Below, one piece after another: positions 1 through 64,000 of a DNA stretch of 64,000 nucleotides. The notes under the pieces are model-generated. The model had not been told where the DNA came from. It did not search any database and saw nothing but the letters and a program-made list of their open reading frames with translations. The position numbers were made by a program, and so were the translations under genes. Position 1 is the first letter of the stretch. Each line of letters starts with the position of its first letter. This DNA comes from an uncultured Gammaproteobacteria bacterium (GTDB lineage Bacteria; Patescibacteriota; Patescibacteriia; Magasanikbacterales; GWA2-37-8): positions 332,830 to 396,829 of the forward strand of contig CAZQUL010000001.1 in assembly GCA_964596525.1 (NCBI GenBank). Direction: 5' to 3'.

Positions 1-348
1 CATGAACGGGTAGTTGCGCTATATCACAAGCTCGTGCCTGTCGTTGGGCCCTCAGCTGCGTACGTTACGCTCCATGGCAATCGTGTACGTTGGATTATGG
101 GGATGAATGACCGCGCTCTCATGCACATGCTGGAGCTGCGCACTACCAAGCAAGGCCATCCGCAGTACCGCAAAATCTGCCAGGAGATACATCGTGCGAT
201 CGAAAAGATTGATCCGTGGCGTGCGAGTATCATGAACTTCGTTGATCATAATTCGTACGACAGTGCGCGCGGTGATAGTGAAGCGCGCCAGCGCGTAAAG
301 GAGCGGTTGTGGGAAGAGAAGAATAAAAACAATACAGAGCATAATTAA
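1..348 (+). CDS. hypothetical protein, 3' portion of a gene entering from upstream of the window
   Basis: Frame 1 is open from nt 1 (HERVVALYHKLVP...) through the stop at 346-348. No recognisable domain. A GC hairpin follows the stop. Confidence 0.35.
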   Translation, partial: HERVVALYHKLVPVVGPSAAYVTLHGNRVRWIMGMNDRALMHMLELRTTKQGHPQYRKICQEIHRAIEKIDPWRASIMNFVDHNSYDSARGDSEARQRVKERLWEEKNKNNTEHN

Positions 349-407
349 AAATCCCGCCTCCGCGCGTTTATAGCGCACAGAGCGGGATGTTGGACGATTT
401 GCCGTCT

Positions 408-905
408 CTAGTCGACGAATGCGCACATGATGGGCAGTCTCGGCTCAAAGTCGAAGCTGATGTGCTGCGAATTCTCCCATATGCGGGCAGCTTCGTTATG
501 GTTGCTGTAGAAACGAAGGGTGCCGACCCACTTTTTGCCACAGGAAAATCGGTATCGGATGTGGGCTTTTTCGGGCGGGGCATCCGGATTGCAGGTTACT
601 TTCCAGTCCGGTTTCGTGCCGCTCGGACAGCTGACGTCCACCTGGAGATTTCCGTTATCAGACGGTTTGATCCGCACATTGTGATTGTGCGGCGCCCGCT
701 GTAGGCGGTATCGGGTACCGTCCTGGCGGTTCGATGTTTGAATCTCTTCGGCGGTTTCTTCTGACGCCTTCAGCTCATCCGGCATAGGAAGCAGATCGTC
801 TTGACCGGGTGGGGTGTCAGGAATGACGACAGTTCCGGTGCGGCCTCCGCAGCCGGCGAGCAGGGCAAAAGAAAGCAGCAATGTCCGTACGTGCGTGGTA
901 TGCAT
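408..905 (-). CDS. hypothetical lipoprotein
   Basis: N-terminus MHTTHVRTLLLSFALLAGCGG is a signal peptide with a lipobox Cys. The + strand overlap lacks such features. Confidence 0.6.
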   Translation of the reverse strand: MHTTHVRTLLLSFALLAGCGGRTGTVVIPDTPPGQDDLLPMPDELKASEETAEEIQTSNRQDGTRYRLQRAPHNHNVRIKPSDNGNLQVDVSCPSGTKPDWKVTCNPDAPPEKAHIRYRFSCGKKWVGTLRFYSNHNEAARIWENSQHISFDFEPRLPIMCAFVD

Positions 906-1168
906 GGGGCCTCCTTAGTAAGTCGATGCTCCCATGCTCTACAGGATTTTTTTCTTTTAGTCAATATATCCTGTGTAGTACGGATTTTTCATTACCCGAG
1001 TTAGTTCGACATTGTGCAAAGAAAACTACGTCGGCGCGACGCGGCGTATTCCCGCTACACCTAAATCTTACAGGTGGTGGCATGCCCGCAAAACCATGCC
1101 TGTAAACGAGTTGTATGGTTAAGAGTGTTTAAGTTACAAACCTTCCCGTGAAGGGAAGGTGAGAATGT

Positions 1169-1639
1169 TTACCAGAACGCCGCAACGAGCTCGGCTGTGC
1201 GAATGCTTGTGCCGGGTTCGACGGTAACAAGAATGCGCGGTTTAAACCCTTCGTAGGTAAGAAGATCCATGATAAGCTCGAGCCGGCTGTTCTTTACGGC
1301 TAACCATCGCCCACCTTCGCGGTGGCCATGATCTTCGATCTCACTCATGTCCGGCTGTAGCACTATGCCTTGGCGGGGCAAGCGGGCGCGGGGTCCGCCG
1401 TGCTGCACCCGCTCAAGAATTTCCCGTGCCAGTCTTTTGAGAAAGGTACGGTTTTTTCTGACAAAACGATTGACGATCCGCCTCGCCTCACCGAACTCCG
1501 GATGCTGCCTGAGATCCTCGAACGTAGGATCTGTGCTCTTTAGTTCGAGTTGGCGTAGCTTATCCTCGAATTCATTTCGGATATGAACGAGGTGGTAGGC
1601 GCGTCCGTCGATAGCCTGTTCACGTAGGGGCATGAGCAA
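1169..1639 (-). CDS. hypothetical protein
   Basis: 156-aa ORF with no signal peptide and a charged helical composition. No motif I can name. Confidence 0.45.
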   Translation of the reverse strand: MLMPLREQAIDGRAYHLVHIRNEFEDKLRQLELKSTDPTFEDLRQHPEFGEARRIVNRFVRKNRTFLKRLAREILERVQHGGPRARLPRQGIVLQPDMSEIEDHGHREGGRWLAVKNSRLELIMDLLTYEGFKPRILVTVEPGTSIRTAELVAAFW

Positions 1640-1819
1640 CCTCTTTACGGCAGTAGGTGAAAAACCCTCTTGGTGAGAGGAAATTTACCCTAACACTGTC
1701 ATTGCCGATGGTCAAGATATTCTTTTGTTATTCTTTCAAATTCTTGACAAAGTTAACAAAAGAAACTATCCTTTCGTTCGCCGTACTAGCGGCGTTCTTT
1801 AATAGACCGAGGAGACATC

Positions 1820-3013
1820 ATGCACACGAAACTGTTGCGCGTAGTGGGTTGCGTTGTTTTTGCTGCCGCGTGCGGAGCCGCGGAAGAAACGAACCAGTCG
1901 TTGCCGCCCGGGCCGGACACGCCTCAAACGTCGCTGATCGTGCTGAACAAGAACCAGCTGCCTGGCACGCAGCTTGCTATGGGTGCGAAGAAGGCGAAGT
2001 TCGTGGTGGCCACACTCAAGGGATCGGCGACCGAGGATTTCGACATTCCGGCTGCTCGTGCCGAAGTCGATATCCAGAATCCATCCGTGTCGCGCATGGC
2101 GCCGCAGGTCATCAAGAACTGCTTTGTCGAGGCACTTGGCGTAGAGTATGGTCCGGCAGTGAATCTCACGCTCGATCAGCAGGGTCAGTACCAGCTCGAC
2201 TGGAAGGAACTCCGGAATATCTCGGGTACCATGCTGTTCGTGCCGCGGGATACTGAAGTGCCGGTATACGCCGTCTGCGATGTGGAGAAGTACTCTGTGA
2301 TCGCGATGAGCGGGTTGCATCAGGCGGCTTCCAACCTGAATGTTGCCGTGCGTTTCAGTGGTTTCGAGTTTGTGCGCCATGGCGCCACGGGCCGCTCGCT
2401 TTCCACGCAGAAGGTGCCCGGGAATATCTTCGAGATCCTGCGCACCACGCTCACGGTGGCGGCCGAGAACAATCCGCCGGAGGGCTTTTCTACCCAGGTT
2501 TCTGGTGCAGCGGTGCGCGCGAGCGCGTTTGTCGTCACATCTCCGGCCTCGGACGATGCGGCGCCGAGCGTCATGAAGATGCCGTTCAACTTCGCGCTGC
2601 TTGGCACCTATACAAACCCGCAGAACGTAACGTCGGTGCCGTATCGGGTACTTTCGCCCACTGCCAGCGGTACGCTCGAGCCGGTGGCGACTGGTGCGGT
2701 GAACTTCACCTGCGCCTCCTCCGTTCCTTTGCTCTCTACGGTGACGGACTGCCGTGGTTCTTTCACGCCGGCCGTGACTCGCGCCGGAGCCAAGCCTGCC
2801 GCGGTTCCCCTGGAATCTTCTGGTCCGGGCACGGAAAAGAAGGCGCTCTTCATCATCGAGTATGATACCCGCGCGCTCACGCCGGCCCTCACCAGCCCCC
2901 AGGAGAAACTCGCTACGGAGCTCCTGGGCGTGGAATGGAGCGATGGCACCCGCGAGGGTCTCAAGTTCGATTCGAGCTCCGCGCCCATCATGGGCCATGC
3001 GGTGACGCAGTAG
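1820..3013 (+). CDS. hypothetical lipoprotein (397 aa)
   Basis: Signal peptide plus lipobox (LRVVGCVVFAAAC). GAGGAG Shine-Dalgarno upstream and a rho-independent terminator downstream. The antisense 411-aa ORF is an Arg/His-rich shadow. Confidence 0.7.
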   Translation: MHTKLLRVVGCVVFAAACGAAEETNQSLPPGPDTPQTSLIVLNKNQLPGTQLAMGAKKAKFVVATLKGSATEDFDIPAARAEVDIQNPSVSRMAPQVIKNCFVEALGVEYGPAVNLTLDQQGQYQLDWKELRNISGTMLFVPRDTEVPVYAVCDVEKYSVIAMSGLHQAASNLNVAVRFSGFEFVRHGATGRSLSTQKVPGNIFEILRTTLTVAAENNPPEGFSTQVSGAAVRASAFVVTSPASDDAAPSVMKMPFNFALLGTYTNPQNVTSVPYRVLSPTASGTLEPVATGAVNFTCASSVPLLSTVTDCRGSFTPAVTRAGAKPAAVPLESSGPGTEKKALFIIEYDTRALTPALTSPQEKLATELLGVEWSDGTREGLKFDSSSAPIMGHAVTQ

Positions 3014-3034
3014 CCGCATCACCCCCACCCACAA

Positions 3035-3065
3035 CCTCTCAGAATGAACCTTGAGAGGTTTTTAT
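3035..3065 (+). terminator. rho-independent terminator
   Basis: Hairpin CCTCTCA-n10-TGAGAGG followed by TTTTTAT. Confidence 0.7.
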
Positions 3066-3163
3066 ATTGCCGCGAAAATTGCCCAGAAAATATCTTGACA
3101 TGCCCTTTATGATATTCCACAGTACGTGAGCGTTGTTCTTTTTCGACAATAGGGAGGTGAGCC

Positions 3164-3487
3164 ATGACACGAACGCTAGCGCTCGCACTGACCGGATTTT
3201 CCTTCGTCGCGTGCGCTGCCACGTCGACCCAGCAGCTTTCCACGCCTTCGACCGAGAGCATGGAGGCGGTCCCGCCGCCCCAATATTCAGGTCATAATAT
3301 CACGGAAGGGTCCCTGTGCGATCCGGACGATAGATCGTTCGATCCGTGCGCACCGAAGTTTAAGTGCTACGCGGGTGCGTGCGCCAAGCTCAGAGAGCGC
3401 GACTCGTGTATCTTTAATGAAACAGAGAAAGACCCGTGCCTGCCGAAATCCGTCTGTTTCAAAGGTAAGTGTACGAAGATCAAATAA
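3164..3487 (+). CDS. small cysteine-rich lipoprotein (107 aa) with two tandem C-x9-C-x5-C-x4-C modules
   Basis: GGAGG Shine-Dalgarno. Lipoprotein signal LTGFSFVAC. Mature part has 8 Cys in two repeats (CDPDDRSFDPCAPKFKCYAGAC / CIFNETEKDPCLPKSVCFKGKC). Terminator hairpin at about 3496-3530. Confidence 0.65.
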   Translation: MTRTLALALTGFSFVACAATSTQQLSTPSTESMEAVPPPQYSGHNITEGSLCDPDDRSFDPCAPKFKCYAGACAKLRERDSCIFNETEKDPCLPKSVCFKGKCTKIK

Positions 3488-3608
3488 CCGAACTACTCTG
3501 CCGCGCCACTAAGGTGCGGCTTTTTGATTCAGATATGATTGAAATCTATATGAGTGGCACTAAAATATGATATAACACGTTCGGAACCGGCTGCCCGAAA
3601 AACATAAA

Positions 3609-3636
3609 GCCGCTCAAGAGAGCGGCTAAAAAGGGT
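3609..3636. terminator. bidirectional terminator-like hairpin
   Basis: AGCCGCTC-aaga-GAGCGGCT flanked by A-run and T-run, downstream of the minus-strand gene 3724..4212. Confidence 0.5.
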
Positions 3637-3723
3637 GTGGTTTAACTTGATTTTAGCGGACGAGATCCGTTGGGGCGCGTCGGGTAGTTCAATTCGTTGC
3701 TAAAGTGCGGGCAAGATAGATCT

Positions 3724-4212
3724 TTACCAAAGCTGTATAGTCGCGGGACCGGCTTGGAGCACCAGCACGCCGACACCTTTGGGGTCAACGGTATTGCGGG
3801 TAGTGCTATAGAATCGATACAGGGTCAAAGTTGCCTCTCGGCGATTGCCGCACCAGAAGTGGTAGAAGGCGACCGGATCACCGCACAACCACGTATCTGC
3901 CTGATTGTACGCCAGGATGATCCGTGGATCCTCGCCGCGATTACAACGGAGATAGTATTCGAGATGCTCGTTGTTGGAACTGTGATTCTCTGTAATATGC
4001 GGATAATACAGAGTACCACTCCGCGCATCATACACGCTACGACTTGGGTCCATGCCAAACCACGGAGACGGTATGCAGGTGCTTTCGAGCTTGAGTTCGC
4101 TTTCCTTGACGAAGGGGAGCTGGTCTTGAGCATGTGGTATGCTGCTACAAGCGGTGCTAAGACCAAGCAGAACAATAAAGTTCATCTTCCAAGTCAAAAT
4201 CGGTGTTTTCAC
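3724..4212 (-). CDS. hypothetical lipoprotein
   Basis: MNFIVLLGLSTACSS lipoprotein signal, with a possible start 9 codons inside at 4185. Preferred over the overlapping + ORF 3697..4230, which has no signal. Confidence 0.55.
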   Translation of the reverse strand: MKTPILTWKMNFIVLLGLSTACSSIPHAQDQLPFVKESELKLESTCIPSPWFGMDPSRSVYDARSGTLYYPHITENHSSNNEHLEYYLRCNRGEDPRIILAYNQADTWLCGDPVAFYHFWCGNRREATLTLYRFYSTTRNTVDPKGVGVLVLQAGPATIQLW

Positions 4213-4298
4213 GTGTTTCTCCTTGCTTAATACTCCGGAATGTCCGGAAATGAACGTTTTAAGACCCTATCAAACTACTTGCATTTGTCAAGATATAT

Positions 4299-4994
4299 AT
4301 GAACAAAGGCCTTTTTATCATGATCGACGGTATTGACGGTAGTGGCAAAGGACTTCAAACCGAGCTTCTCCAGAAACGCTTGGCCGAAGCCGGAAAACCT
4401 GTCAAGCTGGTGAGTTTCCCGCGCTACGGCGAAAAATCCGCGGCACCGATCGAGGAGTATCTTAATGGTGTGTATGGCACGGCCGAAGAAGTTGGTCCGT
4501 ACCGCGGATCAATATTGTACGCCGTAGATCGGTTTGCTGCGGCCAAAGATATCCGCCGCAGTCTTGATGAAGGAATGATCGTCGTCGCCAACCGCTACGT
4601 CAGTTCCAATATGGGCCACCAGGGCGGTAAAATTATCGATCCCGAGGAACGCAAACGTTTTTTCGCATGGAATTACGATCTTGAATATCGCATTTTCGCC
4701 ATTCCGAAACCTGATTTCCAGCTTATTTTGCACGTGGATGCTGCCGTGGCGCAGGAGCTTGTCGATAAAAAAGCGGCCCGCGAGTACATTAAAGGTGCTA
4801 AACGCGATATCCATGAAGCCGACCTTAATCATTTGCAGCGCGCCGAAGAAACCTACAAAGAGATTGTCCGGCTTTTCCCGGAAGATTTCACGTTTGTTGA
4901 GTGTATGGAAAACCAGCAGATCGCGACGCCCGAAGCGATCCATGAAAAAATTTGGGCGCTGATTGTTCGCGAGCTCGAAAAGAGGTATACTTAA
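4299..4994 (+). CDS. tmk: thymidylate kinase (dTMP kinase)
   Basis: P-loop FIMIDGIDGSGKG at the N-terminus. Length and layout are typical of Tmk (DR..Y motif, LID region). Confidence 0.85.
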   Translation: MNKGLFIMIDGIDGSGKGLQTELLQKRLAEAGKPVKLVSFPRYGEKSAAPIEEYLNGVYGTAEEVGPYRGSILYAVDRFAAAKDIRRSLDEGMIVVANRYVSSNMGHQGGKIIDPEERKRFFAWNYDLEYRIFAIPKPDFQLILHVDAAVAQELVDKKAAREYIKGAKRDIHEADLNHLQRAEETYKEIVRLFPEDFTFVECMENQQIATPEAIHEKIWALIVRELEKRYT

Positions 4995-5007
4995 GACGTG
5001 GTGAACC

Positions 5008-5823
5008 ATGGTTCCCACCTCTTTTAATGTGTCATGTATGCTTACTTCGGTCGTCGATATAATGCACCAAGCCTGGCGCGTCTACAGCGCGGCATGGAAA
5101 AAATTCACACTCCTCATGGTGTGGTACGTGGTGATGTATTTTCTCGTTACCTGGGGGCGCGATATTCTTATCGACGGGTTTTTCAGTCAGCGGCCCGGCG
5201 TGGGGTTCGTCATTTTCGTGGTTACCATGATCGCGGCCGGTCTTCTAAGTTTGTGGTCGACCATGGCGAGCATGATCGTCGCTAAGGAGATTTTTTTACG
5301 AGAGAAACCAACGTCTCTTGGCGTGATCTTTAAAGCCGCGCGGCAAAAGGTCTGGGCCGCACTTCTCATTAGCGTCATGCTGGTTATTGCTATAGCTCTG
5401 GGAAGCCTGCTTCTCATCGTGCCGGGTATTATTTTTACTACCTGGTATGCGTTCGCATTCCAGCGGCTTGTATTCCACGACGAGCGCGGGTTCATGGCTC
5501 TTGGCTCGAGTAAAGACTTGGTAGTCAATCGTTTCTTTCCCGTGCTCTGGCGCCTCGTTATGCCGACTCTCGCCTTTGCGCTTATGGCTACAGTTTTGCA
5601 GTATGTCATTTTAGCCCCCGCAATGTGGCCAAATCTGCTCGAACCCTCACTTTCTTTGCGCGGATTGCTGTTTAACCAAATTATCGTTTACATCCTTTAC
5701 GCTATCGTGCTGCCGCTCAGCACCATTTCCATCACTATCTTATACCTCGAGCTCGCAGCGAGCGGCCCTGCTCCTGCCCCGGCGGCGCCTACTCCCGAGA
5801 AATCGGCCGATAAAACTCTCTAA
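5008..5823 (+). CDS. hypothetical polytopic membrane protein
   Basis: About 6 hydrophobic segments. Starts 14 nt after the tmk stop, so probably co-transcribed. Confidence 0.6.
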   Translation: MVPTSFNVSCMLTSVVDIMHQAWRVYSAAWKKFTLLMVWYVVMYFLVTWGRDILIDGFFSQRPGVGFVIFVVTMIAAGLLSLWSTMASMIVAKEIFLREKPTSLGVIFKAARQKVWAALLISVMLVIAIALGSLLLIVPGIIFTTWYAFAFQRLVFHDERGFMALGSSKDLVVNRFFPVLWRLVMPTLAFALMATVLQYVILAPAMWPNLLEPSLSLRGLLFNQIIVYILYAIVLPLSTISITILYLELAASGPAPAPAAPTPEKSADKTL

Positions 5824-5841
5824 ACACGAGCGTCCAAAAGT

Positions 5842-5863
5842 ACCGCCCAACCGGCGGTTTTTT
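5842..5863 (+). terminator. rho-independent terminator
   Basis: ACCGCC-caacc-GGCGGT followed by TTTTTT. Confidence 0.7.
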
Positions 5864-5959
5864 GGTTGTCAGAATCTCAAAAATAGTTTACAGTCTAGAA
5901 GACTTCTGGGTAGCATCTCGAGCCTTTTTAAGAGCACAGCTCATCCGTGATTTTTTTAT

Positions 5960-7504
5960 ATGTATACGCCGATCATCGGTTTGGAAATCCACGTCGAACT
6001 CAAAACCGCGAGCAAGATGTTTTGCGGGTGTCCTAACGACCCGTTTGCTACCGCACCAAACACCAACGTGTGCGAGGTGTGTTTGGCACACCCCGGAACG
6101 CTTCCGGTGCCGAACGCCAAAGCCATTGAATCCACCATCAAAATCGCCAAGGCGCTCGGTTGCACCATCGCCCCTCTCAGCAAATTCGACCGCAAGCATT
6201 ATTTTTATCCCGACTTGCCCAAAGGCTACCAAATTTCGCAGTACGACCAACCGATCGGCGAGCACGGTACCATTCGTCTCGTGCTCTCAAGCGGTAAAAA
6301 CCATCGCAATGAAGCAACGGTCGGCGTAACGCGTGTGCACCTCGAAGAAGACACGGCAAAGCTTGTCCATGGCGCGGACGGTACGACACTCGTCGATTTC
6401 AACCGTTCCGGCGTGCCGCTTGTTGAGATCGTTTCTGATCCAGACATCCAAAGCGCCGAAGAAGCCAAGATGTATTGCCAAGAGCTCCAACTTATCTTGC
6501 GCTACCTTAAGGTAAGCGATGCGGATATGGAGAAGGGTCAGATGCGTTGCGAAGCAAATATTTCGGTGCAAAAGACCGGCACGTTCACCATTGAAAACGG
6601 CATCGTCAAACCCGAACCGGGCGTTCAGCTCAATGCCAAGGTAGAAGTGAAAAACATCAACTCTTTCCGCGCCGTAGAGCGGGCTATTGTACACGAAATT
6701 GAGCGGCAAACCGCGCTTATCGAGCGCGGCGAAACATGGAGTTCGCAGACCCGCGGCTGGGATGACGAGAAAGGTGTCACGGTGCTGCAAAGAAGTAAAG
6801 AAACTGCAGCCGACTACCGCTATTTCCCCGAACCGGATATTCCGCCGTTTGAGCCGCTTACGCTTGTCGGCGGCCAAGTTTCCATACCGGAACTCCCGAG
6901 CGCGCGCCGCGAACGATTTGTGGAAGAGTTTGGTTTCTCGGCCTCTGACGCGTACCTCCTCACTGCTTCGGCCGCATGGGCGGAATTTACCGAGCAGGTC
7001 ATGGGTGAAATTTATGGTTGGCTCGAGGCCGATGTGGATGAAAGCAAAGAGGCAGATAAGGCAGTGGAACTCCGCGCAGTTGCCAAACTCACGGGCGGCT
7101 GGATCACCACCAAACTCATGGGTGCTATGGCCGAGCGCGCGATAGACATCCGCGTTCTAAAAGTTAAGCCCGAGAATTTTGCCGAGCTTATCAACCTGCT
7201 CTATACCAACCGCGTTAACGCCACCAACGCGCTTAAGATCCTTAACGAAATGCTTGATGCTGGCGTGGACCTTGACCCGAGCCACGTGATGGAAGAGAAA
7301 GGGTACGGTCTGGTTGCCGATGAAGGGGCGCTTAAACCGTTGGTCGAGCAGATTATCAATCAATTCCCCAAGCAAGTCGAACAGTTTAAGGCGGGTAAAG
7401 AGCCGATCATGAAATTCCTCATCGGTATGGTGATGAAAGAAACCGAAGGAAGCGCAGATCCGGTGGTGGTGGAAAAAATGCTGCGTACCCTGCTCAAGAC
7501 ATAA
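5960..7504 (+). CDS. gatB: aspartyl/glutamyl-tRNA(Asn/Gln) amidotransferase subunit B
   Basis: MYTPIIGLEIHVEL...FCGCPN...YDQPI motifs are characteristic of GatB over the full length, plus the C-terminal YqeY-like tail. Confidence 0.95.
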   Translation: MYTPIIGLEIHVELKTASKMFCGCPNDPFATAPNTNVCEVCLAHPGTLPVPNAKAIESTIKIAKALGCTIAPLSKFDRKHYFYPDLPKGYQISQYDQPIGEHGTIRLVLSSGKNHRNEATVGVTRVHLEEDTAKLVHGADGTTLVDFNRSGVPLVEIVSDPDIQSAEEAKMYCQELQLILRYLKVSDADMEKGQMRCEANISVQKTGTFTIENGIVKPEPGVQLNAKVEVKNINSFRAVERAIVHEIERQTALIERGETWSSQTRGWDDEKGVTVLQRSKETAADYRYFPEPDIPPFEPLTLVGGQVSIPELPSARRERFVEEFGFSASDAYLLTASAAWAEFTEQVMGEIYGWLEADVDESKEADKAVELRAVAKLTGGWITTKLMGAMAERAIDIRVLKVKPENFAELINLLYTNRVNATNALKILNEMLDAGVDLDPSHVMEEKGYGLVADEGALKPLVEQIINQFPKQVEQFKAGKEPIMKFLIGMVMKETEGSADPVVVEKMLRTLLKT

Positions 7505-7521
7505 ACAACAGACAAAATAAG

Positions 7522-7552
7522 AGAGTGCCTGCTTGACGGGCACTCTTTTTTT
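7522..7552 (+). terminator. rho-independent terminator
   Basis: AGAGTGCC-n8-GGCACTCT followed by TTTTTTT. Confidence 0.8.
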
Positions 7553-7607
7553 ACTGTATAGTCGTTGGTCCCGCGGTAGATCCCGGGTAGGAAAAAGGAG
7601 AAAACGC

Positions 7608-8384
7608 ATGTTTAAGGCTTACCATCTGGGTTTCAATCAATCCGATATCGCGCTCTATCAACCTAAGATCGCGCTATTGTGCGGCGATCCGGCACGGGCC
7701 AAAAGGATTGCTGAGCGGGGGAGGGAGTTCCATGTGGTGGCGTCCAAGCGCGGGCTAGATACCTATCTAGTGAAGCTCCGGTGTGGAGCGTGGATTCTGG
7801 CTGCAACGAGCGGCATGGGCGGTCCGTCGCTTGCGATCATCGTGAGTGAGTTGGTTAAATTGGGAATTCATACGATCATCCGCGTCGGAACATGCGGATC
7901 ACTCCAGCCGCACATCAAAGGCGGCGATGTCGTCATTTCGCCCGCTGCCGTCAATTACCAAGGCGCGGCACGTGATATCATCCCCGTGGAAGTTCCCTGT
8001 GTCGCCGACTTTAACGTTACAGGTGTGCTGCTTAAAGCGGCTCAGTTGTTTCAGCAGGAAAACATCCACCTTGGTCTTACAGCCTCGACCGATACATTCG
8101 AGGAAGGCCAGGGACGGCAGGATGACACCCTCAATAGGTGTCCGCGTCCCGAGATTTTTAGTCGAATTGAGATGTGCATGAAGCTCGGGGTGCTGTGTTT
8201 TGAAATGGAAGCGGCGACGCTCTTTGCAGCTGGCTTGGCCTACGGATTCCGCGCGGGTTGCGTTTGCGGCGTCGTAGCCGAGCGGCGCAGCAGTGAGTCG
8301 ATTCTTGATCCGAACATCTGCGCCACTGCCGAAGCCAATGCCATCACCGTGGCATTCGAAGGGGCCGAGCAGCTTAGCTCGTAA
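7608..8384 (+). CDS. purine/uridine nucleoside phosphorylase (PNP/UDP family 1)
   Basis: GMGGPSLAI...IRVGTCGSL motif of the DeoD/Udp family. AAGGAG Shine-Dalgarno 8 nt upstream of ATG 7608. The longer track ORF from 7533 lacks a Shine-Dalgarno. Confidence 0.8.
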   Translation: MFKAYHLGFNQSDIALYQPKIALLCGDPARAKRIAERGREFHVVASKRGLDTYLVKLRCGAWILAATSGMGGPSLAIIVSELVKLGIHTIIRVGTCGSLQPHIKGGDVVISPAAVNYQGAARDIIPVEVPCVADFNVTGVLLKAAQLFQQENIHLGLTASTDTFEEGQGRQDDTLNRCPRPEIFSRIEMCMKLGVLCFEMEAATLFAAGLAYGFRAGCVCGVVAERRSSESILDPNICATAEANAITVAFEGAEQLSS

Positions 8385-8397
8385 ATTCATTTTGAAC

Positions 8398-8421
8398 GGG
8401 AGTCTTACCGACTCCTTTTTT
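8398..8421 (+). terminator. rho-independent terminator
   Basis: GGGAGTC-ttacc-GACTCC followed by TTTTTT. Confidence 0.75.
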
Positions 8422-8477
8422 GTAATTTATGTTGTTATTCATTTTTAGGTGTACTATAGCATCTTTCCGTCATATTA

Positions 8478-8506
8478 TTGACAAAATCATATAAAGAGAG
8501 CATAGT
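8478..8506 (+). promoter_or_regulatory. sigma70-like promoter
   Basis: TTGACA, 17-nt spacer, CATAGT, upstream of the CDS at 8566. Confidence 0.4.
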
Positions 8507-8565
8507 AGCTTGTCCTGTCTCGCATTGACCGCACGCGATCCATCCAACATACCGGAGGAAAAAGA

Positions 8566-9114
8566 ATGTTCAGCACGGAAATGTTCTTTACCAACCAGCT
8601 CGACATGCTTCGTCGCCTTGGAAGAGCGGCGGAGCCGACTATCGAACATTTCGTTCGTGGCCGTGCGGCAATCATCGCGGAACTCGAGAAGGTGTGGGCT
8701 GCGTACGATTACGGTCCGCCTGATCTTCTTTCCATCCAGGGGATTCACCTCGGCATGCCGGTAGTGCCCTTTGGCTGGGTTCCGGCCCGCGAACAGATTG
8801 CCCTCACTCGGCTCAACTGCGTTTTGGTTGCCAACGAGGTGGATGAGGTAAACGTAGCGCCGTACTATCTGTATGACGTGCACGAAGCAAGATTAACCGA
8901 TGATGCTCGCTTAGGCCTCACGATGCCGGAGGTGGTGGCACTCGCTGTCCATACCGATGCACTTCTGCGTCAGCGCGCGCTTGCCGCTACGCGCCGATCG
9001 GCAACCTATCTGCCCACGTTGACCGTTGTTGCCGCGCAGGTTGCGACCTGCCGCCTGCCACTTGCTACACCGGATTTTGCTCCCACCTGCGCTGCCCGGA
9101 GCATCGCTCTTTAG
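8566..9114 (+). CDS. hypothetical protein
   Basis: GGAGG Shine-Dalgarno, own promoter and a downstream terminator. Ala/Arg-rich with no recognisable domain. Confidence 0.4.
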   Translation: MFSTEMFFTNQLDMLRRLGRAAEPTIEHFVRGRAAIIAELEKVWAAYDYGPPDLLSIQGIHLGMPVVPFGWVPAREQIALTRLNCVLVANEVDEVNVAPYYLYDVHEARLTDDARLGLTMPEVVALAVHTDALLRQRALAATRRSATYLPTLTVVAAQVATCRLPLATPDFAPTCAARSIAL

Positions 9115-9175
9115 ACGACACACCCACTGCACCGTCTCGACGCCACCTGATTCAGGCGGCGTCTTTCAATTTCAA

Positions 9176-9206
9176 CCAAAAAACACGGGCAGCCGTGTTT
9201 TTTTGG
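9176..9206. terminator. bidirectional terminator
   Basis: AAAAAACACGG-gcagc-CCGTGTTTTTTT. Serves the + gene ending at 9114 and the minus-strand der gene ending at 9246. Confidence 0.75.
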
Positions 9207-9245
9207 TTTAAGCACTGAGAACATTCTTGACGATACGACGCGTCA

Positions 9246-10703
9246 TTATACTCGTTTGCTCTTCGTAAGGCGGATAATGATGGGAGTTGCGAAAAATTCA
9301 AATTCTTCACGCAAGCGGTTTTGCAGATAGTGGACGTACGAGACGTGGACCGACGTTTTGCTTTTGATGAACAGCTCGAACATGGGCGGGTTGGTGCGCA
9401 CCTGTTTGAAACCGAGCAGTTTGGGGTGACGTACGCCTTTGCCGGAACTGGGGCGATGATGACGCGTGGCACGCTGCAAGAACAGATTGAGTTCGGCTTG
9501 CGGCACGGTTGTCGTGCGGCCGCGGTACGCCTGCTTGATGAGCGGGAAAATCTGGTGCACGCGATAACCGGTTTTAGCGCTTACAAACACGATGGGAGCG
9601 AATGACAGATGCGGGAAAAGACCGTACATCTTGTCCTTAATCTGATTGCGGAATTCATCGGAATTATCATCGCTTTCATCCCACTTGTTGATGACGAGGA
9701 TAACGCTCTTGGTATGTTCGCGTAAAAGCCCTGCGAGTTGTTGGTCTTGGTCAGAAACCGGTTCGGTGGCGTCGATAACAAGCAGTACCACATCGCAGCG
9801 GTCAATGGTTTCGATGCTTTTGCCGATGCCTTTTTTTTCGAGTTCGCCTGCGACACGTGATTTGCGGCGAATACCGGCTGTGTCGATGAAGAGCAGATGA
9901 GTAGAGGAAGTTTTTTTGCTTTTCTTTTTTGGCTTCTCATCGGTTTCATCGTCAGATGCTCTTTCGATCGGTTCTTCGTCCGGATCGTTTTCTACTTCAA
10001 CGAGCACGTCGTGCGGTTCGCGCGTCGTGTGCGGCATATCGCTCACCACTACGCGATCTTCGCCGATGAGTTTGTTGAAGAGCGACGATTTGCCCACGTT
10101 CGGTTTGCCCATGATGGCGACTTTGATGGGGTCGAAATCCGTGAGCGTTTTGGGATTTTTTTTGATTTTGCGCAAATCGGTATAAATTTTGTCGAGCACG
10201 TCGCCCACGTGGGAACCGGTCGTGGCCGAAACCGCGAAGGGTACCCCGAGTCCGAGTGCGCGCCATTCCGGATCGTGGACGCGTTGGCTAAGAACGGCAG
10301 TGTCGGCTTTGTTGGCGACAAAGAGGCGGGGTTTGTGGGGATAATGTTTGTTGAGCCAGCGAGCCAGTTCTTTTTCTTGGGGCAATAACCCGTCTTGGAT
10401 GTCGGTAACGAAGACAATGATATCCGCTTCGGCGATGGCAAGCTCAGTTTGTTTGATGATGTCGCTTTCGAGCAAGACGCGTTCTGAAAACGTGAGGCCG
10501 CCGGTATCCACGATGCGAAACTCCACGCCGCGCCACGAGGCGATGGCCATGTTGCGGGTGCGCGTCGTGCCGGGGATAGAAGAAACGAGGGCGCGCTCTT
10601 CTTCGACAATGCGGTTAAACAAGGTGGATTTGCCAACGTTAACGCGGCCGACGAGGGCGACGGTCGGGATGTTGAGATCGACGATGCGGGCGGGAGTAGG
10701 CAT
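9246..10703 (-). CDS. der: ribosome-associated GTPase Der (EngA) with an acidic/lysine-rich insertion
   Basis: Two GTPase domains (GRVNVGKST and GKPNVGKSS Walker A; DTGG/DTAG) plus a C-terminal KH-like domain. Insertion DPDEEPIERASDDETDEKPKKKSKK lies between the domains. Confidence 0.9.
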   Translation of the reverse strand: MPTPARIVDLNIPTVALVGRVNVGKSTLFNRIVEEERALVSSIPGTTRTRNMAIASWRGVEFRIVDTGGLTFSERVLLESDIIKQTELAIAEADIIVFVTDIQDGLLPQEKELARWLNKHYPHKPRLFVANKADTAVLSQRVHDPEWRALGLGVPFAVSATTGSHVGDVLDKIYTDLRKIKKNPKTLTDFDPIKVAIMGKPNVGKSSLFNKLIGEDRVVVSDMPHTTREPHDVLVEVENDPDEEPIERASDDETDEKPKKKSKKTSSTHLLFIDTAGIRRKSRVAGELEKKGIGKSIETIDRCDVVLLVIDATEPVSDQDQQLAGLLREHTKSVILVINKWDESDDNSDEFRNQIKDKMYGLFPHLSFAPIVFVSAKTGYRVHQIFPLIKQAYRGRTTTVPQAELNLFLQRATRHHRPSSGKGVRHPKLLGFKQVRTNPPMFELFIKSKTSVHVSYVHYLQNRLREEFEFFATPIIIRLTKSKRV

Positions 10704-10781
10704 AGAAGTATGTAGTCTAGACTATCTACCATGCCGGGTGTGAATTGGCAAGGGAATGGAAAAGCCTGGCGAGATAACATC

Positions 10782-10911
10782 GTCATTGCGAGCGGAGCGA
10801 AGCCCGTCCGCCATGGCAGCAAAGGTGCGCCGGGCGGGCAATCCCCTTGATACCAGGGTGAGTTCAAAATACAGAGGGATTGCTTCGCTTCGTACCTCAA
10901 CTCGCAACGAC
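10782..10911. repeat. MITE-like repeat copy 1 (module A)
   Basis: TIR GTCATTGCGAG...CTCGCAACGAC. Core AGCCCGTCCGCCATGGCAGCAAAGGTGCGCCGGGCGGGCAATCCC plus stem GCAATCCC/GGGATTGC. Shared with copies at 17500, 43536 and, inverted, 37809. Confidence 0.8.
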
Positions 10912-10919
10912 AGTGAATT

Positions 10920-12527
10920 TTATCGGGTCGTTGTGGCAAAATCCGTGCCAAGGACGATAATAAGGTCGGGCGGGGTAAGTGGTTGGGTGGAAGACGCGGC
11001 CGACCACGAGCCGGAAGAAGAGGGGTTGGTATAGGGTTCGAGAATCCAGTTGGGGAGTTTAGTAATGAGGTCGAGCTGGAGTTTTTGGGCTAAAGCGCGG
11101 GCGGTCGGCGTGGCGGATTCGTTAATTACGTAGAGACCAGAGGCGCCAATGGGGCGTTCCGTAGTATTGCCGATAGAACGAACCGGGATGCCCTGCCCTT
11201 CAAGATCTTTTTTGAGCTTGGCGGCCAAACCGACTTCCCAGGTGCCGTTTTGGATTTCGAGCGCAACGAGGCGTTCGGCGAGCGAAGTGGGTTTGACGGT
11301 GATCGGCGCGGATTTGGTGGAAGTGGCGGCTGGAGTAGAGACGTCTTTGACCGTGATTCTGGTGAGCGTGGTAGAAGGGCTGAAGACGTTGGCGATAAGT
11401 TCGTTTATGGCCTTAAATGAGCCACTTCGAGGAACTAATACATCACCTAGTTGGTTGCGCACGCCGGTTAAAAGATCGCGGCCGTTGTCGTCGAGCACGA
11501 CGGTTTTTACTTTTTCGGATTCGATGGTTCGGGCAAAACCGGCCATGGCCAGAAGATCGTTGAAGGTGAGGTTGGTGCTGACATGGTTTGCAACTGAGTC
11601 CATGATATTTTTGAGCGCTACCGGGTTGCCGAGCGTGCCGAGCGATAAGACTTTTTCTTTAAGCGCGAGGAGTACTTGCTGCTGGCGGCGCGAGCGGGCA
11701 AAGTCCGATCCTTCGCCGTTTGAGCCGTGCCGCGAGCGGGCAAACATGAGGGCGCGCCGCCCGTTCATTTTTTCTTCGCCGGTCGTGAAGGAGACTTTGA
11801 GGTAGCGGCACGGGCTCGCTTCGGTTTCGCCCACACAATCAGCACCCTCGGCTTTGCCTGGGTTGGGATAGCGGTAATCGACGAAACTTTTGCCGACATT
11901 CACCGTAATTCCGCCCACCGCATCGATAATGTCTTCGAACGCTTTAAAATCCACGCGAATGTAGTAGGGGATCGGCGTTTCAAACTGTTCAGCGAAGAAT
12001 TGGCGGGAGAGTTCGGGGCCAAGGCCGGGGTTGCGGAGTTCATTATATGCATGTACTGCATTGATTTTTTGGTAATTGTAGACCGGCATTTTTACCATGA
12101 GGTCGCGCGGGATAGAGATGAGAGCGACGTCTTTGGTGGTGGGACGGATACTCGCGATAATGTTGGTGTCACTTAGATTAGAGCCTTCGTGGCCTGGGCC
12201 GCCAATGCCAAGGAGTAAAATATTGATGCGATCATTTTCTTCACCGACAAGCGGCAGGCGTTCGCCGAAGAAGAAGTTCTTGAGCGAAGAGAAAATAGTG
12301 TTCTTTTGCGGGGTGAGAGTAATGTCTTCGGTCTGCAACCCTGTTGGTTCCGAATCATCTTTATATAAAAGGAAACTCCCGATGATAATGCCGAGTACAA
12401 TCACAAAAAGAGCCGCCGCCGCGATGAGGAGTTTTTTTGTCCGCGCGGGGGAGGGCGGTTTTTCGAAGGTGGCTGAAGAAGTTCCAAAAGAATAGCGTCG
12501 CAACATAGAATGGAGGAATTGTACCAC
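10920..12527 (-). CDS. LytR-CpsA-Psr (LCP) family cell-envelope phosphotransferase with C-terminal LytR_C-like domain
   Basis: N-terminal TM anchor. LCP core INILLLGIG...SDTNIIASI...ISIPRD. Long Ser/Thr-rich C-terminal extension. Confidence 0.85.
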   Translation of the reverse strand: MVQFLHSMLRRYSFGTSSATFEKPPSPARTKKLLIAAAALFVIVLGIIIGSFLLYKDDSEPTGLQTEDITLTPQKNTIFSSLKNFFFGERLPLVGEENDRINILLLGIGGPGHEGSNLSDTNIIASIRPTTKDVALISIPRDLMVKMPVYNYQKINAVHAYNELRNPGLGPELSRQFFAEQFETPIPYYIRVDFKAFEDIIDAVGGITVNVGKSFVDYRYPNPGKAEGADCVGETEASPCRYLKVSFTTGEEKMNGRRALMFARSRHGSNGEGSDFARSRRQQQVLLALKEKVLSLGTLGNPVALKNIMDSVANHVSTNLTFNDLLAMAGFARTIESEKVKTVVLDDNGRDLLTGVRNQLGDVLVPRSGSFKAINELIANVFSPSTTLTRITVKDVSTPAATSTKSAPITVKPTSLAERLVALEIQNGTWEVGLAAKLKKDLEGQGIPVRSIGNTTERPIGASGLYVINESATPTARALAQKLQLDLITKLPNWILEPYTNPSSSGSWSAASSTQPLTPPDLIIVLGTDFATTTR

Positions 12528-12581
12528 ACTTGGGAAGGGGGCTCAATGTTTGAATAAAAAGAATTGAAGCACGGATTTTCG

Positions 12582-12694
12582 CCGTTGCGTGAAGCGAGTT
12601 AGACGAGCGACTCGTCTGGGCGGGCAATCCCTCAGTAATTCAGAATTCACATTAATATTAAGGGGATTGCCTCGTCGTTCCTCCTCGCAGTGAC
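12582..12694. repeat. MITE-like repeat copy 2 (divergent variant)
   Basis: Shares GGGCGGGCAATCCC...GGGGATTGCCTCGTCGTTCCTCCTCGCAGTGAC with the other copies. Left arm is replaced by the hairpin AGACGAGCGACTCGTCT. Confidence 0.6.
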
Positions 12695-12780
12695 AGTGCT
12701 ACATATATTGCGTTTCATAGCCCTTGCCACTCCAAACACCCTATGTTACTGTGATAGCAGCTTATCCGCTCTTTCCGCAT

Positions 12781-12854
12781 GGTCGTGTAGCTCAGTTGGT
12801 TAGAGCATTGCATTCACATTGCAAGGGTCACTGGTTCGAGTCCAGTCACGACTA
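12781..12854 (+). tRNA. tRNA-Val (anticodon CAC)
   Basis: Manual fold: acceptor GGTCGTG/CACGACT, D-arm GCTC/GAGC, anticodon stem TTGCA/TGCAA with loop TTCACAT, T-arm ACTGG-TTCGAGT-CCAGT. No encoded CCA. Confidence 0.85.
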
Positions 12855-12898
12855 CATTTTTTGCCTTCATTTGATCATTAATTACTTTCGCTTGTCGT

Positions 12899-13402
12899 AT
12901 GCCGCGTGATCTTGGTCGCGAAGATGTGCCGCTCGGCACGATTCATCATCAGTGGATTATTAAAGAATACCGTCAGTACGAGCGCAGTAAGACGTGGTAC
13001 CTCATCGTCGGACTCATCGGGGCGGCGTTACTTGCGTACGCGCTTCTTAGTAACAATAACTCGTTTGCGGTTATTATCGTGCTTGCTGCGGTTATATTGT
13101 ATCTCAATGAGCACCAGCGGCCGCTCGAGCTTAACTTTGCGCTCACGGATGCTGGCATAGTACTTGGCGAAAAAGTGTACACTTACCGCGAAGCCGAACG
13201 GTTCTGGATCGTGTATGAGCCGGGTGACGTGCAGGCGCTCTATCTTGTGCTCAAAGGAGTTGTGAAGAAAAATGTCACGATTCCGCTTGAAGGCAATGAC
13301 CCGCGACCGATCCGCCAGTTCCTTATCCGCTTCGTGCGCGAAGACGTGAATGGCGAAGAGCCGCTCTCGGATCGGTTGTCCCGTATCTTTAAGATACAGT
13401 AA
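12899..13402 (+). CDS. hypothetical membrane protein (two TM helices, possible bacterial PH-like domain)
   Basis: Two adjacent hydrophobic helices followed by a roughly 90-aa soluble domain. Lies between two tRNA genes. Confidence 0.55.
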   Translation: MPRDLGREDVPLGTIHHQWIIKEYRQYERSKTWYLIVGLIGAALLAYALLSNNNSFAVIIVLAAVILYLNEHQRPLELNFALTDAGIVLGEKVYTYREAERFWIVYEPGDVQALYLVLKGVVKKNVTIPLEGNDPRPIRQFLIRFVREDVNGEEPLSDRLSRIFKIQ

Positions 13403-13455
13403 CTCTTGACGTCGGGGCTAAAGTGGGGTACAACCAGTACGTCACGTACTGAGTT

Positions 13456-13527
13456 GCATCCATCGTTCAATGGATAGGACATGGGTTTGCGGAACCCAAA
13501 ATCTAGGTTCGATTCCTAGTGGATGCA
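13456..13527 (+). tRNA. tRNA-Arg (anticodon GCG, unusual)
   Basis: Manual fold: acceptor GCATCCA/TGGATGC, D-arm GTTC/GGAC with A20, anticodon stem TGGGT/ACCCA with loop TTGCGGA (U33, G34 C35 G36), T-arm CTAGG-TTCGATT-CCTAG, discriminator A. Confidence 0.7.
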
Positions 13528-13685
13528 CGAAATCTTCAAACCAACCATCGACATGCTCGGTGGTTGGTTTGTTTTTCAATAATATTCATATTCACCCGAC
13601 CGTTGACAGAACAGGGTAGGCATGCCAGTCTGTGCCATCCGAAGCACGCCGTTTCGGATGTTTGAAACCCCAAAGGAGTCTGAAG

Positions 13686-14126
13686 ATGAAGCGAAAGATG
13701 CTAGTAGGCGCCGTAGTTATGGGAGCTTGCTCGTTTATTGGCTGCGCGAGCACGCCGCCAGTTCAGGTGTTTTACCGGCCGCTTACCCGCTCCACGCTCA
13801 TGTCGCGTGTGGATGCTGAAATCCACAAGCGCGTGATGTTCGCGGTTAAGAAGGAATGCAGTTACGATCCGCGTCGCCTTGAGAATGCCCCGGATTCTGA
13901 TGAGCGGCCCCGTATGTGCATGACGCTCGATGAAAAATCATGCCGATTGGTTCTCTTGCGACAGATGCACCGGGTCGCTGATGTTATTAACATGGACATA
14001 ATGACTCAGTGCGCGTCAGCCCGGACTGATTGTCTGCATGGTGTATACGTGGCGGTTAGGGATTATCCCACGGAAAACTACACCTGCATCGCGATCGATT
14101 CCCGGGATTCGCTTCCTCGTGAGTAG
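13686..14126 (+). CDS. hypothetical lipoprotein
   Basis: AAGGAG Shine-Dalgarno. MKRKMLVGAVVMGACSFIGCAS lipoprotein signal. Cys-rich mature part. Confidence 0.6.
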   Translation: MKRKMLVGAVVMGACSFIGCASTPPVQVFYRPLTRSTLMSRVDAEIHKRVMFAVKKECSYDPRRLENAPDSDERPRMCMTLDEKSCRLVLLRQMHRVADVINMDIMTQCASARTDCLHGVYVAVRDYPTENYTCIAIDSRDSLPRE

Positions 14127-14174
14127 GTGAAACAAGAGTCGTAAGATAAAGAATACAGTGATAAGGAGAGTATC

Positions 14175-14588
14175 GTGAAAAAGATACGTACCATGCTGTT
14201 TAGTTCCTTGTTGTTTTGTGCCTGCGCACACACGGCGCCGTCGGTGGGAACCACTCCTTCCGTTCTGGCACCGCCCACGCAGGAGGAATTGCGCGAGACG
14301 ATTATCCGCGCCACCACCGCGACCAAGACGGCCTGCAACAATCCCGGCGATCGTTTTCTAGAAATGGATGAGGCGAGGGATGGCAAGGTTCTCTGCCTTG
14401 TCTCGATGGTGGTGAGCTGCCGCGAGCGCTTCAAAATCGAGATGGGTATGGCGACCACTATGGCGAATCGCCTGCAAGAAGCATGCAGTCGCGGTGCGTC
14501 GGGAGTCGGCTGTGATGACCATCCTGGAAATCGGTATGTGGTCGTCGATGACAAGACCCTAAACCGGGCCTGCGTCGAGGTCCGGTAG
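14175..14588 (+). CDS. hypothetical lipoprotein
   Basis: GTG start after AAGGAGAG. Signal LLFCACAHT. Several Cys, loosely similar to the upstream lipoprotein. Confidence 0.6.
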   Translation: MKKIRTMLFSSLLFCACAHTAPSVGTTPSVLAPPTQEELRETIIRATTATKTACNNPGDRFLEMDEARDGKVLCLVSMVVSCRERFKIEMGMATTMANRLQEACSRGASGVGCDDHPGNRYVVVDDKTLNRACVEVR

Positions 14589-14750
14589 TCCGCCGCGGTA
14601 TAATTGCGGGAAGGTTGCTTCCTGCGGTTGGCCGCGGTTTTTTTGTTTTAATTCCGGCTGTGTTATGCTATTCATCCCGTAGTATCCTTGACATGTTTGA
14701 CCGACCTTTTTAGTATCTATCTTGCTTCACAACAACGAAAGGTTGAAATC

Positions 14751-15137
14751 ATGTTTGAGAACCTACGCCGCCGTCTTTCTGCCGCCCCTTTTTCCGCCCT
14801 CATGGTTCTGGTTTCTGCTGATGCATTGATTGGTCGTTGCAGTGGTGAGCCTTCAATTACGACACACACCACGACACGTGCGGAGCTGATTGATGGTCGC
14901 GGCCGCCAGGATGTCTACTTCCAGTGCGGCAAGCCGGCCGGCGTAGCCCGCGCTTATGTGCTGCAGCACCAAGGCCAGATCGCGGAGAACGCAGCTACGT
15001 ATTTCGGCGTTCAGGCCGATCGTCTGGGAATGGTTCAGGGCGTGCGCGAGATAACGGATCCGCAGGGCAGCGTTGATACCTACTACTGCATCGGTTATTG
15101 GAATATGCTTGCCGCTTCGCCGCCTGGCTCCCACTAA
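14751..15137 (+). CDS. hypothetical secreted protein
   Basis: ATG 14751 with AAAGG upstream. Signal-peptide-like N-terminus FSALMVLVSADALIGRCSG. The longer track ORF from 14688 lacks a Shine-Dalgarno. Confidence 0.5.
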   Translation: MFENLRRRLSAAPFSALMVLVSADALIGRCSGEPSITTHTTTRAELIDGRGRQDVYFQCGKPAGVARAYVLQHQGQIAENAATYFGVQADRLGMVQGVREITDPQGSVDTYYCIGYWNMLAASPPGSH

Positions 15138-15148
15138 TGTAGAATAAC

Positions 15149-15182
15149 GCCTTCCACGCTCATGGAAGGCCTTTATTTTTTT
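15149..15182 (+). terminator. rho-independent terminator
   Basis: GCCTTCCA-cgctca-TGGAAGGC followed by CTTTATTTTTTT. Confidence 0.8.
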
Positions 15183-15249
15183 AGATTCGCAGGGTATTGA
15201 TTGACACGATCACCCTCTCTTCCTTACAATAGCAACGTTTATCCCTATT

Positions 15250-17484
15250 TTGCGTATGAAAACGCTCGTCATCGTCGAGTCGCCGACCAAGGCCAAAACT
15301 ATCAGCAAATTTTTGGGCCGAAATTTCATCGTCAAATCATCGTTCGGCCATGTGCGCGATTTGCCGAAAAGCAAACTCGGCGTTGATGTTGAAGATAATT
15401 TTGAGCCAACGTACGTAGTAAGCACGGATAAAAAAGAGGTGGTGAAAGAATTAACCGAGGCGGCCAAAAAATCCGACATAGTACTCTTTGCAACTGATGA
15501 GGACCGCGAAGGCGAAGCGATTTCGTTTCATTTGAGTGCGTTACTCGGTATTGAACCAACCGACGCGAAACGCGTGACGTTCCACGAAATTACCAAAGAC
15601 GCGATCGTGAAAGCCTTTGAGCACCCGCGCGCGCTCGATATTAAACTCGTTGATGCACAGCAGGCCCGTCGCGTGCTTGACCGGTTGGTGGGGTACGAAC
15701 TCTCGCCGTTTTTATGGCGCAAGGTGGCCAAAGGGCTTTCGGCCGGCCGGGTGCAATCGGTTGCGGTGCGCCTCGTTGTCGAACGCGAACGCGAAATCCG
15801 CGCCTTTATTCCGCAGGAATACTGGAGCATCGAAGGATTATTCTCGCCGAAGAGCAAAGAAGAATTTGCGGCCAAACTCACGTCGATCGCGGGTAAAAAA
15901 CTTGACAAGTTCGACATTAAAAACCAAACCGAAGCGGACACCATCGTCGCAGCGCTCAAAGGACAAACGTATTCTGTCACGAGCGTGGAACAAAAAAATA
16001 CGTCGCGCGCTCCGAACGCCCCATTCACTACGTCCAGTTTGCAACAAGAAGCCAATAACCAGCTCGGGTACTCGGCCAAACTCACCATGCGCATCGCGCA
16101 GAAACTCTATGAAGGCGTGGAGCTCGGGAGCGAAGGTCATATCGGTCTCATCACCTACATGAGAACCGACGCCGTGAACTTGTCGGATAATTTTTTGAAC
16201 GATGCTGCAGCCGTAGTGCTCGAAGACTTCGGTAAAGAATACGCCTTGCCCGAACCGCGCCGCTTTAAGAATAAAAGCAAGAACGCGCAAGAAGCGCACG
16301 AAGCGATTCGTCCGACGGATGCCAAGCGCACGCCGGCGCTCGTCAAACCGTTTTTGGCGCCGCAGGAATTCCGGTTGTACGAACTTATTTGGAAACGTGC
16401 GGTGGCGACCCAGATGGCCGATGCCAAACTCCTTAACCAGAGCGTGGATCTCATGAGTGCCAATAACTACGGATTCCGCGCCACAGGGCAAACTATCGTC
16501 TTTGACGGTTTCCTTAAACTCTTCCCGGAAAAAAGCAAAGAGAATTTGCTGCCGCCCCTCACTGAAGGTGAAGCGGTTACGTGCACGAAGCTTACGCCTG
16601 AACAGCACTTTACCGAACCGCCGGCCCGCTATAGCGACGCCACCCTTGTCAAAGCGCTCGAAGAATACGGTATTGGTCGCCCGTCCACCTATGCGCCCAC
16701 CATCGCCACCATCGAAGACCGCGGTTACGTAGTGCGTGATGAAAAAAAGCGCCTGGGCCCGACCGACATCGCCTACATCGTCAACGACGTGCTTGTCGAA
16801 CATTTTCCGCATGTCGTGGATTTTCAGTTCACCGCGAATATGGAACAAGAGCTCGACGATATTGCTGAAGGCACCAAAGAATGGCGGCCGGTCATCAAAG
16901 CATTCTATGTTCCCTTCCACGATAATTTAAAAAAGAAAGAAAAAGAGATTGATAAAAAAGAACTCACCGAAATCCCGACCGACGAAGTATGCGATAAGTG
17001 CGGCAAACCGATGGTTGCCAAAACCGGTCGCTTCGGACGATTTTTGGCCTGCACGGGTTACCCGGAATGCAAGAGCACCAAACCGCTCGACGCCGCGCTC
17101 GGCAAAACCACTCCTGAAATGGAACTTACGGATGTGGTCTGCGAAAAATGCGGATCGAAGATGCAGGTGAAGCACGGCCGCTTCGGACCGTTTCTTGGCT
17201 GCTCCAACTATCCTGATTGCAAGAACATCAAACCGATCGAAAAGAAAATCGGCGTGAAATGCCCGGTGTGTAAAGAGGGTGATCTTATTGAACGCAAAAC
17301 CAAACGCGGACGCTTTTTTTACGGCTGCAACCGCTACCCAAAATGTGAAGCAGCGTTTTGGGAAAAACCCAACGGTGAGAGTTGTCCGAAATGCAAATCG
17401 CCTTTAACGCAGAATGCGAAGGGTGTGGTGAAATGTAGTAATAAAGAATGTGATTATAAGAAAGAGGTTGAGAGTGAGAGTTAA
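15250..17484 (+). CDS. topA: DNA topoisomerase I with C-terminal zinc-ribbon repeats
   Basis: Toprim start MKTLVIVESPTKAKTI. Active-site region and topo IA core. Three to four C4 zinc ribbons (CDKCGKPM..CTGYPEC etc.) at the C-terminus. Start may be 15256. Confidence 0.95.
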   Translation: MRMKTLVIVESPTKAKTISKFLGRNFIVKSSFGHVRDLPKSKLGVDVEDNFEPTYVVSTDKKEVVKELTEAAKKSDIVLFATDEDREGEAISFHLSALLGIEPTDAKRVTFHEITKDAIVKAFEHPRALDIKLVDAQQARRVLDRLVGYELSPFLWRKVAKGLSAGRVQSVAVRLVVEREREIRAFIPQEYWSIEGLFSPKSKEEFAAKLTSIAGKKLDKFDIKNQTEADTIVAALKGQTYSVTSVEQKNTSRAPNAPFTTSSLQQEANNQLGYSAKLTMRIAQKLYEGVELGSEGHIGLITYMRTDAVNLSDNFLNDAAAVVLEDFGKEYALPEPRRFKNKSKNAQEAHEAIRPTDAKRTPALVKPFLAPQEFRLYELIWKRAVATQMADAKLLNQSVDLMSANNYGFRATGQTIVFDGFLKLFPEKSKENLLPPLTEGEAVTCTKLTPEQHFTEPPARYSDATLVKALEEYGIGRPSTYAPTIATIEDRGYVVRDEKKRLGPTDIAYIVNDVLVEHFPHVVDFQFTANMEQELDDIAEGTKEWRPVIKAFYVPFHDNLKKKEKEIDKKELTEIPTDEVCDKCGKPMVAKTGRFGRFLACTGYPECKSTKPLDAALGKTTPEMELTDVVCEKCGSKMQVKHGRFGPFLGCSNYPDCKNIKPIEKKIGVKCPVCKEGDLIERKTKRGRFFYGCNRYPKCEAAFWEKPNGESCPKCKSPLTQNAKGVVKCSNKECDYKKEVESES

Positions 17485-17499
17485 AAGTTTGTTAATACT

Positions 17500-17638
17500 G
17501 TCATTGCGAGGAGTGTAACGACGTAGCCCGTCCGCCATGGCAGCACAGCGTGCCGGGGGGCAATCCCTTCGTACTTCAGAGCTCACTCTTGGATCAAGGA
17601 GATTGCTTCGTCGTTCGTCTGACTCACTCCCCGCAATG
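17500..17638. repeat. MITE-like repeat copy 3 (module A)
   Basis: GTCATTGCGAGGAGTG...AGCCCGTCCGCCATGGCAGCACAGCGTGCCGGGGGGCAATCCC...GAGATTGCTTCGTCG...CCCCGCAATGAA. Its right end overlaps the ATG 17636 of the next gene. Confidence 0.8.
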
Positions 17639-18148
17639 AAAAAGATTTCATTGCCGTACTCCATGTCTCCGTCGTCGCGCGTCAATCGACCGATCATCGC
17701 TACCGTGCTTATCGTGTTTCTCTTTACGTTCATCGTATCGCGGCTTTTCGTGTACCTCGTGCTTGGGCACCTGATGCCGAATTTCTTTTTGGAAATCGGT
17801 GGTGTGCATGTGCATCATTTTACGTACGGCGTATTCGTGCTCTCCATCTGCGGCATGGTTCTTCTCATCAAACGGCCGGTTGTCGGGTCAGCGCTGTTTC
17901 GCATACTCACGGTGGCGTACGGCGTAGGGATCGGCCTCACCTTCGACGAGTTCGGCATGTGGATCCGGCTTGAAGATAATTATTGGGTACGGCAAAGTTA
18001 TGACGCTATCATCATCACTCTTCTTGTTTTGCTTAACATTACGTTTTGGCATGAAATAAAACTTCTGACGCGGGAGTTTGTCGGCATGCTGCGGCATATC
18101 GGCCAATCGTGCGACCGGTATATTATTAAAAAACTGCGGGGGCGCTAG
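17636..18148 (+). CDS. hypothetical membrane protein
   Basis: MKKISLPYSM... with about 4 TM segments. The track ORF from 17537 reads through the repeat element. The real start is probably ATG 17636 at the repeat edge. Confidence 0.55.
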   Translation: MKKISLPYSMSPSSRVNRPIIATVLIVFLFTFIVSRLFVYLVLGHLMPNFFLEIGGVHVHHFTYGVFVLSICGMVLLIKRPVVGSALFRILTVAYGVGIGLTFDEFGMWIRLEDNYWVRQSYDAIIITLLVLLNITFWHEIKLLTREFVGMLRHIGQSCDRYIIKKLRGR

Positions 18149-18235
18149 GGTGAGTGCAAGTTTTCCCCCTTAACATTGACAGAATCAGAATCCTCAACTA
18201 GGTTTTGAAGGCACTCAACTAAGAGGAGGTCTGCG

Positions 18236-18793
18236 ATGAAGAGATTGATGTCCCTTATGATGTTGTCGGCCGGTTTGGCCGCGTGCACGGAAGCGAACCC
18301 TGTTTTCGGTGCCGACTGGACCGTTCGCTTGCAGGCGGACATGGGTGTAGGCGGCGAAGATTTGAAGCCGGTTTCCTGCCCGCCCATGCACGCTACCGGC
18401 TCGACGCCCGGCTTTCACCCGGATGCGGACCGTTGCAAGGATTCCTTCTGCTACCGCAGCGACAATTCGCCGGTTTCGTCGAAGTCGTGCGTGTGGGGGC
18501 TTGCGGATCCGGAGCATCCGATCGTGCTGGTGTATCAGGAATCCAATGAGAAGAAAGTGGGCAGCTGGCGCCTCATGCCGGGCAATGACATGCGCCTGAC
18601 GCAGTCGTCCAACACGTTCTACCAGTTCGGGGAGAACGTGACGGCCATCTATTCGCGTCTCGCCGAGAACGATGCGTACCTGCCCTGGTTCCGCGAGCGT
18701 ATCGACTTTGAGAAGCGGCAGGTCATTATGGAGTCTTGCCCGGGCACCAACGGCCTGTGCACTCCTTGGGCAAACGTGACCCCGCCGCAGTAA
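18236..18793 (+). CDS. hypothetical lipoprotein
   Basis: AGAGGAGG Shine-Dalgarno. Signal MKRLMSLMMLSAGLAAC. Terminator follows. Confidence 0.7.
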   Translation: MKRLMSLMMLSAGLAACTEANPVFGADWTVRLQADMGVGGEDLKPVSCPPMHATGSTPGFHPDADRCKDSFCYRSDNSPVSSKSCVWGLADPEHPIVLVYQESNEKKVGSWRLMPGNDMRLTQSSNTFYQFGENVTAIYSRLAENDAYLPWFRERIDFEKRQVIMESCPGTNGLCTPWANVTPPQ

Positions 18794-18819
18794 CAAGCCG
18801 TTTGAAGCGGTCCGATTCA

Positions 18820-18846
18820 GCCTGGTGTGAAAACGCCAGGCTTTTT
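18820..18846 (+). terminator. rho-independent terminator
   Basis: GCCTGGTG-tgaaaa-CGCCAGGC followed by TTTTT. Confidence 0.8.
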
Positions 18847-18955
18847 GAATAGAAAACGCTTCAATTTTCCTTAGCTAAGCCATTATTTTGTTTTATTGCA
18901 TATGTTAGCCAAGATTTAGGAGTCTTTTTGGGCTAATGTTAGCCCCGTTCTACCC

Positions 18956-18984
18956 TTGACAAGACCGTAAAAATATGGTATACT
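18956..18984 (+). promoter_or_regulatory. sigma70 promoter P1 (consensus -35, extended -10)
   Basis: TTGACA (18956-61), 17-nt spacer, TGgTATACT (18976-84). Confidence 0.65.
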
Positions 18985-18990
18985 ATGCTG

Positions 18991-19085
18991 TTGAGAATGA
19001 AGAACCGAAGCGAACCTTACAACAAACATCGGTATCCCATACTTCTTGAGCCGCCACCATACGAAACGGGCGGTTTAAAAAAGAG
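18991..19085 (+). ncRNA. candidate small RNA (P1 to intrinsic terminator)
   Basis: Predicted TSS about 18991. CCGCC-n13-GGCGG followed by TTTAAAAAA at about 19056-19085. No ORF with a Shine-Dalgarno in between. Confidence 0.25.
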
Positions 19086-19113
19086 TCCGCTAAGTATAGC
19101 GACCGAGATAATC

Positions 19114-19142
19114 TTGACAAGACTCAAAAAGTATGGTATACT
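19114..19142 (+). promoter_or_regulatory. sigma70 promoter P2 (near-identical copy of P1)
   Basis: CTTGACAAGAC...TGGTATACT with 17-nt spacer. Same core as P1. Confidence 0.6.
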
Positions 19143-19181
19143 GATTCGTTAAGCTAGAAACTGAGTTATCCCGAGATTAGC

Positions 19182-19210
19182 TTGACAAGTACACCAAAGT
19201 GTTCATTACA
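19182..19210 (+). promoter_or_regulatory. sigma70-like promoter P3 (weaker -10)
   Basis: CTTGACAAGT with TTGACA at 19182-87, 17-nt spacer, ATTACA. Followed by a long leader hairpin GGTTCGGTG...CACCGAACC and then the AAGGAG Shine-Dalgarno of the 19320 gene. Confidence 0.5.
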
Positions 19211-19319
19211 AGGTCGGTTCGGTGAAGGTGAAGAAGAAAAGCTTCTTACTCGCCTCCACCGAACCGAGATCGCGCTCTTATAAAGAGTGCGGTCATAACC
19301 AAGACCAAGGAGACCCTAG

Positions 19320-19649
19320 ATGATCAAGAACAAGAGCCTCGTCGCCACCCTCTTCGCCGCTGGCCTCTCGATCGCCCTCCAGTTCTCGCTCAAGACCAGC
19401 AACACGAATGGCGCGCCGAGCCTCACCTTCCAGACCGCCTCTGCCGAGAGCGAGCCCATGCCGGGCCCTGGCAACAAGCCCAAGGGTGCCGTGTGCAGCT
19501 CCTCCACGGAGTGCGCTGGAGTGTTGGTCTGCAAGGGCGGCGCTTGCGACGACCCGGAGGAGCCTTCGTACTGCAAGTACTCGGATGAGAGCTGCTTCCA
19601 CGACAACGAGTGCTGCAGCAGCGACTGCACGTCTGGTGTCTGCAAGTAG
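19320..19649 (+). CDS. small secreted cysteine-rich protein (109 aa, 10 Cys, knottin-like C-terminal domain)
   Basis: AAGGAG Shine-Dalgarno. Signal peptide LVATLFAAGLSIALQ. C-terminal CSSSTECAGVLVCKGGAC...CKYSDESCFHDNECCSSDCTSGVCK. Two hairpins follow at about 19665-19682 and 19697-19756. Confidence 0.7.
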   Translation: MIKNKSLVATLFAAGLSIALQFSLKTSNTNGAPSLTFQTASAESEPMPGPGNKPKGAVCSSSTECAGVLVCKGGACDDPEEPSYCKYSDESCFHDNECCSSDCTSGVCK

Positions 19650-19871
19650 CCTTCGTCCACCACGCCGGGTCTTCGGACCCGGCAGGAGTGAAGCTTCCAC
19701 GGCTCTCACTCTACTTCAGAACTCAAGAAATTGAGAATTGAAGTAGAGAGCCGTGGAACGCTCACAAGAAATCAGACGATGGAAAGAGATCTTTACGAAG
19801 ATCTCTCCACACTGACTGAGTTCTAGACATGCCTGGCACAAGCCGGGTTAACCAGAATCGAGGGAAAGCAC

Positions 19872-20141
19872 ATGATCATTAACAAGCTGCGCCTGCCGAC
19901 TTTCATCATCGCCATCGTCCTCTCGTTTTCTTCGGTAGCCTTCGCTGACGCGAGCGGCTCCGAGCAAGCGGAGGAAATGGGGAAGAAGGAAGTTGATGCG
20001 GCGCGCGATCAGGTGATCAAGGATCTGCAGGAGGGCGCCAAGAGCGGCGACTTCTCCAAGTACGCGAAGAGCTATAAGAAGCTCAAGGAAGAGCGCAAGA
20101 AGGCCGAAGAGGAAGAGAAGGAAAAAGAAGAGAAGAAGTAG
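19872..20141 (+). CDS. small secreted Lys/Glu-rich protein (89 aa)
   Basis: GAGGGAAAG Shine-Dalgarno. Signal peptide FIIAIVLSFSSVAFA. Charged KEERKKAEEEEKEKEEKK tail. Confidence 0.6.
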   Translation: MIINKLRLPTFIIAIVLSFSSVAFADASGSEQAEEMGKKEVDAARDQVIKDLQEGAKSGDFSKYAKSYKKLKEERKKAEEEEKEKEEKK

Positions 20142-20193
20142 TCCTCACCGCGCTCATCTGCATCCATCAACCGCACGACTCGAAGGAGTTCCT

Positions 20194-20484
20194 ATGAACA
20201 AGAACCTGGGCTCTGGCAACGTCTACCCGACCACCCCGACCACCGCCGACAAGAAGGGCATCCTCGCGATGCTCCTCGCGATCCTCGTGGTCGCGGTCCT
20301 CGGCATCCCCGAGCGCAAGCCGGCGGCGGCCAAGCCGATCGCGAAGCCCGCGGTAACGCAGATCGCGACGAGCGTCGCACGTGGAACGCCCTGCAAGACG
20401 GATCGTGACTGCGATCCGGAGGACATCTGCTACTATTCGCCGAAGAGCGGGATGAGCTACTGCGAGGAAGCGGTCACCGACTAG
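20194..20484 (+). CDS. small membrane-anchored/secreted protein with C-terminal Cys module (96 aa)
   Basis: AAGGAG Shine-Dalgarno. Hydrophobic segment ILAMLLAILVVAVLGIP. C-terminal GTPCKTDRDCDPEDICYYSPKSGMSYCEE. Confidence 0.6.
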   Translation: MNKNLGSGNVYPTTPTTADKKGILAMLLAILVVAVLGIPERKPAAAKPIAKPAVTQIATSVARGTPCKTDRDCDPEDICYYSPKSGMSYCEEAVTD

Positions 20485-20687
20485 GCACAACGCCTTGAAC
20501 CAGGAGAAGCCCCCCGGCTCTCCTCTGCTCAACTCTTTGAACCATCGAAGATTTGAGCAGAGAGCCAGAACTTCTCCTCAAACACTCTACGGAAACGTAG
20601 GGTGTTTTGTTTATCCTGTCATAACCTTGACAACAGTGTGCTGGTATGACAGAGTTTTTTCACTCGTTTACAACCTAGGAGGATGTC

Positions 20688-21128
20688 GTGAAATGCCCCC
20701 AAGTGATTCTGTTGCTTTTGCTGTGTGCTGCTCCAGTAGCAGCTGAGGAAGCTGAAGTTGCCTGCCCTGTCCAGCAGGGCATGCAGCCGCAACATGGTGA
20801 TCTATGTCGCATTACATATAACGAAATAAGCAGGCTGAGACGAGAGATAGAAGCGCTCTCGCGCAATAAAATTCCTTCCTTGAAGGAGGCTTGCAGAGAG
20901 ACCGTACGCGTGAATGATCCGCTTATCGCGCAAGTACTTTTGGACGCGGAGCGTCTTTATCGCCTGAAACAGTACAAGTACGCTGTCGCTGCCGAAGGCC
21001 GAGCACACGCGCTGCAGGAAGAGATTGCAACTGTTTGCGCATTGCTCAGTGGCGCAGAACATGTGCTAGTGTATTATCGCCAACAAAAAGAGAATCTGGA
21101 GCGCATGCGCGAGAGTTGCAACTGCTAG
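20688..21128 (+). CDS. secreted helical protein, 4 Cys (146 aa)
   Basis: GGAGG then GTG start. Signal VILLLLLCAAPVAAEE. Terminator hairpin GCCCGAC-gtat-GTCGGGC follows. Confidence 0.65.
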   Translation: MKCPQVILLLLLCAAPVAAEEAEVACPVQQGMQPQHGDLCRITYNEISRLRREIEALSRNKIPSLKEACRETVRVNDPLIAQVLLDAERLYRLKQYKYAVAAEGRAHALQEEIATVCALLSGAEHVLVYYRQQKENLERMRESCNC

Positions 21129-21209
21129 AATGCCCGACGTATGTCGGGCTTTACGTTTCTTGACGGTCCTCATGTCTGAGTTTAAGGTGGTAAACACCTG
21201 AGGTAGAAC

Positions 21210-21673
21210 ATGGTGAAAAGAAAACTGACTCGCATTTTGATGGTAGTGATTGCTGTCTTTTTTTCGCAGCACCGTCAGCGGCGGAGCAACCAGGGCAGGC
21301 TTTTCCAAAGGAATGTGCTGACCCGCAAAGCGATATTCATATAGTGGCGTGTGAGCTCGTGGTAGATCGGGCGGCGCGTGCTCGCGAGTTGGACTATAGC
21401 GAAACTGTCGAGTTGCCACGGCTCGCTGCTTGGACCTGGCAGCAGATCGAAAATAATAACCAGGACATTCAGGTGGCGGAAGTGTGGCGCGATTATTTTC
21501 AGGCAGCGGGTGATAAGGAGCGCGCGAATGATTGTGCTCAGGCTGCTGATCACGCACGATACGAGAACAAATTCCTTCTGGCTGATCTCGACCGTGCGCG
21601 ACGTAATCTAGCCGATCGGAAAGCGTACCTGAAAGAAGATTATTTGATGGCCCGTGTCTGCCGTTGTCCCTAA
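21210..21673 (+). pseudogene. frameshifted paralogue of the 20688 gene (signal peptide in frame 0, mature part in frame 2; shift at T7 tract 21258-21264)
   Basis: GAGGT Shine-Dalgarno then ATG 21210 gives MVKRKLTRILMVVIAVFF and stops at 21344. The other frame continues LFFAAPSAAEQ...RVCRCP, paralleling LCAAPVAAEE...ESCNC of the upstream gene. One extra T would restore a single roughly 155-aa ORF. Confidence 0.55.
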
Positions 21674-21764
21674 ATCACAGGCTCCGTATGCGGAGCCTTT
21701 TACTATTGTCCGCTTTCGTGTGGCGTGTATACTACCCGTATAATTTATTTTTTAATCGTAGCAT

Positions 21765-22136
21765 ATGATCGACCATATTTCGCTCTACGTGGAAGATTAT
21801 GCCCGGGCCAAGGAATTTTTTACGCAAGCACTTGCTCCACTGCGGTACGCGCTTGTGATGGAATTCCCGAATGTTGGCGGTTTTGGCGTGGATGGCAAGC
21901 CGGATTTGTGGGTGATCGCCAAAGGCAAGGAAGCGAAGTTTACGACACACATTTGTTTCCGCGCTGAGAACCGCGAGCAGGTGGACGCGTTTTATGAGGC
22001 GGCTATCAAAGCTGGTGCGACGGATAATGGTAAGCCAGGACTCCGTCCGGAATATCATGAGAATTATTACGGCGCGTTTGTTATCGACAAAGATGGGAAT
22101 AATATCGAAGCCGCGTGTCATGATGCGGTTAAATAA
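21765..22136 (+). CDS. glyoxalase/bleomycin-resistance/VOC family protein
   Basis: 123 aa, MIDHISLYVEDYARAKEFF...HICFRAENREQVDAFYEAAIKAGA. Typical VOC beta-alpha-beta-beta-beta fold signature. Confidence 0.8.
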   Translation: MIDHISLYVEDYARAKEFFTQALAPLRYALVMEFPNVGGFGVDGKPDLWVIAKGKEAKFTTHICFRAENREQVDAFYEAAIKAGATDNGKPGLRPEYHENYYGAFVIDKDGNNIEAACHDAVK

Positions 22137-22333
22137 AGTTCATCAGTAAAACCAAAAAACTACCCTTAAACCGGTAGTTTTTTGGCGTTCAAGAGCGGAA
22201 ATATTTGTTCCTTCATAGGCTTGACAAAACGGAGAAAATAAAGTATACATATACGTCGATTCGATTCATGTAAGAGCTCGGATTGTATAGTTCCGAGTTG
22301 TTTCTGGACAGAAATCCTGAAGGAGGCGCGCTC

Positions 22334-22942
22334 ATGAAGACTGTATTGTACGCCCTGTTTCTCTCGACACTCGTTACTGCGACCGGCTGCGCGACCATGC
22401 CCAAGCCGATGGTTGCGCCGTCAACCGTTGGTACGTGCGGAGATCTGCCGCAGGAAGAGTACGATCTTTTCCGGTCCGTGCACCGTATGGCAGAGAATCT
22501 GGCGGCGCGTATCGAAGCGACCGGCTGGAAACCCAGGAGTCCGTCTTTCGATAATGACAACATCATGTTTACCCACATGGCTCAGCAGGGAGTTCTTTTG
22601 ATGTCGTACTGCGGCATCATGCAGCGCATCATCACGCCCTGGGGCGAGTGGGAATTGGGTGTCGCGCTTTCCTTGGATACCAGCACAGCGTCGCCCGCGG
22701 CTTGGGACCTGATTATGCCGACGAATGCGATCTACCAAGAGATCGGCAAACATCGTCCTTCGGACGTGGGCCACTGCGACAAGCTCATCAAGTATGAGAT
22801 CGCTTCGGTTGAGGGGCATGCCATCGCACCGTTCAAGCTCCGTACTACGCCCGTATCGATCCCGGAAGAGGTAGAGGGTGAGCGTCGGTGGAAAATGTTG
22901 CATGCTTGCTATCACCGCGACGAAGCTTCGCCCACCCGCTAG
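22334..22942 (+). CDS. hypothetical lipoprotein
   Basis: GGAGG Shine-Dalgarno. MKTVLYALFLSTLVTATGCAT lipoprotein signal. The track ORF from 22283 has no Shine-Dalgarno. Confidence 0.65.
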   Translation: MKTVLYALFLSTLVTATGCATMPKPMVAPSTVGTCGDLPQEEYDLFRSVHRMAENLAARIEATGWKPRSPSFDNDNIMFTHMAQQGVLLMSYCGIMQRIITPWGEWELGVALSLDTSTASPAAWDLIMPTNAIYQEIGKHRPSDVGHCDKLIKYEIASVEGHAIAPFKLRTTPVSIPEEVEGERRWKMLHACYHRDEASPTR

Positions 22943-23068
22943 TCCGAATCGTCACTCGCTCTTTCATTTCGATCCCCTTTCTTCGTGTACTGCACGAATC
23001 TCTGCATGCGCCCTATTTAAAAACGCCCTACGTAAATCCGTACGGCGTCTTTGTTTTTATAAGATAAT

Positions 23069-23833
23069 TCAAGAAATTTTTCTGGCTACGATGGCCATGA
23101 AGAGAGGGATTTCGCTGCGCGCTCGGTCTTCGCTTTTGGCATGGGGGCCTTGGCTTTTTTTATCAGAACTCCATTCTTCGATACGCTCGATGGCGAGTCC
23201 GGCTGCGGCCAGAAACGTAGTGTAGGCCGAGAGAGGCTGGTGGAACGACCATGTACGTGCGGAATTTTTTTGGCCGGGGTGCGTAGTAATAGGTATAGAA
23301 AGGGGAGATGTATAGCTCGTTACCCAGCGGTACTGGCGTTTGTTGCCTGGCTCAACCCCCCAGCCGGAGTGGCGCGGAATGCGGAAGTACGGATGATTGA
23401 GCACGAGTACGGCACGGCCGTTTGCGGTAAGATGTTTCCCGATGAGCGCGATAGCCGGAGCCGGGTCTTCCATGTTTTGTAATGATAAAATCGCGGTCGC
23501 GTGCGTGAAGATTGGTTCGGGTAGTCGGACGGGTTTGGTGGCGTCGGCGACGAGGTAGATATGTTCGCGTTTCTGGTCGCGTTCGCGCGCTTCTTTAATA
23601 AGTTCGTTCGAGATATCGATACCGCAGTATTTTTGGTGTTTGGAAAGTTGGCGGCCCATGATGCCCTGGCCGCAGCCGACGTCGAGCAGACTGCTGTCGC
23701 GGCCAAGGTTAAGCAAGCGCAGGACGCCAGGAATAATGACGTGTTCGTGGTAGTAGTGGCCGCGCGCGCCGACCAGTTCGTTGTACCAGCGGCTCGAGTT
23801 TTCCCAGGAAGTGGTTTTCGGGTGGTTGTTCAT
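23069..23833 (-). CDS. class I SAM-dependent methyltransferase
   Basis: Motif I LLDVGCGQGIM, an acidic residue after beta-2, and motif post-I. About 250 aa. Confidence 0.8.
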   Translation of the reverse strand: MNNHPKTTSWENSSRWYNELVGARGHYYHEHVIIPGVLRLLNLGRDSSLLDVGCGQGIMGRQLSKHQKYCGIDISNELIKEARERDQKREHIYLVADATKPVRLPEPIFTHATAILSLQNMEDPAPAIALIGKHLTANGRAVLVLNHPYFRIPRHSGWGVEPGNKRQYRWVTSYTSPLSIPITTHPGQKNSARTWSFHQPLSAYTTFLAAAGLAIERIEEWSSDKKSQGPHAKSEDRARSEIPLFMAIVARKIS

Positions 23834-23938
23834 AGTGATAGTAGTGCAGATAATCTAGCATATGCGCTCTGCTCCGTCATCTGTCACTCTCAGTACGTGG
23901 CGCTTCTGCTTCTTGTTGACAAAGTGAGTTGTGATTAT

Positions 23939-23978
23939 TGAGGGAATGCTTCGCTTCGTACCTCAGCTCGCAATGACT
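23939..23978. repeat. MITE-like repeat, solo right-arm fragment
   Basis: GAGGGAATGCTTCGCTTCGTACCTCAGCTCGCAATGAC matches the right 40 bp of copy 1. Confidence 0.6.
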
Positions 23979-24045
23979 TGTATATTAAATTATTTTCCCC
24001 GATCAACGTAACATTTTTTGGCATCTTCTGCTACACTACTGAAGT

Positions 24046-25554
24046 ATGATACAAACTTCTTTTATAATGCGAATAGTACGTGCGTTCGGCGGAGCGTTGG
24101 TTATCGCTACCCTCGTGGGTGGTGCGATAAAAGCAGAAGCTGCACAAGAAATTCTTAAAATCAGCAATCCGGCCTACAAAGCCCAGTACGTAAGCCAGTC
24201 ACTGCCTGATCCGGTGCCGATGAAAACATTGGAGGAACGGGTTTTTAGCGTGCGTTTCAAAAATACCGGCACAGCAACGTGGCGGCCGAAAGGGGATGGG
24301 CGCGTCGTTATTTTTACGGTCAATCAGAAATATCGTACCAGCGCGTTTTACCACCCGTCGTGGATTTCTCCTGGGCAACCGGCGAGTGTGGTGAGTACCA
24401 CAGCACCCGGCGAAGTCGGTGTGGTGACGTTTAAGCTTAAGGCACCGGTAACGCCCGGCACGTACCGCGAATGGTTTAGTTTGGCGAGCGAAGAGTATAC
24501 CTGGGTGGGCAGCGGACGTTTTTATGTCGATATCGTCGTGACCGCTGCACCGAGTTCAACGAATGCTGCCGATGCCGTCGAGCCTATTGTAAATGATGAT
24601 GAAGAAATACGCCTCTCGGGCGACGCAACTTCTGCCTCAATACCGCTTGGTGCGGTTAGTACAAGTACCGTGGTAACGAGCCGTGCGCTCATTACGGAGC
24701 CTATTGTACGGGTCGGACTTCTTAAAACTACGAGTAGTGTAAACGTCGAGTTGCCGTTCGCTTTTAATGTGTATTCCGGTAGCGATTTTGCAACCGTGCT
24801 CGCACCTTCTACGCGGGGCACGCTCTCGTTTGAAAACGGAAAGCATTTTCTTTCTGTAGATGGTATGGTGGTAGCTGAGTCGCCGGTGTACCTGCGTCTT
24901 GTGCCGGTCTCGCCGACGGATTACTTTGTGCTGCCGGCTAATAAACGGAAAATATCGGGGCGACCGTTTGATTTTAATGCGTACCGTGGCGTTTTGGAAT
25001 ACCGTTTTTCGAGTATGTCATCGACGACGGTCGTCATTAACGAGCTGCCGCTCGATTGGTATGTGTCGGGCATTACTGAAGCGTCGAATGGGGCGCCCTA
25101 TGAATATCTTAAGGCGCTTTTGGTCGCGGCGCGTTCGTACGCGTACTTCCATCTCAACAGCACGCCGCCGCGCGAAAAACTTTTCGACGTCTACGCTTCT
25201 ACGGTCGATCAGCTCTATTTGGGATACCACGCTGAACTCTCCATGCCAAACGTTGCCCGTGCCGCGCGTGAAACCTACGGTCAGATGGTGACGTATCAAG
25301 GCAATCCGGTGGTTACTCCGTACTCGGCCCGCACCAACGGCATGACCCGCACTTGGAAAGAGGCCTGGGGCGGAACTAATAAACCCTGGCTCGTGCCGGT
25401 CGAGGCTGTTTATGACAAAGGCCGAACCCGTTATGGCCATGGCGTTGGCATGAGCAACAACGACGCCGAAAAGCGCGCCCGCTACGATGCGTGGGATTAC
25501 GTGACTATTTTGAAGCACTATTACTCGGGAACAGAAGTGGAGAAGGTGTATTAG
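24046..25554 (+). CDS. SpoIID/LytB-domain protein with N-terminal Ig-like/NBR1-like domain
   Basis: N-terminal TM anchor. C-terminal EYLKALLVAARSYAYFH...GHGVGMS...ILKHYYSGTEV matches the SpoIID/LytB amidase-enhancer domain. Confidence 0.8.
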   Translation: MIQTSFIMRIVRAFGGALVIATLVGGAIKAEAAQEILKISNPAYKAQYVSQSLPDPVPMKTLEERVFSVRFKNTGTATWRPKGDGRVVIFTVNQKYRTSAFYHPSWISPGQPASVVSTTAPGEVGVVTFKLKAPVTPGTYREWFSLASEEYTWVGSGRFYVDIVVTAAPSSTNAADAVEPIVNDDEEIRLSGDATSASIPLGAVSTSTVVTSRALITEPIVRVGLLKTTSSVNVELPFAFNVYSGSDFATVLAPSTRGTLSFENGKHFLSVDGMVVAESPVYLRLVPVSPTDYFVLPANKRKISGRPFDFNAYRGVLEYRFSSMSSTTVVINELPLDWYVSGITEASNGAPYEYLKALLVAARSYAYFHLNSTPPREKLFDVYASTVDQLYLGYHAELSMPNVARAARETYGQMVTYQGNPVVTPYSARTNGMTRTWKEAWGGTNKPWLVPVEAVYDKGRTRYGHGVGMSNNDAEKRARYDAWDYVTILKHYYSGTEVEKVY

Positions 25555-25632
25555 GGAAAGAGGTGGGATTGACAGGCAAAATCCTCTTTGGTAGGCTGTG
25601 AATACTCGCAAAATAAGATGCGAGTGTCCCGA

Positions 25633-25706
25633 GGGCCAATAGCTCAGCTGGCTAGAGCGCTTCCATGGCATGGAAGAGGTCCGGGGTTCAAATCCCCGTT
25701 GGTCCA
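25633..25706 (+). tRNA. tRNA-Ala (anticodon GGC)
   Basis: Manual fold with the Ala identity pair G3:U70. Anticodon loop ATGGCAT. T-arm CGGGG-TTCAAAT-CCCCG. Confidence 0.9.
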
Positions 25707-25719
25707 CAAAATCAAAAAA

Positions 25720-25739
25720 CAGCCGCGCGGCTGTTTTTT
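25720..25739 (+). terminator. rho-independent terminator after tRNA-Ala
   Basis: CAGCCGC/GCGGCTG palindrome followed by TTTTTTG. Confidence 0.75.
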
Positions 25740-25886
25740 GATTTCCATAAGAAAATTCGGAAAGTGTGGTTTTATCTTGACCATTTCCGCGGTCTCTGTT
25801 ACATTTCGCTGTTCCGTGAGGTGCGCTGCAACTGGCTACGGATGTTCGTTGACCTGCTCCTTGAAGGGCAGAAGGAGAGAGAAAAA

Positions 25887-27620
25887 ATGAAGAAATTGAC
25901 CTGGAAGGACTATATTCTCTTTGTTGTCGCTGCGTGTATGGCCGGAGCGTTGTATTACCACGAGGCAGTGGTGAAGCACGATCCGTATGCCAACTTCGTC
26001 GAAGTGGCGCAGGATATCCGCGACCACAAGGTGAAAGAGATTGTTGTGCAGAGTGAAAAGCTGGAGGTGAAGTTCACAACTGGTGCGAAACGCCTGTACC
26101 CCAAGGAAGGTGCTGAGAGTTTTGAGCATCTGGCGGAGCGTTACAAGATTTCGCCGGAGATGCTCGCTGGCATCAAGATCGTGAACGAATCTTACAAAGG
26201 TTTTTTCGATCTGCTGACGTTCCTTATTACGCTCGCCATCCCAATTGGGGCATTCTTCTTCTTGAGAAGGACAGGGGTCAGAGGGATGAGGATTGAGCAG
26301 GTGATGAAATGCAACGTCACCTTTGCCGATGTGGCCGGACTTGCGCCGGCTAAGGCCGAGCTCACCGACATTGCGGCGTGCCTCGAGCGTAAGGACGATT
26401 GCGCCCGCTACGATATTCGGCTGCCGCGCGGTATCTTGTTTACCGGCGAGCCGGGTACGGGCAAGACCCTTCTGGCCCGAGCACTCGCCGGCGAGACGAA
26501 AGCGGCGTTTTTCACCGTCAGTGGGTCGCAGTTCGTGGATACATTCGTCGGTTCGGGTGCGCGCAATGTGCGCAACCTGTTTGATGCGGCGCGCGCTGCG
26601 GTGGTCAAGACCAAGCACCCGGCGATCATCTTCATCGATGAGATCGACGCTGTGGGTGTGAAAAGGACAGATCATCCGCTAGGAAATGACCAGCGCGACC
26701 AGACGCTCAACGAGCTCCTCGTCGCGATGGATGGTCTTGTCTCCGACAACGCCATCGTCGTCATCGCGGCCACCAACCGGCCCGACATGCTCGACGGGGC
26801 GCTCCTGCGTCCGGGCCGCTTCGATCGTAAGATCCATCTGGAACTACCGGACCGTGCGGCTCGCCGTGCCATCCTCGAGATCCACGTGCGCGAGAAGCCG
26901 CTCGCGTCGAGCGTCGCGCTCGATACCATCGCCGCTCGTACCGCCGGATTTTCGGGCGCCCAGCTCGAGAGTCTGGTGAACGAAGCGGCCATCCTCATGA
27001 TCCGTGCCGGAGAGATCCACATCACGGGCCGCATCATGGATGAAGCGATGGACAAGGTGCTCGTGGGTGTGGGCAACGCGCGGGTCGTAACGGGAGAAGA
27101 GCGGGAACGCGTCGCTTATCACGAAGCCGGACATGCGATCGCGGCGCATTTCTTGCCGCACTGCAAAGGCCTGCGCCGCGTTTCCATCGTGCCACGCGGC
27201 ATGACCGGCGGTTTCACCATGGTGACACCGGAGCATGAGAACTCGCTGCGTACCCGTGCCGAGCTTGAGGAGCAGCTCGTCATGATCATGGCTGGCTACG
27301 CTGCCGAGGTGAGTAAGTATGGCGAGAGCGGCCTTTCTACGGGCTGCACTAACGACCTCGAGCGTGCGGATTCCCTGGTGCGGTACATGGTGACGAGGTG
27401 GGGAATGGTGCCGGAGGTGGGCTTCTTCACCCCGGCGCAGGGCGTGTCCGAGGAGCGGCGAGAGCGGGTGGACGAAGCGGTGAAAGACCTGCTCACGCAG
27501 GCGCGAAATCGCGCCGCTGAACTGCTTGCTACACATAGCGCGCTTTGGATGCGTCTCGCCCATGAGCTTATGAACAAGGAGACGCTCAACGAGGCAGAAC
27601 TCACCGTGCTCCTTGGTTAG
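25887..27620 (+). CDS. ftsH: ATP-dependent zinc metalloprotease FtsH (paralogue 1)
   Basis: AAGGAG Shine-Dalgarno. Two TM helices flanking a periplasmic domain. Walker A GEPGTGKT, Walker [38 protein letters not shown] zinc site. Confidence 0.9.
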   Translation: MKKLTWKDYILFVVAACMAGALYYHEAVVKHDPYANFVEVAQDIRDHKVKEIVVQSEKLEVKFTTGAKRLYPKEGAESFEHLAERYKISPEMLAGIKIVNESYKGFFDLLTFLITLAIPIGAFFFLRRTGVRGMRIEQVMKCNVTFADVAGLAPAKAELTDIAACLERKDDCARYDIRLPRGILFTGEPGTGKTLLARALAGETKAAFFTVSGSQFVDTFVGSGARNVRNLFDAARAAVVKTKHPAIIFIDEIDAVGVKRTDHPLGNDQRDQTLNELLVAMDGLVSDNAIVVIAATNRPDMLDGALLRPGRFDRKIHLELPDRAARRAILEIHVREKPLASSVALDTIAARTAGFSGAQLESLVNEAAILMIRAGEIHITGRIMDEAMDKVLVGVGNARVVTGEERERVAYHEAGHAIAAHFLPHCKGLRRVSIVPRGMTGGFTMVTPEHENSLRTRAELEEQLVMIMAGYAAEVSKYGESGLSTGCTNDLERADSLVRYMVTRWGMVPEVGFFTPAQGVSEERRERVDEAVKDLLTQARNRAAELLATHSALWMRLAHELMNKETLNEAELTVLLG

Positions 27621-27639
27621 TACTGTGTGATTCAACCAA

Positions 27640-27668
27640 CGCTTCGCTGTATATCAGCGGAGCGTTTT
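27640..27668 (+). terminator. rho-independent terminator (copy a)
   Basis: CGCTTCGCTG-tatat-CAGCGGAGCG followed by TTTTT. A near-identical sequence follows the second ftsH at 29681-29710. Confidence 0.7.
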
Positions 27669-27787
27669 TAATTGCGTTCGATCCGACCATTACGCGTTTC
27701 TTTAAAGCTTGACTTTTTTGCCTTCTTAAGGTTTAGTATCCTGTTCCCTCCGCGGTGGAGGGCGGTTCGTTAACAAAGGAGGCTGTC

Positions 27788-29656
27788 GTGAAGGTGCCCA
27801 AGTTCAAGTTCCGGATGGATTATCTGATTCTGCTCTTGTTTGTGATCTCGCTCGGCCGTAGCACGTATGTCGAGATGTGGAAGTTACCACATAACTCATA
27901 TAACAATTTCAGCGAGCTGGCGGATGACATCCGCGCTGGAAAGGTCCTCAAGATAACGGTAGAGCCGAACCGCCTGACGGTCCAGAAGTCCGGCGGCGTA
28001 ACGAGGTTCCTCAGCAAGGATAACGATACGTTTGAAACGCTCTCCATGCGCTACAAGCTCGAGACATCGCATCTTGATCGGGTTACGATTGCTCACAAGG
28101 GCGAACGTGGCTGCGCGGCGTCGACGAGCGACGTGTTGTTTTCGCCGGGAGCGCTGCTCGCTCTCTACTTCTTATTCGGCCGTCGGTCTCCGTCGTCCGA
28201 GGAGAATAAGGAAGAGAAAGACGATGCTGGTGACGATAAGGACAAGAAAGAGAAGCCGCGCGGGTTGGAAGGGTTCTTCCAGCGCGTCAAGGAAGCTCTC
28301 AATCCCAAAGGAATCGAGATCGAAGAGGCGACCGAGTGTGCGACGACCTTCGCCGATGTGGCCGGTCTCGAGCCGGCCAAGGAGGAGCTCCGCGACATCA
28401 TCGTCTATATCAAGAATCCGGAGTCGTTCGAGCGCCACAACATCCGGCTGCCGCGTGGCATTCTCTTCACCGGCGATCCGGGGACGGGCAAGACGCTCCT
28501 CGCCCGTGCACTCGCCGGCGAGCTCAAGGCATCGTTTTTTACCACCAGCGGCTCGCAGTTCGTAGACGTGTTCGGCGGATTGGGAGCGCGCAACGTGCGT
28601 GATCTGTTCGCCCGGGCGCGGCAGGCCGTGGAACAGAAGAAACATCCGGCTGTTATCTTCATCGACGAGATCGATGCGGTCGGCGGCGCGCGTAGCGACA
28701 ATCCGTCGTTCCATCCGGAACGGGATCAGACGCTCAACCAGCTGCTCGTCGAGATGGATGGACTCAAGAAACAGGCGGGCATCATCGTGATCGCGGCCAC
28801 CAACCGGCCGGATATGCTCGACCCGGCACTCTTGCGACCTGGCCGTTTCGATCGCAAGATTCATCTCGAGCTCCCTGACCGGGCGGCGCGGTTCGATATC
28901 CTAACGATCCACGCCCGACAGAAGCCGCTCGCCCCAGACGTTTCGCTCCTCGACATCGCCGCTCGTACGGCTGGCGTGTCCGGCGCGCAGCTCGAGAGCC
29001 TGATGAACGAAGCCGGAATCCTCATGCTGCGCCAAAACGAGACGGTGATCACGAACGAGATGATCGCCGAAGCTACGGACAAGGTGCTCATGGGCGTCGG
29101 CAACGGTCGGATCCTCACGCCCGAAGAGCGCGAGCGTACGGCCTGCCACGAAGCCGGTCACACCCTCGTCGGGTATGCACTTGATCACTGCGATCCGGTG
29201 CGCCGCGTTTCCATCGTAGCGCGCGGCGAGGCCGGCGGCTTCACCATGGTCGCGCCCGAGCATGATGATCCGTCGCATACCAAGGAGCAGCTCGAGGATA
29301 TCCTGGCGATGACCATGGCCGGCTATGCCGCCGAGGTCAGTAAGTATGGCGAGAGCGGTCTCTCGACCGGCGCCGCAAGCGATCTCGAGCGGGCCGAGAA
29401 GCTGGCGTGGTACATGGTGACCACCTGGGGAATGAAGCGCGAGGTCAGTTTTTTCACCGATATCGAGCGCGCTTCCGAAGCGCGCATTCAGATGATCGAG
29501 AAGACGGTGAACGAACTACTCACCACTGCCTACGGTCGGGCGTTCGAGCTCCTCAAGAAGCACGAGCTCAAGTGGAAGAACGTGGCCGATGCTCTCATTG
29601 AGAAGGAAGTGCTGGATGAGGATGATCTCGAGCGGATGCTCGATCAGCTTGATTAG
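27788..29656 (+). CDS. ftsH: ATP-dependent zinc metalloprotease FtsH (paralogue 2) with Lys/Asp/Glu-rich linker
   Basis: AGGAGG then GTG 27788; the ATG at 27755 is an alternative start. Walker [15 protein letters not shown]. Insertion [24 protein letters not shown] after TM2. Confidence 0.9.
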
Positions 29657-29680
29657 CGCCTAGAGCACTCTTCGCAACCA

Positions 29681-29710
29681 ACGCTTCGCTGTTATCAACG
29701 AGGCGTTTTT
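29681..29710 (+). terminator. rho-independent terminator (copy b)
   Basis: ACGCTTCG-n10-CGAGGCGT followed by TTTTT. An adjacent minus-strand terminator at 29716-29737 serves the 29751 gene. Confidence 0.7.
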
Positions 29711-29750
29711 AATTTCAAAAACAGCCGCCCGTGGGCGACTATTTGATGCG

Positions 29751-30608
29751 TCAGCGTGCGCGATGCAGCGCGTTCTGCAGGCGCCGATAAGTCTCATCCG
29801 AATCGGCTGCGATGATATCGGTATAGCCGTCCCGCTCGAACGTGGGATTGCTCCACGCGCCGCCGCCGAGGCTGGCCATCCAGGCGACCGCGCCCGTATC
29901 GATGAAATGTCGGCGGTTCTGCACAAGCCCGCACAGCTCGCCTTGGAGGAGCTGCGTGCTGTGGTGGCGGAACTGCGCAGGGTCGGTAATGTCTTGGTTA
30001 TCAATCACTTCAAGCCCGACGTATTCCAGCGCGTACCGTTCGGCGCTTGTAATTTTGGCGACGAGCACCAGATTGTTGCTCGGCACGATACGGTGCGTCT
30101 GCCAGATGTGGCCGCCCGGCATGGCGCCTGTCGTGGTGCAGTAGAGCGCCTGTTCGTTTTCGCCGATCCCAATGTAGCACACGTCGCGACAGGGAACGTA
30201 GACGATGGCGCCGAGATAGCGGTTGTCTTGGCGGATGGTGAGGATGACATCGAAGAGCGGTAGACCGTTCTGGAAATAGTACGTTCCGTTCACTGGGTCA
30301 AGCGTAACCTGGTACGGCTGCGATCCGCGCTTGTCGAAGATGGCGGAAATATCGTCATCCTCTTCGCCGTAAAACGAGCAATCGGAAAACTTCTGAAAAA
30401 TCATCGCGCCGAGAAAATTCTGCACGAGCCGGTCGGCGCGGGTCACGGCGTTCGCAAACGCGGTGCCGCCTTTGCCGGGGATGGCGAGGTCGGTGTGTTC
30501 GCAAAGAATCGGTTGGAGCTTTTGGGCGAGTTTGCCGGCACGCAGGATATCAGGGAGAAGAAGTTCGAGGGCGCGGCGGACTCCGATCGAGGCAATGCGG
30601 CTGTGCAT
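29751..30608 (-). CDS. inositol monophosphatase / CysQ-family phosphatase
   Basis: Motifs DPVNGT and a WD.AAG-like sequence. AAGGAAG Shine-Dalgarno before ATG 30608. The longer ORF to 30695 has no Shine-Dalgarno. Confidence 0.7.
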   Translation of the reverse strand: MHSRIASIGVRRALELLLPDILRAGKLAQKLQPILCEHTDLAIPGKGGTAFANAVTRADRLVQNFLGAMIFQKFSDCSFYGEEDDDISAIFDKRGSQPYQVTLDPVNGTYYFQNGLPLFDVILTIRQDNRYLGAIVYVPCRDVCYIGIGENEQALYCTTTGAMPGGHIWQTHRIVPSNNLVLVAKITSAERYALEYVGLEVIDNQDITDPAQFRHHSTQLLQGELCGLVQNRRHFIDTGAVAWMASLGGGAWSNPTFERDGYTDIIAADSDETYRRLQNALHRAR

Positions 30609-30808
30609 GGACTCTTCCTTTTTCAGGGTGCACCCGAACGAGCTGGTGTCGGATGTGTGATTAGTATAACGCAGGTTGAGAAAAAGGCTAGGCACATATG
30701 TATCCGCACGTCTTGCTTTTTTATTAGTTTTATAGTTAAGTAGCGCGTTCCGGCAGTGCCGGACACTGTTCCTGACAATTCAGGTCAAACTATAGGGGAG
30801 GAAGAGCC

Positions 30809-32029
30809 ATGTTCGATTCATTGAATACCGTGCGCGTTACGGCTAGCGCAGAGTGTTTACGCCAGCTTGAGAGCGAACTTGGTGCTTTGTTTCCGGGGCG
30901 CACTGTGCTAATCCGGCAGCTTGTCCTAGCGCTCTTGTGCCGCGAGCACGTGCTTATTTTCGGGCGTTACGGTGCAGCGAAATCCGATGTCGTTTCCGCG
31001 TTGTTCGGTGCCATTACCGGTAGCACGCAGTTCCGTATCGCGCTGACCAAGTCCATGACCGAAAGTCATGCGGTCGGCAACCCGGATTTTAAGGTGCTCA
31101 AAGAAACGGGCGTGATGCATCACCGAACCGATGAAGGGCTCTTTGTCGCACACCTCGCCGAACTCGATGAGTTCTTCGATGCTAACGATATACTGTTGCG
31201 CGCGTTTCTTAGGATTCTCAACGAGCGGCAGTTTTTGCGTGGCAAGCAATGCGTAGAGCTGCCGCTCCACACGGCAGTCGCAGCTACCAACGCCGATCCG
31301 CGGAAAAAGCGCGAATCGAACGAGCAGTACGATGCGATCATCGACCGCTTCTTGTTTATCGCGCCGGTTGCGTATTTGGCCGACAAGAAAGAGCGGGTGG
31401 TGATGTACCGCAAGCATTTGCGCGGTGGCAAACCTACAACCACGATCACCTGTGATGATGTAAAGTTTCTAAGCGGCGTGGTGAAGGAAAGAGTCATCGA
31501 CGTAAGCGATGAGGTGCTCGGCCTCTATGATGATGTTCTGACCGACTTTCTCGCGAACGATCCGGCGCAGAAGAATCTTGTGATGTCTGATCGTCGGCGC
31601 TGTAAGATGCTCGCGGTGATGCAGGCCGCGGCCATTCTCGAAGGGCGAATTGAGCTCGAGCCACACGACATTCTCGCGGTTGCTTACGCGCTTGATCCGG
31701 GCGGAAAAACCGGACAGGAAACAGTTGATGCTTTCAAGGCGAGGTGCCAGCCTAAAATCGAGAAGTTCCTTAAGGAGCGCCAGCCTGATGTGGTATTGCT
31801 CCAGCGCACTCTTTTGGAGACGATGCGCTCCCAGCTTTCTGTTACGGTTCCAAAGGATGCTGAGGGGCTTCTGCGGGTGCGACGAGAGCTGCTCGATCTG
31901 CAGAAGAAGTTTAACGATAGCGTAAAAGCTCCGTTGACCGAAAACGCCCTTTTGCACACGCAGGTAAAAACAGCGATCGAAAAAAAGCTGGCGGAAGTCG
32001 TGGTGGCAGTTGACGGTGGGGCCAAGTAA
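30809..32029 (+). CDS. MoxR-like AAA+ ATPase with degenerate Walker A
   Basis: IFGRYGAAKS (Walker A-like). LDEFFDANDILLRAFLRILNERQF resembles the MoxR Walker-B/sensor region. GGGGAGG Shine-Dalgarno. Confidence 0.7.
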   Translation: MFDSLNTVRVTASAECLRQLESELGALFPGRTVLIRQLVLALLCREHVLIFGRYGAAKSDVVSALFGAITGSTQFRIALTKSMTESHAVGNPDFKVLKETGVMHHRTDEGLFVAHLAELDEFFDANDILLRAFLRILNERQFLRGKQCVELPLHTAVAATNADPRKKRESNEQYDAIIDRFLFIAPVAYLADKKERVVMYRKHLRGGKPTTTITCDDVKFLSGVVKERVIDVSDEVLGLYDDVLTDFLANDPAQKNLVMSDRRRCKMLAVMQAAAILEGRIELEPHDILAVAYALDPGGKTGQETVDAFKARCQPKIEKFLKERQPDVVLLQRTLLETMRSQLSVTVPKDAEGLLRVRRELLDLQKKFNDSVKAPLTENALLHTQVKTAIEKKLAEVVVAVDGGAK

Positions 32030-32030
32030 G

Positions 32031-33062
32031 ATGGGGCCTTTCATATATCTTGCCCTCGTTGCTTCGCTCTCAGTCATCTACCATTCCCGCCGGTATCTGC
32101 GCTCTCGCCGCCGCGAGCGGCTTCGTCTCTTGGAAGAACAGACGCGCATCAAAGTGCAACTCCTTCCTTCGCCGGCACCTGTGCGAACGGGTATCAACCA
32201 AGAGTCGGTTGCCCTTATCCTAAAAGGCGATCCTCTTTTGGCCCAGATCGCACTCGAAAAAAGCGGGTTAGGCCATCTGCGACCCGATGATGTGTTCGAT
32301 CGGTGGGAGGAACTCCTGCGCGTGATTCAGCAGATTCCCGAGCATATCTTCCAGATCCTGTACGTGGCGGTGACGCAGACCGAGGTCGACATCGACTGCC
32401 GACGGGTCCTAGAAAAAGTTCCGGTGCCGTTTCCAACGGGAGATGTGGAATTGGGACTCTGCCGCGATCCGAGCCGTCTGGCGGATGTACTCGTGGAAGA
32501 TCTGGCACTTGATGATGATGTATTCTACGCGCGTCTCGCTGCCGACGAGCTCCGGGTCTTTGATTACACGGAAACGCGCGCCGGGCGCAAAGTGATGTAC
32601 ATGCTCCTCGACGTATCGCCGTCGATGCAGGAGGCGCTCTTTGGCCGGTCGTACATGCGCCACATCTGGGCGCGCGGCGTAGCTATAAAGCAGCTTATTC
32701 AGGCGCTGCGCGGTGAGGCGACGTACTTTCTGCGCTATTTCGCGGGAGTGCCCGGGCGGCTCTACGAGGCTACCACCGTCCCTCAAGCCCAAGCCATTAT
32801 CAACAACCTGTTCGATCTGGGTTTTACCGAGTCCAACACCAACATCCAACAAGCGCTCGAAACGGCTGTTGAGGATATTCGCGAGCGGGAACACGCGTGC
32901 GCTCAAGCCGAGATCCTGCTTCTTTCGGATGGCGAAAGTCCCTTGGATACCCAGCTGCTCAAAAGGCAGTTCGGCAACCGTATTCGTCTCCACACCGTTC
33001 TTATTGGTAACGCCGATTCCGATCCGCTCAAAGAATTGAGTGTTTCGTACCTTAAATTGTAG
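32031..33062 (+). CDS. von Willebrand factor A (VWA) domain protein, MoxR partner
   Basis: N-terminal TM. MIDAS DVSPSM...LLLSDGES. Start is 1 nt after the MoxR stop, indicating translational coupling. Confidence 0.75.
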   Translation: MGPFIYLALVASLSVIYHSRRYLRSRRRERLRLLEEQTRIKVQLLPSPAPVRTGINQESVALILKGDPLLAQIALEKSGLGHLRPDDVFDRWEELLRVIQQIPEHIFQILYVAVTQTEVDIDCRRVLEKVPVPFPTGDVELGLCRDPSRLADVLVEDLALDDDVFYARLAADELRVFDYTETRAGRKVMYMLLDVSPSMQEALFGRSYMRHIWARGVAIKQLIQALRGEATYFLRYFAGVPGRLYEATTVPQAQAIINNLFDLGFTESNTNIQQALETAVEDIREREHACAQAEILLLSDGESPLDTQLLKRQFGNRIRLHTVLIGNADSDPLKELSVSYLKL

Positions 33063-33069
33063 CTCCCTG

Positions 33070-33097
33070 CCGGCACTCTGTGCCGGTTTTATGTTTT
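33070..33097 (+). terminator. rho-independent terminator
   Basis: CCGGCAC-tct-GTGCCGG followed by TTTTATGTTTT. Confidence 0.75.
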
Positions 33098-33227
33098 CTT
33101 TATCATTGACAGGGTATGCTCAGTCCGGTAGCATCGGTATCCTGGGTTTCCCAAAGCCGCAGAGGGGAAATTTCCAGAGGGTGTGCATTCTCACCAGACG
33201 TAGTTTCTGGCAAAAAAGGAGCAGTCG

Positions 33228-34013
33228 ATGGACTTTGCCCGTTACCGCAAACGGCTCTCAACACTGCCGCTCTTACATCCGCGCCCGGAGGATATGGCAG
33301 CGCTCTGTCCGCATCTTTCTCCCGACGAAGCAGTGGCGGCGTTCAAAAGCGGCGCACGCGTGGGCCGCCCGCCGCTTAAGGCAACCGGGGCATTTCCGAC
33401 ACTCAAGTTTTATCCTGGTTGGGTCGATGACGCCGAAGGTGTTGTATATCCGCCGTGCATCGATCACAGTGTCGGACACTTCGAAAATCCGTGCGCTGCC
33501 CGTGCGCTCGCTTTTGCCCAAGAGCATTGGGGAGATCGGCTTATGACGCATTCGAGCTCCATGGAACGGCTAGCAGAATTCCGTATTCTTGAGCCTGTGG
33601 GAAGTAATCTGCAGGAGCCAGCACTAGAACATCCCCGACTTCTTTTCACACTCGGCGTGAGTTTGGTCGAAGATTGGGTTAATCTAAGTTCGCGTTGCGA
33701 CCTCACGCCGGAAATGGTGGACCGGGCGATTCTCGAGATGACGGTCGACCCACTCGAGTGGGAAGAGTTGCTCGGTGGCGCCGGAAGTTTCGTGCAGCTT
33801 AACTGTGCGCGTTGCGGCCACTATCTTTCGGACGAAGGTTGTCTTGGGTGCAAACAGTACTTTGCACTCCCGCGCGTTCCGAGCGGCGGAACCTTGCCGC
33901 TCTCACCTAAGATGGTGGCATACGTACAAAGCAACAAAGGCCATACTTTTCCGCAGGATCCATTGTTGGCATGGTCGCGACGAGCGTGCCAAAGCCACAG
34001 TATCCGCGCTTAA
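33228..34013 (+). CDS. hypothetical protein
   Basis: AAAGGAG Shine-Dalgarno, with a promoter-like TTGACA about 33106 upstream. Several Cys pairs (CARCGHY...CLGC). No identifiable domain. Confidence 0.5.
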   Translation: MDFARYRKRLSTLPLLHPRPEDMAALCPHLSPDEAVAAFKSGARVGRPPLKATGAFPTLKFYPGWVDDAEGVVYPPCIDHSVGHFENPCAARALAFAQEHWGDRLMTHSSSMERLAEFRILEPVGSNLQEPALEHPRLLFTLGVSLVEDWVNLSSRCDLTPEMVDRAILEMTVDPLEWEELLGGAGSFVQLNCARCGHYLSDEGCLGCKQYFALPRVPSGGTLPLSPKMVAYVQSNKGHTFPQDPLLAWSRRACQSHSIRA

Positions 34014-34093
34014 GCGCTACATTCCTTGCCGTTAAGGCAAGGAATTCGCTTTTATTGACACTTTTGGCACTCGTTCGTTACCATACCTCGACT

Positions 34094-34636
34094 ATGAAAC
34101 TCCTTGTTGGTCTCGGCAATCCGGGAAAAGAATACGAACGAACGCGTCACAACGCCGGTTTTTTGGTTGTTGATGAAGTAGTCAAAAAACACGCTGGTAG
34201 TTTTAAGTCGATGGACAAATGTTTTGCCGACGTAGCACGCATCCGCATAGGCGATACCGACGTGATTGTAGCCAAGCCGACTACGTTCATGAACCTTTCG
34301 GGTAAGGCGGTGCAAGCCATCATGGCGTATTACAAAATCGCACTGCCTGACGTTCTTATCGTGCATGATGAGAAAGATCTGCCGCTTGGGAGTTTTCGTA
34401 TCCACCATAACCGTGGCGCTGCGGGCCACAATGGTGTAGATTCGATTTTTGAAAGCCTGGCTACGCGCGCCTTCGATCGTCTGCGCGTTGGTGTTGGTCC
34501 TACCGAACCCAAGCCTTTTACCATCGTCGATTACGTTCTGGCACCATTTGGCGGCGAAGAACGGAAAGCCTTTGATGCATATCTGCCGACATTAGTGAGC
34601 GAGATAGAAACGTGGGTGAAAAAAAAGAAATCATGA
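34094..34636 (+). CDS. pth: peptidyl-tRNA hydrolase
   Basis: MKLLVGLGNPG...RHNAGF...HNGV Pth signature. The track ORF from 33971 overlaps the upstream gene. Promoter-like TTGACA at 34045. Confidence 0.9.
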   Translation: MKLLVGLGNPGKEYERTRHNAGFLVVDEVVKKHAGSFKSMDKCFADVARIRIGDTDVIVAKPTTFMNLSGKAVQAIMAYYKIALPDVLIVHDEKDLPLGSFRIHHNRGAAGHNGVDSIFESLATRAFDRLRVGVGPTEPKPFTIVDYVLAPFGGEERKAFDAYLPTLVSEIETWVKKKKS

Positions 34637-34710
34637 ACAACAGGAGGCAGGGATGGTTGTCTCGGTAGTGGCCAGGTGAAGTAGGTTTATTCTTTGCTGC
34701 CATATCTTGT

Positions 34711-35787
34711 ATGTCTCCTCTTGTTCACCTTGCTTTTTTTCCTGCATATACTCTTGCCCGCGCGCGCCGGCTTACGAAAATCACGGACGCTCTCCCGGCA
34801 TTAACCGAACTTACTTCGGCGGAGCTTATGCGTGCCGGGTGGGAAGAAGAGGTGCAGGCCTCTTTTTTTTCGTGGCTCAGAAAAAATCCGGCGGCGCAGT
34901 GCGAGGAGCAGCTTGTCCGCGCCGGAATTGCCGCGCTCGAGTTGTCTCACGTGGATTATCCATATCTGCTCAAACAGATTCCTGATGCGCCGCTCGTTGT
35001 ATTCGTGCGCGGTGACGTGAATAAACTTTCTTCGTCCGCGGTCGCGATTGTCGGCACGCGACGCATTACGCCCTACGGCCGCACTGCAACCGAGATCGTC
35101 ACTGCCGCCGCGGTTGAGTGCGGACTCGTTGCGGTAAGCGGGCTTGCGCTTGGAGTTGATGGCATGGTGCACGAGACGACGCTTAAAAAAGAGGGTGTCA
35201 CGGTGGCCGTTCTTGGTGGCGGCGTTGACGACGTGGCCATCTATCCGCGCGCACATTTCAATCTTGGGCAAGAAATCATCAAGCAGGGCGGAGCGATTAT
35301 GAGCGAATATCCGCCCGGTTTCAAACCGACGACCTATTCGTTTCCAGCGCGCAACCGCATCATCGCTGGCCTGACGCGCGCCACTATCGTCACCGAAGCG
35401 CCGCTCGAATCCGGGGCGCTCCTTACGGCGTATGCTGCGCTCGACTATAATCGCGACGTGCTCGCCGTGCCGCACCCCATTACCTCATCTGCCGGCGAAG
35501 GGTGCAATGCGCTCATCAAGCGTGGCGCCGGTATTTTTCGCTCGATCGACGATCTATCCGAAGCGTTCAATATCGAACGTCAGAGCGTTGGAGAAAAAAC
35601 CTCACACGTTTCGTTGTCTGATGAAGAGAAAGCTTTCATCGCGCTGCTTGGCACTACGCCGCTCCATATCGATCAGATCGTTAAACAAGCGGCGCGGCCG
35701 GCAGCGTTTGTTTCAACCATGCTCACCATGCTCGAACTCAAAGGCGTGGTACGTCATGCAGGCGGTATGAAGTATGGACGAATTTAG
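34711..35787 (+). CDS. dprA: DNA-processing protein DprA (Smf)
   Basis: Rossmann-like DprA core VAIVGTRRITPYG...VSGLALGVDG...GGAIMSEYPPG...RNRIIAGL plus a C-terminal winged-helix-like tail. Confidence 0.9.
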   Translation: MSPLVHLAFFPAYTLARARRLTKITDALPALTELTSAELMRAGWEEEVQASFFSWLRKNPAAQCEEQLVRAGIAALELSHVDYPYLLKQIPDAPLVVFVRGDVNKLSSSAVAIVGTRRITPYGRTATEIVTAAAVECGLVAVSGLALGVDGMVHETTLKKEGVTVAVLGGGVDDVAIYPRAHFNLGQEIIKQGGAIMSEYPPGFKPTTYSFPARNRIIAGLTRATIVTEAPLESGALLTAYAALDYNRDVLAVPHPITSSAGEGCNALIKRGAGIFRSIDDLSEAFNIERQSVGEKTSHVSLSDEEKAFIALLGTTPLHIDQIVKQAARPAAFVSTMLTMLELKGVVRHAGGMKYGRI

Positions 35788-35851
35788 TTGACCCCTTTTG
35801 AGGGGTCTGTTATAAAAGATGTGTAACGTTGTTTTTGTAAAGGAGGGCACC

Positions 35852-36076
35852 GTGAAGAGACGTAGCTTACTTGTTGGCTTATGTGCCGTGTGTTTAGCCG
35901 GCCCTTGTTCGGGGTCGAGTCCGAGCGATTCCCCGTTGCCGGCAGGAGTCACTTTGAGTGGTATTGATTACAACCAGCCGCTCAGCCAGATTCAAGCGCA
36001 GCATCCCAGTGAGGCGCCGACGGACGGAACGCAAGGCGGGCCTATTTCCACGCCCGGCGGCGACCGCGGCCGCTGA
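35852..36076 (+). CDS. small secreted protein (about 74 aa)
   Basis: AAGGAGG then GTG. Signal-like RRSLLVGLCAVCLAGPCSG. Pro/Ser-rich mature part. Weak call. Confidence 0.35.
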   Translation: MKRRSLLVGLCAVCLAGPCSGSSPSDSPLPAGVTLSGIDYNQPLSQIQAQHPSEAPTDGTQGGPISTPGGDRGR

Positions 36077-36144
36077 AGCGCACCCCTATATCTCTTCCTT
36101 TAATTTCTGGCGACGCCCTCGTCGCTTTTTTTGACCTTAGTGAT

Positions 36145-37416
36145 ATGCGCTCCTACATCGTCGATCTGCATGTCCATTCCAAATATTCGCGCGCCTGTTC
36201 CAAGAATCTCGAAATTCCTGCCATCGCTCAAGCGTGCGTAAAGAAAGGTATTAACATCATTTCTACCGGCGATGCTTTGCACCCTGCCTGGCTTACCCAT
36301 CTCAAAGAAACTTTAGTTGAGGATGCGCCAGGTATCTTTAAAGTCAAAGATGGCACTTCGCCGACGCGCTTTATCCTCGGCACCGAGGTCGCCTGCATCT
36401 ACAAGCACCGCGGCGCTACGCGTCGTCTGCATCTTTTATTGTTTTTTCCGTCGTTTGAAACTCTCGATACGGTGGTGGCCGAGCTCGTGAGACGAGGTTA
36501 TAACATTTCCTCCGATGGCCGCCCGATCCTTGGGCTCTCGGCAAAAGATTTGCTCCAACTCATGCTCGATATTGATGTGCGCTCAGTAATGATACCAGCG
36601 CATGCCTGGACGCCGTGGTTTGCGGTCTTCGGTTCCAAATCTGGTTACGATTCGCTCACGGATTGTTTTGAAGAGCTCACGCCGCATATTCGCGCTATCG
36701 AAACCGGTCTCTCGAGTGACCCGGTGATGAACCGTCGCTTATCTCTTCTCGACGACATTACCCTCATCTCCAACTCTGATGCGCACGGACTCGATAACTT
36801 GGGGCGCGAGGCGAACGTGCTTGCCTTTGAAAACGACGCCATGGTTACCTATGATGCAGTGATGAACGCTATCAAAGCGGGGGATAAGAAGCATTTTTTG
36901 TACACAATAGAGTTTTATCCGGAAGAAGGAAAGTATCATGCCGATGGCCACGCAGCCTGCAAGGTATCGCTCGCACCCGAAGAATCTTTTAAGCTTGATG
37001 GTCTGTGTCCGGTATGCAAAAAACCGCTCACCATCGGCGTACTCAACCGCGTGGCAAAACTCGCCGATCGCACGATCGAAGAAATTCCGACCGGAAAATT
37101 CATTCCTCACCGCTACATCGTTCCGCTGCGCGAAGTAATTGCGCAGGTGTACAACATCGGTGTCGCAAGTAAAAAAGTCGCTGCCGAGTATGAGCGCCTT
37201 ACATCTCGCGTCGCCGATGAGTTCACGCTTCTTCTCACAACGCCCATAGAGCAAATCCACGCTGAAGCGCTTGATGCACGCGTTGCTGATGCGGTTGATA
37301 ATATGCGTAACGGCAACGTCCGAGTCACGCCTGGCTACGACGGCATCTTTGGTGTTATCGAAGTGATTTCAAAAGGAGAAAAACTCCCGATGTACCGGCA
37401 GCAAAGCTTGCTATAG
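36145..37416 (+). CDS. PHP-domain nuclease, endonuclease Q-like (TIGR00375-type)
   Basis: DLHVHSKYS at the N-terminus plus HAWTPWF and SNSDAH metal ligands, with a CPVCKK zinc-finger-like segment. About 420 aa, as in EndoQ-family proteins. Confidence 0.6.
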   Translation: MRSYIVDLHVHSKYSRACSKNLEIPAIAQACVKKGINIISTGDALHPAWLTHLKETLVEDAPGIFKVKDGTSPTRFILGTEVACIYKHRGATRRLHLLLFFPSFETLDTVVAELVRRGYNISSDGRPILGLSAKDLLQLMLDIDVRSVMIPAHAWTPWFAVFGSKSGYDSLTDCFEELTPHIRAIETGLSSDPVMNRRLSLLDDITLISNSDAHGLDNLGREANVLAFENDAMVTYDAVMNAIKAGDKKHFLYTIEFYPEEGKYHADGHAACKVSLAPEESFKLDGLCPVCKKPLTIGVLNRVAKLADRTIEEIPTGKFIPHRYIVPLREVIAQVYNIGVASKKVAAEYERLTSRVADEFTLLLTTPIEQIHAEALDARVADAVDNMRNGNVRVTPGYDGIFGVIEVISKGEKLPMYRQQSLL

Positions 37417-37440
37417 GACTCATTTATTTAGAGCGATTAA

Positions 37441-37472
37441 AAAATCCTCGCCTCGCGGCAAGGATTTTTTAT
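37441..37472. terminator. bidirectional terminator
   Basis: AAAAAATCCT-cgcctcgcggca-AGGATTTTTT. Confidence 0.75.
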
Positions 37473-37808
37473 TTATTTCCGTTTCGTGGTTTTTTTCTTG
37501 GCTTTCTTTTTCGTCGCTTTCTTTTTCATTGTCTTCTTCGCTGGTTTCTTTTTCTTAGTAGGCATACAAATGATGCTTAAAGAACGTTGTGAAAGGTAAT
37601 GCGCAGTGGTGCGCATCGAGCTTTCAGAAGTGTTGAGGTTTTTTTACCGGACAAGCATGTCGGTAAAATTCGACCTTGTTGTGATTATTATAAAACGAAT
37701 CGCAAGATAAATAAATGTTTTTGCGCGAAAGTTATGCACAGGAGAAAAAATTTTGTGCGTCGGTAAATTTTTTTGGAATTATTTTCATCGAGCGTGTTTT
37801 TATTTTTT

Positions 37809-37955
37809 TCATTGTGAGGAAGTAATTAGACGACTGACAGCTTGTCCCGATTAGATCGGGAAAGCAATCTTCTAGTATTTCAGAACTCACTCTGATATCA
37901 AGGGGGTTGCCCGCCCGGCACGCCTTTGCTGCCATGGCGGACGGGCTTCACTGCA
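37809..37955. repeat. MITE-like repeat copy 5 (module B plus inverted module A)
   Basis: TCATTGTGAGGAAG...GACGACTGACAGCTTGTCCCGATTAGATCGGGAAAGCAA...GGGGGTTGCCCGCCCGGCACGCCTTTGCTGCCATGGCGGACGGGCT, the last part being the reverse complement of module A. Confidence 0.75.
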
Positions 37956-37970
37956 CTCACACTGACGTTG

Positions 37971-39740
37971 CTAAACTTTACGCAACGCATGCAACTCTGC
38001 TTCTAGTTCAAACCACCGTGTTTCGAGTTCGCTAATGCGATCGCTAACGAGAGCAAGCTCTTTTTGTTTATCGGGCGCGTATGAAGTGGGATAGCGTTCG
38101 AAGTAACGCAAAATGCTTGCGCGTTCTTCTTCGCGGACTCTCAGTTCGCGCTCGGCACGCTCGCGCTCGCGCTCAAGCTTTTTTATTTCTTGGTAGCGTT
38201 CGGCCTTGGAAAACGATTTCGTAGTTGCCGGTTCATTCGGTAGAACCTGCGCAGGTTTTTCTCTTCGTTCGCCGAGGTGATAGACATATTCTTCGTACGT
38301 GTATGGATAGCGCAGCGCGGTTCCTTCGGCCACTTCGAGGATCGTCGTGGCAACGACGTTCACGAAGGTGCGGTTGTGGCTTACGAATAGCAGCGTGCCA
38401 TTGAAGGCCTGGAGCGCTACGGCCAGCGCCTCCACCGTTTCAAGATCCAAATGGCTCGTCGGTTCGTCGAGGAGGAGTACGTCATGGCGCGAGAGTAAAA
38501 GTCCGGCAAGCGCAAGACGCGAACGTTCGCCACCGCTCAAAACGCGGATCGGTTTTTCGATGTCATCATCGGAGAATAAAAAATTTCCAGCCATGGCACG
38601 CAGTTCTTCGTGGGGTAGGTGGTAACCCTGTTCTTCCAGGTGCCGGAAAACGGTTTTGTCTGGGTCGAGCATGGCAGCGGTGTGTTGCGCAAAGTAGCCG
38701 ACGGAAATGTTGTGACTCCATTTGAAGCGACCGCCAAGTGCGGGCAGTTCACCGGCGAGTGTTTTGAGGAGCGTAGTTTTGCCGCGGCCGTTTTGACCCA
38801 GGATGGCGGCGTGCGTGCCGCGGTCGATATCGAAAGTGATTTTTTCCGCGATGGTTTTTTCGCCGTAACCAATGGTGAGATTTTCAGTACGTAAGGCCAA
38901 CCCCTTTTTCTCGGGTGCGGACGGTATGACAATGCGCGCGGTTGCGGAGGGGTTTTCAATCGTGATGGTTTCGAGCCGGGCGATTTGCTTGAGTTTTGAT
39001 TGCGCCTGCTTGGCCTTGCTCGCTTTGTAACGGAAGCGGTCGACGAATTCTTGCAGATGCGCGCGTTCACGTTCCACGTTTTTGTTGTAGTGTTCGGCAG
39101 CAAGGCGCACTTCTTCGCGGTAGGCGAAATATTCTTCCAGTCCGCCGGGATAAAATGTTAGTTTGCCGTTCGCCACGTCGAGCGTTTGCTCGCAGGTGTG
39201 TTTGAGGAATTCACGGTCATGCGAGATGATGAGATGCGCGCCGCGGAAGGTGGTGAGATACTCTTGCAGTAAAAGCTGCGTATCAAGGTCGAGATAGTTG
39301 GTAGGTTCGTCAAGAAGGAGCAGGTTCGGATCAGCGAGAAACAAGCCGATGAGTTTAATGCGCATCTGGTAGCCGCCTGAAAGCTGTTCGATGTTCGTGG
39401 CGAGTTGTGCGGCATTTACTTCAAATGCTGCAGCGGTTTTGCCGACGCGCCACGGTTCGGCGTTCGTCAAGCGCTCCAGATATTCAAAAGCGGTTTCGCC
39501 GCTCTGCCATTCGTCGTGCTGCCCCAAAAATCCTAGCCGAGCCCCATCATGCACGATGATCGTGCCATGATCTGCTTCTTCTTGCCCGGTGAGAAGTGCG
39601 AAGAAAGTAGACTTGCCAGCGCCGTTCCTGCCGATGACGCCAATTTTCTGTCCTTCAGCGAGCGAAAAATTTACGTCGTCCAAAATAATGTGCGGTCCGA
39701 AGGATTTGGCAAGATTGGTGATAGTGAGAAGAGTGGCCAT
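37971..39740 (-). CDS. ABC-F family ATPase (translation-associated, EttA/Uup-like)
   Basis: Two ABC domains (GRNGAGKST, LSGGYQMR; GQNGRGKTT, LSGGERSR), no TM, and a C-terminal coiled coil. Confidence 0.9.
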   Translation of the reverse strand: MATLLTITNLAKSFGPHIILDDVNFSLAEGQKIGVIGRNGAGKSTFFALLTGQEEADHGTIIVHDGARLGFLGQHDEWQSGETAFEYLERLTNAEPWRVGKTAAAFEVNAAQLATNIEQLSGGYQMRIKLIGLFLADPNLLLLDEPTNYLDLDTQLLLQEYLTTFRGAHLIISHDREFLKHTCEQTLDVANGKLTFYPGGLEEYFAYREEVRLAAEHYNKNVERERAHLQEFVDRFRYKASKAKQAQSKLKQIARLETITIENPSATARIVIPSAPEKKGLALRTENLTIGYGEKTIAEKITFDIDRGTHAAILGQNGRGKTTLLKTLAGELPALGGRFKWSHNISVGYFAQHTAAMLDPDKTVFRHLEEQGYHLPHEELRAMAGNFLFSDDDIEKPIRVLSGGERSRLALAGLLLSRHDVLLLDEPTSHLDLETVEALAVALQAFNGTLLFVSHNRTFVNVVATTILEVAEGTALRYPYTYEEYVYHLGERREKPAQVLPNEPATTKSFSKAERYQEIKKLERERERAERELRVREEERASILRYFERYPTSYAPDKQKELALVSDRISELETRWFELEAELHALRKV

Positions 39741-39845
39741 AGTGGCTTAAGTGTAGTGGGGGAAGGGGAAAAGGACAAGATGGAGTTGGTAGCTTTTTAG
39801 CTAGTTAGCGTGGTAGGAGAGTGGCTCGTTAGGAAAATCGTATTG

Positions 39846-39972
39846 TCATTGCGAGGAAGGAGCCAGACGACTGACAGCCTGTCCCGATTAGATCGGGAAA
39901 GCAACCCTTCTGTACTTCAGAGTTCATTCTGTTATCAGGGGGATTGCTTCGTCGCTACGCTCCTCGCAATGA
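39846..39972. repeat. MITE-like repeat copy 6 (module B, perfect TIRs)
   Basis: GTCATTGCGAGGAAGG...TCCTCGCAATGAC. Core GACGACTGACAGCCTGTCCCGATTAGATCGGGAAAGCAA. Confidence 0.85.
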
Positions 39973-40026
39973 CATGTATTTTGAGGTTTAAACAAAAAGC
40001 CGCGGTGGGCGGCTTACGTGGTAGGG

Positions 40027-40686
40027 TTACTTCTTCGCCGCGGCGCGCTCGGCGAGCACCTGCTCGAAGTGCGCGGTAATGGAACGGTGTTGGGTGAGCA
40101 GGTCTTCGACGCTGGGTGTCGCGCCTTCGGGCGGAATCTCGTGACGGCCTTCAGCGCAGCACAGGCACAGTCCGCGGTCATTGAGGGCTTCTCGCGGCTC
40201 ACTGCAAGCGCAGTCACACGGGCACCAGCAGGTACGCAGTTCGTCGCAGATATCTTCAAAAACTTTTTTCCAGTTTGTATATCCACGCCGGCCGAGTCGG
40301 TACTTGTTCGTTGCGGTTGGTACATTCTTGTCGAAGCCGGCTCTGAGCCAGATGATATGCGTCACGCCGAGCTCGGTCGCGGTTGCTTGCAGGTCATCGG
40401 TCTTTTCGAAGTAGCGCACGTTCTCGCGTAGGAGGTGCGTTCTGGCATAAAAATCGTTTGCTTCGAGATGGCCGAGAAGATGCTGCGTTACTTCGTCTTT
40501 TTCTACGCCGAGTAGGTAAACTTTTTCGGCATCAAAGCGGTTTACGAGCGCTGGAACGAGTTCAAGATAGGTCGGATCGATCATGTAAGGCGACCCGATG
40601 AGAATCTCCGCTGGCGTTGGACCGCAGAGTGCCAGCGCTTCGATGGCGAAAACGAATCGACGGCCGGGAGTTATGGTGGTTTCCAT
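40027..40686 (-). CDS. hypothetical protein with C-terminal Cys cluster (CWCPCDCAC...CLCC)
   Basis: AAAGGA Shine-Dalgarno before ATG 40686. The longer track ORF to 40779 has no Shine-Dalgarno. No assignable family. Divergent from the sigma-factor gene. Confidence 0.5.
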   Translation of the reverse strand: METTITPGRRFVFAIEALALCGPTPAEILIGSPYMIDPTYLELVPALVNRFDAEKVYLLGVEKDEVTQHLLGHLEANDFYARTHLLRENVRYFEKTDDLQATATELGVTHIIWLRAGFDKNVPTATNKYRLGRRGYTNWKKVFEDICDELRTCWCPCDCACSEPREALNDRGLCLCCAEGRHEIPPEGATPSVEDLLTQHRSITAHFEQVLAERAAAKK

Positions 40687-40867
40687 GAGCGTCCTTTCGT
40701 GTACGGCGTGGTTCTGGCTGCACCAGCAATACCAAAAAACCATTAAAATGTCAATCATTGCCCGAGTAATTTTGCTCATCAGCTTTCATCAACTATCCGG
40801 CTTGACGGACTGCATGAATTGTGGGATCATCGCTAGCTTGTCGTGGTTACCAAGGAGGTAAAGGGTC

Positions 40868-41533
40868 GTGGAGAAGCAAGGTTCCAAGGAGGTATTAACT
40901 GCCGATCAACAGGCGCTCATTACGCCTAAAATGCTGAAATACGTTGACTATCTGGCCAAACGGCTGCACAAGAAAAATGGCGCGGCCAGAGCTTTAGGCT
41001 TTGAAGAGCTCGTGACGGCTGGCCGGTTTGGTCTGACCGAAGCGGCTGCGCGCTTTAATGAGCAGTTAGGAGTTACGTTTATTACGTTCGCTACACCACG
41101 GATACGGGGTGGCATGCTTGACCGGTTGCGGCAGGTACCTGGCTGGAATCGTCAAACAAAGATTCTCACCCCCCTTGTCCTTATAGGAGAAAGTCATCGC
41201 CTGAGCCATCTTTTCTTTTCCGGTCGGCACGTTTCGGGCGAACGGGATCCGTTTTCAGACAAAGATCAAACCGGAATGAGCGAAGCTGTCTTGAACCAAG
41301 CCAGCCCGGAAACCCTGGCGGTGCGCCGAGAACTTCTTGAGCGGATGAAGACCTGCATGGCGACGTTGAGCGTTAACGAGCAAACGGTTATTGCTTTACG
41401 CTATTTTCAGGGCGCTACGCTCGAAGAAATTGGCAAAGCAATCGGCCTTGAAAAGTCCTGGGTCTGCCGCCTGCATCACCGGGCGCTCGCTAAGCTCCAA
41501 AAAGCCCTTGGTGAAGATGTTGGTTCCTTATAA
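40868..41533 (+). CDS. sigma-70 family RNA polymerase sigma factor (FliA/SigF-like)
   Basis: Region 2 LVTAGRFGLTEAAARF...FATPRIRGGMLDRLR. Region 4 helix-turn-helix LSVNEQTVIALRYFQGATLEEIGKAIGLEKSWVCRLHHRALAKL. GGAGG then GTG. Confidence 0.85.
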   Translation: MEKQGSKEVLTADQQALITPKMLKYVDYLAKRLHKKNGAARALGFEELVTAGRFGLTEAAARFNEQLGVTFITFATPRIRGGMLDRLRQVPGWNRQTKILTPLVLIGESHRLSHLFFSGRHVSGERDPFSDKDQTGMSEAVLNQASPETLAVRRELLERMKTCMATLSVNEQTVIALRYFQGATLEEIGKAIGLEKSWVCRLHHRALAKLQKALGEDVGSL

Positions 41534-41619
41534 AAGTCCTTGTAGAGGCCGGCGCACGAGCGTCGGTTTTTTATTTAAAAAACGACGACCAGATGGTCGC
41601 CGCCGGGTCGTCGAAATAT

Positions 41620-42171
41620 CTACTGACGAGTGGCTAACGGTTCGAAGAACTCGCTGCATGAGATGTCGCTGCCGTCGGCGACGAAGTGGAAGCCGGTTCC
41701 CATTATCCGGCTTTTGAAGCGGCGCACCGCGACCGGACGGTTGTTGCGCTCCACCGTCGCGGTCGGCTCGTTCCAGGTGATTTCCGGATCGCCATTGATG
41801 CGGATGGTGAAACCGACGCCGACGCCGGTGGGAGCCTCGAGAACCCACAGGTCGTCAGCCGCATGACCGTTGAAAAAGTTGAATCGCCGCTTGGCATCGG
41901 GCGTGCGCGGCAGGCACGAACCGCTGTTACCATCGAAGACGACGATGTCCACGAACCGCACCGTCACTTCCTTGCCATCGACGGTAAATGCTGATGGCAG
42001 TCCGGGCGGCTTAATGGCGATGGTGTCTTGCCACACGGTGTAGGTGGAGCTGTTATGCCGGTCAGTCTCCTTCACCGGTGCGGGCTGTGCAGGCGCGGTC
42101 TGCTGTAGGGTCGTGGCACAGCCCGTGAAATACATGAGAACACATCCCAACCAGAACGTCTTCGGAATCAT
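41620..42171 (-). CDS. hypothetical lipoprotein
   Basis: TAAGGAGG Shine-Dalgarno. Signal WLGCVLMYFTGCAT. Terminator CGACGACC...GGTCGTCG downstream. Confidence 0.7.
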   Translation of the reverse strand: MIPKTFWLGCVLMYFTGCATTLQQTAPAQPAPVKETDRHNSSTYTVWQDTIAIKPPGLPSAFTVDGKEVTVRFVDIVVFDGNSGSCLPRTPDAKRRFNFFNGHAADDLWVLEAPTGVGVGFTIRINGDPEITWNEPTATVERNNRPVAVRRFKSRIMGTGFHFVADGSDISCSEFFEPLATRQ

Positions 42172-42275
42172 CGAGTCCTCCTTATAAGATGCGGAAGTTC
42201 CACCTCCTCAGGCTTTCATGGGTTGGGTGCTTTGTCAATATTTTAGGATAGTGTACATCTATAGCTCGCTAAGTC

Positions 42276-42304
42276 TTGACAATCAATACATAATGCCGTA
42301 TACC
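42276..42304 (+). promoter_or_regulatory. sigma70-like promoter of the collagen-like lipoprotein gene
   Basis: TTGACA, 17-nt spacer, TATACC. Confidence 0.55.
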
Positions 42305-42374
42305 AAGGGGGTCTCGCGTGCCTGCGAGATTGCCTTCACAACTGTACGAGCAGAACGTACCAAAGGAGTTCCCC

Positions 42375-43421
42375 ATGAAGCGTTTCCTGTCCAGCATCTC
42401 CGCCGCGCTCCTCCTGTGCTCCACCGTCTCCCTCTTCGGCTGCGACGAGGGCGAGGTCGTCGGCTCCGCCGGTCCGGCGGGCCAGGCTGGCCCCAAGGGC
42501 GACAAGGGAGACACCGGCGCCATGGGTGCCCCGGGCGCCGATGGCATGATGGGCACCATGGGCCCGGCCGGCACCAACGGCACCGGCGACGTCGTCGTCA
42601 CCGGGACCCTCGCGCCGACCCAGGGCTGGTCCTTCATGACCTTCCGCATGGGCGGCGCCTTCATGAACCGCGTCGTGTTCGCGGATGACTACGCCTACCC
42701 GCCCGAGAGCTTCGCTCTGCCCGGCCTGCCCGTCGCCTCCAGCCTGCGCCTCGAGACCGGCCCGTCGCTCGTCGACCCGGGCAACGCCGCGCAGCTCCTG
42801 GGTGGCAAGGCCTACGCCGGCTCCGCAGGCCAGAACTACACCCGCGTCGGCGACATCATGAGCGTCAAGTACGTCACCCGCGTCGACAGCGCCACGAGTG
42901 TCGCCGCGACCGGCCCCGGCTACCTCAACCTCTTCGTCTCGCCGGGCACCTCGGATCTCAAGACCGCCGCGGCGCGCAAGGCCTGGTTCGAGGCGGAGCC
43001 CACGGAGTACGATCTGATCGTCTTCGATCCGGCCTACTTCCCCAAGCCCGGCTACGCCCCCCAGAACGGCCGCTGGCAGGCCTGGATGCTCGACGACAAC
43101 GCGCCCGTGCGCTGCCGCCGGAGCAAGCTCGTCATCGACGGGACCGGCACGCGCTGCATCAAGGACGCGGAGGTGAAGTGGGGCGTGCTCAAGCAGTACA
43201 ACCCCGATGCCTTCCTCGTGCCGCCCCACTGCTCCGAGTTCGCGGCCGTCGCCCCGGCCATGTGCCCGGCCACCCCGCCGCAGCCCGGCCTGGTCTACGT
43301 CATCGGCTCGTCCACTGAGTCCGTGACCGCGCCCAACTGGAGCAACTTCAAGGTGAACCTCGGCGCCGTCGAGATCACCTACGAAGGGGACTACAAGCGG
43401 CGCTACCTGTTCGGCAAGTAG
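42375..43421 (+). CDS. lipoprotein with collagen-like Gly-X-Y triple-helix repeat
   Basis: AAAGGAG Shine-Dalgarno. Signal LLLCSTVSLFGC. 13 consecutive G-X-Y triplets GPAGQAGPKGDKGDTGAMGAPGADGMMGTMGPAGTNGTG. C-terminal roughly 250-aa globular domain. Confidence 0.75.
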   Translation: MKRFLSSISAALLLCSTVSLFGCDEGEVVGSAGPAGQAGPKGDKGDTGAMGAPGADGMMGTMGPAGTNGTGDVVVTGTLAPTQGWSFMTFRMGGAFMNRVVFADDYAYPPESFALPGLPVASSLRLETGPSLVDPGNAAQLLGGKAYAGSAGQNYTRVGDIMSVKYVTRVDSATSVAATGPGYLNLFVSPGTSDLKTAAARKAWFEAEPTEYDLIVFDPAYFPKPGYAPQNGRWQAWMLDDNAPVRCRRSKLVIDGTGTRCIKDAEVKWGVLKQYNPDAFLVPPHCSEFAAVAPAMCPATPPQPGLVYVIGSSTESVTAPNWSNFKVNLGAVEITYEGDYKRRYLFGK

Positions 43422-43535
43422 CGGCCTGACCGCGGCAGCGCCTGTGCCGCGTCCCGTGCCCATGCCTTGGATGTGAACCGCCCGGTTTCGAGCGCAAGCT
43501 TGGAACCGGGATTTTTTATTAAAAGTTTGTGTGGG

Positions 43536-43671
43536 TTATTGCGAGAACGAGGTACGAGCGACGAAGCCCGTCCGCCATGGCAGCAAGGCGTGCCGGGCGG
43601 GCAATCCTCTTGATATCAGAGTGGGCTCTGAATTACAGAGGGATTGCTTCGTCGTTCCTCCTCGCAATGAC
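43536..43671. repeat. MITE-like repeat copy 7 (module A)
   Basis: TTATTGCGAGAACGAGG...AGCCCGTCCGCCATGGCAGCAAGGCGTGCCGGGCGGGCAATCC...GGGATTGCTTCGTCGTTCCTCCTCGCAATGAC. It lies 80 bp upstream of clpC. Confidence 0.8.
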
Positions 43672-43750
43672 AGTGTTTAAAAAGAATTTCTTCATTGACT
43701 TCCGCCCCTGTCCTCCTTATACTAGTACCTCACTACCCTTAGCTTCTCGT

Positions 43751-46234
43751 ATGAATATTTTGGATCGTTTTTCCGCTCATCTTAAGCATGCGCTTACCGA
43801 AAGCATCCGCGTGGCCGGTGAGCTATCGCATGATGCAGTGACTCCTCTGCACCTTCTTTTTAGTTTGTACGCCGAACACGGCTCCGTAGCGGCCGAAATT
43901 ATCAGCCGTTTGGGTCTTGGCAACAAAAGTTTGGAGCGCGCTTTGGCCGTCGTACCGCCCGCTGGCTCGAGCCGCACCGAAACCGTAGTCGCCTTCTCGC
44001 CTGCGGCCAAAGCCGTGCTCGAAAAAGCGTTTTTTATTGCCGAAGAGCGCGGTCATACCTATGTTGGCACTGAGCATCTTTTGGCAGCGCTCATCGCTCT
44101 TGGTGATGAAACCGTCGTCAAATTCTTTGATGGTGAGAATATAAAAATCGCGGATATCAATAAGCAGATCGATACCGTGCTTGCCAATGCCAGTCATTTT
44201 CCAGAACTCACTGAGGTAACCGAAATGAGTGATCAAGGTATAGACCAGATTGAAGCCGCCAACGAGCATGCGCATGATCATCCGCCAGCCAAGAAACCCC
44301 GCGGCCGCAAAGACAATGCGCTCGAGTATTTTGCGGTCAACTTAACATCGCCCGAAGTGGCCGAAACGATCGATCCGGTGATCGGCCGCGAGCGTGAAAT
44401 AAACCGCGTGATCCACATTTTATCGCGTCGCACCAAAAACAATCCAATGCTCTTGGGCGATCCGGGTGTCGGTAAAACCGCCATCGTCGAAGGCCTGGCC
44501 AAGCGCATTGCCGAAGGCACAGTGCCAGACGTGCTTCTTACTAAAAAAGTTTATGCGCTTGATTTGGGTCTTCTTATCGCCGGCACCATGTACCGCGGCG
44601 AATTCGAGTCGCGCCTCAAGCAAGTCATCGATGAAGTGATGGCCGAGAAAGACATCATTCTCTTTGTCGATGAGCTCCACAATATCGTTGGTGCTGGCTC
44701 AAACCAAGGTACGCTTGATGCAGCCAATATTCTCAAACCTGCGCTCGCCCGCGGTCAGGTGCGTCTCATCGGCGCCACCACGCCGCCCGAGTTTAAAAAG
44801 CATATCGAAAACGATCCCGCGCTCGAGCGCCGCTTCCAGCCGGTTATCGTGGGCGAACCAACGCCGGACGAAGCGGTAGAAATCATCAAAGGACTCCGTC
44901 CGCGCTACGAAGCGTTCCATCGCGTCAAAATCACCGATGAAGCCGTAGCCGCTGCCGTCGCCTTATCGCGTCGTTACATCGTAAGTAAATTCCTGCCTGA
45001 CAAAGCTATCGACCTCATCGACGAAACTGGTGCTGCCAAACGCTTGTCGCAAAAAGGCACGGCCCGTGAGCACAAAGTAGTGCGCCTCAAACAGCGGCTC
45101 GAAAAAGCCGTTGCGGCCAAAGAAAAAGCGGCGAGCGAAGATCGCTTCATGGATGCGGTCGGCTTTAAGCATGAAGAATACCGCCTGCGCCAAGAGCTCA
45201 AAAAAATGGAAAAAGAGGCGGCTAAAGATGAAGCCGTTATTCTCGGCGAAATTACCGCAGTGGATGTAGCCGAGCGCGTCGCGGCTATCACAGGTGTCGC
45301 TCCGGCGGAACTCATGACCAACGAGCGCGATCGCTTGCTCGAACTTATGCCGACGATTCAGAAGCGCATTATCGGCCAAGATGAGGTGGTGGGAAAAGTC
45401 GTCAATCTCATTCGCCAGGGCACGCTCGGGCTCGGCAGTGATAACCGGCCGCTCGCTTCCTTTTTGTTCGTCGGTGCAAGCGGGGTCGGCAAAACCGAGC
45501 TTGCCCACACGCTTGCCGATACGCTCTACCCAGGCCGCCGCGCGCTCATCAAGCTCGACATGAGCGAATACAGCGAAGCGTTCGGTGTCTCTAAACTTCT
45601 CGGTTCGCCAGCTGGTTACGTGGGCTATAAAGAAAGTACGTCGCTCACGGATCGCATCAAACTCAATCCCTACTGTGTTCTTTTGTTCGACGAGCTCGAC
45701 AAAGCCCACCGCGATGTGATGCGGCTGTTGCTTGGCATTCTCGAAACCGGTGAAATCTCCGATGCTACGGGCCGCGCCATCAGCCTGCGCCATGCCATCA
45801 TCATCATGACCACGACGCTTGGTGCCGAAGAGGCCAATAAAAACGCGCTCGGTTTCGCTGCCTCTTCCTCGGCTGAGAGCAGTGCTGCACGCGGGCTGGA
45901 ACGCCTCAAAGACTACTTCGGCGCGGAACTCATGAGTCGCATCGATGAAGTTTGCTTCTTCCGCAATCTTACCGCCGAAGATTTTGCTGCCATCGCCCGT
46001 GCCGAAATCGAACGTTTGAGTGCGCGCCTCGCCACCCACGGTGCAAGCCTTGTGCCAAGCGATGAGGCACTCAAGCAACTTATCGCCGACCTTGCATCCT
46101 CGGGCGGAGCGCGCGAAATCCGCCGCCGCGTACGTTCGCGCGTAGAAGGTTTGGTGGCCGGCGAACTTCTTAAGAAAAAACCCAAATCCCGTTATACGCT
46201 TGGTGTAAAAGACGGGATTTTGGAGTTAAAATAA
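43751..46234 (+). CDS. clpC: Clp/Hsp100 AAA+ chaperone, ClpC-type (two AAA modules, short middle domain)
   Basis: Clp_N repeats. D1 [12 protein letters not shown]. Short coiled-coil linker. D2 GASGVGKT. Possible ClpP-docking LGF loop. The track ORF from 43529 reads through the repeat. Confidence 0.85.
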
Positions 46235-46274
46235 GTTTAAATGACCGATTATTGTAAGAGAGCGAGAATTCATC

Positions 46275-46316
46275 ATACGCCCTATCGTTGACAGGGCGTA
46301 TGATTTTTGATATATT
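46275..46316 (+). promoter_or_regulatory. terminator hairpin with an embedded sigma70 promoter
   Basis: ATACGCCCT-atcgTTGACA-AGGGCGTAT followed by GATTTTT, then TATATT 17 nt after the TTGACA. Confidence 0.5.
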
Positions 46317-46451
46317 CTTCTGTCGGTACGAAAGATCCGTAGAGTGCAGTATTCCTGCATTGTGCCGGTCTTTAGTACCCTCCCTGGTGTTTGGTATCCA
46401 GGGAAACGTTCTTTCACAACACGCACTGAGAGAAGATACACGAGGTGAACC

Positions 46452-47681
46452 ATGAGCACGAATTTCGAGAATCTGGTCGTTCCGGAGAAGGACGTGAAGG
46501 CTTTCGGCGCTTCTCTGTGCCGACTCTTGAGGCTCGATCTCAAGGCTGCTGAAGCAGCAACCGCCCACATCTTCCCTGAAGGGACTGAGTTCCAGCACGT
46601 CATCGGTCAGATGGCCGATGAGCTACCCCGGGCTCTGAAGGAAGCCAAGGTGGAGGTGAAGAATCGGCACTTCCTGAAGGATGCCATTCCTGTCCTCAAT
46701 CTCTTCCGTCCCGGCATGGCCATCTGCAAGGAGTGCGGCTGCCTACCGATTTGGCGTGTGAGCGGGGCCCTGGTGGTGCGGTCCGTCGGCGAGACCTGTC
46801 CGATTCCGGAGTGCGGCCGCGTCCTTACCGCGCGCGCGACCGTGGCGGTGACCTTCAACTGGTACAAGCTCGAGATGGTGCCGGACACGGATGACAACCA
46901 TATCCTCACCATCGGCAGCAGCAACATCCCGGTGACCCGCGCCGCGGCCATCATGAATCGTCTGAACGATCGCGGTGGCCTTCATCATCAGGTGCAAGAG
47001 GTGATGGAGCACTTCGGGCTCGTCGTCCCGGACGATCTGCCGTACTTCGTCGGTGCGGTGTTCAGCACTCAGCGGCGCACGTACGAAGAGAAGCCGCTTC
47101 GTGCCGTCCTGAGCCTGAGCGCCAAGCTCTTCGATACGGATCTTACCACCCTCAACGAGCTCGAGGCGTGGGCGCTGGCGGCAGTCAACTTTAAGAAGCA
47201 GGCCACCCGCCGGGTCGAAGACATGCAGCTGCCGCCGTCTCCCCAGGTGCCGCCCGCTCCGGTATCCTTACCCAAGGGAAAAAGAGCGTTTCGTTCCTTG
47301 GTGCTAGGCTTGCTCGGGACTGCGCTGCAGCTGAATGACGACTTCGATGCTTTTGTTACCAAGTATTTTCCCCAGACGCATCAACTTCTTCCTGTTGATT
47401 TTCTGGAGAAAAGGAATTTTTTGGTTGACAAACACGGTCTGCGCGAGGTCTACCGCCTTATGCTCCAAAGCGTGAAAATCGAGGAGTGGCATCTTGTCAT
47501 GGTGCTGCGGTGGAACTTCAAGGACTACGAACCGCTGCATGCCTTTGTGAATCGTTACTTCCCGGCAGCACTGCCTCGCGTCAAGGGTCAATACGGCATT
47601 GATGCGCAAAGCGACGCTCTCGTGCAATATGCGGGCGTCCCGGCCATGCTCAAGGCGCTCGAGGCCGAGTTCTCGGCCTAG
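46452..47681 (+). CDS. hypothetical cytoplasmic protein (409 aa) with CxxC...CxxxC zinc-ribbon-like motif
   Basis: GAGGTGA Shine-Dalgarno. No signal peptide. CKECGC...CPIPECG. Roughly 140-nt structured leader upstream. Terminator GCAGCCC-tcc-GGGCTGC downstream. Confidence 0.6.
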   Translation: MSTNFENLVVPEKDVKAFGASLCRLLRLDLKAAEAATAHIFPEGTEFQHVIGQMADELPRALKEAKVEVKNRHFLKDAIPVLNLFRPGMAICKECGCLPIWRVSGALVVRSVGETCPIPECGRVLTARATVAVTFNWYKLEMVPDTDDNHILTIGSSNIPVTRAAAIMNRLNDRGGLHHQVQEVMEHFGLVVPDDLPYFVGAVFSTQRRTYEEKPLRAVLSLSAKLFDTDLTTLNELEAWALAAVNFKKQATRRVEDMQLPPSPQVPPAPVSLPKGKRAFRSLVLGLLGTALQLNDDFDAFVTKYFPQTHQLLPVDFLEKRNFLVDKHGLREVYRLMLQSVKIEEWHLVMVLRWNFKDYEPLHAFVNRYFPAALPRVKGQYGIDAQSDALVQYAGVPAMLKALEAEFSA

Positions 47682-47817
47682 ACCGCGCCCTGCATTCGTC
47701 TGATGCTCCCTGCATCACCGCAGCCCTCCCGGGCTGCTTTAATTTTACTCATTTTTGGTTGGTATATATCTCCAGTAATGCATATTCAACATCTGTATTC
47801 CATGGTATTATGGTGCC

Positions 47818-48786
47818 ATGGCTACCGTACCTCAACGTGCCAACAACCGGACGCCCGACGACGAAGCGGCGATTGCCGCTGATTTGGCGCAGGCGCGTCG
47901 TTCCGAAGAAAGTGTTTTTGACAGCAAAACTCCGGCTAATGATAACGCGCTTCCGGCAAATGCGTTCGATAATGATGTGCCAGCCAATGATAATGCCGTT
48001 GCGGCACCACGTTCCGGTTCTGCCGCCGCCGACTACCTTAATGAGCTCAACCGAACGCCCCGCGCTGCCAACGTACCGCTTGTTGCCAATGACAATGCCG
48101 CCCCCGTCGGTCTTTCCGCTGCTTACCAAGGCCCCACGTTCCAAGGCGAGGGAGACCCCTTGTTCTTCCCTACGCCCATCGACGGTGGAGACGGTGGATT
48201 GGACGCTGATGAAGACGAACAAGATGAAGAAAGTGGTTCAGGCCGTTCTTTCGACGAAGATGGCGAAGATGATGATGAAGATGAAATGATGGTACAAACC
48301 ACCGGGCCCTCACCCGAGAATTTCTTACCTGCCCTGCAGGAGGTGGAGCAGCGTCTACAAGACGCGCAGGAAGCTGGTGAACGTATTTCCAAACAACGTG
48401 ATAGTTATTACAATCGCACCGTAAAACCGCTTAAACGGGCTATGCTTCGTTCGGTCGCGATCGATACCGCACGCGCGCTGCGCAACTATACGGGGCTTGC
48501 GGTACCGACGTGGTGGTGGACCATAATCGGTGCTATAATAGATATCCTGGCGGTATTTCCGATAATCATCATTTTGTATTTTTCGGGCGCTGCCAAAGGG
48601 AAATTTACCCGCACCACGCTCAAAGATTACCGTTTCGCGCAGAATCGCCTTAAACAATTCGAAAAAAATAAAGCGCGGGCCGAAGAAGAAGTTATTGCTC
48701 TTGAGCAAGAACGGGCCGTGCTCATGGAGCAGATTATGATGCTGCAACAGCAACAACAACAGCAGCAGCAACTTCCACCCTCGTAA
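47818..48786 (+). CDS. low-complexity membrane protein (ANDNA repeats, acidic tract, C-terminal TM and poly-Gln)
   Basis: Repeats PANDNALPANAFDNDVPANDNA. D/E-rich block. TM WWWTIIGAIIDILAVFPIIIILYF. Terminal QQQQQQQQQQ. No Shine-Dalgarno. Confidence 0.45.
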   Translation: MATVPQRANNRTPDDEAAIAADLAQARRSEESVFDSKTPANDNALPANAFDNDVPANDNAVAAPRSGSAAADYLNELNRTPRAANVPLVANDNAAPVGLSAAYQGPTFQGEGDPLFFPTPIDGGDGGLDADEDEQDEESGSGRSFDEDGEDDDEDEMMVQTTGPSPENFLPALQEVEQRLQDAQEAGERISKQRDSYYNRTVKPLKRAMLRSVAIDTARALRNYTGLAVPTWWWTIIGAIIDILAVFPIIIILYFSGAAKGKFTRTTLKDYRFAQNRLKQFEKNKARAEEEVIALEQERAVLMEQIMMLQQQQQQQQQLPPS

Positions 48787-48827
48787 TCTTCATCTCTTTT
48801 AACGTAACTTAACGTAACTCGGTTACT

Positions 48828-50075
48828 ATGTCCGAAACCGTCAAACGCGTCCTCCTTATCGTTGGGCTTTTGGCCGTGGCCGGTCTCATTGGATATGGTA
48901 TTTACTATTTTGCCATCGTGCGCCCGAGCCAAGAGGACGTAGCGCCTGGCGAAGTGGTCACCCCCGGTACCGGCACTGGTTTGCCCACAGCACCGCGCCG
49001 CACCTCAACGGTTGATGTCGGCACACCCACCACACCTGTAACCCCTGGTACAGGCGGCACTACGGTTCCCACCACGCCTGGCGGTGCGTTTTATCAGCCC
49101 ACGCCGGTACGCCAGCTCGCTTCCACGACACCTAGCTTCCTCTCCATTACGCCAAGCGGCCGCGCCCGTTACCACGATCTTACTAACGGCAAGTTTTACC
49201 GCATTTTGCCCGATGGCAGCGTCCGCGCCCTCTCGGACAAAGAATTTTTCAATGTCCAAAGCGTCACCTGGGCTCCGTCAAGCGATAAGGCAGTCATTAC
49301 CTATCCGGATGGCTTCAAAACGCTCTATAATTTTGAAACTCAGCGCCAGGTAACCCTGCCAGAACACTGGACCGATTTTTCATTCTCCCCGGACGGTTCG
49401 CAAATCGCTGCCAAAAGTCTTGGACTCTCGCGTGAAAACCGCTGGCTTGTAACCTTTAACGATGATGGTACGGGCACGCAGCTTATCGAACCGCTCGGCG
49501 ATTTTGCCGATCGCGTTACCGTGAGTTGGTCCCCGAGCCGTCAGACCGTGGCTTTTTCGCAGACCGGCGAGCCGATCGGCTATGACCGTCGCCAGATTCT
49601 CCTCATTGGTCAACGCGGAGAGAATTTCAAGCCGCTCACGGTGGAAGGCCTTAACTTCCAACCGTCATGGTCGCCGACAGGGCGCAAACTGCTCTACAGC
49701 ATCGACAGTGTCCGCACCAACTTCAAACCAGAACTCTGGATCACCGATGCCTACGGCGATTCGATCGATAATAACCGTCAATCACTCAAGCTCAATACCT
49801 GGGCCAATAAATGCGCTTTTGGCGGCGACGATACTACGCTGTTTTGTGCAGTACCACGTGAATTGCCCGACGGGGCCGGTCTTTCACCCGAACTGGCCAT
49901 GGCTTCGGCTGACGATGTTTTCAAGATCGATCTCAAAACCGGTTCGCGCTCCGTTATCAATCTTGGTGAGCAGGACTATCGCATTGCGAACATCAACTTT
50001 GACCGCCAGAGCAATCGCCTTATCTTTACCGACGTGGGTTTTGGTGGCGTCTTTCAGGTGGGTTTGACCGAATAG
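48828..50075 (+). CDS. membrane-anchored TolB-like beta-propeller protein
   Basis: N-terminal TM, Pro/Thr-rich linker, then repeated FSPDG/SWSP motifs (PD40/WD40-like blades). Confidence 0.6.
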   Translation: MSETVKRVLLIVGLLAVAGLIGYGIYYFAIVRPSQEDVAPGEVVTPGTGTGLPTAPRRTSTVDVGTPTTPVTPGTGGTTVPTTPGGAFYQPTPVRQLASTTPSFLSITPSGRARYHDLTNGKFYRILPDGSVRALSDKEFFNVQSVTWAPSSDKAVITYPDGFKTLYNFETQRQVTLPEHWTDFSFSPDGSQIAAKSLGLSRENRWLVTFNDDGTGTQLIEPLGDFADRVTVSWSPSRQTVAFSQTGEPIGYDRRQILLIGQRGENFKPLTVEGLNFQPSWSPTGRKLLYSIDSVRTNFKPELWITDAYGDSIDNNRQSLKLNTWANKCAFGGDDTTLFCAVPRELPDGAGLSPELAMASADDVFKIDLKTGSRSVINLGEQDYRIANINFDRQSNRLIFTDVGFGGVFQVGLTE

Positions 50076-50101
50076 CCTTCTTAGCCTAGCTCTTCGTTTT
50101 T

Positions 50102-50761
50102 ATGGAATTCTCTTCCGAACACAAACGTTTCTATATTGCCGGTGCGGTTTTAGTAGCGATTCTGCTTATTATTTTTTTACGTCAGATCGTACGCACGAGT
50201 TCCATTGCCGTAACTCGCACCGAAGAGCGTGTCGTTAGCGAAGCGACGTATCCTATTTCCTACCCGCGCGGCGAACCGGCGTTTGGCAATCCGGGCGCGC
50301 CGGTAACCGTGGCGGTTTTTGGGGATGCCCTTACCGATGACAGTCGCGAAGTGGTGCAAACCGTGCGCGAAGTGGTGCGACGCAATCCGCGAGCGCTGCG
50401 CCTCGTATGGAAAGATATGCCTAAAAAAGGCCTTTTTTCGGACCATATCGTAGCGCACGAAGCGCTCTACTGCGCGCAAAAGCAAGATCGTTTTTGGGAT
50501 ATGGCCGATGAAATTTACGCTCGCCAAGCCGTAAAACAGGAAGCGCTCACCACTATTGCGACCAACCTGGGGCTCAACGTAGAACAGTTCACCACCTGCT
50601 TGGCATTAACTGAAACGCATGATACGCTCAGGCTTCGGCGTCAGGCGGCCGATGATCTGGGTATTAGTCGCGTGCCGGAGATTTTCATCAACAACAAACG
50701 CATCACGCTTATGGATGGGCTGGATCTGAAGAGCATGCTCGAAGAAGTGATTGCGCCTTAA
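50102..50761 (+). CDS. DsbA-like thioredoxin-fold protein lacking the CXXC active site
   Basis: N-terminal TM. Thioredoxin/DsbA topology (VTVAVFGD...HEALYCAQKQDRFWDMADEIY...ISRVPEIFIN), but LTDD sits where CXXC is expected. Confidence 0.55.
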   Translation: MEFSSEHKRFYIAGAVLVAILLIIFLRQIVRTSSIAVTRTEERVVSEATYPISYPRGEPAFGNPGAPVTVAVFGDALTDDSREVVQTVREVVRRNPRALRLVWKDMPKKGLFSDHIVAHEALYCAQKQDRFWDMADEIYARQAVKQEALTTIATNLGLNVEQFTTCLALTETHDTLRLRRQAADDLGISRVPEIFINNKRITLMDGLDLKSMLEEVIAP

Positions 50762-50782
50762 TCTTTTTGTGTCTCGACGAGT

Positions 50783-52285
50783 ATGAGTACACGTACGCTA
50801 GTGGCTCGAATCCTTATCGCGCTCGGTGCAGTGGTTGGTGTCGCGGGTTTTTCTTCTGCTGTTGATGCGGCCGGGTGTTATTGCGTGGGAGAACAGAATC
50901 TTTGCATCACCGAAAATAACCAGTGCACCGAAAGTCCTTACGAGCGTTGTTTTAGTCAAACTGCAGGCGGGGAGCCGGTTACTAAAGCTGAAGACTGTGC
51001 TGATTTTAAGAAAAATGGTCTCAAGCAAACCTATCAGGCTAGCGGTTCTCCGGTGACAGTAGAGGCGCGATTCGATACCTGTACGTACAGCGTAAGCAAT
51101 GATTGTTCCGAAGCGCGGAAATCTGCCGACGATGCTGCTATTGCCGGAGAAGCTGATGCTGATGCGGAGAAGGAAAAAGAATTCGAAGACGAACAGGAAG
51201 AGGCTCGTGCCAATCAGGCCCAACAGCTTCAGATTCGCAAACCGGTGCTTAACATCCTCATCCCCAATCTCACGTTTAGTGATATTCGTACTAGTACGAT
51301 TGATGATGAAGGGTATGTGCAGATTCCGTGGATCGGCGAATATGTGGCTGCGCTCTACAGTTTGGCGGTATCCATCGCGAGCATTTTGGCTGTTATCCTT
51401 GTCATTCGCGAGGGTGTGCGCATCATTATGTCGGGCGGTGGAGACGGAAAAATCGAGGGTTACCGCAATATCGGCCGCATTGTTGCGGGTGTTATTCTGG
51501 CCTGGAGCTCGTATGTTATCCTCTACAACGTCAATGCTAATTTGGTGAGTTTCAAACCGCTCCAGGTGCGCTACGCTGAAGGCGGTCCGATCGTCGTTGA
51601 TGCGGCGGCTGAAGATGCGGTGGATAGCGTGGGCGGACGTAATTATACGGGCAGCGTCTTTGTTCCGCCTGGAAACGGTGAAAGCAATGTGCCGTACTAC
51701 GCGCAGTGGGAAGGTCCATGGGCCAAGAAAAAACCCGGTGATCCGGAATGGCCCCTTAGCCAGGCGCAGCAAGGGCGTACCGATTGTACGACGATTCAGC
51801 AGCGTGGCTGCGGTCCGACAAGTTTGGCGATGGTGATGAACTATTACGGTGAAAAAGTGACGCCGCTTGATACGGGCCGCTGGGGGTTGGGTTGTACTGG
51901 TGCTTGGCAACCATGGGATACGTATAAGACGTTCTCGGATAAATGGCCGAGCCTTAAGATGGAAATTCTCAAAGTGCGCAAGTCCGATAAAGTAGCGATC
52001 CGTCAGAAGGTGCTGCAGTATCTTTCGCAGGGTAAACCACTCGTTTATAACTGCGCTCCGTGCGCCGGCCTTAACCGCGAGAACAACCCGGGCCGCACCT
52101 ACCGCGGTCACTATATGGTACTTACCCATATCATTACCCAGGGCGATGTGCTTGGCATGGACCCGAGCCAAGTATACGTCGGCGTTAACGATCCGGGTGC
52201 TAATGAAAAAAATCGCATCCGCAAAATGTCGCTTAAAAATATCATTGATAACTACGTTATTGCCGTCTACGTGGATAAGCGCTAG
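50783..52285 (+). CDS. secreted/membrane protein: Cys-rich N-domain, two-TM hairpin, C-terminal C39-like (papain-fold) peptidase domain
   Basis: Signal peptide. N-terminal CYCVGEQNLCITENNQC... Two TM helices at about residues 190-250. C-terminal GCGPTSLAMVMNYYG with a His in GHYMVLTH. Confidence 0.55.
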   Translation: MSTRTLVARILIALGAVVGVAGFSSAVDAAGCYCVGEQNLCITENNQCTESPYERCFSQTAGGEPVTKAEDCADFKKNGLKQTYQASGSPVTVEARFDTCTYSVSNDCSEARKSADDAAIAGEADADAEKEKEFEDEQEEARANQAQQLQIRKPVLNILIPNLTFSDIRTSTIDDEGYVQIPWIGEYVAALYSLAVSIASILAVILVIREGVRIIMSGGGDGKIEGYRNIGRIVAGVILAWSSYVILYNVNANLVSFKPLQVRYAEGGPIVVDAAAEDAVDSVGGRNYTGSVFVPPGNGESNVPYYAQWEGPWAKKKPGDPEWPLSQAQQGRTDCTTIQQRGCGPTSLAMVMNYYGEKVTPLDTGRWGLGCTGAWQPWDTYKTFSDKWPSLKMEILKVRKSDKVAIRQKVLQYLSQGKPLVYNCAPCAGLNRENNPGRTYRGHYMVLTHIITQGDVLGMDPSQVYVGVNDPGANEKNRIRKMSLKNIIDNYVIAVYVDKR

Positions 52286-52310
52286 AGTAGGATGAGCACG
52301 CTCATAACGT

Positions 52311-53654
52311 ATGGCAAACAAAAAAATAACTCCTCTTTTTGCCTGTACCAAATGCGGCGCCCAGTTCCAGAAATGGACTGGGCGCTGTTTGGAATGCGGC
52401 GCCTGGGGAACAGTAGAAGAAAGCGCGGCAGCATCTGGCACCGAACCGGTGGTGGCGCCCGGCGTAAAGAGTCTTGCAGTTACGCCGCTCTCTGCGGTAA
52501 CGAAAAGCGTAGTGGCGCGCCGTAGTACAAATGTGTCCGAACTGGACCGTGTGCTTGGGGGAGGTATCGTGCCGGGAAGCTTGATTCTTCTGGGGGGAAG
52601 TCCCGGTATTGGCAAATCCACTCTATCGCTCCAAATCGCGTTGTCTATCCCGGGGACGCTCTATGTATCGGGCGAGGAATCGGTAGAACAAGTGAAACTC
52701 CGTTCTGAACGCCTGGCATCCATACCCTCCGATGTGCGGCTCCTTGCGGCTACCGCTCTTGATCCGATTGTTGCAACCATCATCGAACACAAACCGCCGC
52801 TTGTTATTCTTGACTCCATTCAGACGGTAGCTACTGCCGACGTTGAAGGCGAAGCGGGGAGTGTAAGCCAGATCCGCGCTTCGACGGTGAAACTTCTCGA
52901 AGTTGCCAAAACACATCATATCCCGATCATCATCATCGGCCATGTTACCAAAGACGGCAGCGTGGCTGGTCCCAAAACACTCGAACACCTGGTTGATACC
53001 GTACTTTATTTCGAGGGCGACCGGCATCATGCGTATCGACTGCTGCGCGCTACCAAAAATCGCTTCGGCGCTACCGACGAAGTGGGTATGTTTGAAATGA
53101 ATGAAAATGGTCTGGCCGAAGTAAAAAATCCCTCTGCCGCCCTTCTTACTGAGCGTAACTTAGCGACCGCTGGAAGCGTATTAACGTGCCTTATGGAGGG
53201 TACACGACCGATGCTTGTCGAGGTGCAGGCGCTCGTGACGCGTACGGCATTCGGGTATCCGGTACGCAAAGCGAGCGGTTTTGACCTTAATCGCCTGCAC
53301 GTGCTTCTTGCTGTGCTCCAAAAACGCGCCGGACTGCCGCTTGAGCAATACGACGTACACGTTAATATCGTCGGTGGCCTTGAAGCCGATGAGCCGGCGG
53401 CGGATTTGGCGGTGGCGCTTGCGGTGGCGAGCAGTTATAAGGATAAAGTACTGGGTAATGATTTGGCAGCGTTCGGGGAAATCGGTTTGGGCGGCGAAAT
53501 CCGGCCTGTAGCGCAAACCGACAAACGGCTTAAAGAATGCGAACATCTGGGGCTCAAGCGCGTGCTTTTACCCGGCGCGAAGCTAGAACTCAAGAAAGGT
53601 CCGCTCCAGCTCGTCACGATCGGGAATTTAAACGAGATTATCAAGCATACATAA
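52311..53654 (+). CDS. radA: DNA repair protein RadA (Sms)
   Basis: N-terminal C4 zinc finger CTKCGAQF..CLECGAW. RecA-like GSPGIGKST. KNRFG motif. Lon-like C-terminal domain. Confidence 0.95.
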   Translation: MANKKITPLFACTKCGAQFQKWTGRCLECGAWGTVEESAAASGTEPVVAPGVKSLAVTPLSAVTKSVVARRSTNVSELDRVLGGGIVPGSLILLGGSPGIGKSTLSLQIALSIPGTLYVSGEESVEQVKLRSERLASIPSDVRLLAATALDPIVATIIEHKPPLVILDSIQTVATADVEGEAGSVSQIRASTVKLLEVAKTHHIPIIIIGHVTKDGSVAGPKTLEHLVDTVLYFEGDRHHAYRLLRATKNRFGATDEVGMFEMNENGLAEVKNPSAALLTERNLATAGSVLTCLMEGTRPMLVEVQALVTRTAFGYPVRKASGFDLNRLHVLLAVLQKRAGLPLEQYDVHVNIVGGLEADEPAADLAVALAVASSYKDKVLGNDLAAFGEIGLGGEIRPVAQTDKRLKECEHLGLKRVLLPGAKLELKKGPLQLVTIGNLNEIIKHT

Positions 53655-53675
53655 ATTTCGCCCTATAAGAATTTT

Positions 53676-53697
53676 AAAAAGCCCGTAAGGGCTTTTT
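53676..53697. terminator. bidirectional terminator
   Basis: AAAAAGCCC-gtaa-GGGCTTTTT. Confidence 0.8.
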
Positions 53698-53703
53698 GGC
53701 TTT

Positions 53704-54684
53704 TTATCCGACGAGGGAGCGCAGGAGGCGGTTCGCGTTCCGCCAGAGAATCTTTTCGATGACGGGAGTAGCGAAACCGATCTCGCCGAGCATGTCGGCG
53801 ATAGCAATCAGGCGGTCCGGCCGATTGAAACGAGGTGAAATGCTGGGCGTTCGGGCCCTAAAGTTTCCGCTACGATCCACGGTACGGCGTAGCCGTTCGA
53901 TGAGCGCGGCGTCATCTGCTGGATCGATGTACTTATAGGTGGCGTCGCTGCCGAGCGCGACATGGTCTTCGCCGGCGATCGAGACAGCGTGCTGGATGTG
54001 GCGCAGGAAGTGAATGCTGCTGTTATCCCGATCGTGGAGCATGAACGTGGCGAGCGGAATGCCGATAACGCCGCCCTGTTCAGCCACGCTTCGGATGAGA
54101 TTGTCTGGTGCGTTACGGCCATGGGCATGCACCGTGAAGCAGGCTGAGTGGGAGATGACGAGCGGTAGGGGCAGACGTTCCCGGATGGTAAAGCGGATAC
54201 TTTCGTAAGAACTCCTTACTCCCATGTGTGACAGGTCGAGGCCGATGTTGGCTGCGGAAAGGTAGCGCAAGGTTCTTTTGCCGGCTTCGGTGAGCGGACC
54301 ATCGCTCGCGAAACCGCCGGCAAACGGAGTGTCCTGTTCGTAGGCAAGCGTGGTGAGATGGATGCCGGCGCGCTTGAGCATCTGCCAGTCTTTGGGTGTT
54401 GCGGCATCGAGTGGTGGATGCTGCAATCCGCCCACTACTTTGAGCCCAGTGTAGTCGAAATCTTCCGGTCGTTTGACCACTCGTCCGCCAGCGGTGTGCA
54501 CTGAGCGGACGAACCAGTTGTGCTCACCGAGGATTGCTTCGGTGAGTTTTGCGGTCGGTGGGCTTGTGGTAGCGTGACAAAGCGAAAGGCCGTACTCAGG
54601 AGCAAGCGCCGGTTTGGGCGGCTTGTCCATGAGTTCGGCGCGGGAGAACGGAAAGGCGAGAAGGTCGGCAAACTGTTCAGGCAT
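53704..54684 (-). CDS. membrane dipeptidase (peptidase family M19)
   Basis: M19 signatures LVISHSA...HAHGRN and ...HVALGSD. About 326 aa. Confidence 0.8.
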   Translation of the reverse strand: MPEQFADLLAFPFSRAELMDKPPKPALAPEYGLSLCHATTSPPTAKLTEAILGEHNWFVRSVHTAGGRVVKRPEDFDYTGLKVVGGLQHPPLDAATPKDWQMLKRAGIHLTTLAYEQDTPFAGGFASDGPLTEAGKRTLRYLSAANIGLDLSHMGVRSSYESIRFTIRERLPLPLVISHSACFTVHAHGRNAPDNLIRSVAEQGGVIGIPLATFMLHDRDNSSIHFLRHIQHAVSIAGEDHVALGSDATYKYIDPADDAALIERLRRTVDRSGNFRARTPSISPRFNRPDRLIAIADMLGEIGFATPVIEKILWRNANRLLRSLVG

Positions 54685-54864
54685 GGTTCCCTCGATGAAA
54701 GACCCGTGTAAAAGTATAAACTAATTTTTCCGCCTTCGCCACTCAGTTGTACACTCGTTTCCGTGAAAACTATGGATATGGAATGCACGGTGGTGTATAA
54801 TGGCGCCAGCAGGTTCCTGTTGCGCTTTCAACAATCTAGGGAAGAAGGGGGGTTTATTTTTTGT

Positions 54865-55917
54865 ATGCAGATTGATCGTTTGCTCCGTCAACGTAACTAC
54901 GCGGCATGGCAGGTCCGCGCCGACGATTTCCCCGTATCGGGAACTGAAGAAGAGCGGTTATGTTTTTTACTTCGTTACGCGCTGCTCGCTCCTTCAAGTC
55001 ATAACAGTCAGCCGTGGCGGTTGAGCGTAGCTCCGCCTTTTATTACGTTCAAAATTGCGTCTGAACGCGCGCTCCCGGTTGTGGATCCACTCAACCGGTT
55101 GAGCACTATCGCTGTCGCGGCAGCAGCGGAGAATTGCCAGTTGGCGGCCGACTATTTCGGCTATGCGGCAACCGAAGAGCAGGTTTCATCTCATGAATGG
55201 CGTTTGGCCTGCACGTCTCGGGGGCCGATTATTTCCAATCCCGACCATCTTTTTCATAGCATTACTAAACGTCACTGCGAGCGCGGGCCCTACCGCATAC
55301 AGCGTCTTGCGGAGGATTTAAAGAAAGAAATGGCAGCATTGGTTACATCCGGAGTAAAAATTACGTTCGTTGAAGATGCTTCTGAGCGTTTGTGCGTTAC
55401 CCGTATCGTACTTGATGCTCGCGACGAACTTATGGACGAGCGTTCGTTTCGCGATGAATTGGCAGCGTACAAACGTCATAACCTGACGCGTGACGGGGTA
55501 GGCATGCCCGGATTTACGATGGGTTTTTCTACGGCGCTTTCGTTTATCACGCCGTTCGTTATCCGGCGGCGCAACGTGGCGCGTATGACGAGACAGAAAG
55601 ATGAAGACCTGATGAATGTGGCAACACCGGCCTTTGTAGTGCTTAGCACGTCCGAGAACACACCGGCCGCCTGGTGGGAGGTTGGGAAGGTGCTTGAGCG
55701 TGCGCTCTTGGCTGCGACGCGTAGAGGTTATGCGGCTAATATTATGGCTTCGCCCATCGATCGCGATGAGTGGGCAGTCAAGCTCGGAGAAGTAATAGGA
55801 CTTACCAGCAATGAGCGGCCACAGATGTTTTTCCGTCTCGGCCAACCCGTGGCTGCCACCCACTACCCGAGCCCTCGCCTGGCACTTCCCGATGTGTGTG
55901 AAAACGCGCGCGTATGA
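54865..55917 (+). CDS. nitroreductase-family protein (large two-lobed type)
   Basis: SSHNSQPWR nitroreductase motif. About 350 aa. Start uncertain: 54763 is an alternative, and neither has a strong Shine-Dalgarno. The stop overlaps the next start (ATGA). Confidence 0.7.
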   Translation: MQIDRLLRQRNYAAWQVRADDFPVSGTEEERLCFLLRYALLAPSSHNSQPWRLSVAPPFITFKIASERALPVVDPLNRLSTIAVAAAAENCQLAADYFGYAATEEQVSSHEWRLACTSRGPIISNPDHLFHSITKRHCERGPYRIQRLAEDLKKEMAALVTSGVKITFVEDASERLCVTRIVLDARDELMDERSFRDELAAYKRHNLTRDGVGMPGFTMGFSTALSFITPFVIRRRNVARMTRQKDEDLMNVATPAFVVLSTSENTPAAWWEVGKVLERALLAATRRGYAANIMASPIDRDEWAVKLGEVIGLTSNERPQMFFRLGQPVAATHYPSPRLALPDVCENARV

Positions 55918-56957
55918 CCGCTCATTTTTGGCAGATGCTTCCGGAGTATGACGGACATGCTCGCGTCATACCTGTCGTAGATGACCATCAGACATGTATC
56001 GGTTTTATCGCTATCTATAACGAAAGGCCTGGTTTTCCATCGCTTGGCGCGACGCGCTGGTGGACCTATTCTTCGCAAGAAGAAGCGTGTGCCGATGCAC
56101 TCCGGCTTGCCAAACTCATGGCGTATAAAGCCGCAGGTGCCGAATTACCTTATGGTGGCGCCAAAGGCGTTATTTTTGCTTCGTCTCAGGGGGATAGTCG
56201 GGCTGCCGTATTGAAAGCTTATGCCCGGGCAGTCGAAGAATTGTCCGGCGTTTTTGTGACCGGCACCGACGTGGGGCTTAGCGACGATGATCTGGAAATC
56301 ATGAAAACCGTTACGCGTCATATCATCGGCACGGGTGTGCCAAGCGGGTATTACACGGCGCTTGGCGTGATGTTCGCCATGCAAGAAACGCTTCAGAGTC
56401 TGTATCAGGATCCAGCGCTTACGGGCCGTACGATCGTTATCCAGGGTTTAGGTAAAACCGGTTTGGAACTGGCGCGCCTCGCGCGTTCGGCGGGGGCGCG
56501 CGTGGTGGTGACGGATATCAATCCGTTGGTCGTTGCTCGGGCACGCGAACTTATGCCTGAGCTGGATTTGTGTCAGCCGGGCGAAGAATATACTATTGCG
56601 TGCGATGTTTTTGCGCCCTGCGGCGTGAGCGGAGCTATTACACCTGCGAACGTGGATCATATTCCGTTTCGCTCCATTGTCGGCGCGGCGAATAATCAAC
56701 TCACCGATCCACGGCTTGCACAAACGTTGCATCGTCGCGGTATACGTTATATTCCCGATTATATCGTCAATGCCGGCGGGCTTTTGAGCGTTGTCGATGA
56801 GCTACAGTTCGGTTCATACGACGCGACGCGTGTTGCTGCAAGTGTCGATACACTCCGCGCGCGCGTCCGTTCATTGCTCGAAGAAAGCGCCCGGCGCCAA
56901 GTGCCGCCCTTAACCGTAGCCGACGAACGCGTGCGTGAGCGTTTGTCACTCTTATAA
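55914..56957 (+). CDS. Glu/Leu/Phe/Val-type amino-acid dehydrogenase family protein
   Basis: Catalytic-Lys motif GGAKGV. Rossmann IQGLGKTGLELARLARSAGARVVVTDI. Confidence 0.75.
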   Translation: MTAHFWQMLPEYDGHARVIPVVDDHQTCIGFIAIYNERPGFPSLGATRWWTYSSQEEACADALRLAKLMAYKAAGAELPYGGAKGVIFASSQGDSRAAVLKAYARAVEELSGVFVTGTDVGLSDDDLEIMKTVTRHIIGTGVPSGYYTALGVMFAMQETLQSLYQDPALTGRTIVIQGLGKTGLELARLARSAGARVVVTDINPLVVARARELMPELDLCQPGEEYTIACDVFAPCGVSGAITPANVDHIPFRSIVGAANNQLTDPRLAQTLHRRGIRYIPDYIVNAGGLLSVVDELQFGSYDATRVAASVDTLRARVRSLLEESARRQVPPLTVADERVRERLSLL

Positions 56958-56963
56958 TCATCT

Positions 56964-58475
56964 ATGTCGCCAGCTCGTTCTTCTACAACCGCTTTCATTA
57001 GCGCGCTCAAAACCAGACCCGAAGCGTGGTGGCAGCATCGGGGTGCAGTGCGTACGTTGCGTTTGTTTCATGCCATGGCACGGCGTGTACCAGCGTACCG
57101 CGATTTTCTGGTTAAACATCGTATTGATTCGGATAAGATAACTGCACCAGCAGATCTTAAACACTTACCGCCGACGGACAAAAATTCGTATTTGCGCGCA
57201 TACGAACTCAAAGATTTGGCCTGGGATGGAATTATTGCCGAGCGCAACCAAGTGGTTGCGGCAACTTCAGGTTCAAGCGGCGAGCCGTTTTATTTTCCCC
57301 GTTCGCACGTGCAAGACGCACAATTTGCTTTTACGCTCGATGTGCTGCTGCGCGATTATTGGGCTGTCGAAAAACGTTCCACGCTTTTCGTCAATTGTTT
57401 TGCGCTCGGCATCTGGATCGGCGGGATGTACATGTATCAGGCGCTCAAGTATGTGCTCGACCGTAATCAGTACCGCCTTACGGTTGTCAATCCGGGCGCG
57501 TATAAAGAAGAAGCGATTAAGGCCATTAAACGTCTTGGAAAGTACTACGATCAAGTAATTATCGGCGGGTATGCACCGCTCGTCAAAGATCTGCTCGATG
57601 ATGCGGTGCGTCACGATGTGGATTGGCGTGCGTTCAAACCGCGGTTTTTCTTTGCTGCCGAAGGGTTTAGTGAGACGTTCCGCGATTACATTCTCGGCAA
57701 AGTCGGACTCGATAATCCCTACGTCAATACGTTCAACCACTACGGTACGGCGGATATGGGCACGATGGCGCACGAAACGCCATTCTCGATTTTTATGCGG
57801 CGACAGGCGTTTGCCGAACCAGCCATCGGAGCGCGGCTCTTGCCGGATGTAACCAAACAGCCGACGATCTGTCAGTACTTACCGGAATTATTTTATTTCG
57901 AAGAGGTGGACGGCGGCTTGTTCTGCTCAAGCGGGAGCGGGTTGCCGCTCATACGCTATGACCTCAAAGACCGCGGCGGCGTATTTACCTGGGGCGATGC
58001 CGAACGTGCTTTTGCGGCTGAGGGCAAAAACATGGGATGGCTTACGGAACAAGCGGGGCTGCGTTTTTATCGTTGGAACGTACCGTTTGTGTACGTGTAC
58101 GAACGTGCTGATCTAACCGTGAGCATTTACAGCGTCAATATCTATCCCGAATCCGTACGCCGCGCACTCGAGAAACCCGATTTTCAGGAGTTTTTAACCA
58201 CTAAGTTTTCACTCACGGTCGGCTATGACAACGAGCAGAATCAGGTGCTCAGATTATATGTGGAACTTAAAAACGGCATTGTTGCACCGCCTACGCTCGC
58301 TGATCGGATCCAAACAAGTGTCGTGCGCCAACTCAACGAAGAAAATTCCGAATGGCGCGATTTTTATGCCGACGAATCCATTCGTCATAAGATCCTGCCG
58401 GTTGTCGAGCTCTGTACGTACGAAGATCCGACCTATTTCAAATCCGGCCGCAAACAGCGCTGGGTACTTCGCTAA
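56964..58475 (+). CDS. PaaK-like adenylate-forming enzyme (phenylacetate-CoA ligase / F390-synthetase family)
   Basis: ATSGSSGEPFYFP P-loop-like AMP-binding motif. Size and layout match the PaaK family. Confidence 0.7.
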   Translation: MSPARSSTTAFISALKTRPEAWWQHRGAVRTLRLFHAMARRVPAYRDFLVKHRIDSDKITAPADLKHLPPTDKNSYLRAYELKDLAWDGIIAERNQVVAATSGSSGEPFYFPRSHVQDAQFAFTLDVLLRDYWAVEKRSTLFVNCFALGIWIGGMYMYQALKYVLDRNQYRLTVVNPGAYKEEAIKAIKRLGKYYDQVIIGGYAPLVKDLLDDAVRHDVDWRAFKPRFFFAAEGFSETFRDYILGKVGLDNPYVNTFNHYGTADMGTMAHETPFSIFMRRQAFAEPAIGARLLPDVTKQPTICQYLPELFYFEEVDGGLFCSSGSGLPLIRYDLKDRGGVFTWGDAERAFAAEGKNMGWLTEQAGLRFYRWNVPFVYVYERADLTVSIYSVNIYPESVRRALEKPDFQEFLTTKFSLTVGYDNEQNQVLRLYVELKNGIVAPPTLADRIQTSVVRQLNEENSEWRDFYADESIRHKILPVVELCTYEDPTYFKSGRKQRWVLR

Positions 58476-58483
58476 TTTTTTGT

Positions 58484-59584
58484 ATGACCTTGTTGCCAAC
58501 TCCTCGCATTCTTTCCGAAGGAACATTTACCCTTGCCGACCTCGCGGCGTTCAAGCGCGAATTCAAGATCTGGCAGGAATATGATATATACCCGCTTCAG
58601 TTGGCGGAAGTATTTGAAATAACGCACCCCGAACTCCTCTACGCTCGTGACCGCGAAGAGCGAAAAAAAACGTTTATCAACGAAAAGCTTGCTAGAACCA
58701 AAGCCGGGCTCCTCGGCGGATGCTGGGTGTATTTTCCGGCCGACGGCCGTTTGGTGCACATGGTGGGTGAAGAAGATTATTACCGCCTGCGCACTAACCG
58801 TAACCGCAATCTAGTCACGTCCGTGGAGCAAGAAAAGCTGCGCCGTGCCCACATTGGACTCATCGGGTTGTCCGTTGGGAGTGGTGTAGCTACGACGTTG
58901 TCGTATTTGGGCATCGGGGCCACGTTTTCGGTAGCCGAGTTCGATACGCTCGAAACCACCAACCTCAATCGCATCCGCGCTCGCGTCGATCAGATTGGTG
59001 CGTCCAAGCTCACACTTTTAGCCGAACAGATCTACGCCGTCAATCCGTTCGCTCATATCCGTGCTTTTGATCAGGGTATTACGTCAGCAACGCTCGATGC
59101 TTTTACCGAGCCTGGAAAGTGTCCGGATGTTATTTTCGAGATCATCGATAGTTTTGAGATGAAAATCCATATCCGCAACCGCGCAAGATTGCGCCGTGTG
59201 CCGGTCATTATGGTTACCAATTTAGGCGACCGCGTACTTCTTGATGTAGAACGCTACGATGTTGACCTGCAAACGCCGTACTTTAATGGCCGAGCCGGTG
59301 ATGTGCCTGCTGCGATGATCGAAAATCCCGATGTCTCCACCGAGCTCAAGCATCAGTATGCTGTGGCTTTGGCTGGCAAGGAACACATACCCCACCGAGC
59401 TCTCGCTTCGGTCGATGAAATCGGCACAACCCTCGTTGGCCGACCGCAGCTTGCTTCTACAGTAACCGTTGCAACAGGCTTGTGTGGCTATCTGACGCGC
59501 CGTATTCTGCTCGGCGACACCACCCTCTCTGGCTCTTGGCTCATAAACTTTGATACACTATGTGAGACGGATCGTCGCCTATGA
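58484..59584 (+). CDS. ThiF/MoeB/E1-like family protein
   Basis: Rossmann IGLIGLSVGSGVATTLSYLGIGATFSVAEFDTLETTNLNR typical of E1-like adenylyltransferases. No rhodanese domain. Confidence 0.7.
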   Translation: MTLLPTPRILSEGTFTLADLAAFKREFKIWQEYDIYPLQLAEVFEITHPELLYARDREERKKTFINEKLARTKAGLLGGCWVYFPADGRLVHMVGEEDYYRLRTNRNRNLVTSVEQEKLRRAHIGLIGLSVGSGVATTLSYLGIGATFSVAEFDTLETTNLNRIRARVDQIGASKLTLLAEQIYAVNPFAHIRAFDQGITSATLDAFTEPGKCPDVIFEIIDSFEMKIHIRNRARLRRVPVIMVTNLGDRVLLDVERYDVDLQTPYFNGRAGDVPAAMIENPDVSTELKHQYAVALAGKEHIPHRALASVDEIGTTLVGRPQLASTVTVATGLCGYLTRRILLGDTTLSGSWLINFDTLCETDRRL

Positions 59585-60456
59585 CAACCGAAGGAGCGCT
59601 CTTAGCCACAATTAACGCCCCTTTAGCCGTGCGCCAACGCGTTTGCGGTAATTTTACCGTTCATTATTGCGTAGGCGGTAGCGGACCAACGCTTTTTTTC
59701 ATCCACGGCGCCAATATCGGGTGGGGGATGTGGTATACCATATTGCCAGAGCTTGCCAAGAAATACCGCGTTATAGCCATCGATTTGCCCGGCGCCGGGC
59801 GCTCCACCCGGCTCGATTATCAAACCCTCAACATTGAGCGCGACTTCATGGGGCCGTTGACCGAATTCTTCGCTGAAGAAATTGAGGGTCCGGTTACTAT
59901 TCTCGGCAGCTCCATCGGAGGGTACTTGGCGATTCGCTTGGCGGAGAAGTTTCCTGCCCGCGTAAAGGCGCTTGCGCTCTTTAATAGCGTTGGCTTTTCT
60001 TCGCGCCAGAGCGTGGCCGACCGATGCTTGAGCTGGTATCCGCTCGCCCGCCTCATTTCTAAAACCGTCCTTAATCCTCGTCTTTCGCGCTCGCGCATCG
60101 ATGCATTCATCCGTTCCACGTTTTTCAACAAAGAAACGCCGCTCGTCCCCGAATTTCTGGATTACTTTTTTGAAACCACCCTTACCTCGCACAATCTTCT
60201 GTTTATCAGCCGCATGCTGGCCTGCTCGGAAGAATTGGTCGTGACGGACACTGCCGCTCGACTCACCATTCCGACCCTTGTCGTCTGGGGCGAGCATGAT
60301 CGCATCATGCCACTCGAGCATCAACGTGCCGGACTCGGGCGTCTAAACCAATCCCGCCTCGTCGTGGTGCCGGGTGTCGGACATTTTCCGTCGCTTGAGA
60401 ATCCAGCGCGCGTACTTGAGGAAACACTGCCTTTTCTTGCCGCTCATAGCGTATGA
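59581..60456 (+). CDS. alpha/beta-hydrolase fold protein
   Basis: HGANIGWGMW oxyanion region. GSSIGG nucleophile elbow. ATGA overlap with the upstream gene. Confidence 0.8.
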   Translation: MTTEGALLATINAPLAVRQRVCGNFTVHYCVGGSGPTLFFIHGANIGWGMWYTILPELAKKYRVIAIDLPGAGRSTRLDYQTLNIERDFMGPLTEFFAEEIEGPVTILGSSIGGYLAIRLAEKFPARVKALALFNSVGFSSRQSVADRCLSWYPLARLISKTVLNPRLSRSRIDAFIRSTFFNKETPLVPEFLDYFFETTLTSHNLLFISRMLACSEELVVTDTAARLTIPTLVVWGEHDRIMPLEHQRAGLGRLNQSRLVVVPGVGHFPSLENPARVLEETLPFLAAHSV

Positions 60457-62141
60457 TGTTTATTCCGCCTCATCTATCGCTTGCTATTTTGGTTTTGGCC
60501 GTCATATCCATCGTGGCCTTGGCGCTTATCGTGATCCGCCAGAACATGCGAAGCGCTACGCACCGGATATTTTTTGCCTTGTCGCTCGTTACAGCATCAT
60601 GGCTGGTTTTGACGCACCTGTCGGCTCTGCCGGATTTTCTTACTTACTATCTTCTTACGGCACGCCTCACCATCTTTTGTGCCGTACCGCAGAGCGTGCT
60701 GTTTTTTTTGCTCGCGCATACCCTGCCGTCTGAAAATCTTGTGCTGTCGCACCATCGTTTCCGCCTTCTGATTGTCGCCACGATCGGCGTGATGTTTCTT
60801 ACGCTTACGCCGCTCGTATTTTCTTCGGCAGTAATTACTGGTGGCCGCGGCACGCTCGCCGTGGGGTTTGGTATGCCAGTTTTTGTCGCATTCGTCAGCA
60901 TCTTGAGCATCGCCGCGCTCGTTACGCTCATCAAAAAAATCCATCATAGCGCCGGCACCGTCCGTCGCCAGCTTGTTTTCATGATGACCGGTATTCTTCT
61001 TCTGCTTGGCCTCATCATTTCCACTATCATGATTCCGGTGATTTTTTTTCAATACGATGGCGGTATCAGCTTGGCACCTCTGTACGCGCTTATTTTCATT
61101 GCGCTTACGACAATCGCTATCTTGCGCTACCACTTGTTTGATATCAAACTCATTGCTACCGAAATTTTGGTCGCCATCATCGTTCTTACGCTTTTGTTTG
61201 AAGGTTTGAGAACCGAATCGCTTTTGTCGGCGGCCGTTAAATACTTGTTCTCCGGCCTCGTGCTCTGGCTTGGGTACTTACTCGTCAAAAGCGTCAAGAA
61301 AGAAATCGCGCAGCGCATCGAACTCGCCAACCTTAACACTACGCTTAAAGTTTCCAACGAGCAGCTCGCTACGGCTAATCTGCGGCTTAAAGAACTCGAT
61401 AATCAGAAAACCGAGTTTCTCTCCATCGCGTCGCATCAACTGCGCACACCGCTTTCCATCATCAACGGTTACATCGAACTCTTGGCCGACGGCGGTTATG
61501 GCAAGATGCCTACGCCTGCGCTTGGTGTGTTTGCAAATATCACCAACAATACCGATCATCTCATCCGCCTCGTTAACGAATTCCTCGATATCACCCATAT
61601 TGAGCAAGGGCGCGCCAAGTTTACGTTCGCCCCGGCTGACGTACGCGATATTGTCGATGAAGTAACGCGCGAGCTTGAATCGCAGCTTAAGAACAAGGAT
61701 CTCGAAATTGACTGGCGGCGGCCGGAGCGAGCAGTTATCGCTACGATCGACCGCGAAAAAATCCGCCATGTTATTTTTAATTTCGTCGACAACGCCATCA
61801 AGTACAGCGAGCACGGTGCCATCACTATTACGGTCAAAAGCGAAAAAGGCGGCGTGGCTGTGCGCGTCAAAGACCGCGGACTTGGTTTTGGTCCGGTTGA
61901 TCAGGCCAACTTTTTCCAGAAATTTTATCGCGGCAAGAACGTGGAAGGCGTGAACGTAACCGGCACTGGTCTTGGCCTTTTCGTGGCTAGCAAGTTCGTG
62001 GAAGGGCACCAGGGCAACATCTGGGCGGTAAGTCCAGGGCCGGGCCGGGGGAGTGAGTTTGGTTTTTGGGTGCCGCTCCAGCATGCGAGTGAAGAGGTCT
62101 TGGCCGAATCTTCAAAAGCAAACCAAAAAAAGAAAGCGTAA
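60453..62141 (+). CDS. sensor histidine kinase with 7-TM N-terminal sensor domain
   Basis: Seven hydrophobic helices. HisKA FLSIASHQLRTPL. HATPase_c with N, G1 and G2 boxes. ATGA overlap with the hydrolase gene. No response regulator in the window. Confidence 0.9.
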   Translation: MMFIPPHLSLAILVLAVISIVALALIVIRQNMRSATHRIFFALSLVTASWLVLTHLSALPDFLTYYLLTARLTIFCAVPQSVLFFLLAHTLPSENLVLSHHRFRLLIVATIGVMFLTLTPLVFSSAVITGGRGTLAVGFGMPVFVAFVSILSIAALVTLIKKIHHSAGTVRRQLVFMMTGILLLLGLIISTIMIPVIFFQYDGGISLAPLYALIFIALTTIAILRYHLFDIKLIATEILVAIIVLTLLFEGLRTESLLSAAVKYLFSGLVLWLGYLLVKSVKKEIAQRIELANLNTTLKVSNEQLATANLRLKELDNQKTEFLSIASHQLRTPLSIINGYIELLADGGYGKMPTPALGVFANITNNTDHLIRLVNEFLDITHIEQGRAKFTFAPADVRDIVDEVTRELESQLKNKDLEIDWRRPERAVIATIDREKIRHVIFNFVDNAIKYSEHGAITITVKSEKGGVAVRVKDRGLGFGPVDQANFFQKFYRGKNVEGVNVTGTGLGLFVASKFVEGHQGNIWAVSPGPGRGSEFGFWVPLQHASEEVLAESSKANQKKKA

Positions 62142-62160
62142 ATTCTTAATCACTGCAAAG

Positions 62161-64000
62161 TTATTCCCAATGTACCGTCTTTTTCCATTCTTCGAGGTGT
62201 GCAAGAACCGTCGGGTAGCGTTCTAACTTTGGCACCACCTTCTGCGCGAAGTCGCGTGCGATTTCGATGAGCGGAATGTCGGTGAGTTTGGCGAGATGCA
62301 GTTCGTCCATGCCACTTTGCTCGGTGCCGTACACCGCGCCCGGGCCGCGCAGCTCCAAATCTTTTTCAGCCAGCTTGAACCCGTCGGTGCAGCCAGCAAA
62401 AAACGTAAGGCGCTCTGTAGTGGCAGCACTCTGCGCATTAGAAAACAAAAAGCAGTATGACTGATGGTCGGAGCGGCCCACACGGCCGCGGAACTGGTGG
62501 AGCTGCGCCAAACCAAAATGTTCGGCGCCCTCGATGAGCATGATGGAGGCGTTCGGGATGTTAACCCCTACTTCGATGACCGACGTAGCAATGAGAATGT
62601 GCGCAACGCCTGCGGCGAATGCCTGCATAGTCGCTTCTTTGTCGGCGGCTTTCATCTTGCCGTGTACAAAAGCTACTTTCAGATCTGGAAACACGCTGTG
62701 CTGTAATTTTTCGTATTCGCTCATCACTGCGGCGCGGTCGTCGGTGCTGGGCCGTGTGGCTGGAATTTCTTCCTCTTCGTCGGCTTCTTTCACGTCGCTT
62801 TCGGCGATGAGCGGGCAGAGTACGAATGCTTGACGGCCTTTGGCAATTTCTTGGCGAACAAAATCATACGCCCGTGACCGGTCGAATTCGGTAACAAGAC
62901 GGGTGATGATGGGTTTACGTCCGGGTGGTAGTTCACGGATGGCCGAAATGTCCAAATCTCCGTACACGACCAGTGCGAGCGAACGAGGGATGGGTGTTGC
63001 GGTCATGGAAAGAAAATGCGCGTGTCGACCTTTTTCACGGATGATACGACGCTGCTCCACACCAAAACGGTGCTGTTCGTCCACGATCACAAGGCCAAGA
63101 TTTTTAAAGTCGACCTGCTCGGTAAGAAGCGCCTGTGTGCCGATGACCAGATCAACACGGCCTTCCTGCAGAAATTTGAGAAACGCTTTTTTGGGTATTT
63201 CACCGGCCGTGGGCGTGTGTTCTTCGTCGCCAAGTTCGTTGAGACGCCGCTGCGTGCGCGTATAGAGCCCAACGCGTACGCCATAGGGGCCCAAAAGTTT
63301 GGCGAGTGATGTAAAGTGCTGGGCGGCCAAGATTTCGGTGGGTACCATGAGTGCAGCCTGTGCCTGGTTTTTGAAGATGTTAAAAATACCCAGCGCAGCT
63401 ACTACTGTTTTCCCAGACCCGACATCACCCGAGAGCAGGCGATTCATAGGTACGGGGCGCGTCGTGTCTTGAATAATGTCCCAGGCAGCTTTTTTTTGTC
63501 CTGGTGTGAGAGCAAAGGGGAGTGCTTTGACAAAATCCTGTACCGCGGCTTGATGAAACTCAAACGCGGTAGCGGGCGTACTAAGCTGCACGCGCCGAGC
63601 GCGGGTAATGCGCAGCTGCACCAGAGCGAGTTCATCGAATTTAAACCGTGTAGTCGCCGCTTGGATATCCTCGGGCGAAGAAGGGATGTGGATGCTGCGC
63701 ACTGCCCGGTCGAGCGAGATAAGGTTATAAGCACTCCGGAATTCTTCCGGCAGCCAATCAGGAATAGGCGGCAGCTTGTGCAAGATTGTCGCGATCCAGG
63801 AGCGCAATTGTTTGTGGGTGATTCCAGCGGTGAGTGGGTAGAGTGCAACCAGACGTCCCGCGTGGGTGGGTGCGGCGTCGGGGTGTTCCTTTTCGTATAA
63901 TGGCGAAGCGAGTTGCAATCCATAACGTTCGTTTTTTACGGTACCAGCCAAATACACCACGTCGCCTGGTGCGAGTGTTTTGCTGATGAACGGCTGGTTA
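62161..64000 (-). CDS. recG: ATP-dependent DNA helicase RecG (5' end beyond the window edge)
   Basis: Helicase motifs GDVGSGKT and DEQHRFG, TRG motif and C-terminal domain. The minus-strand frame stays open past 63960 to the window end, so the wedge domain is partly outside. Confidence 0.9.
   Translation of the reverse strand, partial: NQPFISKTLAPGDVVYLAGTVKNERYGLQLASPLYEKEHPDAAPTHAGRLVALYPLTAGITHKQLRSWIATILHKLPPIPDWLPEEFRSAYNLISLDRAVRSIHIPSSPEDIQAATTRFKFDELALVQLRITRARRVQLSTPATAFEFHQAAVQDFVKALPFALTPGQKKAAWDIIQDTTRPVPMNRLLSGDVGSGKTVVAALGIFNIFKNQAQAALMVPTEILAAQHFTSLAKLLGPYGVRVGLYTRTQRRLNELGDEEHTPTAGEIPKKAFLKFLQEGRVDLVIGTQALLTEQVDFKNLGLVIVDEQHRFGVEQRRIIREKGRHAHFLSMTATPIPRSLALVVYGDLDISAIRELPPGRKPIITRLVTEFDRSRAYDFVRQEIAKGRQAFVLCPLIAESDVKEADEEEEIPATRPSTDDRAAVMSEYEKLQHSVFPDLKVAFVHGKMKAADKEATMQAFAAGVAHILIATSVIEVGVNIPNASIMLIEGAEHFGLAQLHQFRGRVGRSDHQSYCFLFSNAQSAATTERLTFFAGCTDGFKLAEKDLELRGPGAVYGTEQSGMDELHLAKLTDIPLIEIARDFAQKVVPKLERYPTVLAHLEEWKKTVHWE

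Follow-up and report, generated by a model that had tools for sequence, protein, structure and literature searches.

The closest described relatives of the elements reported here are the CGTC repeats, a superfamily of very widespread bacterial repeats that includes the RPEs of Rickettsia and the dRS3 repeats of Neisseria (Di Nocera, De Gregorio & Rocco 2013, PMC3733652). According to that paper, each repeat carries at its terminus an unpaired tag, which reads CGTC or, as accepted variants, TGTC or CCTC; families CGTC-1 to CGTC-4 have stems of 8-9 bp, loops of 4-5 nt and a short, unpaired tail that is mostly CCA; and the units mostly occur as "HH" dimers, pairs with outward tags whose partners are 20-100 bp apart. 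The authors equate CGTC-4 and CGTC-1 with Rickettsia RPE-4/RPE-6 and Neisseria dRS3 (CGTC-1 being dRS3), found no linked transposase for the CGTC repeats and argue that many REPs are transcribed (PMC3733652).

The present family has copies in a 64-kb stretch of bacterial DNA, referred to in its full length as the window, which probably derives from a small genome of the candidate phyla radiation (CPR). The family also shares features with REPINs, in which two inverted REPs form one long hairpin that is the unit of spread, with no target duplication and a patchy distribution, and with the BIMEs of E. coli, which are composed of Y/Z pairs.

Repeat copies in the window

The first-pass annotation had recorded seven copies of a dispersed, non-coding, intergenic, hairpin-forming, mosaic repeat. 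The family is genuine, and the sequences are as claimed at all seven sites. Searching the 64-kb window by nhmmer with the family alignment matched exactly seven places (E 6e-33 to 3e-12) and no eighth copy in the rest of the 64 kb, and an independent repeat search of the window recovered the family (D4, D6, D10, D13, D14, I1, I2, I13). The motif GTCATTGCGAGGA, allowing up to two mismatches, occurs 11 times in the window compared to 1.97 expected, a count equalled in none of 100 shuffles; 10 of the 11 occurrences are element ends. Six copies are inverted pairs of units and the remaining one, copy 4, is a half copy, giving a total of 13 units. All seven lie inside 33 kb, the outer 31 kb of the window being devoid of nhmmer matches. 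The elements lack coding content, and their flanks are unrelated housekeeping genes. The individual copies are as follows:

Copy 1, 10782-10911, minus strand: full pair of a plain unit and a module A unit, with the spacer reversed relative to copies 2, 3, 5 and 6; ends GTCATTGCGAG (10782-10792) and CTCGCAACGAC (10901-10911); inner boxes GCAATCC (10838-10844) and GGATTGC (10877-10883); located 9 nt past the stop of a LytR-family gene and upstream of der.
Copy 2, 12581-12694, plus strand: full pair with a decayed left end; ends GCCGTTGCGTG (left, badly decayed) and CTCGCAGTGAC (right); left unit with its own hairpin, AGACGAG-CGA-CTCGTCT; inner boxes 12624-12630 and 12664-12670; between the start of the LytR-family gene and a tRNA-Val at 12781, the genes being divergent.
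Copy 3, 17500-17640, plus strand: full pair, left unit with module A; ends GTCATTGCGAG and CCCGCAATGAA; inner boxes 17560-17566 and 17600-17606; starting 16 nt past the topA stop at 17484.
Copy 4, 23912-23977, minus strand: truncated copy that retains one end (CTCGCAATGAC, 23967-23977), a single plain unit and the greater part of the spacer; flanked by two divergent genes, which encode a methyltransferase and a SpoIID-like protein.
Copy 5, 37808-37966, plus strand: full pair, left unit with module B and right unit with inverted module A, both ends decayed; ends TTCATTGTGAG (left) and the degenerate CTCACACTGAC (right, 37956-37966); inner boxes 37864-37870 and 37904-37910; between convergent genes, its right border 4 nt short of the ABC-F stop (37971).
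Copy 6, 39845-39973, plus strand: full pair, left unit with module B, two perfect ends; flanked by the upstream gene's terminator (40015-39997, minus strand) on one side and the ABC-F start (39740) on the other.
Copy 7, 43535-43671, minus strand: full pair of a plain unit and a module A unit, spacer reversed; flanked by a canonical terminator (43481-43510, plus strand) and by a promoter-like site (43695-43723) that precedes clpB.

The borders of copies 4 and 5 differ from those first given. Copy 4 had correctly been called a solo half, but its span is 23912-23977 and not 23939-23978; its nhmmer match covers 23909-23978 (E 2.8e-12), and 66 nt of it align with the right half of copy 1 at 79% identity. 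Copy 5 had been correctly located at 37809-37955, but its degenerate right end extends to 37966. Terminal inverted repeats of 11-13 bp, originally attributed to all copies, are true only of copies 1, 3, 6 and 7, because the ends of copies 2 and 5 have decayed, leaving approximate repeats, and copy 4 is a half copy to which the description does not apply. Eight of the 13 ends in the window read CGTC or TGTC, and the others are decayed. The copies adjoin canonical terminators or precede promoters and never replace them.

Anatomy of the unit and the pair

A full copy contains two REP-like units in inverted orientation, one on either side of a conserved spacer of about 33 nt. From outside to inside, the unit is composed of a (C/T)GTC head, a ATTGCGAG box, a variable interior and a CG(A/T)(A/G)GCAATC(C/T) box. 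The (C/T)GTC head is unpaired, and the interior usually forms a short GC-rich hairpin of its own. In six of six full copies, the starts of the inner boxes are separated by 39-40 nt. ATTGC...GCAAT was found in every unit, and each pair contains four copies of ATTGC in alternating orientation. Complementarity within the unit is limited to the 5 bp of ATTGC/GCAAT, followed by the conserved, non-complementary GAG and CG(A/T)(A/G). When the copies are aligned in canonical orientation, the spacer keeps a constant orientation while the modules swap between left and right units. Since the orientation of the spacer is conserved in all copies, the entity copied was the pair rather than the single unit.

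In single-stranded form, the pair is predicted to fold into a long hairpin with an 11-bp outer stem contributed by the two heads, a central stem contributed by the inner boxes and the module hairpins as side branches. Predicted folds of copies 1, 3, 6 and 7 have z values of -3.9 to -6.2 (copy 1 as single-stranded DNA, -32 kcal/mol, z -4.3; copy 3, -31.6 kcal/mol, z -3.9; copy 6, -31.6 kcal/mol, z -5.9; copy 7, -37.5 kcal/mol, z -6.2), and the half copy 4 folds no better than its shuffles (z +0.6). A C8-to-T change in the left end of copy 5 is matched by G-to-A in its pairing partner, one compensatory change in the outer stem.

The two exchangeable internal modules, A and B, that had been described at the outset are real, but are better seen as two alternatives for the hairpin that a REP-like unit of a pair contains. 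Copies 1, 3 and 7 share an exact 18-nt stretch of module A, and copy 5 has this module in inverted form; module B occurs in copies 5 and 6. The early description of copy 5 as module B plus an inverted module A was accurate. The modules are located as follows:

10801-10837, plus strand: module A of copy 1, CCGTCCGCCATGGCAGCA exact at 10804-10821, a side hairpin in the predicted fold.
17525-17559, plus strand: module A of copy 3, 18-mer exact at 17528-17545.
37837-37861, plus strand: module B core of copy 5, hairpin TCCCGAT-TAG-ATCGGGA.
37911-37947, minus strand: inverted module A of copy 5, TGCTGCCATGGCGGACGG at 37927-37944.
39874-39898, plus strand: module B core of copy 6.
43565-43600, plus strand: module A of copy 7, 18-mer exact at 43568-43585.

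The inverted module A of copy 5 and module A of copy 7 are 100% complementary over 24 nt. Close counterparts of both modules are present in other phyla, and the core of module B has a near-twin at the equivalent unit position in a Mucilaginibacter MAG (L160).

Distribution of the family and age of the copies

IMG/VR and the GTDB species genomes were scanned for exact matches to the two 10-nt ends, spaced as in an element. The architecture of the window copies recurs, its 11-nt head invariant, on 55 IMG/VR contigs, and at least 120 stretches with this architecture were found in GTDB species genomes, with about 18 phyla among the matches listed. Many copies are carried by related phage contigs. 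Bradyrhizobium has copies of this repeat type as well. Although the inner boxes were outside the search pattern, they are also found in 172 of the 210 extracted elements, with C and G at inner-box positions -14 and -13 conserved at 92%. Conversely, a profile derived from 191 foreign units matches units of the window (E 1.7e-9 for the right unit of copy 6, 3.3e-7 and 3.1e-5) and nothing else therein.

Both box sequences are near-invariant across phyla, and everything between them varies. The base preceding TCATTGCGAG is G in 133 of 135 non-redundant elements, and one position further out there is C (76) or T (50). GCAAT is followed by C in all of 280 units, then by C (164) or T (105) and by A (123) or C (117); these bases usually pair with the partner unit within a pair, and the central stem continues for 2.0 bp past the box, compared to 0.35 in shuffles. 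Unit interiors range from 9 to 73 nt, with modes at 9, 15-17, 19-20 and 42-51 nt, and those of 19-30 nt contain a stem of at least 4 bp in 77% of cases versus 22% of shuffles. Interior hairpins are maintained through many different sequences. Pairing favors unlike partners, i.e., a unit with a short interior and one with a long interior, a preference that recalls the Y/Z pairs found in BIMEs. The two units of a pair covary, a signal confounded by their shared ancestry. Single units and head-only fragments also occur among the family elements.

The distribution of the family is patchy. In about 75 kb from contigs of the nearest relatives (65-68% ABC-F identity) no unit was detected, versus 13 in the window. 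The window copies are old, since their cores are only 74-83% identical and no near-identical pair exists, whereas an active REPIN or MITE population should show closer copies.

Comparison with known repeat families

The term "REP-like" used in the initial reading pointed to the right neighbourhood: at the superfamily level, the elements belong to the CGTC-tagged REPs. Compared with the account of the superfamily by Di Nocera et al., the (C/T)GTC head equals the CGTC/TGTC tag; the stem opens with A and T, which pair with an AT at its other end; six of the seven window copies are HH dimers whose inner boxes are separated by about 33 nt; intergenic sites often just past genes and occurrence in several phyla are likewise shared; the bases after GCAAT may correspond to the CC(A) tail, which is unpaired in the published repeats, although here they usually pair with the partner unit; and neither the 30 scanned ORFs of the window nor 1.39 Mb of family loci revealed a flanking transposase. 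The first five stem bases, ATTGC...GCAAT, are shared with CGTC-3, whose sequence we reconstructed from the peptide VIAGLDPAI (Additional file 3) and the 9-bp stem and 5-nt loop stated in the text (PMC3733652). The published description sets the four families apart from the present unit, in which 5 bp are complementary and the hairpin-bearing interior extends from 9 to more than 70 nt. Because this 5-bp stem and these interiors (9 to 73 nt) depart from the 8-9 bp stems and 4-5 nt loops of the published families, we did not assign the elements to CGTC-1 to CGTC-4; they are probably a variant outside the four families.

Like RPE-4/RPE-6 and dRS3/NIMEs, the elements are short palindromes with the same head, often paired and with no mobiliser known; the dRS3/NIMEs of Neisseria also form mosaics that include other repeats. 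The boxes of RPE/dRS3 repeats are different, an example being ATTCCCGC-GAAG-GCGGGAAT as deduced from the published peptide VIPAKAGI, and RPEs often lie inside protein-coding genes, whereas seven of the seven window copies are intergenic. As in REPINs, an inverted pair of units yields one long predicted hairpin with a conserved, unpaired outer tetranucleotide, and the family lacks target duplications and is patchily distributed. Unlike the REPIN/RAYT systems of Pseudomonas and E. coli, the tag is (C/T)GTC instead of GTAG, no RAYT was found near the copies in the 30 scanned window ORFs or the family loci, and the divergence among the window copies greatly exceeds that of a typical REPIN population. 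The BIMEs of E. coli and RIMEs of rhizobia are also mosaics, with two kinds of REP unit alternating in inverted orientation with short motifs, but their sequences are unrelated and the mosaic parts of the window family are inside the units, not between them. Correia-type MITEs resemble the family in size, terminal inverted repeats, non-coding and intergenic character and multiple copies; they differ in having target-site duplications and a transposase-bearing parent, neither of which was found here.

Origin and possible roles

The MITE reading offered in the first-pass annotation would make the elements internally deleted IS derivatives, mobilised by a DDE transposase through binding of the 11-13 bp terminal inverted repeats, each insertion duplicating its target site. 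Their length of about 130 bp, inverted ends, intergenic location and absence of coding capacity agree with it, and nested and mosaic forms are common among MITEs. In line with the earlier statement that the window lacks a transposase, no such domain was detected in the 30 larger ORFs scanned (of roughly 61), and neither a RAYT nor another Y1/HUH gene was found near copies in these ORFs or in the family loci. The initial reading had suggested a search for a partner transposase with matching ends: in 1.39 Mb of fetched family loci, left-end and right-end pairs at 250-4000 bp occur only twice, one around a thiC gene and one around 376 bp, with no other gene-sized or longer element bearing both ends, and no recurrent neighboring gene family accompanies the elements in genome loci. 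No target-site duplication of at least 3 nt was detected at offsets 0-4 in any of 135 non-redundant elements, where direct-repeat counts for k of at least 3 are all within the shuffle range (for k=4, 0-2 observed and a shuffle maximum of 2-4), rendering a classical MITE unlikely. Conservation, moreover, covers the internal boxes as well as the ends, and single units and head-only fragments exist, as would suit REP-type units more than a transposon that needs two ends. The classical MITE reading is thus largely refuted already, and we consider it highly improbable. Chance similarity or a purely local duplication of the region, to which the confinement of the seven copies to 33 kb (none in the outer 31 kb) might point, is already refuted and has practically no likelihood: the end motif occurs 11 times versus 1.97 expected, the nhmmer E value reaches about 1e-33, and the flanks are unrelated housekeeping genes. 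A local origin had been expected if both further copies and target-site duplications were missing; the duplications are indeed missing, yet relatives exist in well over 100 other genomes at least.

It is unlikely that the elements are primarily functional RNAs (3'-UTR stabilisers, processing sites, attenuators or small RNAs) kept for a transcribed hairpin. Such a role is suggested by the strong predicted folds, the interior hairpins kept through many different sequences, the single compensatory change in copy 5 and the proximity of copies 1, 3 and 5 to stop codons (4-16 nt), and Di Nocera et al. argue for the transcription of many REPs (PMC3733652). However, copies 2 and 4 lie between divergent genes, and copies 6 and 7, situated between a canonical terminator and the next gene (copy 7 also with a promoter match), are outside obvious transcripts. 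Spacer orientation is independent of that of the flanking genes, both orientations occurring; no U-tract follows the hairpins, and no element was called as an intrinsic terminator (GC-rich hairpin plus T-run). Rfam 15 gave no match on the copies at gathering score or E<=5, and none in 18 foreign loci. Absence from the contigs of the nearest relatives and the decay of copy ends argue against this role, and the same two observations, together with the patchy distribution and the lack of an identified candidate protein, weigh against protein-binding or recombination sites at the DNA level, recruited by host or phage, with the four ATTGC/GCAAT cores as recognition sites. This alternative, comparable to the gyrase- and IHF-binding BIMEs of E. 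coli and to Neisseria dRS3 (a phage integration site), draws on the four alternating ATTGC copies per pair, the near-invariance of both boxes across phyla amid variable sequence, the many copies on related phage contigs and the published identity of Neisseria CGTC-1 with dRS3 (PMC3733652); we regard it as quite unlikely.

The explanation that we consider rather probable is that the elements are tags-outward, inverted REP-like pairs of the CGTC superfamily, a non-autonomous selfish DNA that spread by a single-strand mechanism and now persists as relics. Mobility in this lineage is something we infer, since no empty site or insertion polymorphism was observed. A trans-acting enzyme would recognize the folded single strand and cut at the conserved head, and such a structure-dependent route would leave no target duplication, as in REPINs. 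The elements would thus have spread in this lineage in the past, and the present copies would be old, diverging relics at tolerated intergenic positions, any effect on neighboring transcripts being secondary.

Repeat copies and their gene setting

The repeat family recognised by the first-pass annotation is present as described at all seven stretches of the window, and repeat detection recovers it independently; of the interpretations offered, the REP-like one is upheld, whereas the MITE one is not. At a window G+C content of 53.9%, the sequence GTCATTGCGAGGA (with up to 2 mismatches) is matched 11 times against 1.97 expected, a count attained in none of 100 shuffles, and ten of these 11 fall at ends of the seven elements. 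Searching with a profile of the aligned family gives the seven known places and no eighth in the 64 kb. The extents proposed earlier are correct for most copies, with the exception of copy 4, whose true span is longer, and copy 5, which runs further on its right. Terminal repeats had been ascribed to all copies, but the left end of copy 2 is badly decayed and the right end of copy 5 is decayed.

Corrected extents:
23912-23977, copy 4, a single unit with one end and the greater part of the spacer
37956-37966, decayed right end of copy 5

All seven copies are intergenic and lie among ordinary chromosomal genes, which include der, a LytR-family gene, tRNA-Val, topA and a methyltransferase gene, as well as those for a SpoIID-like protein, an ABC-F ATPase, a sigma factor and clpB. 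Copies 1, 3 and 5 start or finish 4-16 nt from a stop codon, and copies 2 and 4 are flanked by divergent genes. Copies 6 and 7 each have a canonical terminator on one side, and on the other the start of the next gene (copy 6) or a promoter-like site (copy 7). None of the seven elements is itself terminator-like in character. The named homologues of the ABC-F protein (~50% identity) all belong to Patescibacteria/CPR, and the closest ones after an identical protein on an NCBI contig of about 1.34 Mb are 65-68% identical; judging from this one protein, the DNA probably comes from a small genome of CPR type. The following features were also observed in the window.

18955-18984, 19113-19142 and 22220-22249, recurring promoter-like 30-mer CTTGACAAGAC...GGTATACT (TTGACA-17-TATACT, extended -10)
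25665-27620 and 27755-29656, plus strand, two tandem putative FtsH-like AAA protease ORFs (assigned from reading the ORFs), with 72-77% DNA identity at a constant offset of 2027 nt
25709-25744, perfect 22-nt palindrome with a T-run, AAATCAAAAAACAGCCGCGCGGCTGTTTTTTGATTT, immediately after tRNA-Ala; probably a bidirectional terminator
36145-37416, ORF adjoining copy 5, scoring 162 bits against TIGR00375 (an uncharacterised family with a cut-off of 326.6 bits), with no Pfam match

Anatomy and predicted fold of the elements

All copies were turned to one orientation of the central spacer before comparison. A full copy consists of two inverted units about a spacer of ~33 nt, whose sequence, length and orientation are conserved; in each of the six full copies, the start of one inner box lies 39-40 nt from the start of the other. 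From outside to inside, the unit reads GTCATTGCGAG(G), a variable interior and CG(A/T)(A/G)GCAATC(C/T). Compared between copies, the core, which runs from one inner box through the spacer to the other, shows 74-83% identity, with no pair closer, and the copies are therefore considered old.

The exchangeable modules A and B proposed earlier are real, but are better described as alternative unit interiors. Module B occupies the left unit of copies 5 and 6, and module A the right unit of copies 1, 5 and 7 and the left unit of copy 3. A third type of hairpin is found in the left unit of copy 2, and in the remaining units the interior is short and plain. As had been noted, copy 5 combines B with an inverted A: its left portion corresponds to that of copy 6 (105 nt, 82%) and is followed by 24 nt of inverted module A, 100% complementary to copy 7.

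Folded as single-stranded DNA, copies 1, 3, 6 and 7 are predicted to form long hairpins (-31.6 to -37.5 kcal/mol, z -3.9 to -6.2), in which the outer stem is built from the ends and the central stem from the inner boxes, with the modules as side hairpins. A universal four-way junction was considered and rejected: just 36 of 156 elements (about a quarter) are predicted to have three branches enclosed by the outer stem, for which reason the fold is described here as a long branched hairpin.

Distribution in other genomes and phages

An exact scan for both 10-nt ends at element spacing gave 55 contigs in IMG/VR, and the same kind of scan at least 120 stretches in GTDB species genomes. Among the matches listed, the hosts include many Bradyrhizobium and other Alphaproteobacteria, Rickettsiales, Legionellales, Coxiellaceae, Beta- and Gammaproteobacteria, Desulfobacterota, three Helicobacter isolates, Chloroflexus, Anaerolineae, Dehalococcoidia, Pedobacter, Mucilaginibacter, Sphingobacterium, Flavihumibacter, Gracilimonas, Ignavibacteriae, Kapaibacterium, Planctomycetota, Armatimonadetes, Gemmatimonadales, Elusimicrobia, Aminicenantales, Methylomirabilota, Spirochaetaceae, Atribacterota and Bacillota, together with the CPR lineages Kuenen-, Komeili-, Shapiro- and Daviesbacteria. 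The invariant 11-nt head and 12-nt inner box occur in about 18 phyla among these listed matches. No units are present in some 75 kb of DNA from the source organism's nearest available relatives (ABC-F 65-68% identical; not syntenic around ABC-F).

The interiors fall into length classes of 9, 15-17, 19-20 and 42-51 nt and form hairpins far more often than shuffles, with the central stem running past the box. A near-twin of module B occupies the same unit position in a Mucilaginibacter MAG, a B-like interior is found in a Komeilibacteria MAG, and several Bradyrhizobium carry A-like interiors (GTCCGCCAYRGC ... GGCGGAAGCAATCC). Scanning metagenomes with a 20-nt core taken from module A gave 5 matches, all of them chance occurrences inside coding sequence.

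Phage contigs from IMG/VR, recognised by portal-, capsid- and tail-like ORFs, contain many dispersed units between their structural genes, with 10 units in L056 (13.7 kb) and 11 in L047 (8.8 kb); L013, L009 and L043 are likewise phage carriers. Phages may be carriers or spreaders of the family. In several fetched loci, solo heads (CGTCATTGCGAG plus 4-12 nt) stand as two to four tandem repeats beside a complete element; these may have been left behind by repeated excision and insertion, or by nested insertion.

Solo heads:
L073, 2730-2790
L169, 1810-1870
L054, 6560-6640
also in L013 and L057

The only other assembly with an identical ABC-F gene is a Logan contig (L001, SRR11567528; 2,058 bp). 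Its ends fall inside copies 6 and 5, where the repeats break the short-read assembly, and this implies further similar copies in that genome.

Relation to the CGTC-tagged REP superfamily

According to its description (Di Nocera et al. 2013, PMC3733652), the CGTC-tagged superfamily was defined in 2013 from repeats in five phyla, was equated with Rickettsia RPE-4 and RPE-6 and Neisseria dRS3, and had no dedicated transposase that could be found. The window type shares with that description a [C/T]GTC head and a palindrome beginning with AT, as well as tags-outside pairing, intergenic position and lack of a transposase in the ORFs and loci scanned. A CC also follows the palindrome as in the published tail, although here these bases usually pair with the partner unit.

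For closer comparison, consensus units were deduced from the peptides of Additional file 3 and the stem and loop lengths given in the same source, as CGTC-ATTCCCGC-GAAG-GCGGGAAT-CC for CGTC-1 and CGTC-ATTGCCGGG-CTTGA-CCCGGCAAT-CC for CGTC-3. The head, ATTGC...GCAAT and tail sequence of CGTC-3 are common to the window type, whereas the rest of its stem and its loop are replaced by a conserved mismatch region and a variable hairpin. The window type departs from the published stem of 8-9 bp and loop of 4-5 nt, and we therefore regard it as a variant member of the superfamily, outside the four families; the Bradyrhizobium copies may already be counted in the published families. The two units of a pair tend to be unlike, the base after the head being identical in 40 of 140 pairs versus 60.6 expected, which reflects the pairing of a short interior with a long one and resembles the heterodimer preference reported for CGTC-2 and CGTC-3. 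Literature searches with the sequence strings returned unrelated primers only, and separate searches found no RPE, REPIN or RAYT literature after 2013 that bears on CGTC repeats.

Probable origin and proposed mobility of the elements

Of 135 non-redundant elements, 133 have a G directly before TCATTGCGAG, and the position preceding that G is C in 76 and T in 50; farther out the sequence is neither conserved nor complementary. At no offset are these elements flanked by a direct repeat of at least 3 nt. This lack of a target-site duplication argues against a DDE-type MITE, and the classical MITE offered earlier is very improbable. The foreign matches are not chance, since the inner boxes, absent from the search pattern, are present in 172 of 210 extracted elements, and the C and G four bases ahead of GCAATC are each 92% conserved. 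A profile made solely from 191 foreign units picks out the units of the window, with E-values as low as 1.7e-9, and has no other match there. Chance or local duplication as the source of the seven copies has next to no probability.

A role as an RNA element is unlikely. Neither the window copies nor 18 foreign loci match Rfam. Covariation between the units of a pair is significant against shuffles (89 versus 61 expected), but it is confounded by lineage and was not taken as proof of structure. A site for protein binding or recombination is distinctly unlikely; it and the RNA-element reading are both compatible with a selfish origin. The best-supported reading is that the elements are REPIN-like and non-autonomous. 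The inverted pair, rather than the single unit, was the entity copied, since the orientation of the spacer is conserved; it is predicted to fold as a single strand and has a conserved unpaired head at which a structure-specific enzyme would cut. No duplication is left, and the distribution is patchy. We infer mobility in the source lineage; the copies are old.

No mobilising enzyme was detected in the scanned part of the window; in agreement with the first-pass annotation, none of the 30 ORFs scanned, about half of which lack a Pfam or NCBIfam match, has a transposase-like domain. The search for a partner with matching ends, as suggested earlier, revealed no gene-sized element bounded by them in the 1.39 Mb of family loci (fetched foreign loci with the same element type). 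An autonomous element was sought by looking for left and right ends, in that order, 250-4000 bp apart, and was rejected, the search giving just a thiC gene and a 376-bp case. Recurrent neighbours were sought by all-against-all BLASTP of 1,834 ORFs up to 600 bp from an end; no family from genome loci occurs in more than three loci, and portal, capsid and tail families recur only among related phage contigs. A link between such repeats and small neighbouring GIY-YIG nuclease genes was considered and rejected as a general association, because a six-frame motif scan of the 1.39 Mb of family loci and the window gave a single match.

L129, 111-1753, thiC-like gene between two single inverted units, as if replacing the spacer of a pair
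L054, similar arrangement with 376 bp between the units
L169, ~2379 (Flavihumibacter soli), small GIY-YIG nuclease ORF inside a cluster of these repeats

Implications

Repeats of this kind are already known and their mobilisation is a standing puzzle, to which the window alone gives no solution; what is modestly new is how widespread this type is, that its boxes are invariant, and that it turns up in phages and in a probable CPR genome. Relative to the five phyla first listed, this one type of the superfamily is far more widespread and reaches CPR lineages and phages. For annotation, the repeats break short-read assemblies and produce spurious ORFs. The head and inner boxes are almost invariant and the hairpins between them vary freely, a pattern pointing to a folded structure and two short sequence boxes as what is recognised.

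A wider reading, to which we assign a low probability, is that the ATTGCGAG/GCAATC type is a single ancient pan-bacterial replicator without an element-encoded transposase, mobilised either by a broadly conserved DNA enzyme of the host, with the folded single strand as its substrate, or by a phage-borne enzyme. It would explain the head and inner box shared so widely, the presence in genomes as small as the source (~1.3 Mb, probably CPR) and the phage contigs with up to 10-11 units each. How CGTC-tagged repeats spread has been a question since 2013, with no enzyme known to be linked to them. A small genome with dense copies narrows the list of candidate enzymes and, if the wider reading is true, the long-sought enzyme of the orphan CGTC repeats would best be looked for in such a minimal genome.

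Follow-up and report, generated by a model that had tools for sequence, protein, structure and literature searches.

The window, the whole 64 kb stretch of DNA that was analysed, holds the locus in a chromosomal setting. Its neighbours are topA (the topoisomerase I gene, 15250–17484), a glyoxalase gene and a methyltransferase gene, and the surrounding housekeeping genes encode GatB, EngA, LytR, two FtsH paralogues, ClpB, SpoIID and a MoxR/VWA pair. This topA shares 68–69% identity with its counterparts in Magasanikiibacteriota-like MAGs, and Patescibacteria supply most of the remaining close matches, which places the window in a CPR bacterium; the genomes closest by this measure (topA 68–69%) do not have the promoter region. 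A 1.34 Mb contig is on record as encoding one protein of the locus. One other contig carries the locus, with 100% identity and in the same orientation. Both flanking proteins are orphans, and this sole other copy, being identical, gives no sign of conservation. Pfam scans of the genes from ~15.2 to 33 kb and of selected other window genes detected no recombinase or phage families. A phage origin was also rejected because a PHROG scan of nine local ORFs did not support it, giving two weak matches (E ~0.002), both to the protein encoded at 19872. The two FtsH paralogues (AAA + M41 peptidase) are adjacent and lie directly after tRNA-Ala, at 25665–29656; the first FtsH ORF as listed overlaps the tRNA, and its true start is probably downstream, at an ATG near 25888.

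The promoter region and the genes on either side of it are laid out as follows, with promoters and start sites given as predicted.

18236–18793: upstream orphan gene (185 aa)
18819–18847, + strand: intrinsic terminator of the 185-aa gene (10-pair stem, 4-nt loop, TTTTTG), at the start of the promoter region
18931–18944: perfect 14-bp palindrome GGCTAATGTTAGCC (GCTA-N4-TAGC), 12 nt upstream of the promoter 1 −35
18955–18984, + strand: promoter 1 (−35 at 18956–18961; 17-nt spacer with an A5 tract; TG at 18976–18977; −10 at 18979–18984)
~18990–18991, + strand: predicted start of promoter 1
19028–19050, + strand: inverted partial copy of promoter 2, forming the left stem arm
19046–19078, + strand: G+C-rich hairpin (10 pairs, 13-nt loop) followed by TTT (to 19081) and then A6; not a canonical terminator
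19088–19101: palindrome CGCTAAGTATAGCG (GCTA-N4-TAGC), 12 nt upstream of the promoter 2 −35
19113–19142, + strand: promoter 2 (−35 at 19114–19119; 17-nt spacer; TGgTATACT, with the −10 at 19137–19142)
19123–19145, + strand: right stem arm, overlapping the promoter 2 spacer and −10
~19148–19149, + strand: predicted start of promoter 2
19171–19210, + strand: copy 3 of the module (CCGAGATTAGCTTGACAAG intact, −10 degenerate; predicted start, if used, ~19216–19217)
19215–19266, + strand: long leader hairpin (~21 pairs), beginning at the predicted start of copy 3
19268–19294, + strand: second leader hairpin (12 pairs), not followed by a T-run
19307–19312, + strand: Shine-Dalgarno AAGGAG, 7 nt before the ATG
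19320–19649, + strand: Cys-rich gene (109 aa, secreted orphan)
19872–20141 and 20194–20484: further genes after the Cys-rich gene, then a terminator-like site at 20580–20607

The three genes between 19320 and 20484 probably form one unit for small secreted proteins that ends at the terminator-like site. Their products are orphans with signal-peptide-like N-termini, and their third-position G+C, inferred from opposite-strand frames, is ~0.8, compared with ~0.6 for the genome. Counting the 185-aa gene, four consecutive orphan genes (18236–20484) have values of ~0.78–0.83 against ~0.6 for most genes. Raised third-position G+C is also seen at 42376–43421 (~0.93), at 46452–47681, in the two ftsH paralogues and at 29751–30695; the bias could reflect expression-linked codon usage or foreign origin. 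No relative of the 185-aa protein was found among 5.8 billion proteins, and the Cys-rich protein gave low-complexity or repeat-level matches only among 1.84 billion representatives, with no Pfam or PDB match. Of its 109 residues, 10 are cysteines, grouped into two modules, CSSSTECAGVLVCKGGAC and CKYSDESCFHDNECCSSDCTSGVC. The latter has a knottin-like C-C-CC-C-C spacing, and the former recurs as a tandem repeat, CxSSxECxGxxxCxxGxC, in the small secreted proteins P0005, P0007 and P0008. Between promoters 1 and 2, an ORF at 18985–19152 was discarded as coding sequence: its third-position G+C of 0.46 falls far short of that of real genes and ranks near the bottom of the ORF table, and it is not preceded by a Shine-Dalgarno sequence. 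No PHROG match to it was detected. Given its composition and missing Shine-Dalgarno sequence, we treated the interval as non-coding.

Direct reading of 18400–19900 located CTTGACAAG on the + strand at 18955–18963, 19113–19121 and 19181–19189. Exact copies number four in the 64 kb window against 0.35 expected, a count of at least four being reached in 0 of 100 shuffles; the fourth, at 15901, is within topA. The full promoter pattern with up to two mismatches likewise matches four times, compared with 0.24 expected. The −35 hexamer TTGACA is perfect (6/6) in all three local copies. The original prediction described a duplicated TTGACA, 17-nt spacer and TGnTATACT at 18956 and 19114, and these elements are present, the positions being those of the TTGACA hexamers, one base inside CTTGACAAG. 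TG-preceded TTGACA-N17-TATACT extends over 18956–18984 and 19114–19142 and scores 11/12 plus TG. With a 17-nt spacer, TATACT and a TG one base before the −10, promoters 1 and 2 have the attributes of sigma70-type promoters and, together with a site at 46288, are the top matches of this type in our own scan of the window.

Copy 3 was also described accurately, with TTGACA at 19182–19187, a 17-nt spacer and ATTACA at 19205–19210, and all copies are indeed on the + strand, upstream of AAGGAG and the ATG of the Cys-rich gene at 19320. To speak of three near-consensus promoters is correct for copies 1 and 2 but overstates copy 3. Whether its −10 is read as ATTACA at 17 nt or as CATTAC at 16 nt, TG is absent, as are the A at position 2 (−11A) and the T at position 6 (−7T). 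The −10 boxes of this genome are loose, yet the A at position 2 is nearly always present. With loose −10 boxes and well-kept −35 hexamers being usual in this genome, some promoter activity, weak at best, may remain in copy 3.

The copies resemble one another beyond their promoter elements. The 30-mers of promoters 1 and 2 are 26/30 identical (87%), with 8/12 identity in the spacer. Copies 2 and 3 have CCGAGATnAnCTTGACAAG in common (17/19) upstream of and through the −35, after which copy 3 diverges. A three-way alignment covers ~75 nt with 27 invariant columns, and successive copies, all on the + strand, are 158 nt and then 68 nt apart. The alignment fits the earlier suggestion of a duplicated promoter cassette, in the sense of local duplication. 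A tandem-repeat finder called no repeat in the region, the copies having diverged too far and being offset by indels. Spacer identity of 8/12 is attained by 3–6% of unrelated promoters with the same fixed motif, so promoters 1 and 2 may have converged on a lineage consensus, and part of their likeness may be lineage promoter style, not common descent.

GCTA-N4-TAGC palindromes occur three times in the window, two of them at equal offset from promoters 1 and 2. GGCTAATGTTAGCC is a possible regulator site or may merely be part of the duplicated module. On the − strand, CGCTAAGTATAGCG contributes to a promoter look-alike (TATACT and TTGTCA) running from 19120 to 19093. The shorter TTAGC/GCTAA element is found seven times in the 310 nt of 18871–19181, compared with ~0.3 expected from its window-wide frequency. 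Three copies upstream of promoter 1 are phased at exactly 34 nt (18871, 18905 and 18939), and the palindromes CTTAGCTAAG and GGCTAATGTTAGCC fall among the copies; the series may represent arrayed regulator sites or else a set of more decayed repeats. Downstream, 20626–20660 holds CTTGACAAc followed by TGGTATGAC, ahead of a gene at 20688. Here TGGTATGAC is only 12 nt from the −35, and with a 17-nt spacer the −10 would read CAGAGT; this site may be another diverged relative of the promoter module.

Considered as a specific cassette, the motif proved to be generic. CTTGACAAG(A)-N-(A)TGGTATACT was found in more than 120 stretches of the metagenome collection and more than 120 of the viral collection, among the matches listed, and the flanks and spacers of these matches are unrelated. 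Neither a stricter consensus nor the upstream CCGAGAT extension had any other occurrence among the retrieved loci, and BLAST of 18800–19900 against 300 of them recovered the 30-nt promoter only. A promoter-bearing MITE or other dispersed repeat was rejected, there being no second copy in the 64 kb and the 300 loci sharing only the generic 30-nt promoter. No target-site duplication was seen in the sequence at 19028 or 19145. Stacking of strong promoters, which had been called unusual, is not rare either. Among 686 strong sites in the retrieved phage and metagenome loci there were 32 distinct co-oriented pairs 40–250 nt apart, many of them in phage early regions; rrn P1–P2 and T7 A1–A3 are textbook cases of stacked strong promoters. 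The very high or differentially regulated expression that the original prediction drew from the stacking is plausible.

Similar promoters precede topA (15201), tRNA-Ala (25569), tRNA-Arg (13406), a collagen-like lipoprotein gene (42276) and an orphan gene (46288) in the window. Perfect or near-perfect −35 hexamers with a loose TAnnnT −10 lie before topA, two tRNAs, ftsH and other genes of this genome, and in the closest relatives TTGACAAAATGGCTAAAAAATGGTATAMT stands before a gene. Because the motif precedes topA, tRNA and other window genes, this organism appears to use it, and by its sequence and placement it would be the ordinary housekeeping promoter at its strongest. The genes behind the promoters at 42276 and 46288 are also rich in third-position G+C. 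At 42276–43421, TTGACA-17-TATACC is followed by a 5' hairpin, a Shine-Dalgarno sequence and the lipoprotein gene, with its extreme third-position G+C; the Pfam collagen-repeat match of this lipoprotein is under threshold (26.1 bits against a cut-off of 27.2). Judged from sequence, the pairing of a strong promoter with G+C-rich third positions, joined by a hairpin at 42276, fits a highly expressed class of envelope or secreted proteins.

The RNA that would be made from these promoters is predicted to be highly structured. The leader fold of 19205–19320 has a z-score of −7.3 (leader structure z-scores, −7.3 and −8.4), and a repeat search places the 25-nt arms of its long hairpin in 19214–19267 with 84% complementarity. 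Downstream of the leader hairpins, AAGGAG is left unpaired in the predicted RNA. Another hairpin, at 19149–19186, is predicted to start within a few nucleotides of the promoter 2 start. Upstream, a 23-nt repeat pairs 19028–19050 with 19123–19145 at 87% complementarity. By our own count, the reverse complement of 19028–19050 agrees with promoter 2 at 20/23 positions and with promoter 1 at 13/23; the promoter 2 portion that it matches consists of the spacer, the −10 and the first three transcribed bases. The resulting long-range stem would be confined to RNA that reads through from promoter 1. The fold of 19010–19150 has a z-score of −5.7, and 18991–19100 alone is not unusual (−1.45). Between 18985 and 19320, a terminator scan reported no + strand terminator-like site and did not list the hairpin at 19046–19078; this hairpin and its TTT (19046–19081), between promoters 1 and 2, could still halt some transcripts. 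With Rfam 15, tRNAs were the only families to reach gathering score in the window, and for 18780–19900 the best matches were miRNA-hairpin noise far under threshold, with no family matched even at E = 10. As a whole, the region looks pieced together from direct and inverted local duplications of a single promoter module.

Almost every long inverted repeat in the 64 kb window falls within 19000–20610, between the small orphan genes. They include 19214–19267, 19688–19765 (with a nested hairpin at 19709–19748), 19767–19824 and 20523–20562. T-runs are absent from them and most have 4-nt loops, and the fold of 19640–19880 has a z-score of −8.5. These repeats could be processing or stability elements. 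An integron cassette array was rejected, as RYYYAAC/GTTRRRY core sites were absent by eye in the hairpins at 19214–19267, 19688–19765 and 19767–19824, and an integrase was absent from the Pfam results for the region. A 33-codon upstream ORF with a GTG start (19222–19323) sits within the leader hairpins, and its TGA stop shares bases with the Cys-rich gene's ATG (ATGA); the chance occurrence of such an ORF was estimated at ~15%.

Our favoured explanation, which we hold to be somewhat on the likely side of even, is that the duplicated tandem promoters drive high expression of the small secreted-protein unit, additively or redundantly. Under this explanation, local duplication would have left a single module present three times, head to tail, in 18931–19210. 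The first two copies would be intact promoters for the housekeeping (sigma70-type) factor, and copy 3 would have kept its −35 half while its −10 decayed. Polymerase would start at ~18990, at ~19148 and perhaps weakly at ~19216, and would read into 19320–20484 without meeting a terminator. Stacking would yield high expression, either by summation or by mutual backup, and the leader hairpins would probably stabilise the mRNA. The arrangement is consistent with a tandem array feeding one unit, the hairpin and TTT at 19046–19081 being a caveat.

A different use for the first promoter can also be proposed. Promoter 1 might make its own non-coding RNA of ~90–155 nt, from ~18990 to the hairpin at 19046–19078 or to promoter 2, leaving promoter 2, with or without copy 3, as the sole promoter to serve the Cys-rich gene. 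The non-coding character of the interval and the G+C-rich stem followed by TTT are in keeping with this proposal, as is an unrelated metagenome contig, L117, in which the same motif with the same nine bases after the −10 (GATTCGTTA) precedes a ~100-nt unit with a clean terminator. However, the window hairpin has a 13-nt loop and only three T before A6, was not called by the terminator scan and contrasts with the real terminators of this genome, which carry 5–6 T. The fold of 18991–19100 is ordinary, and not even a marginal Rfam match was obtained. The likeness to L117 was spotted post hoc and is not significant by local alignment; the idea that L117 and the promoter 2 unit are homologous was dropped since the score is within background. 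We therefore regard a separate small RNA as unlikely, if worth weighing. For its own part, L117 (13600–14367 of Ga0209211_10004871) has two tandem promoters, the ~100-nt non-coding unit, for which no Rfam match was found, and a terminator at 13809–13842, followed by a long hairpin and then a G+C-rich gene; its second promoter is the one that resembles window promoter 2.

The duplications themselves could also have left little function behind. A single site, most likely promoter 2, may be in use, with the other copies being silent leftovers of recent duplications in fast-changing intergenic DNA. This would suit a patchwork of short direct and inverted repeats, the visible decay of copy 3, and a locus whose genes are lineage-specific orphans. 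It accords poorly with promoters 1 and 2, which both retain the consensus positions including TG, since a silent copy should have drifted as copy 3 did; moreover, near-consensus sequence is expected to bind polymerase regardless of its history. We consider silent relics rather improbable. The inverted repeat 19028–19050/19123–19145 could instead be a switch. At the DNA level it might act by inversion or through a cruciform that separates the promoter 2 −35 from its −10, and at the RNA level through a 23-pair stem formed in promoter 1 transcripts only, for instance with RNase III trimming them to approximately the promoter 2 5' end. The arms are complementary at 20 of 23 positions and specific to promoter 2, not promoter 1. 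The strongly negative z-score of 19010–19150 and the concentration of the window's long inverted repeats at 19.0–20.6 kb point the same way, and the enclosed − strand promoter look-alike would face the gene after inversion. Yet the enclosed segment of 72 nt is short for recombinase-mediated inversion, recombinase families are absent from the scanned genes, and the only independent assembly has the same orientation; on these grounds, and with the repeat overlapping the −10, an inverton was rejected. A switch at either level seems to us very improbable. A related conjecture, to which we give a small chance, is that promoter 1 RNA holds a ~120-nt structured domain (19028–19145) whose closing stem is an inverted copy of the promoter 2 −10 region. 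Such a domain might exert lineage-specific control, as an RNase III site or as an RNA/DNA switch, by coupling the two promoters and setting how strongly an episymbiotic CPR bacterium expresses its small disulfide-rich secreted proteins.

Additive or redundant tandem promoters, the explanation we prefer, have well-known parallels. In E. coli rrnB, P1 and P2 are strong sigma70 promoters of like orientation, separated by little more than 100 bp of terminator-free DNA, and serve one highly expressed unit; there, the upstream promoter can occlude the downstream one. The window locus similarly has co-oriented, predicted strong promoters, with no terminator called between them, that would feed one unit. 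It differs in serving small secreted orphan proteins instead of stable RNA, its promoters are near-identical copies and not differently regulated sequences, and the locus yielded no UP element, Fis sites or discriminator. Phage early arrays (T7 A1/A2/A3 and the viral loci L064, L213 and L236) also resemble it, with several co-oriented near-consensus TTGACA-17-TAtAmT promoters, often with TG, 60–220 nt apart, and CTTGACAAG...TGGTATACT is frequent in viral contigs among the matches listed. Unlike these arrays, the window locus is chromosomal, and its phage-family matches are limited to the two weak ones of the 19872 protein.

mRNAs with ompA-type leaders have stabilising stem-loops at their 5' ends. 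The strong hairpins predicted near the starts of promoter 2 (19149–19186) and copy 3 (19215–19266) may be comparable, and downstream of the strong promoter at 42276 the layout is the same. The window hairpins differ from such leaders in being much longer, and they are known here from predicted folds. The E. coli kps PR1 region also has three tandem promoters in a single regulatory region, placed before a cluster of surface-related genes, and there the activity of an upstream promoter affects a downstream one (PMC5738388). In contrast to the window copies, the kps promoters are not sequence copies of one another and depend on IHF and supercoiling coupling (PMC5738388).

Overall, the arrangement is real, statistically non-random and ordinary in kind, a fresh example from a phylum that has received little study. 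Sigma70 promoters in tandem or duplicated form have long been known, and as regulatory architecture this is no new kind. Should the promoters be active, the locus would be among the most strongly transcribed in this small Patescibacteria genome, and the secreted Cys-rich orphan proteins would be abundant surface or host-interaction factors. Active promoters of this type would also offer a compact, E. coli-like strong promoter for the genetics of CPR bacteria.

Follow-up and report, generated by a model that had tools for sequence, protein, structure and literature searches.

A clpC-radA operon of Candidatus Magasanikbacteria probably encoding a cell-wall-remodelling module with a pilin-hairpin-anchored hydrolase

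The locus analysed here raises the question of what three consecutive genes, coding for a beta-propeller, a DsbA-like protein and a membrane protein with a papain-fold peptidase domain, might do together in an ultrasmall bacterium of the CPR/Patescibacteria, belonging to Candidatus Magasanikbacteria. The three ORFs are located on the + strand of the 64-kb stretch of DNA under investigation (hereafter, the window), at positions 48828-50075 (A, 415 aa), 50102-50761 (B, 219 aa) and 50783-52285 (C, 500 aa), and are separated by gaps of 26 and 21 nt, in agreement with the preliminary description. There, they were interpreted as an envelope operon, possibly involved in the maturation of Cys-rich peptides that are secreted; the envelope location is likely, and the maturation role finds no support (see below). 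With a probability of roughly 0.6, what Candidatus Magasanikbacteria conserve between clpC and radA is a module that remodels the cell wall from outside the cytoplasm, and protein C is its pilin-hairpin-anchored hydrolase.

The analysis of gene order revealed that the block clpC-(TM protein)-A-B-C-radA is kept across Candidatus Magasanikbacteria in at least 11 other genomes/contigs, i.e., in the loci showing the order clpC-x-PD40-Thioredoxin_4-C-radA (L003/L008, L005/L010, L007, L009, L011, L012, L013, L017, L018, L020, and L021). The operon is thus conserved, and since the same order is maintained in so many genomes, A, B, and C can be considered real genes rather than chance ORFs. The radA gene (52311..53654, +) starts 25 nt 3' of C, flanks the module in every relative, and is probably co-transcribed with C; a consensus terminator scan disclosed no terminator-like site between the two. 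The same scan, which is the only source for both of the following sites, revealed a terminator-like hairpin 3' of radA (53674..53699, +; an 11-bp stem followed by a T-run), likely corresponding to the end of the unit, and another one upstream (47720..47737, +; a 7-bp stem, rich in GC, preceding a T-run), likely corresponding to its boundary on that side. Judging only from the short gaps and these consensus scans, the transcript probably comprises (TM coiled-coil protein)-A-B-C-radA. The gene lying before the upstream hairpin (46452-47681) is specific to the window.

On the basis of Pfam, AF2 and Foldseek, protein A (48828..50075, +) is a TM-anchored PD40-type beta-propeller, in which an N-terminal TM helix (residues 3-30) is followed by a Pro/Thr/Gly-rich disordered linker (32-87) and by the propeller itself (about 95-412). 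The match with Pfam PD40 (PF07676) reaches 32 bits (gathering cut-off 20.9, E 1.2e-7); the AF2 model (pLDDT 83) contains about 28 strands arranged in 7 blades, and its top Foldseek matches are Tricorn and 7-bladed propellers (E about 1e-10). The previous designation of this protein as TolB-like stands at the level of the PD40 repeats and of the envelope location, which are in common with TolB of the Tol-Pal system, but goes no further than that: the TolB equivalog HMM (TIGR02800) gave 29.4 bits versus a cut-off of 343, TolB has 6 blades instead of 7, its N-terminal alpha/beta domain is replaced in protein A by the TM helix and the disordered linker, and no tol or pal genes are located near the gene. 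For these reasons the identification with TolB was rejected, and protein A is a generic 7-bladed propeller. The group to which the organism belongs has been described as monoderm (PMC12857230). Protein A is the most conserved partner in the module; its Cys329/Cys340 pair is invariant, and it has at least 525 homologues, for which every source name stating a lineage is Magasanikbacteria. Membrane-tethered on a long flexible linker, it probably serves the hydrolase C either as a scaffold/regulator or as a subunit that binds the wall.

Protein B (50102..50761, +) is a TM-anchored Thioredoxin_4/DsbA(BdbD)-like protein, resembling the membrane-anchored Thioredoxin_4 architecture of BdbD of Bacillus. 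It matches both Thioredoxin_4 (PF13462; 41.3 bits, gathering cut-off 23.2) and DSBA (PF01323; 34.4 bits, cut-off 25.6), and retains the GNPGAP motif, a Cys124/Cys166 pair, and the cis-Pro loop, whose Pro192 is invariant among the orthologues. The absence of CXXC noted in the preliminary description was confirmed: the LTDD site (50330..50341, +; CTT ACC GAT GAC, encoding Leu77-Thr78-Asp79-Asp80) aligns with a CxxC that is present in 11/13 orthologues. It had been suggested that a canonical CXXC in the relatives would point to a sequencing artefact; the relatives do possess it, but the inference fails. LTDD is real because two independent assemblies (SRR11567528 and SRR11567520) show no difference in the window sequence, there is no frameshift, none of the alternative frames at the homologous site restoring CxxC, and the motif was lost independently in the window lineage and in one other lineage. 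Judging from these alignments, the CxxC-less protein B is the outcome of a recent, lineage-specific loss inside one orthologous group and not an old paralogue. B-type proteins would be BdbD/DsbA-like factors that help the exported, disulfide-rich regions of A and C to fold, the candidate clients being four cysteines of the peptidase domain, the Cys-rich N-domain of C, and the Cys pair of A. Since both catalytic cysteines have been lost, protein B of the window would be at most a redox-dead chaperone/adaptor, so that its earlier reading as a redox-inactive binding protein stays reasonable. At the level of the shared fold only, it can be compared with TraF/TrbB of the F-like T4SS, likewise an exported thioredoxin-fold protein beside a pilin-type Cys-rich envelope apparatus; TrbB and R27 TraF possess a CxxC, while F TraF is devoid of it and has a redox-independent role that is needed to extend the pilus (PMC11315126).

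Concerning protein C, the domain calls previously made (signal peptide, Cys-rich N-domain, VirB2/TrbC-like hairpin, and C39-like papain fold) proved to be correct. The signal peptide, read from the sequence, covers 50783..50869 (+; residues 1-29, predicted cleavage after VDA), with a hydrophobic segment at 5-23 and an N-terminal helix in the structure model. It is followed (50870..51229, +) by a Cys-rich beta domain (about 30-110), including CYCVGEQNLCITENNQC (residues 32-48), and by an acidic low-complexity linker (about 111-149); the full-length model is of moderate quality (pLDDT 68.6) and places beta strands at 31-103 (pLDDT about 70). This N-domain is divergent but present in 7/12 family members, and absent in the other 5/12. 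The core (51230..51595, +; residues 150-271) is a T4SS_pilin (PF18895)/VirB2-like hairpin, in which a KPxLxIxIPxLxFSD...IPWIGEY lead-in is followed by TM1, an SGGGxxK loop predicted to be cytoplasmic, TM2, and LYNxNxxLVxF. The two hydrophobic helices are located at about 186-212 and 229-250 (184-212 and 230-248 as hydrophobic segments, 184-216 and 220-250 in the model), so that protein C displays the succession typical of pilins, i.e., a signal peptide and then two hydrophobic helices forming a hairpin around a short charged loop. Taken by itself, the window protein had no match to PF18895 at E<=1; in its family, PF18895 is matched by 10/12 members (best 5e-5) and TrbC (PF04956) by 4/12. A search with a profile of the core found 28,752 representatives; 11 of 90 representatives retrieved with this profile match PF18895 (best E 1.8e-25), and in one protein (P0028) the core-profile match overlaps the PF18895 match. 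On this family-level and profile evidence, the core may be regarded as pilin-like.

The C-terminal papain-fold domain of C (51686..52285, +; residues 302-500) matches Peptidase_C39_2 (PF13529, clan Peptidase_CA) with 56.5 bits (cut-off 24, residues 302-461, E 6e-15), as do all of the 12 family members; hence, the two HMM checks proposed for the locus, Peptidase_C39_2 and DsbA, both gave matches above the gathering cut-offs. The expected C39-like Cys/His dyad was found in the alignment of the 12 family members, where Cys343, His443, and Asn469/Asp470 are invariant; the corresponding codons are 51809-51811 (Cys343), 52109-52111 (His443), and 52190-52192 (Asp470), all on the + strand, and the first of them is embedded in GCGPTSLAMVMNYYG (residues 342-356). 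The conserved non-catalytic cysteines of the domain are 335, 371, 424, and 427. Both the Cys motif and the His motif can be aligned to those of 3erv and LahT150, and the top Foldseek match of the model is the peptidase domain of PCAT1 (probability 1.0, E 2.7e-3). Its position behind the signal peptide and both TM helices predicts an extracytoplasmic location for the domain.

The comparison with the relatives revealed that the pilin-like core carries different heads. In L018 a protein with VanY instead of C39_2 on the same core occupies the operon slot of C, while in L017 a paralogue carrying Amidase_2 stands in tandem behind the C39_2 protein; P0018 carries the core plus SLT and GDSL. A and B are unchanged with either head, C39_2 or VanY. 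In the domain census (n=90), the heads were VanY (14), Amidase_2 (10), SLT (9), C39_2 (4), NlpC/P60 (2), and M15_4, M15, M23, and Glucosaminidase (one each), the only other enzyme family being GDSL lipases (2-3). In about half of these 90 proteins no C-terminal domain could be recognised at E<=1e-5; the recognisable fused domains are nearly all peptidoglycan hydrolases. In an unrelated locus adjoining dnaA (L019), pilin-NlpC/P60 and pilin-SLT genes lie next to a homologue of A (27% identity, E 2e-26) keeping the same Cys pair.

Domain content, conservation of the catalytic residues, synteny, in-place domain replacement, and CxxC loss are direct observations. Protein C is most likely to be a pilin-hairpin-anchored cell-wall hydrolase, and not a bacteriocin-leader peptidase, because VanY replaces C39_2, an Amidase_2 paralogue occurs in tandem, and the recognisable heads in the census are nearly all peptidoglycan hydrolases; the exchange in place for VanY and the joining by the Amidase_2 paralogue in relatives also suggest that its substrate would be peptidoglycan. 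Protein C would be exported by Sec, with the hairpin in the membrane and, because its loop is short and predicted to be cytoplasmic, the Cys-rich N-domain and the catalytic domain would both face outward. The triad Cys343-His443-Asp470 would then cleave peptide stems or cross-links of peptidoglycan, in a manner functionally equivalent to the VanY, Amidase_2, SLT, NlpC/P60, M23, and glucosaminidase heads found in the same core position, and A, B, and C might cooperate physically. The wall cut by C could be either the cell's own or that of the host bacterium; in the former case, cutting could contribute to growth or make way for a T4SS/pilus. [quoted passage not shown]

It is possible, although rather unlikely, that the same biochemistry is directed at the wall of the epibiont's host, the pilin-like core putting C into a VirB2-type pilus/T4SS, or delivering it via this apparatus, so that the host wall would be confronted with the hydrolase together with the variable Cys-rich domain, in the manner of a polymorphic effector with exchangeable lytic heads. 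A conserved N-terminal core, exchangeable heads, and a variable/optional Cys-rich N-domain do resemble polymorphic toxins, and a VirB2-like pilin array and a T4SS are essential for the epibiotic growth of a Saccharibacterium (PMC10633639; PMC12857230). However, no co-varying immunity gene follows C, radA being located there instead, and A and B do not change with the head; the locus looks like a single-copy housekeeping-type operon with a strongly conserved A. Moreover, VirB4, VirB6, and VirD4 genes are absent from the window, T4SS ATPase/channel genes are absent from both the window and the flanks of the relatives, and a catalytic domain of about 200 aa per pilin subunit would be hard to fit in a VirB2 filament.

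Two further readings consider C39_2 as a protease. That it matures exported envelope proteins (pilin-like proteins, the linker of A, or C itself) seems very unlikely: the catalytic triad is intact, the closest relatives in sequence and fold are the C39 leader peptidases PCAT1, LahT150, and 3erv, and T4SS pilins are known to be matured by dedicated peptidases (e.g., RP4 TraF acting on TrbC), but this reading leaves unexplained both the non-proteolytic wall enzymes on the same core (Amidase_2, SLT, VanY, and glucosaminidase) and VanY in the operon slot. The original proposal, in which a surface module with a peptidase of the C39 bacteriocin-leader type matures the Cys-rich peptides at 18.9-21.7 kb, is largely refuted and retains hardly any probability. 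Small Cys-rich secreted ORFs do exist (19320-19649, 20194-20484, and 20688-21128), and PF03412 gives a weak match limited to 23 residues around the catalytic Cys (E 0.011); nevertheless, this match (16 bits) is below the cut-off of 22, Pfam disclosed no ABC-transporter domains in C, and its C39_2 domain is predicted outside the cell, whereas the C39 domains of PCAT transporters work on the cytoplasmic side. In addition, the small ORFs (19.3-21.1 kb) have ordinary Sec-type signal peptides instead of the double-glycine leaders for which a check had been proposed, are 30 kb distant, and are missing from the flanks retrieved on either side of the module in the relatives. The exchange for VanY and the tandem Amidase_2 paralogue also speak against maturation and for the preferred reading of C as a wall hydrolase.

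A putative cell-wall hydrolase of this kind can be compared with known systems. The C39 domains of PCAT1, ComA, and LahT have the papain-like fold and the Cys-His-Asp triad in common with C, as well as the GCG..SLAM and GH..VL motifs, but that of C lacks the transporter fusion, is exchangeable with peptidoglycan hydrolases, and has no double-glycine substrate genes among its neighbours (clpC, TM protein, propeller, DsbA-like, and radA). The VirB1-type hydrolases of monoderm T4SS (PrgK of pCF10, TraG of pIP501, and CwlT of ICEBs1) are membrane-anchored and modular as C is, and open the wall for an envelope machine by means of exchangeable SLT, CHAP/NlpC-P60, and LytM domains (cf. PMC12102498); unlike them, C has a VirB2/T4SS_pilin-like hairpin instead of a single TM helix as its anchor, a Peptidase_C39_2 head, and a gene embedded in a clpC-radA housekeeping operon with propeller and DsbA-like genes rather than among T4SS genes. 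In Patescibacteria, pilins of the VirB2-like type (PF18895) are widespread and abundant, often in arrays, and most of the genomes possessing them are without a recognisable VirB1 hydrolase (PMC12102498). Like C, these pilins have a signal peptide and, after it, a hairpin of two helices, the likeness being one of family-level HMM matches; however, those described are small, free-standing, and often near virB4, whereas C has 500 aa, no virB4 nearby, a conserved lead-in motif, and large domains, predicted to be extracytoplasmic, at both ends. We found no discussion of pilin-hydrolase fusions in the literature on Patescibacteria pilins/T4SS (including PMC12102498, PMC12857230, and PMC10633639). 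A bolder idea, which we regard as decidedly doubtful, is that Patescibacteria merged VirB2 and VirB1 in single polypeptides, and that a propeller-guided pilus with exchangeable lytic heads drills the host wall. Such subunits, with C39_2, VanY, amidase, SLT, or other heads, would form part of a conjugative-type pilus or sit at its tip. If true, this would account for the lack of VirB1 in most Patescibacteria with VirB2-like pilins, and tell what purpose the pilin/T4SS apparatus essential to epibionts serves.

Lastly, the first gene of the putative unit (47818..48786, +) encodes a TM/coiled-coil protein of 322 aa, with no family match in Pfam or PHROG. It comprises a disordered acidic N-terminal region, a coiled coil, a TM segment (residues about 229-257) that is long and hydrophobic and contains WWW, and a basic coiled coil with a poly-Q tail. 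The slot between clpC and the propeller gene is occupied in the relatives too, by TM/coiled-coil proteins of 142-393 aa (L003, L005, L017, and L018), but sequence conservation is poor; the L017 counterpart also has the NVPLV..NAPVGLSAAY and WWW motifs.

Three consecutive genes of the forward strand encode a PD40 propeller protein (A, 48828-50075, 415 aa), a Thioredoxin_4/DsbA-like protein (B, 50102-50761, 219 aa) and a protein joining a pilin-like hairpin to a Peptidase_C39_2 domain (C, 50783-52285, 500 aa). The best explanation is that they form a conserved envelope module centred on a putative pilin-hairpin-anchored peptidoglycan hydrolase (C), which would be accompanied by the propeller A and by a DsbA-like helper (B) that is presumably redox-dead in this genome; the wall cut by the module might be either the cell's own or that of a host. 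The genes are separated by only 26 nt (A-B) and 21 nt (B-C), and the three ORFs, their coordinates and all the peptide strings quoted in the preliminary description of this region were recovered. The operon is also conserved: a tblastn search of the window proteins against all the loci fetched from other genomes and contigs disclosed the order clpC-(variable gene)-A-B-C-radA in L003/L008, L005/L010, L007, L009, L011, L012 and L013, and likewise in L017, L018, L020 and L021. In the species-representative genome set the related loci carry the name Candidatus Magasanikiibacteriota. The best conserved protein of the module is A (50-68% identity to its relatives), followed by C (35-50%) and by B, the fastest evolving (26-41%).

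The gene located between clpC and A is constant in position and weakly conserved in sequence; in all its products a disordered N-region and a coiled coil accompany a single long hydrophobic segment. The window's version (U322, 322 aa, 47818-48786, + strand) ends with a run of nine glutamines and contains a long acidic low-complexity stretch, and the WWW motif of its TM segment is common to the L017 counterpart. A consensus scan disclosed terminator-like hairpins at 47720-47737 and 53674-53699 (both + strand) and none further between them, which suggests, though it is only suggestive, that U322-A-B-C-radA might be a single transcription unit. Between clpC and the module, only this genome contains an inserted 409-aa gene (46452-47681, + strand), which is without matches in Pfam, NCBIfam and PHROG; it harbors a zinc-ribbon-like CKECGC...CPIPEC motif, and the region's best sigma-70-like match (11/12, with TG) is its promoter-like site at 46288-46316 (+ strand).

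As for protein C, hydrophobicity and the AlphaFold model agree on the following layout: residues 1-29 form a signal peptide and residues 30-110 or so a Cys-rich domain rich in beta structure; an acidic linker of low complexity leads to two long helices (184-216 and 220-250), and an alpha/beta domain makes up the C-terminus. The most conserved part across paralogues is the core (residues 150-271), in which the order KPxLxIxIPxLxFSD...IPWIGEY, TM1, SGGGxxK, TM2, LYNxNxxLVxF can be recognized. The VirB2/TrbC-like hairpin proposed in the preliminary description finds support at the family level: the window's C alone did not match PF18895 in a Pfam scan, and among its close relatives 10/12 match PF18895 and 4/12 TrbC/VirB2. 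When the core profile was searched against 1.84 billion cluster representatives, 28,752 proteins matched at E<=1e-3, of which 418 reached E<=1e-30; in 90 proteins taken from the best matches PF18895 was found down to E 1.8e-25, and in P0028, a protein matched by the core profile, the two profiles match the same residues. The hairpin, together with a cleaved signal peptide, would place both flanking domains of C outside the cell, as in VirB2.

The C-terminal head of C matches Peptidase_C39_2 above the gathering score (Pfam, residues 302-461, E 6e-15). Cys343 (RGCGxTSLAM), His443 (GHY.VLT) and Asn469/Asp470 (VNDPG) are invariant in 12/12 sequences, as are Cys335, Cys371, Cys424 and Cys427, so that the C39-like papain fold with a downstream His, already recognized by eye, is borne out. 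A phmmer search of PDB with the single sequence gave no useful match; the family profile matched only 3erv, a putative C39-like peptidase, and the LahT leader-peptidase domain, through the Cys/His motifs, and Foldseek placed the PCAT1 peptidase domain on top for the full-length model (probability 1.0, E 2.7e-3), with papain-fold proteins next. The conserved catalytic residues and the profile and Foldseek matches thus indicate that the head belongs to the C39_2 family and is an intact papain-type cysteine peptidase. This might recall a canonical bacteriocin-leader peptidase, and a papain/C39-type domain is indeed shared with PCAT1 and LahT; however, PF03412 remains below cut-off, the ABC transporter fusion is missing in C, the head is predicted to be extracytoplasmic and double-glycine substrate genes were not found, so that the head does not qualify as such a peptidase.

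The decisive evidence on the function of the head is contextual. In L018 the protein in the C slot shares with C the signal peptide, the Cys-rich region and the core (64% identity in the core) and bears a VanY D-Ala-D-Ala peptidase head instead; in L017 a tandem paralogue carrying an Amidase_2 head comes after the C39_2 gene; and in P0018, a further protein with the core, SLT and GDSL domains are attached to it. Among 90 of the best core-profile representatives, the recognisable heads were VanY (14), Amidase_2 (10), SLT (9), C39_2 (4), NlpC/P60 (2) and M15_4, M15, M23 and Glucosaminidase (one each), with a few GDSL esterases. Since practically every recognisable partner of the core is a peptidoglycan hydrolase, the most economical reading is that the C39_2 head would also belong to this class; it would probably cleave stem peptides as an endopeptidase or amidase, as the related papain-fold enzymes CHAP and NlpC/P60 do. 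Consistent with this, two phage-lysin surveys class Peptidase_C39_2 (a classification rather than an assay) as an enzymatically active lysin domain in phages infecting Gram-positive bacteria (PMC8223927; PMC13284279); a search of the literature yielded no experiments showing that C39_2 acts on peptidoglycan.

Hence, the ORFs and domain calls of the preliminary description stand, and its functional guess, i.e., peptide maturation, is left unsupported, both by the failure of the bacteriocin-leader-peptidase tests and by the wall hydrolases found elsewhere on the same core. Its proposed link with the small Cys-rich ORFs at 19320-19649, 20194-20484 and 20688-21128 (+ strand) was also rejected: these possess Sec-type signal peptides and Cys-rich mature parts (as an example, CSSSTECAGVLVCKGGAC...CCSSDCTSGVCK), and no connection with the module was found. 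A free-standing 170-aa protein matching Peptidase_C39, C70 and C39_2 is encoded in L003 (1426-1938), a relative in which its gene lies 6 kb upstream of the module and has LemA and M48 peptidase genes as neighbours; none of the window ORFs scanned is its counterpart.

Protein A matches the PD40 repeat above the gathering score (Pfam) and TolB only below threshold in NCBIfam (29 bits vs 343). Its confident AlphaFold model (pLDDT 83), built on a 30-sequence alignment, shows a TM helix (3-30), a disordered Pro/Thr/Gly linker (32-87) and about 28 strands, for which Foldseek retrieved Tricorn and many 7-bladed propellers (E ~1e-10); a TolB identity was accordingly abandoned in favor of a 7-bladed propeller. 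At least 525 homologues exist, nearly all of about 410 aa, and their source names read Candidatus Magasanikbacteria or Patescibacteria; Cys329 and Cys340 are invariant. Outside this operon, in L019, another Patescibacteria contig, two pilin-hydrolase genes with NlpC/P60 and SLT heads are followed by an A homologue (27% identical, E 2e-26) that keeps the KC.F..D..TLFCAVP motif, with rnpA, yidC and dnaA adjoining. On the basis of this neighbourhood, A can be regarded as a dedicated partner of pilin-anchored hydrolases, for which it might act as a scaffold, a regulator or a wall-binding protein. The position of the L019 cluster beside rnpA/yidC/dnaA fits the reported near-origin placement of T4SS genes. 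In the same contig a called gene (2-1345) joins an endonuclease-like domain, DUF559, to T4SS_pilin and NlpC/P60; lying at the contig end, it may result from a merged or truncated gene call.

Protein B matches Thioredoxin_4 and DSBA above gathering scores (Pfam) and, below threshold, a thioredoxin-like lipoprotein family and DsbA in NCBIfam. It is a TM-anchored Thioredoxin_4 protein with the GNPGAP lead-in, the cis-Pro loop (Pro192) and a conserved second Cys pair (124/166), in which, as the preliminary description had noticed, Leu-Thr-Asp-Asp (nt 50330-50341) replaces the CxxC. The motif is present in 11/13 of the orthologues examined (CAEC, CSRC, CSDC, CAEC, CESC, CEKC, CNEC, CAQC, CAKC, CKEC and CSEC), and SSAS takes its place in the L018 orthologue (9292-9948), in the genome with the VanY-headed protein.

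Different explanations might account for these substitutions. A sequencing artefact had been anticipated in case relatives carried a canonical CXXC; they do, yet B is 100% identical in the separate assemblies of runs SRR11567528 and SRR11567520 and in the NCBI genome, and an artefact was rejected. A frameshift is opposed by the uninterrupted ORF and by the lack of any other frame giving CxxC at the homologous position, a 'WCKPC' lying about 8 codons downstream in another frame being a by-product of the GAAGTGGTGC repeat. Decay of B as a pseudogene is unsupported, the B/A identity ratio being in line with that of CxxC-bearing pairs (B is 41% identical to L017, where A is 65%). The identical assemblies, the absence of a frameshift and the lack of unusual divergence thus argue for a real and recent loss of redox activity in an otherwise maintained protein. 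A single loss shared with L018 was rejected as well: since the CxxC is kept in the window's nearest relatives (L017, L020 and L021) and the window and L018 are not sisters, the two losses are independent. The conserved cysteines are still present in the likely clients of B. It is known that in F-like T4SS TrbB has a CxxC and TraF has the fold without it and a redox-independent role in pilus extension (PMC11315126); by analogy, the CxxC-less B might resemble TraF, and the repeated loss of the motif in this otherwise conserved partner offers a natural test, on a small scale, of what thioredoxin-fold proteins do independently of redox chemistry.

CPR/Patescibacteria are ultrasmall epibionts that cannot live on a host without their envelope machines (T4SS, VirB2-like pilins). 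PF18895 VirB2-like pilins are widespread in Patescibacteria and often arrayed, and most genomes harboring them lack a recognisable VirB1 (PMC12102498); Southlakia epibionticum requires its pilin array and T4SS, whose function is unknown, for epibiotic growth (PMC10633639; PMC12857230; PMC11665869). The 28,752 cluster representatives would delineate a large family joining a pilin-like hairpin to interchangeable peptidoglycan hydrolases and paired, at least in part, with a dedicated propeller, a testable candidate for cutting the wall, own or host's, and for the 'missing VirB1'. A search for described pilin-hydrolase fusions found nothing, and the accessible portions of the literature on patescibacterial pilins and T4SS contain no description of pilin core-wall hydrolase fusions, of the propeller partner or of this operon. 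Since precomputed domain tables already show the fusion, it is, as far as those portions go, unreported rather than undetectable. The reassignment of the Peptidase_C39_2 domain, on contextual grounds, from 'bacteriocin processing' to probable cell-wall hydrolysis is relevant to automatic annotation.

The window is ordinary chromosome. It contains tmk, gatB, engA, a LytR-CpsA-Psr gene, topA, a SpoIID-domain gene, two ftsH, MoxR/VWA, pth, dprA, an ABC-F gene, a sigma factor gene, clpC, radA, a histidine kinase gene, recG and three tRNA genes; a PHROGs scan of five proteins gave zero matches, and T4SS genes, VirB4, VirB6 and VirD4 among them, were looked for across the 64 kb without finding any. 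The two ftsH genes (25665-27620 and 27755-29656, + strand) are tandem full-length paralogues (AAA + Peptidase_M41) with a tRNA-Ala gene upstream. A 607-aa antisense ORF (50798-52621, - strand) spans all of gene C and reaches into radA; it was rejected as a real gene, since ten orthologous loci lack it, their longest open stretches on the antisense strand measuring 96-157 aa, and it exists because TTA/CTA/TCA codons are almost missing in this genome (1 in the 500 codons of C). Comparable long shadow ORFs lie over clpC, topA and other genes.
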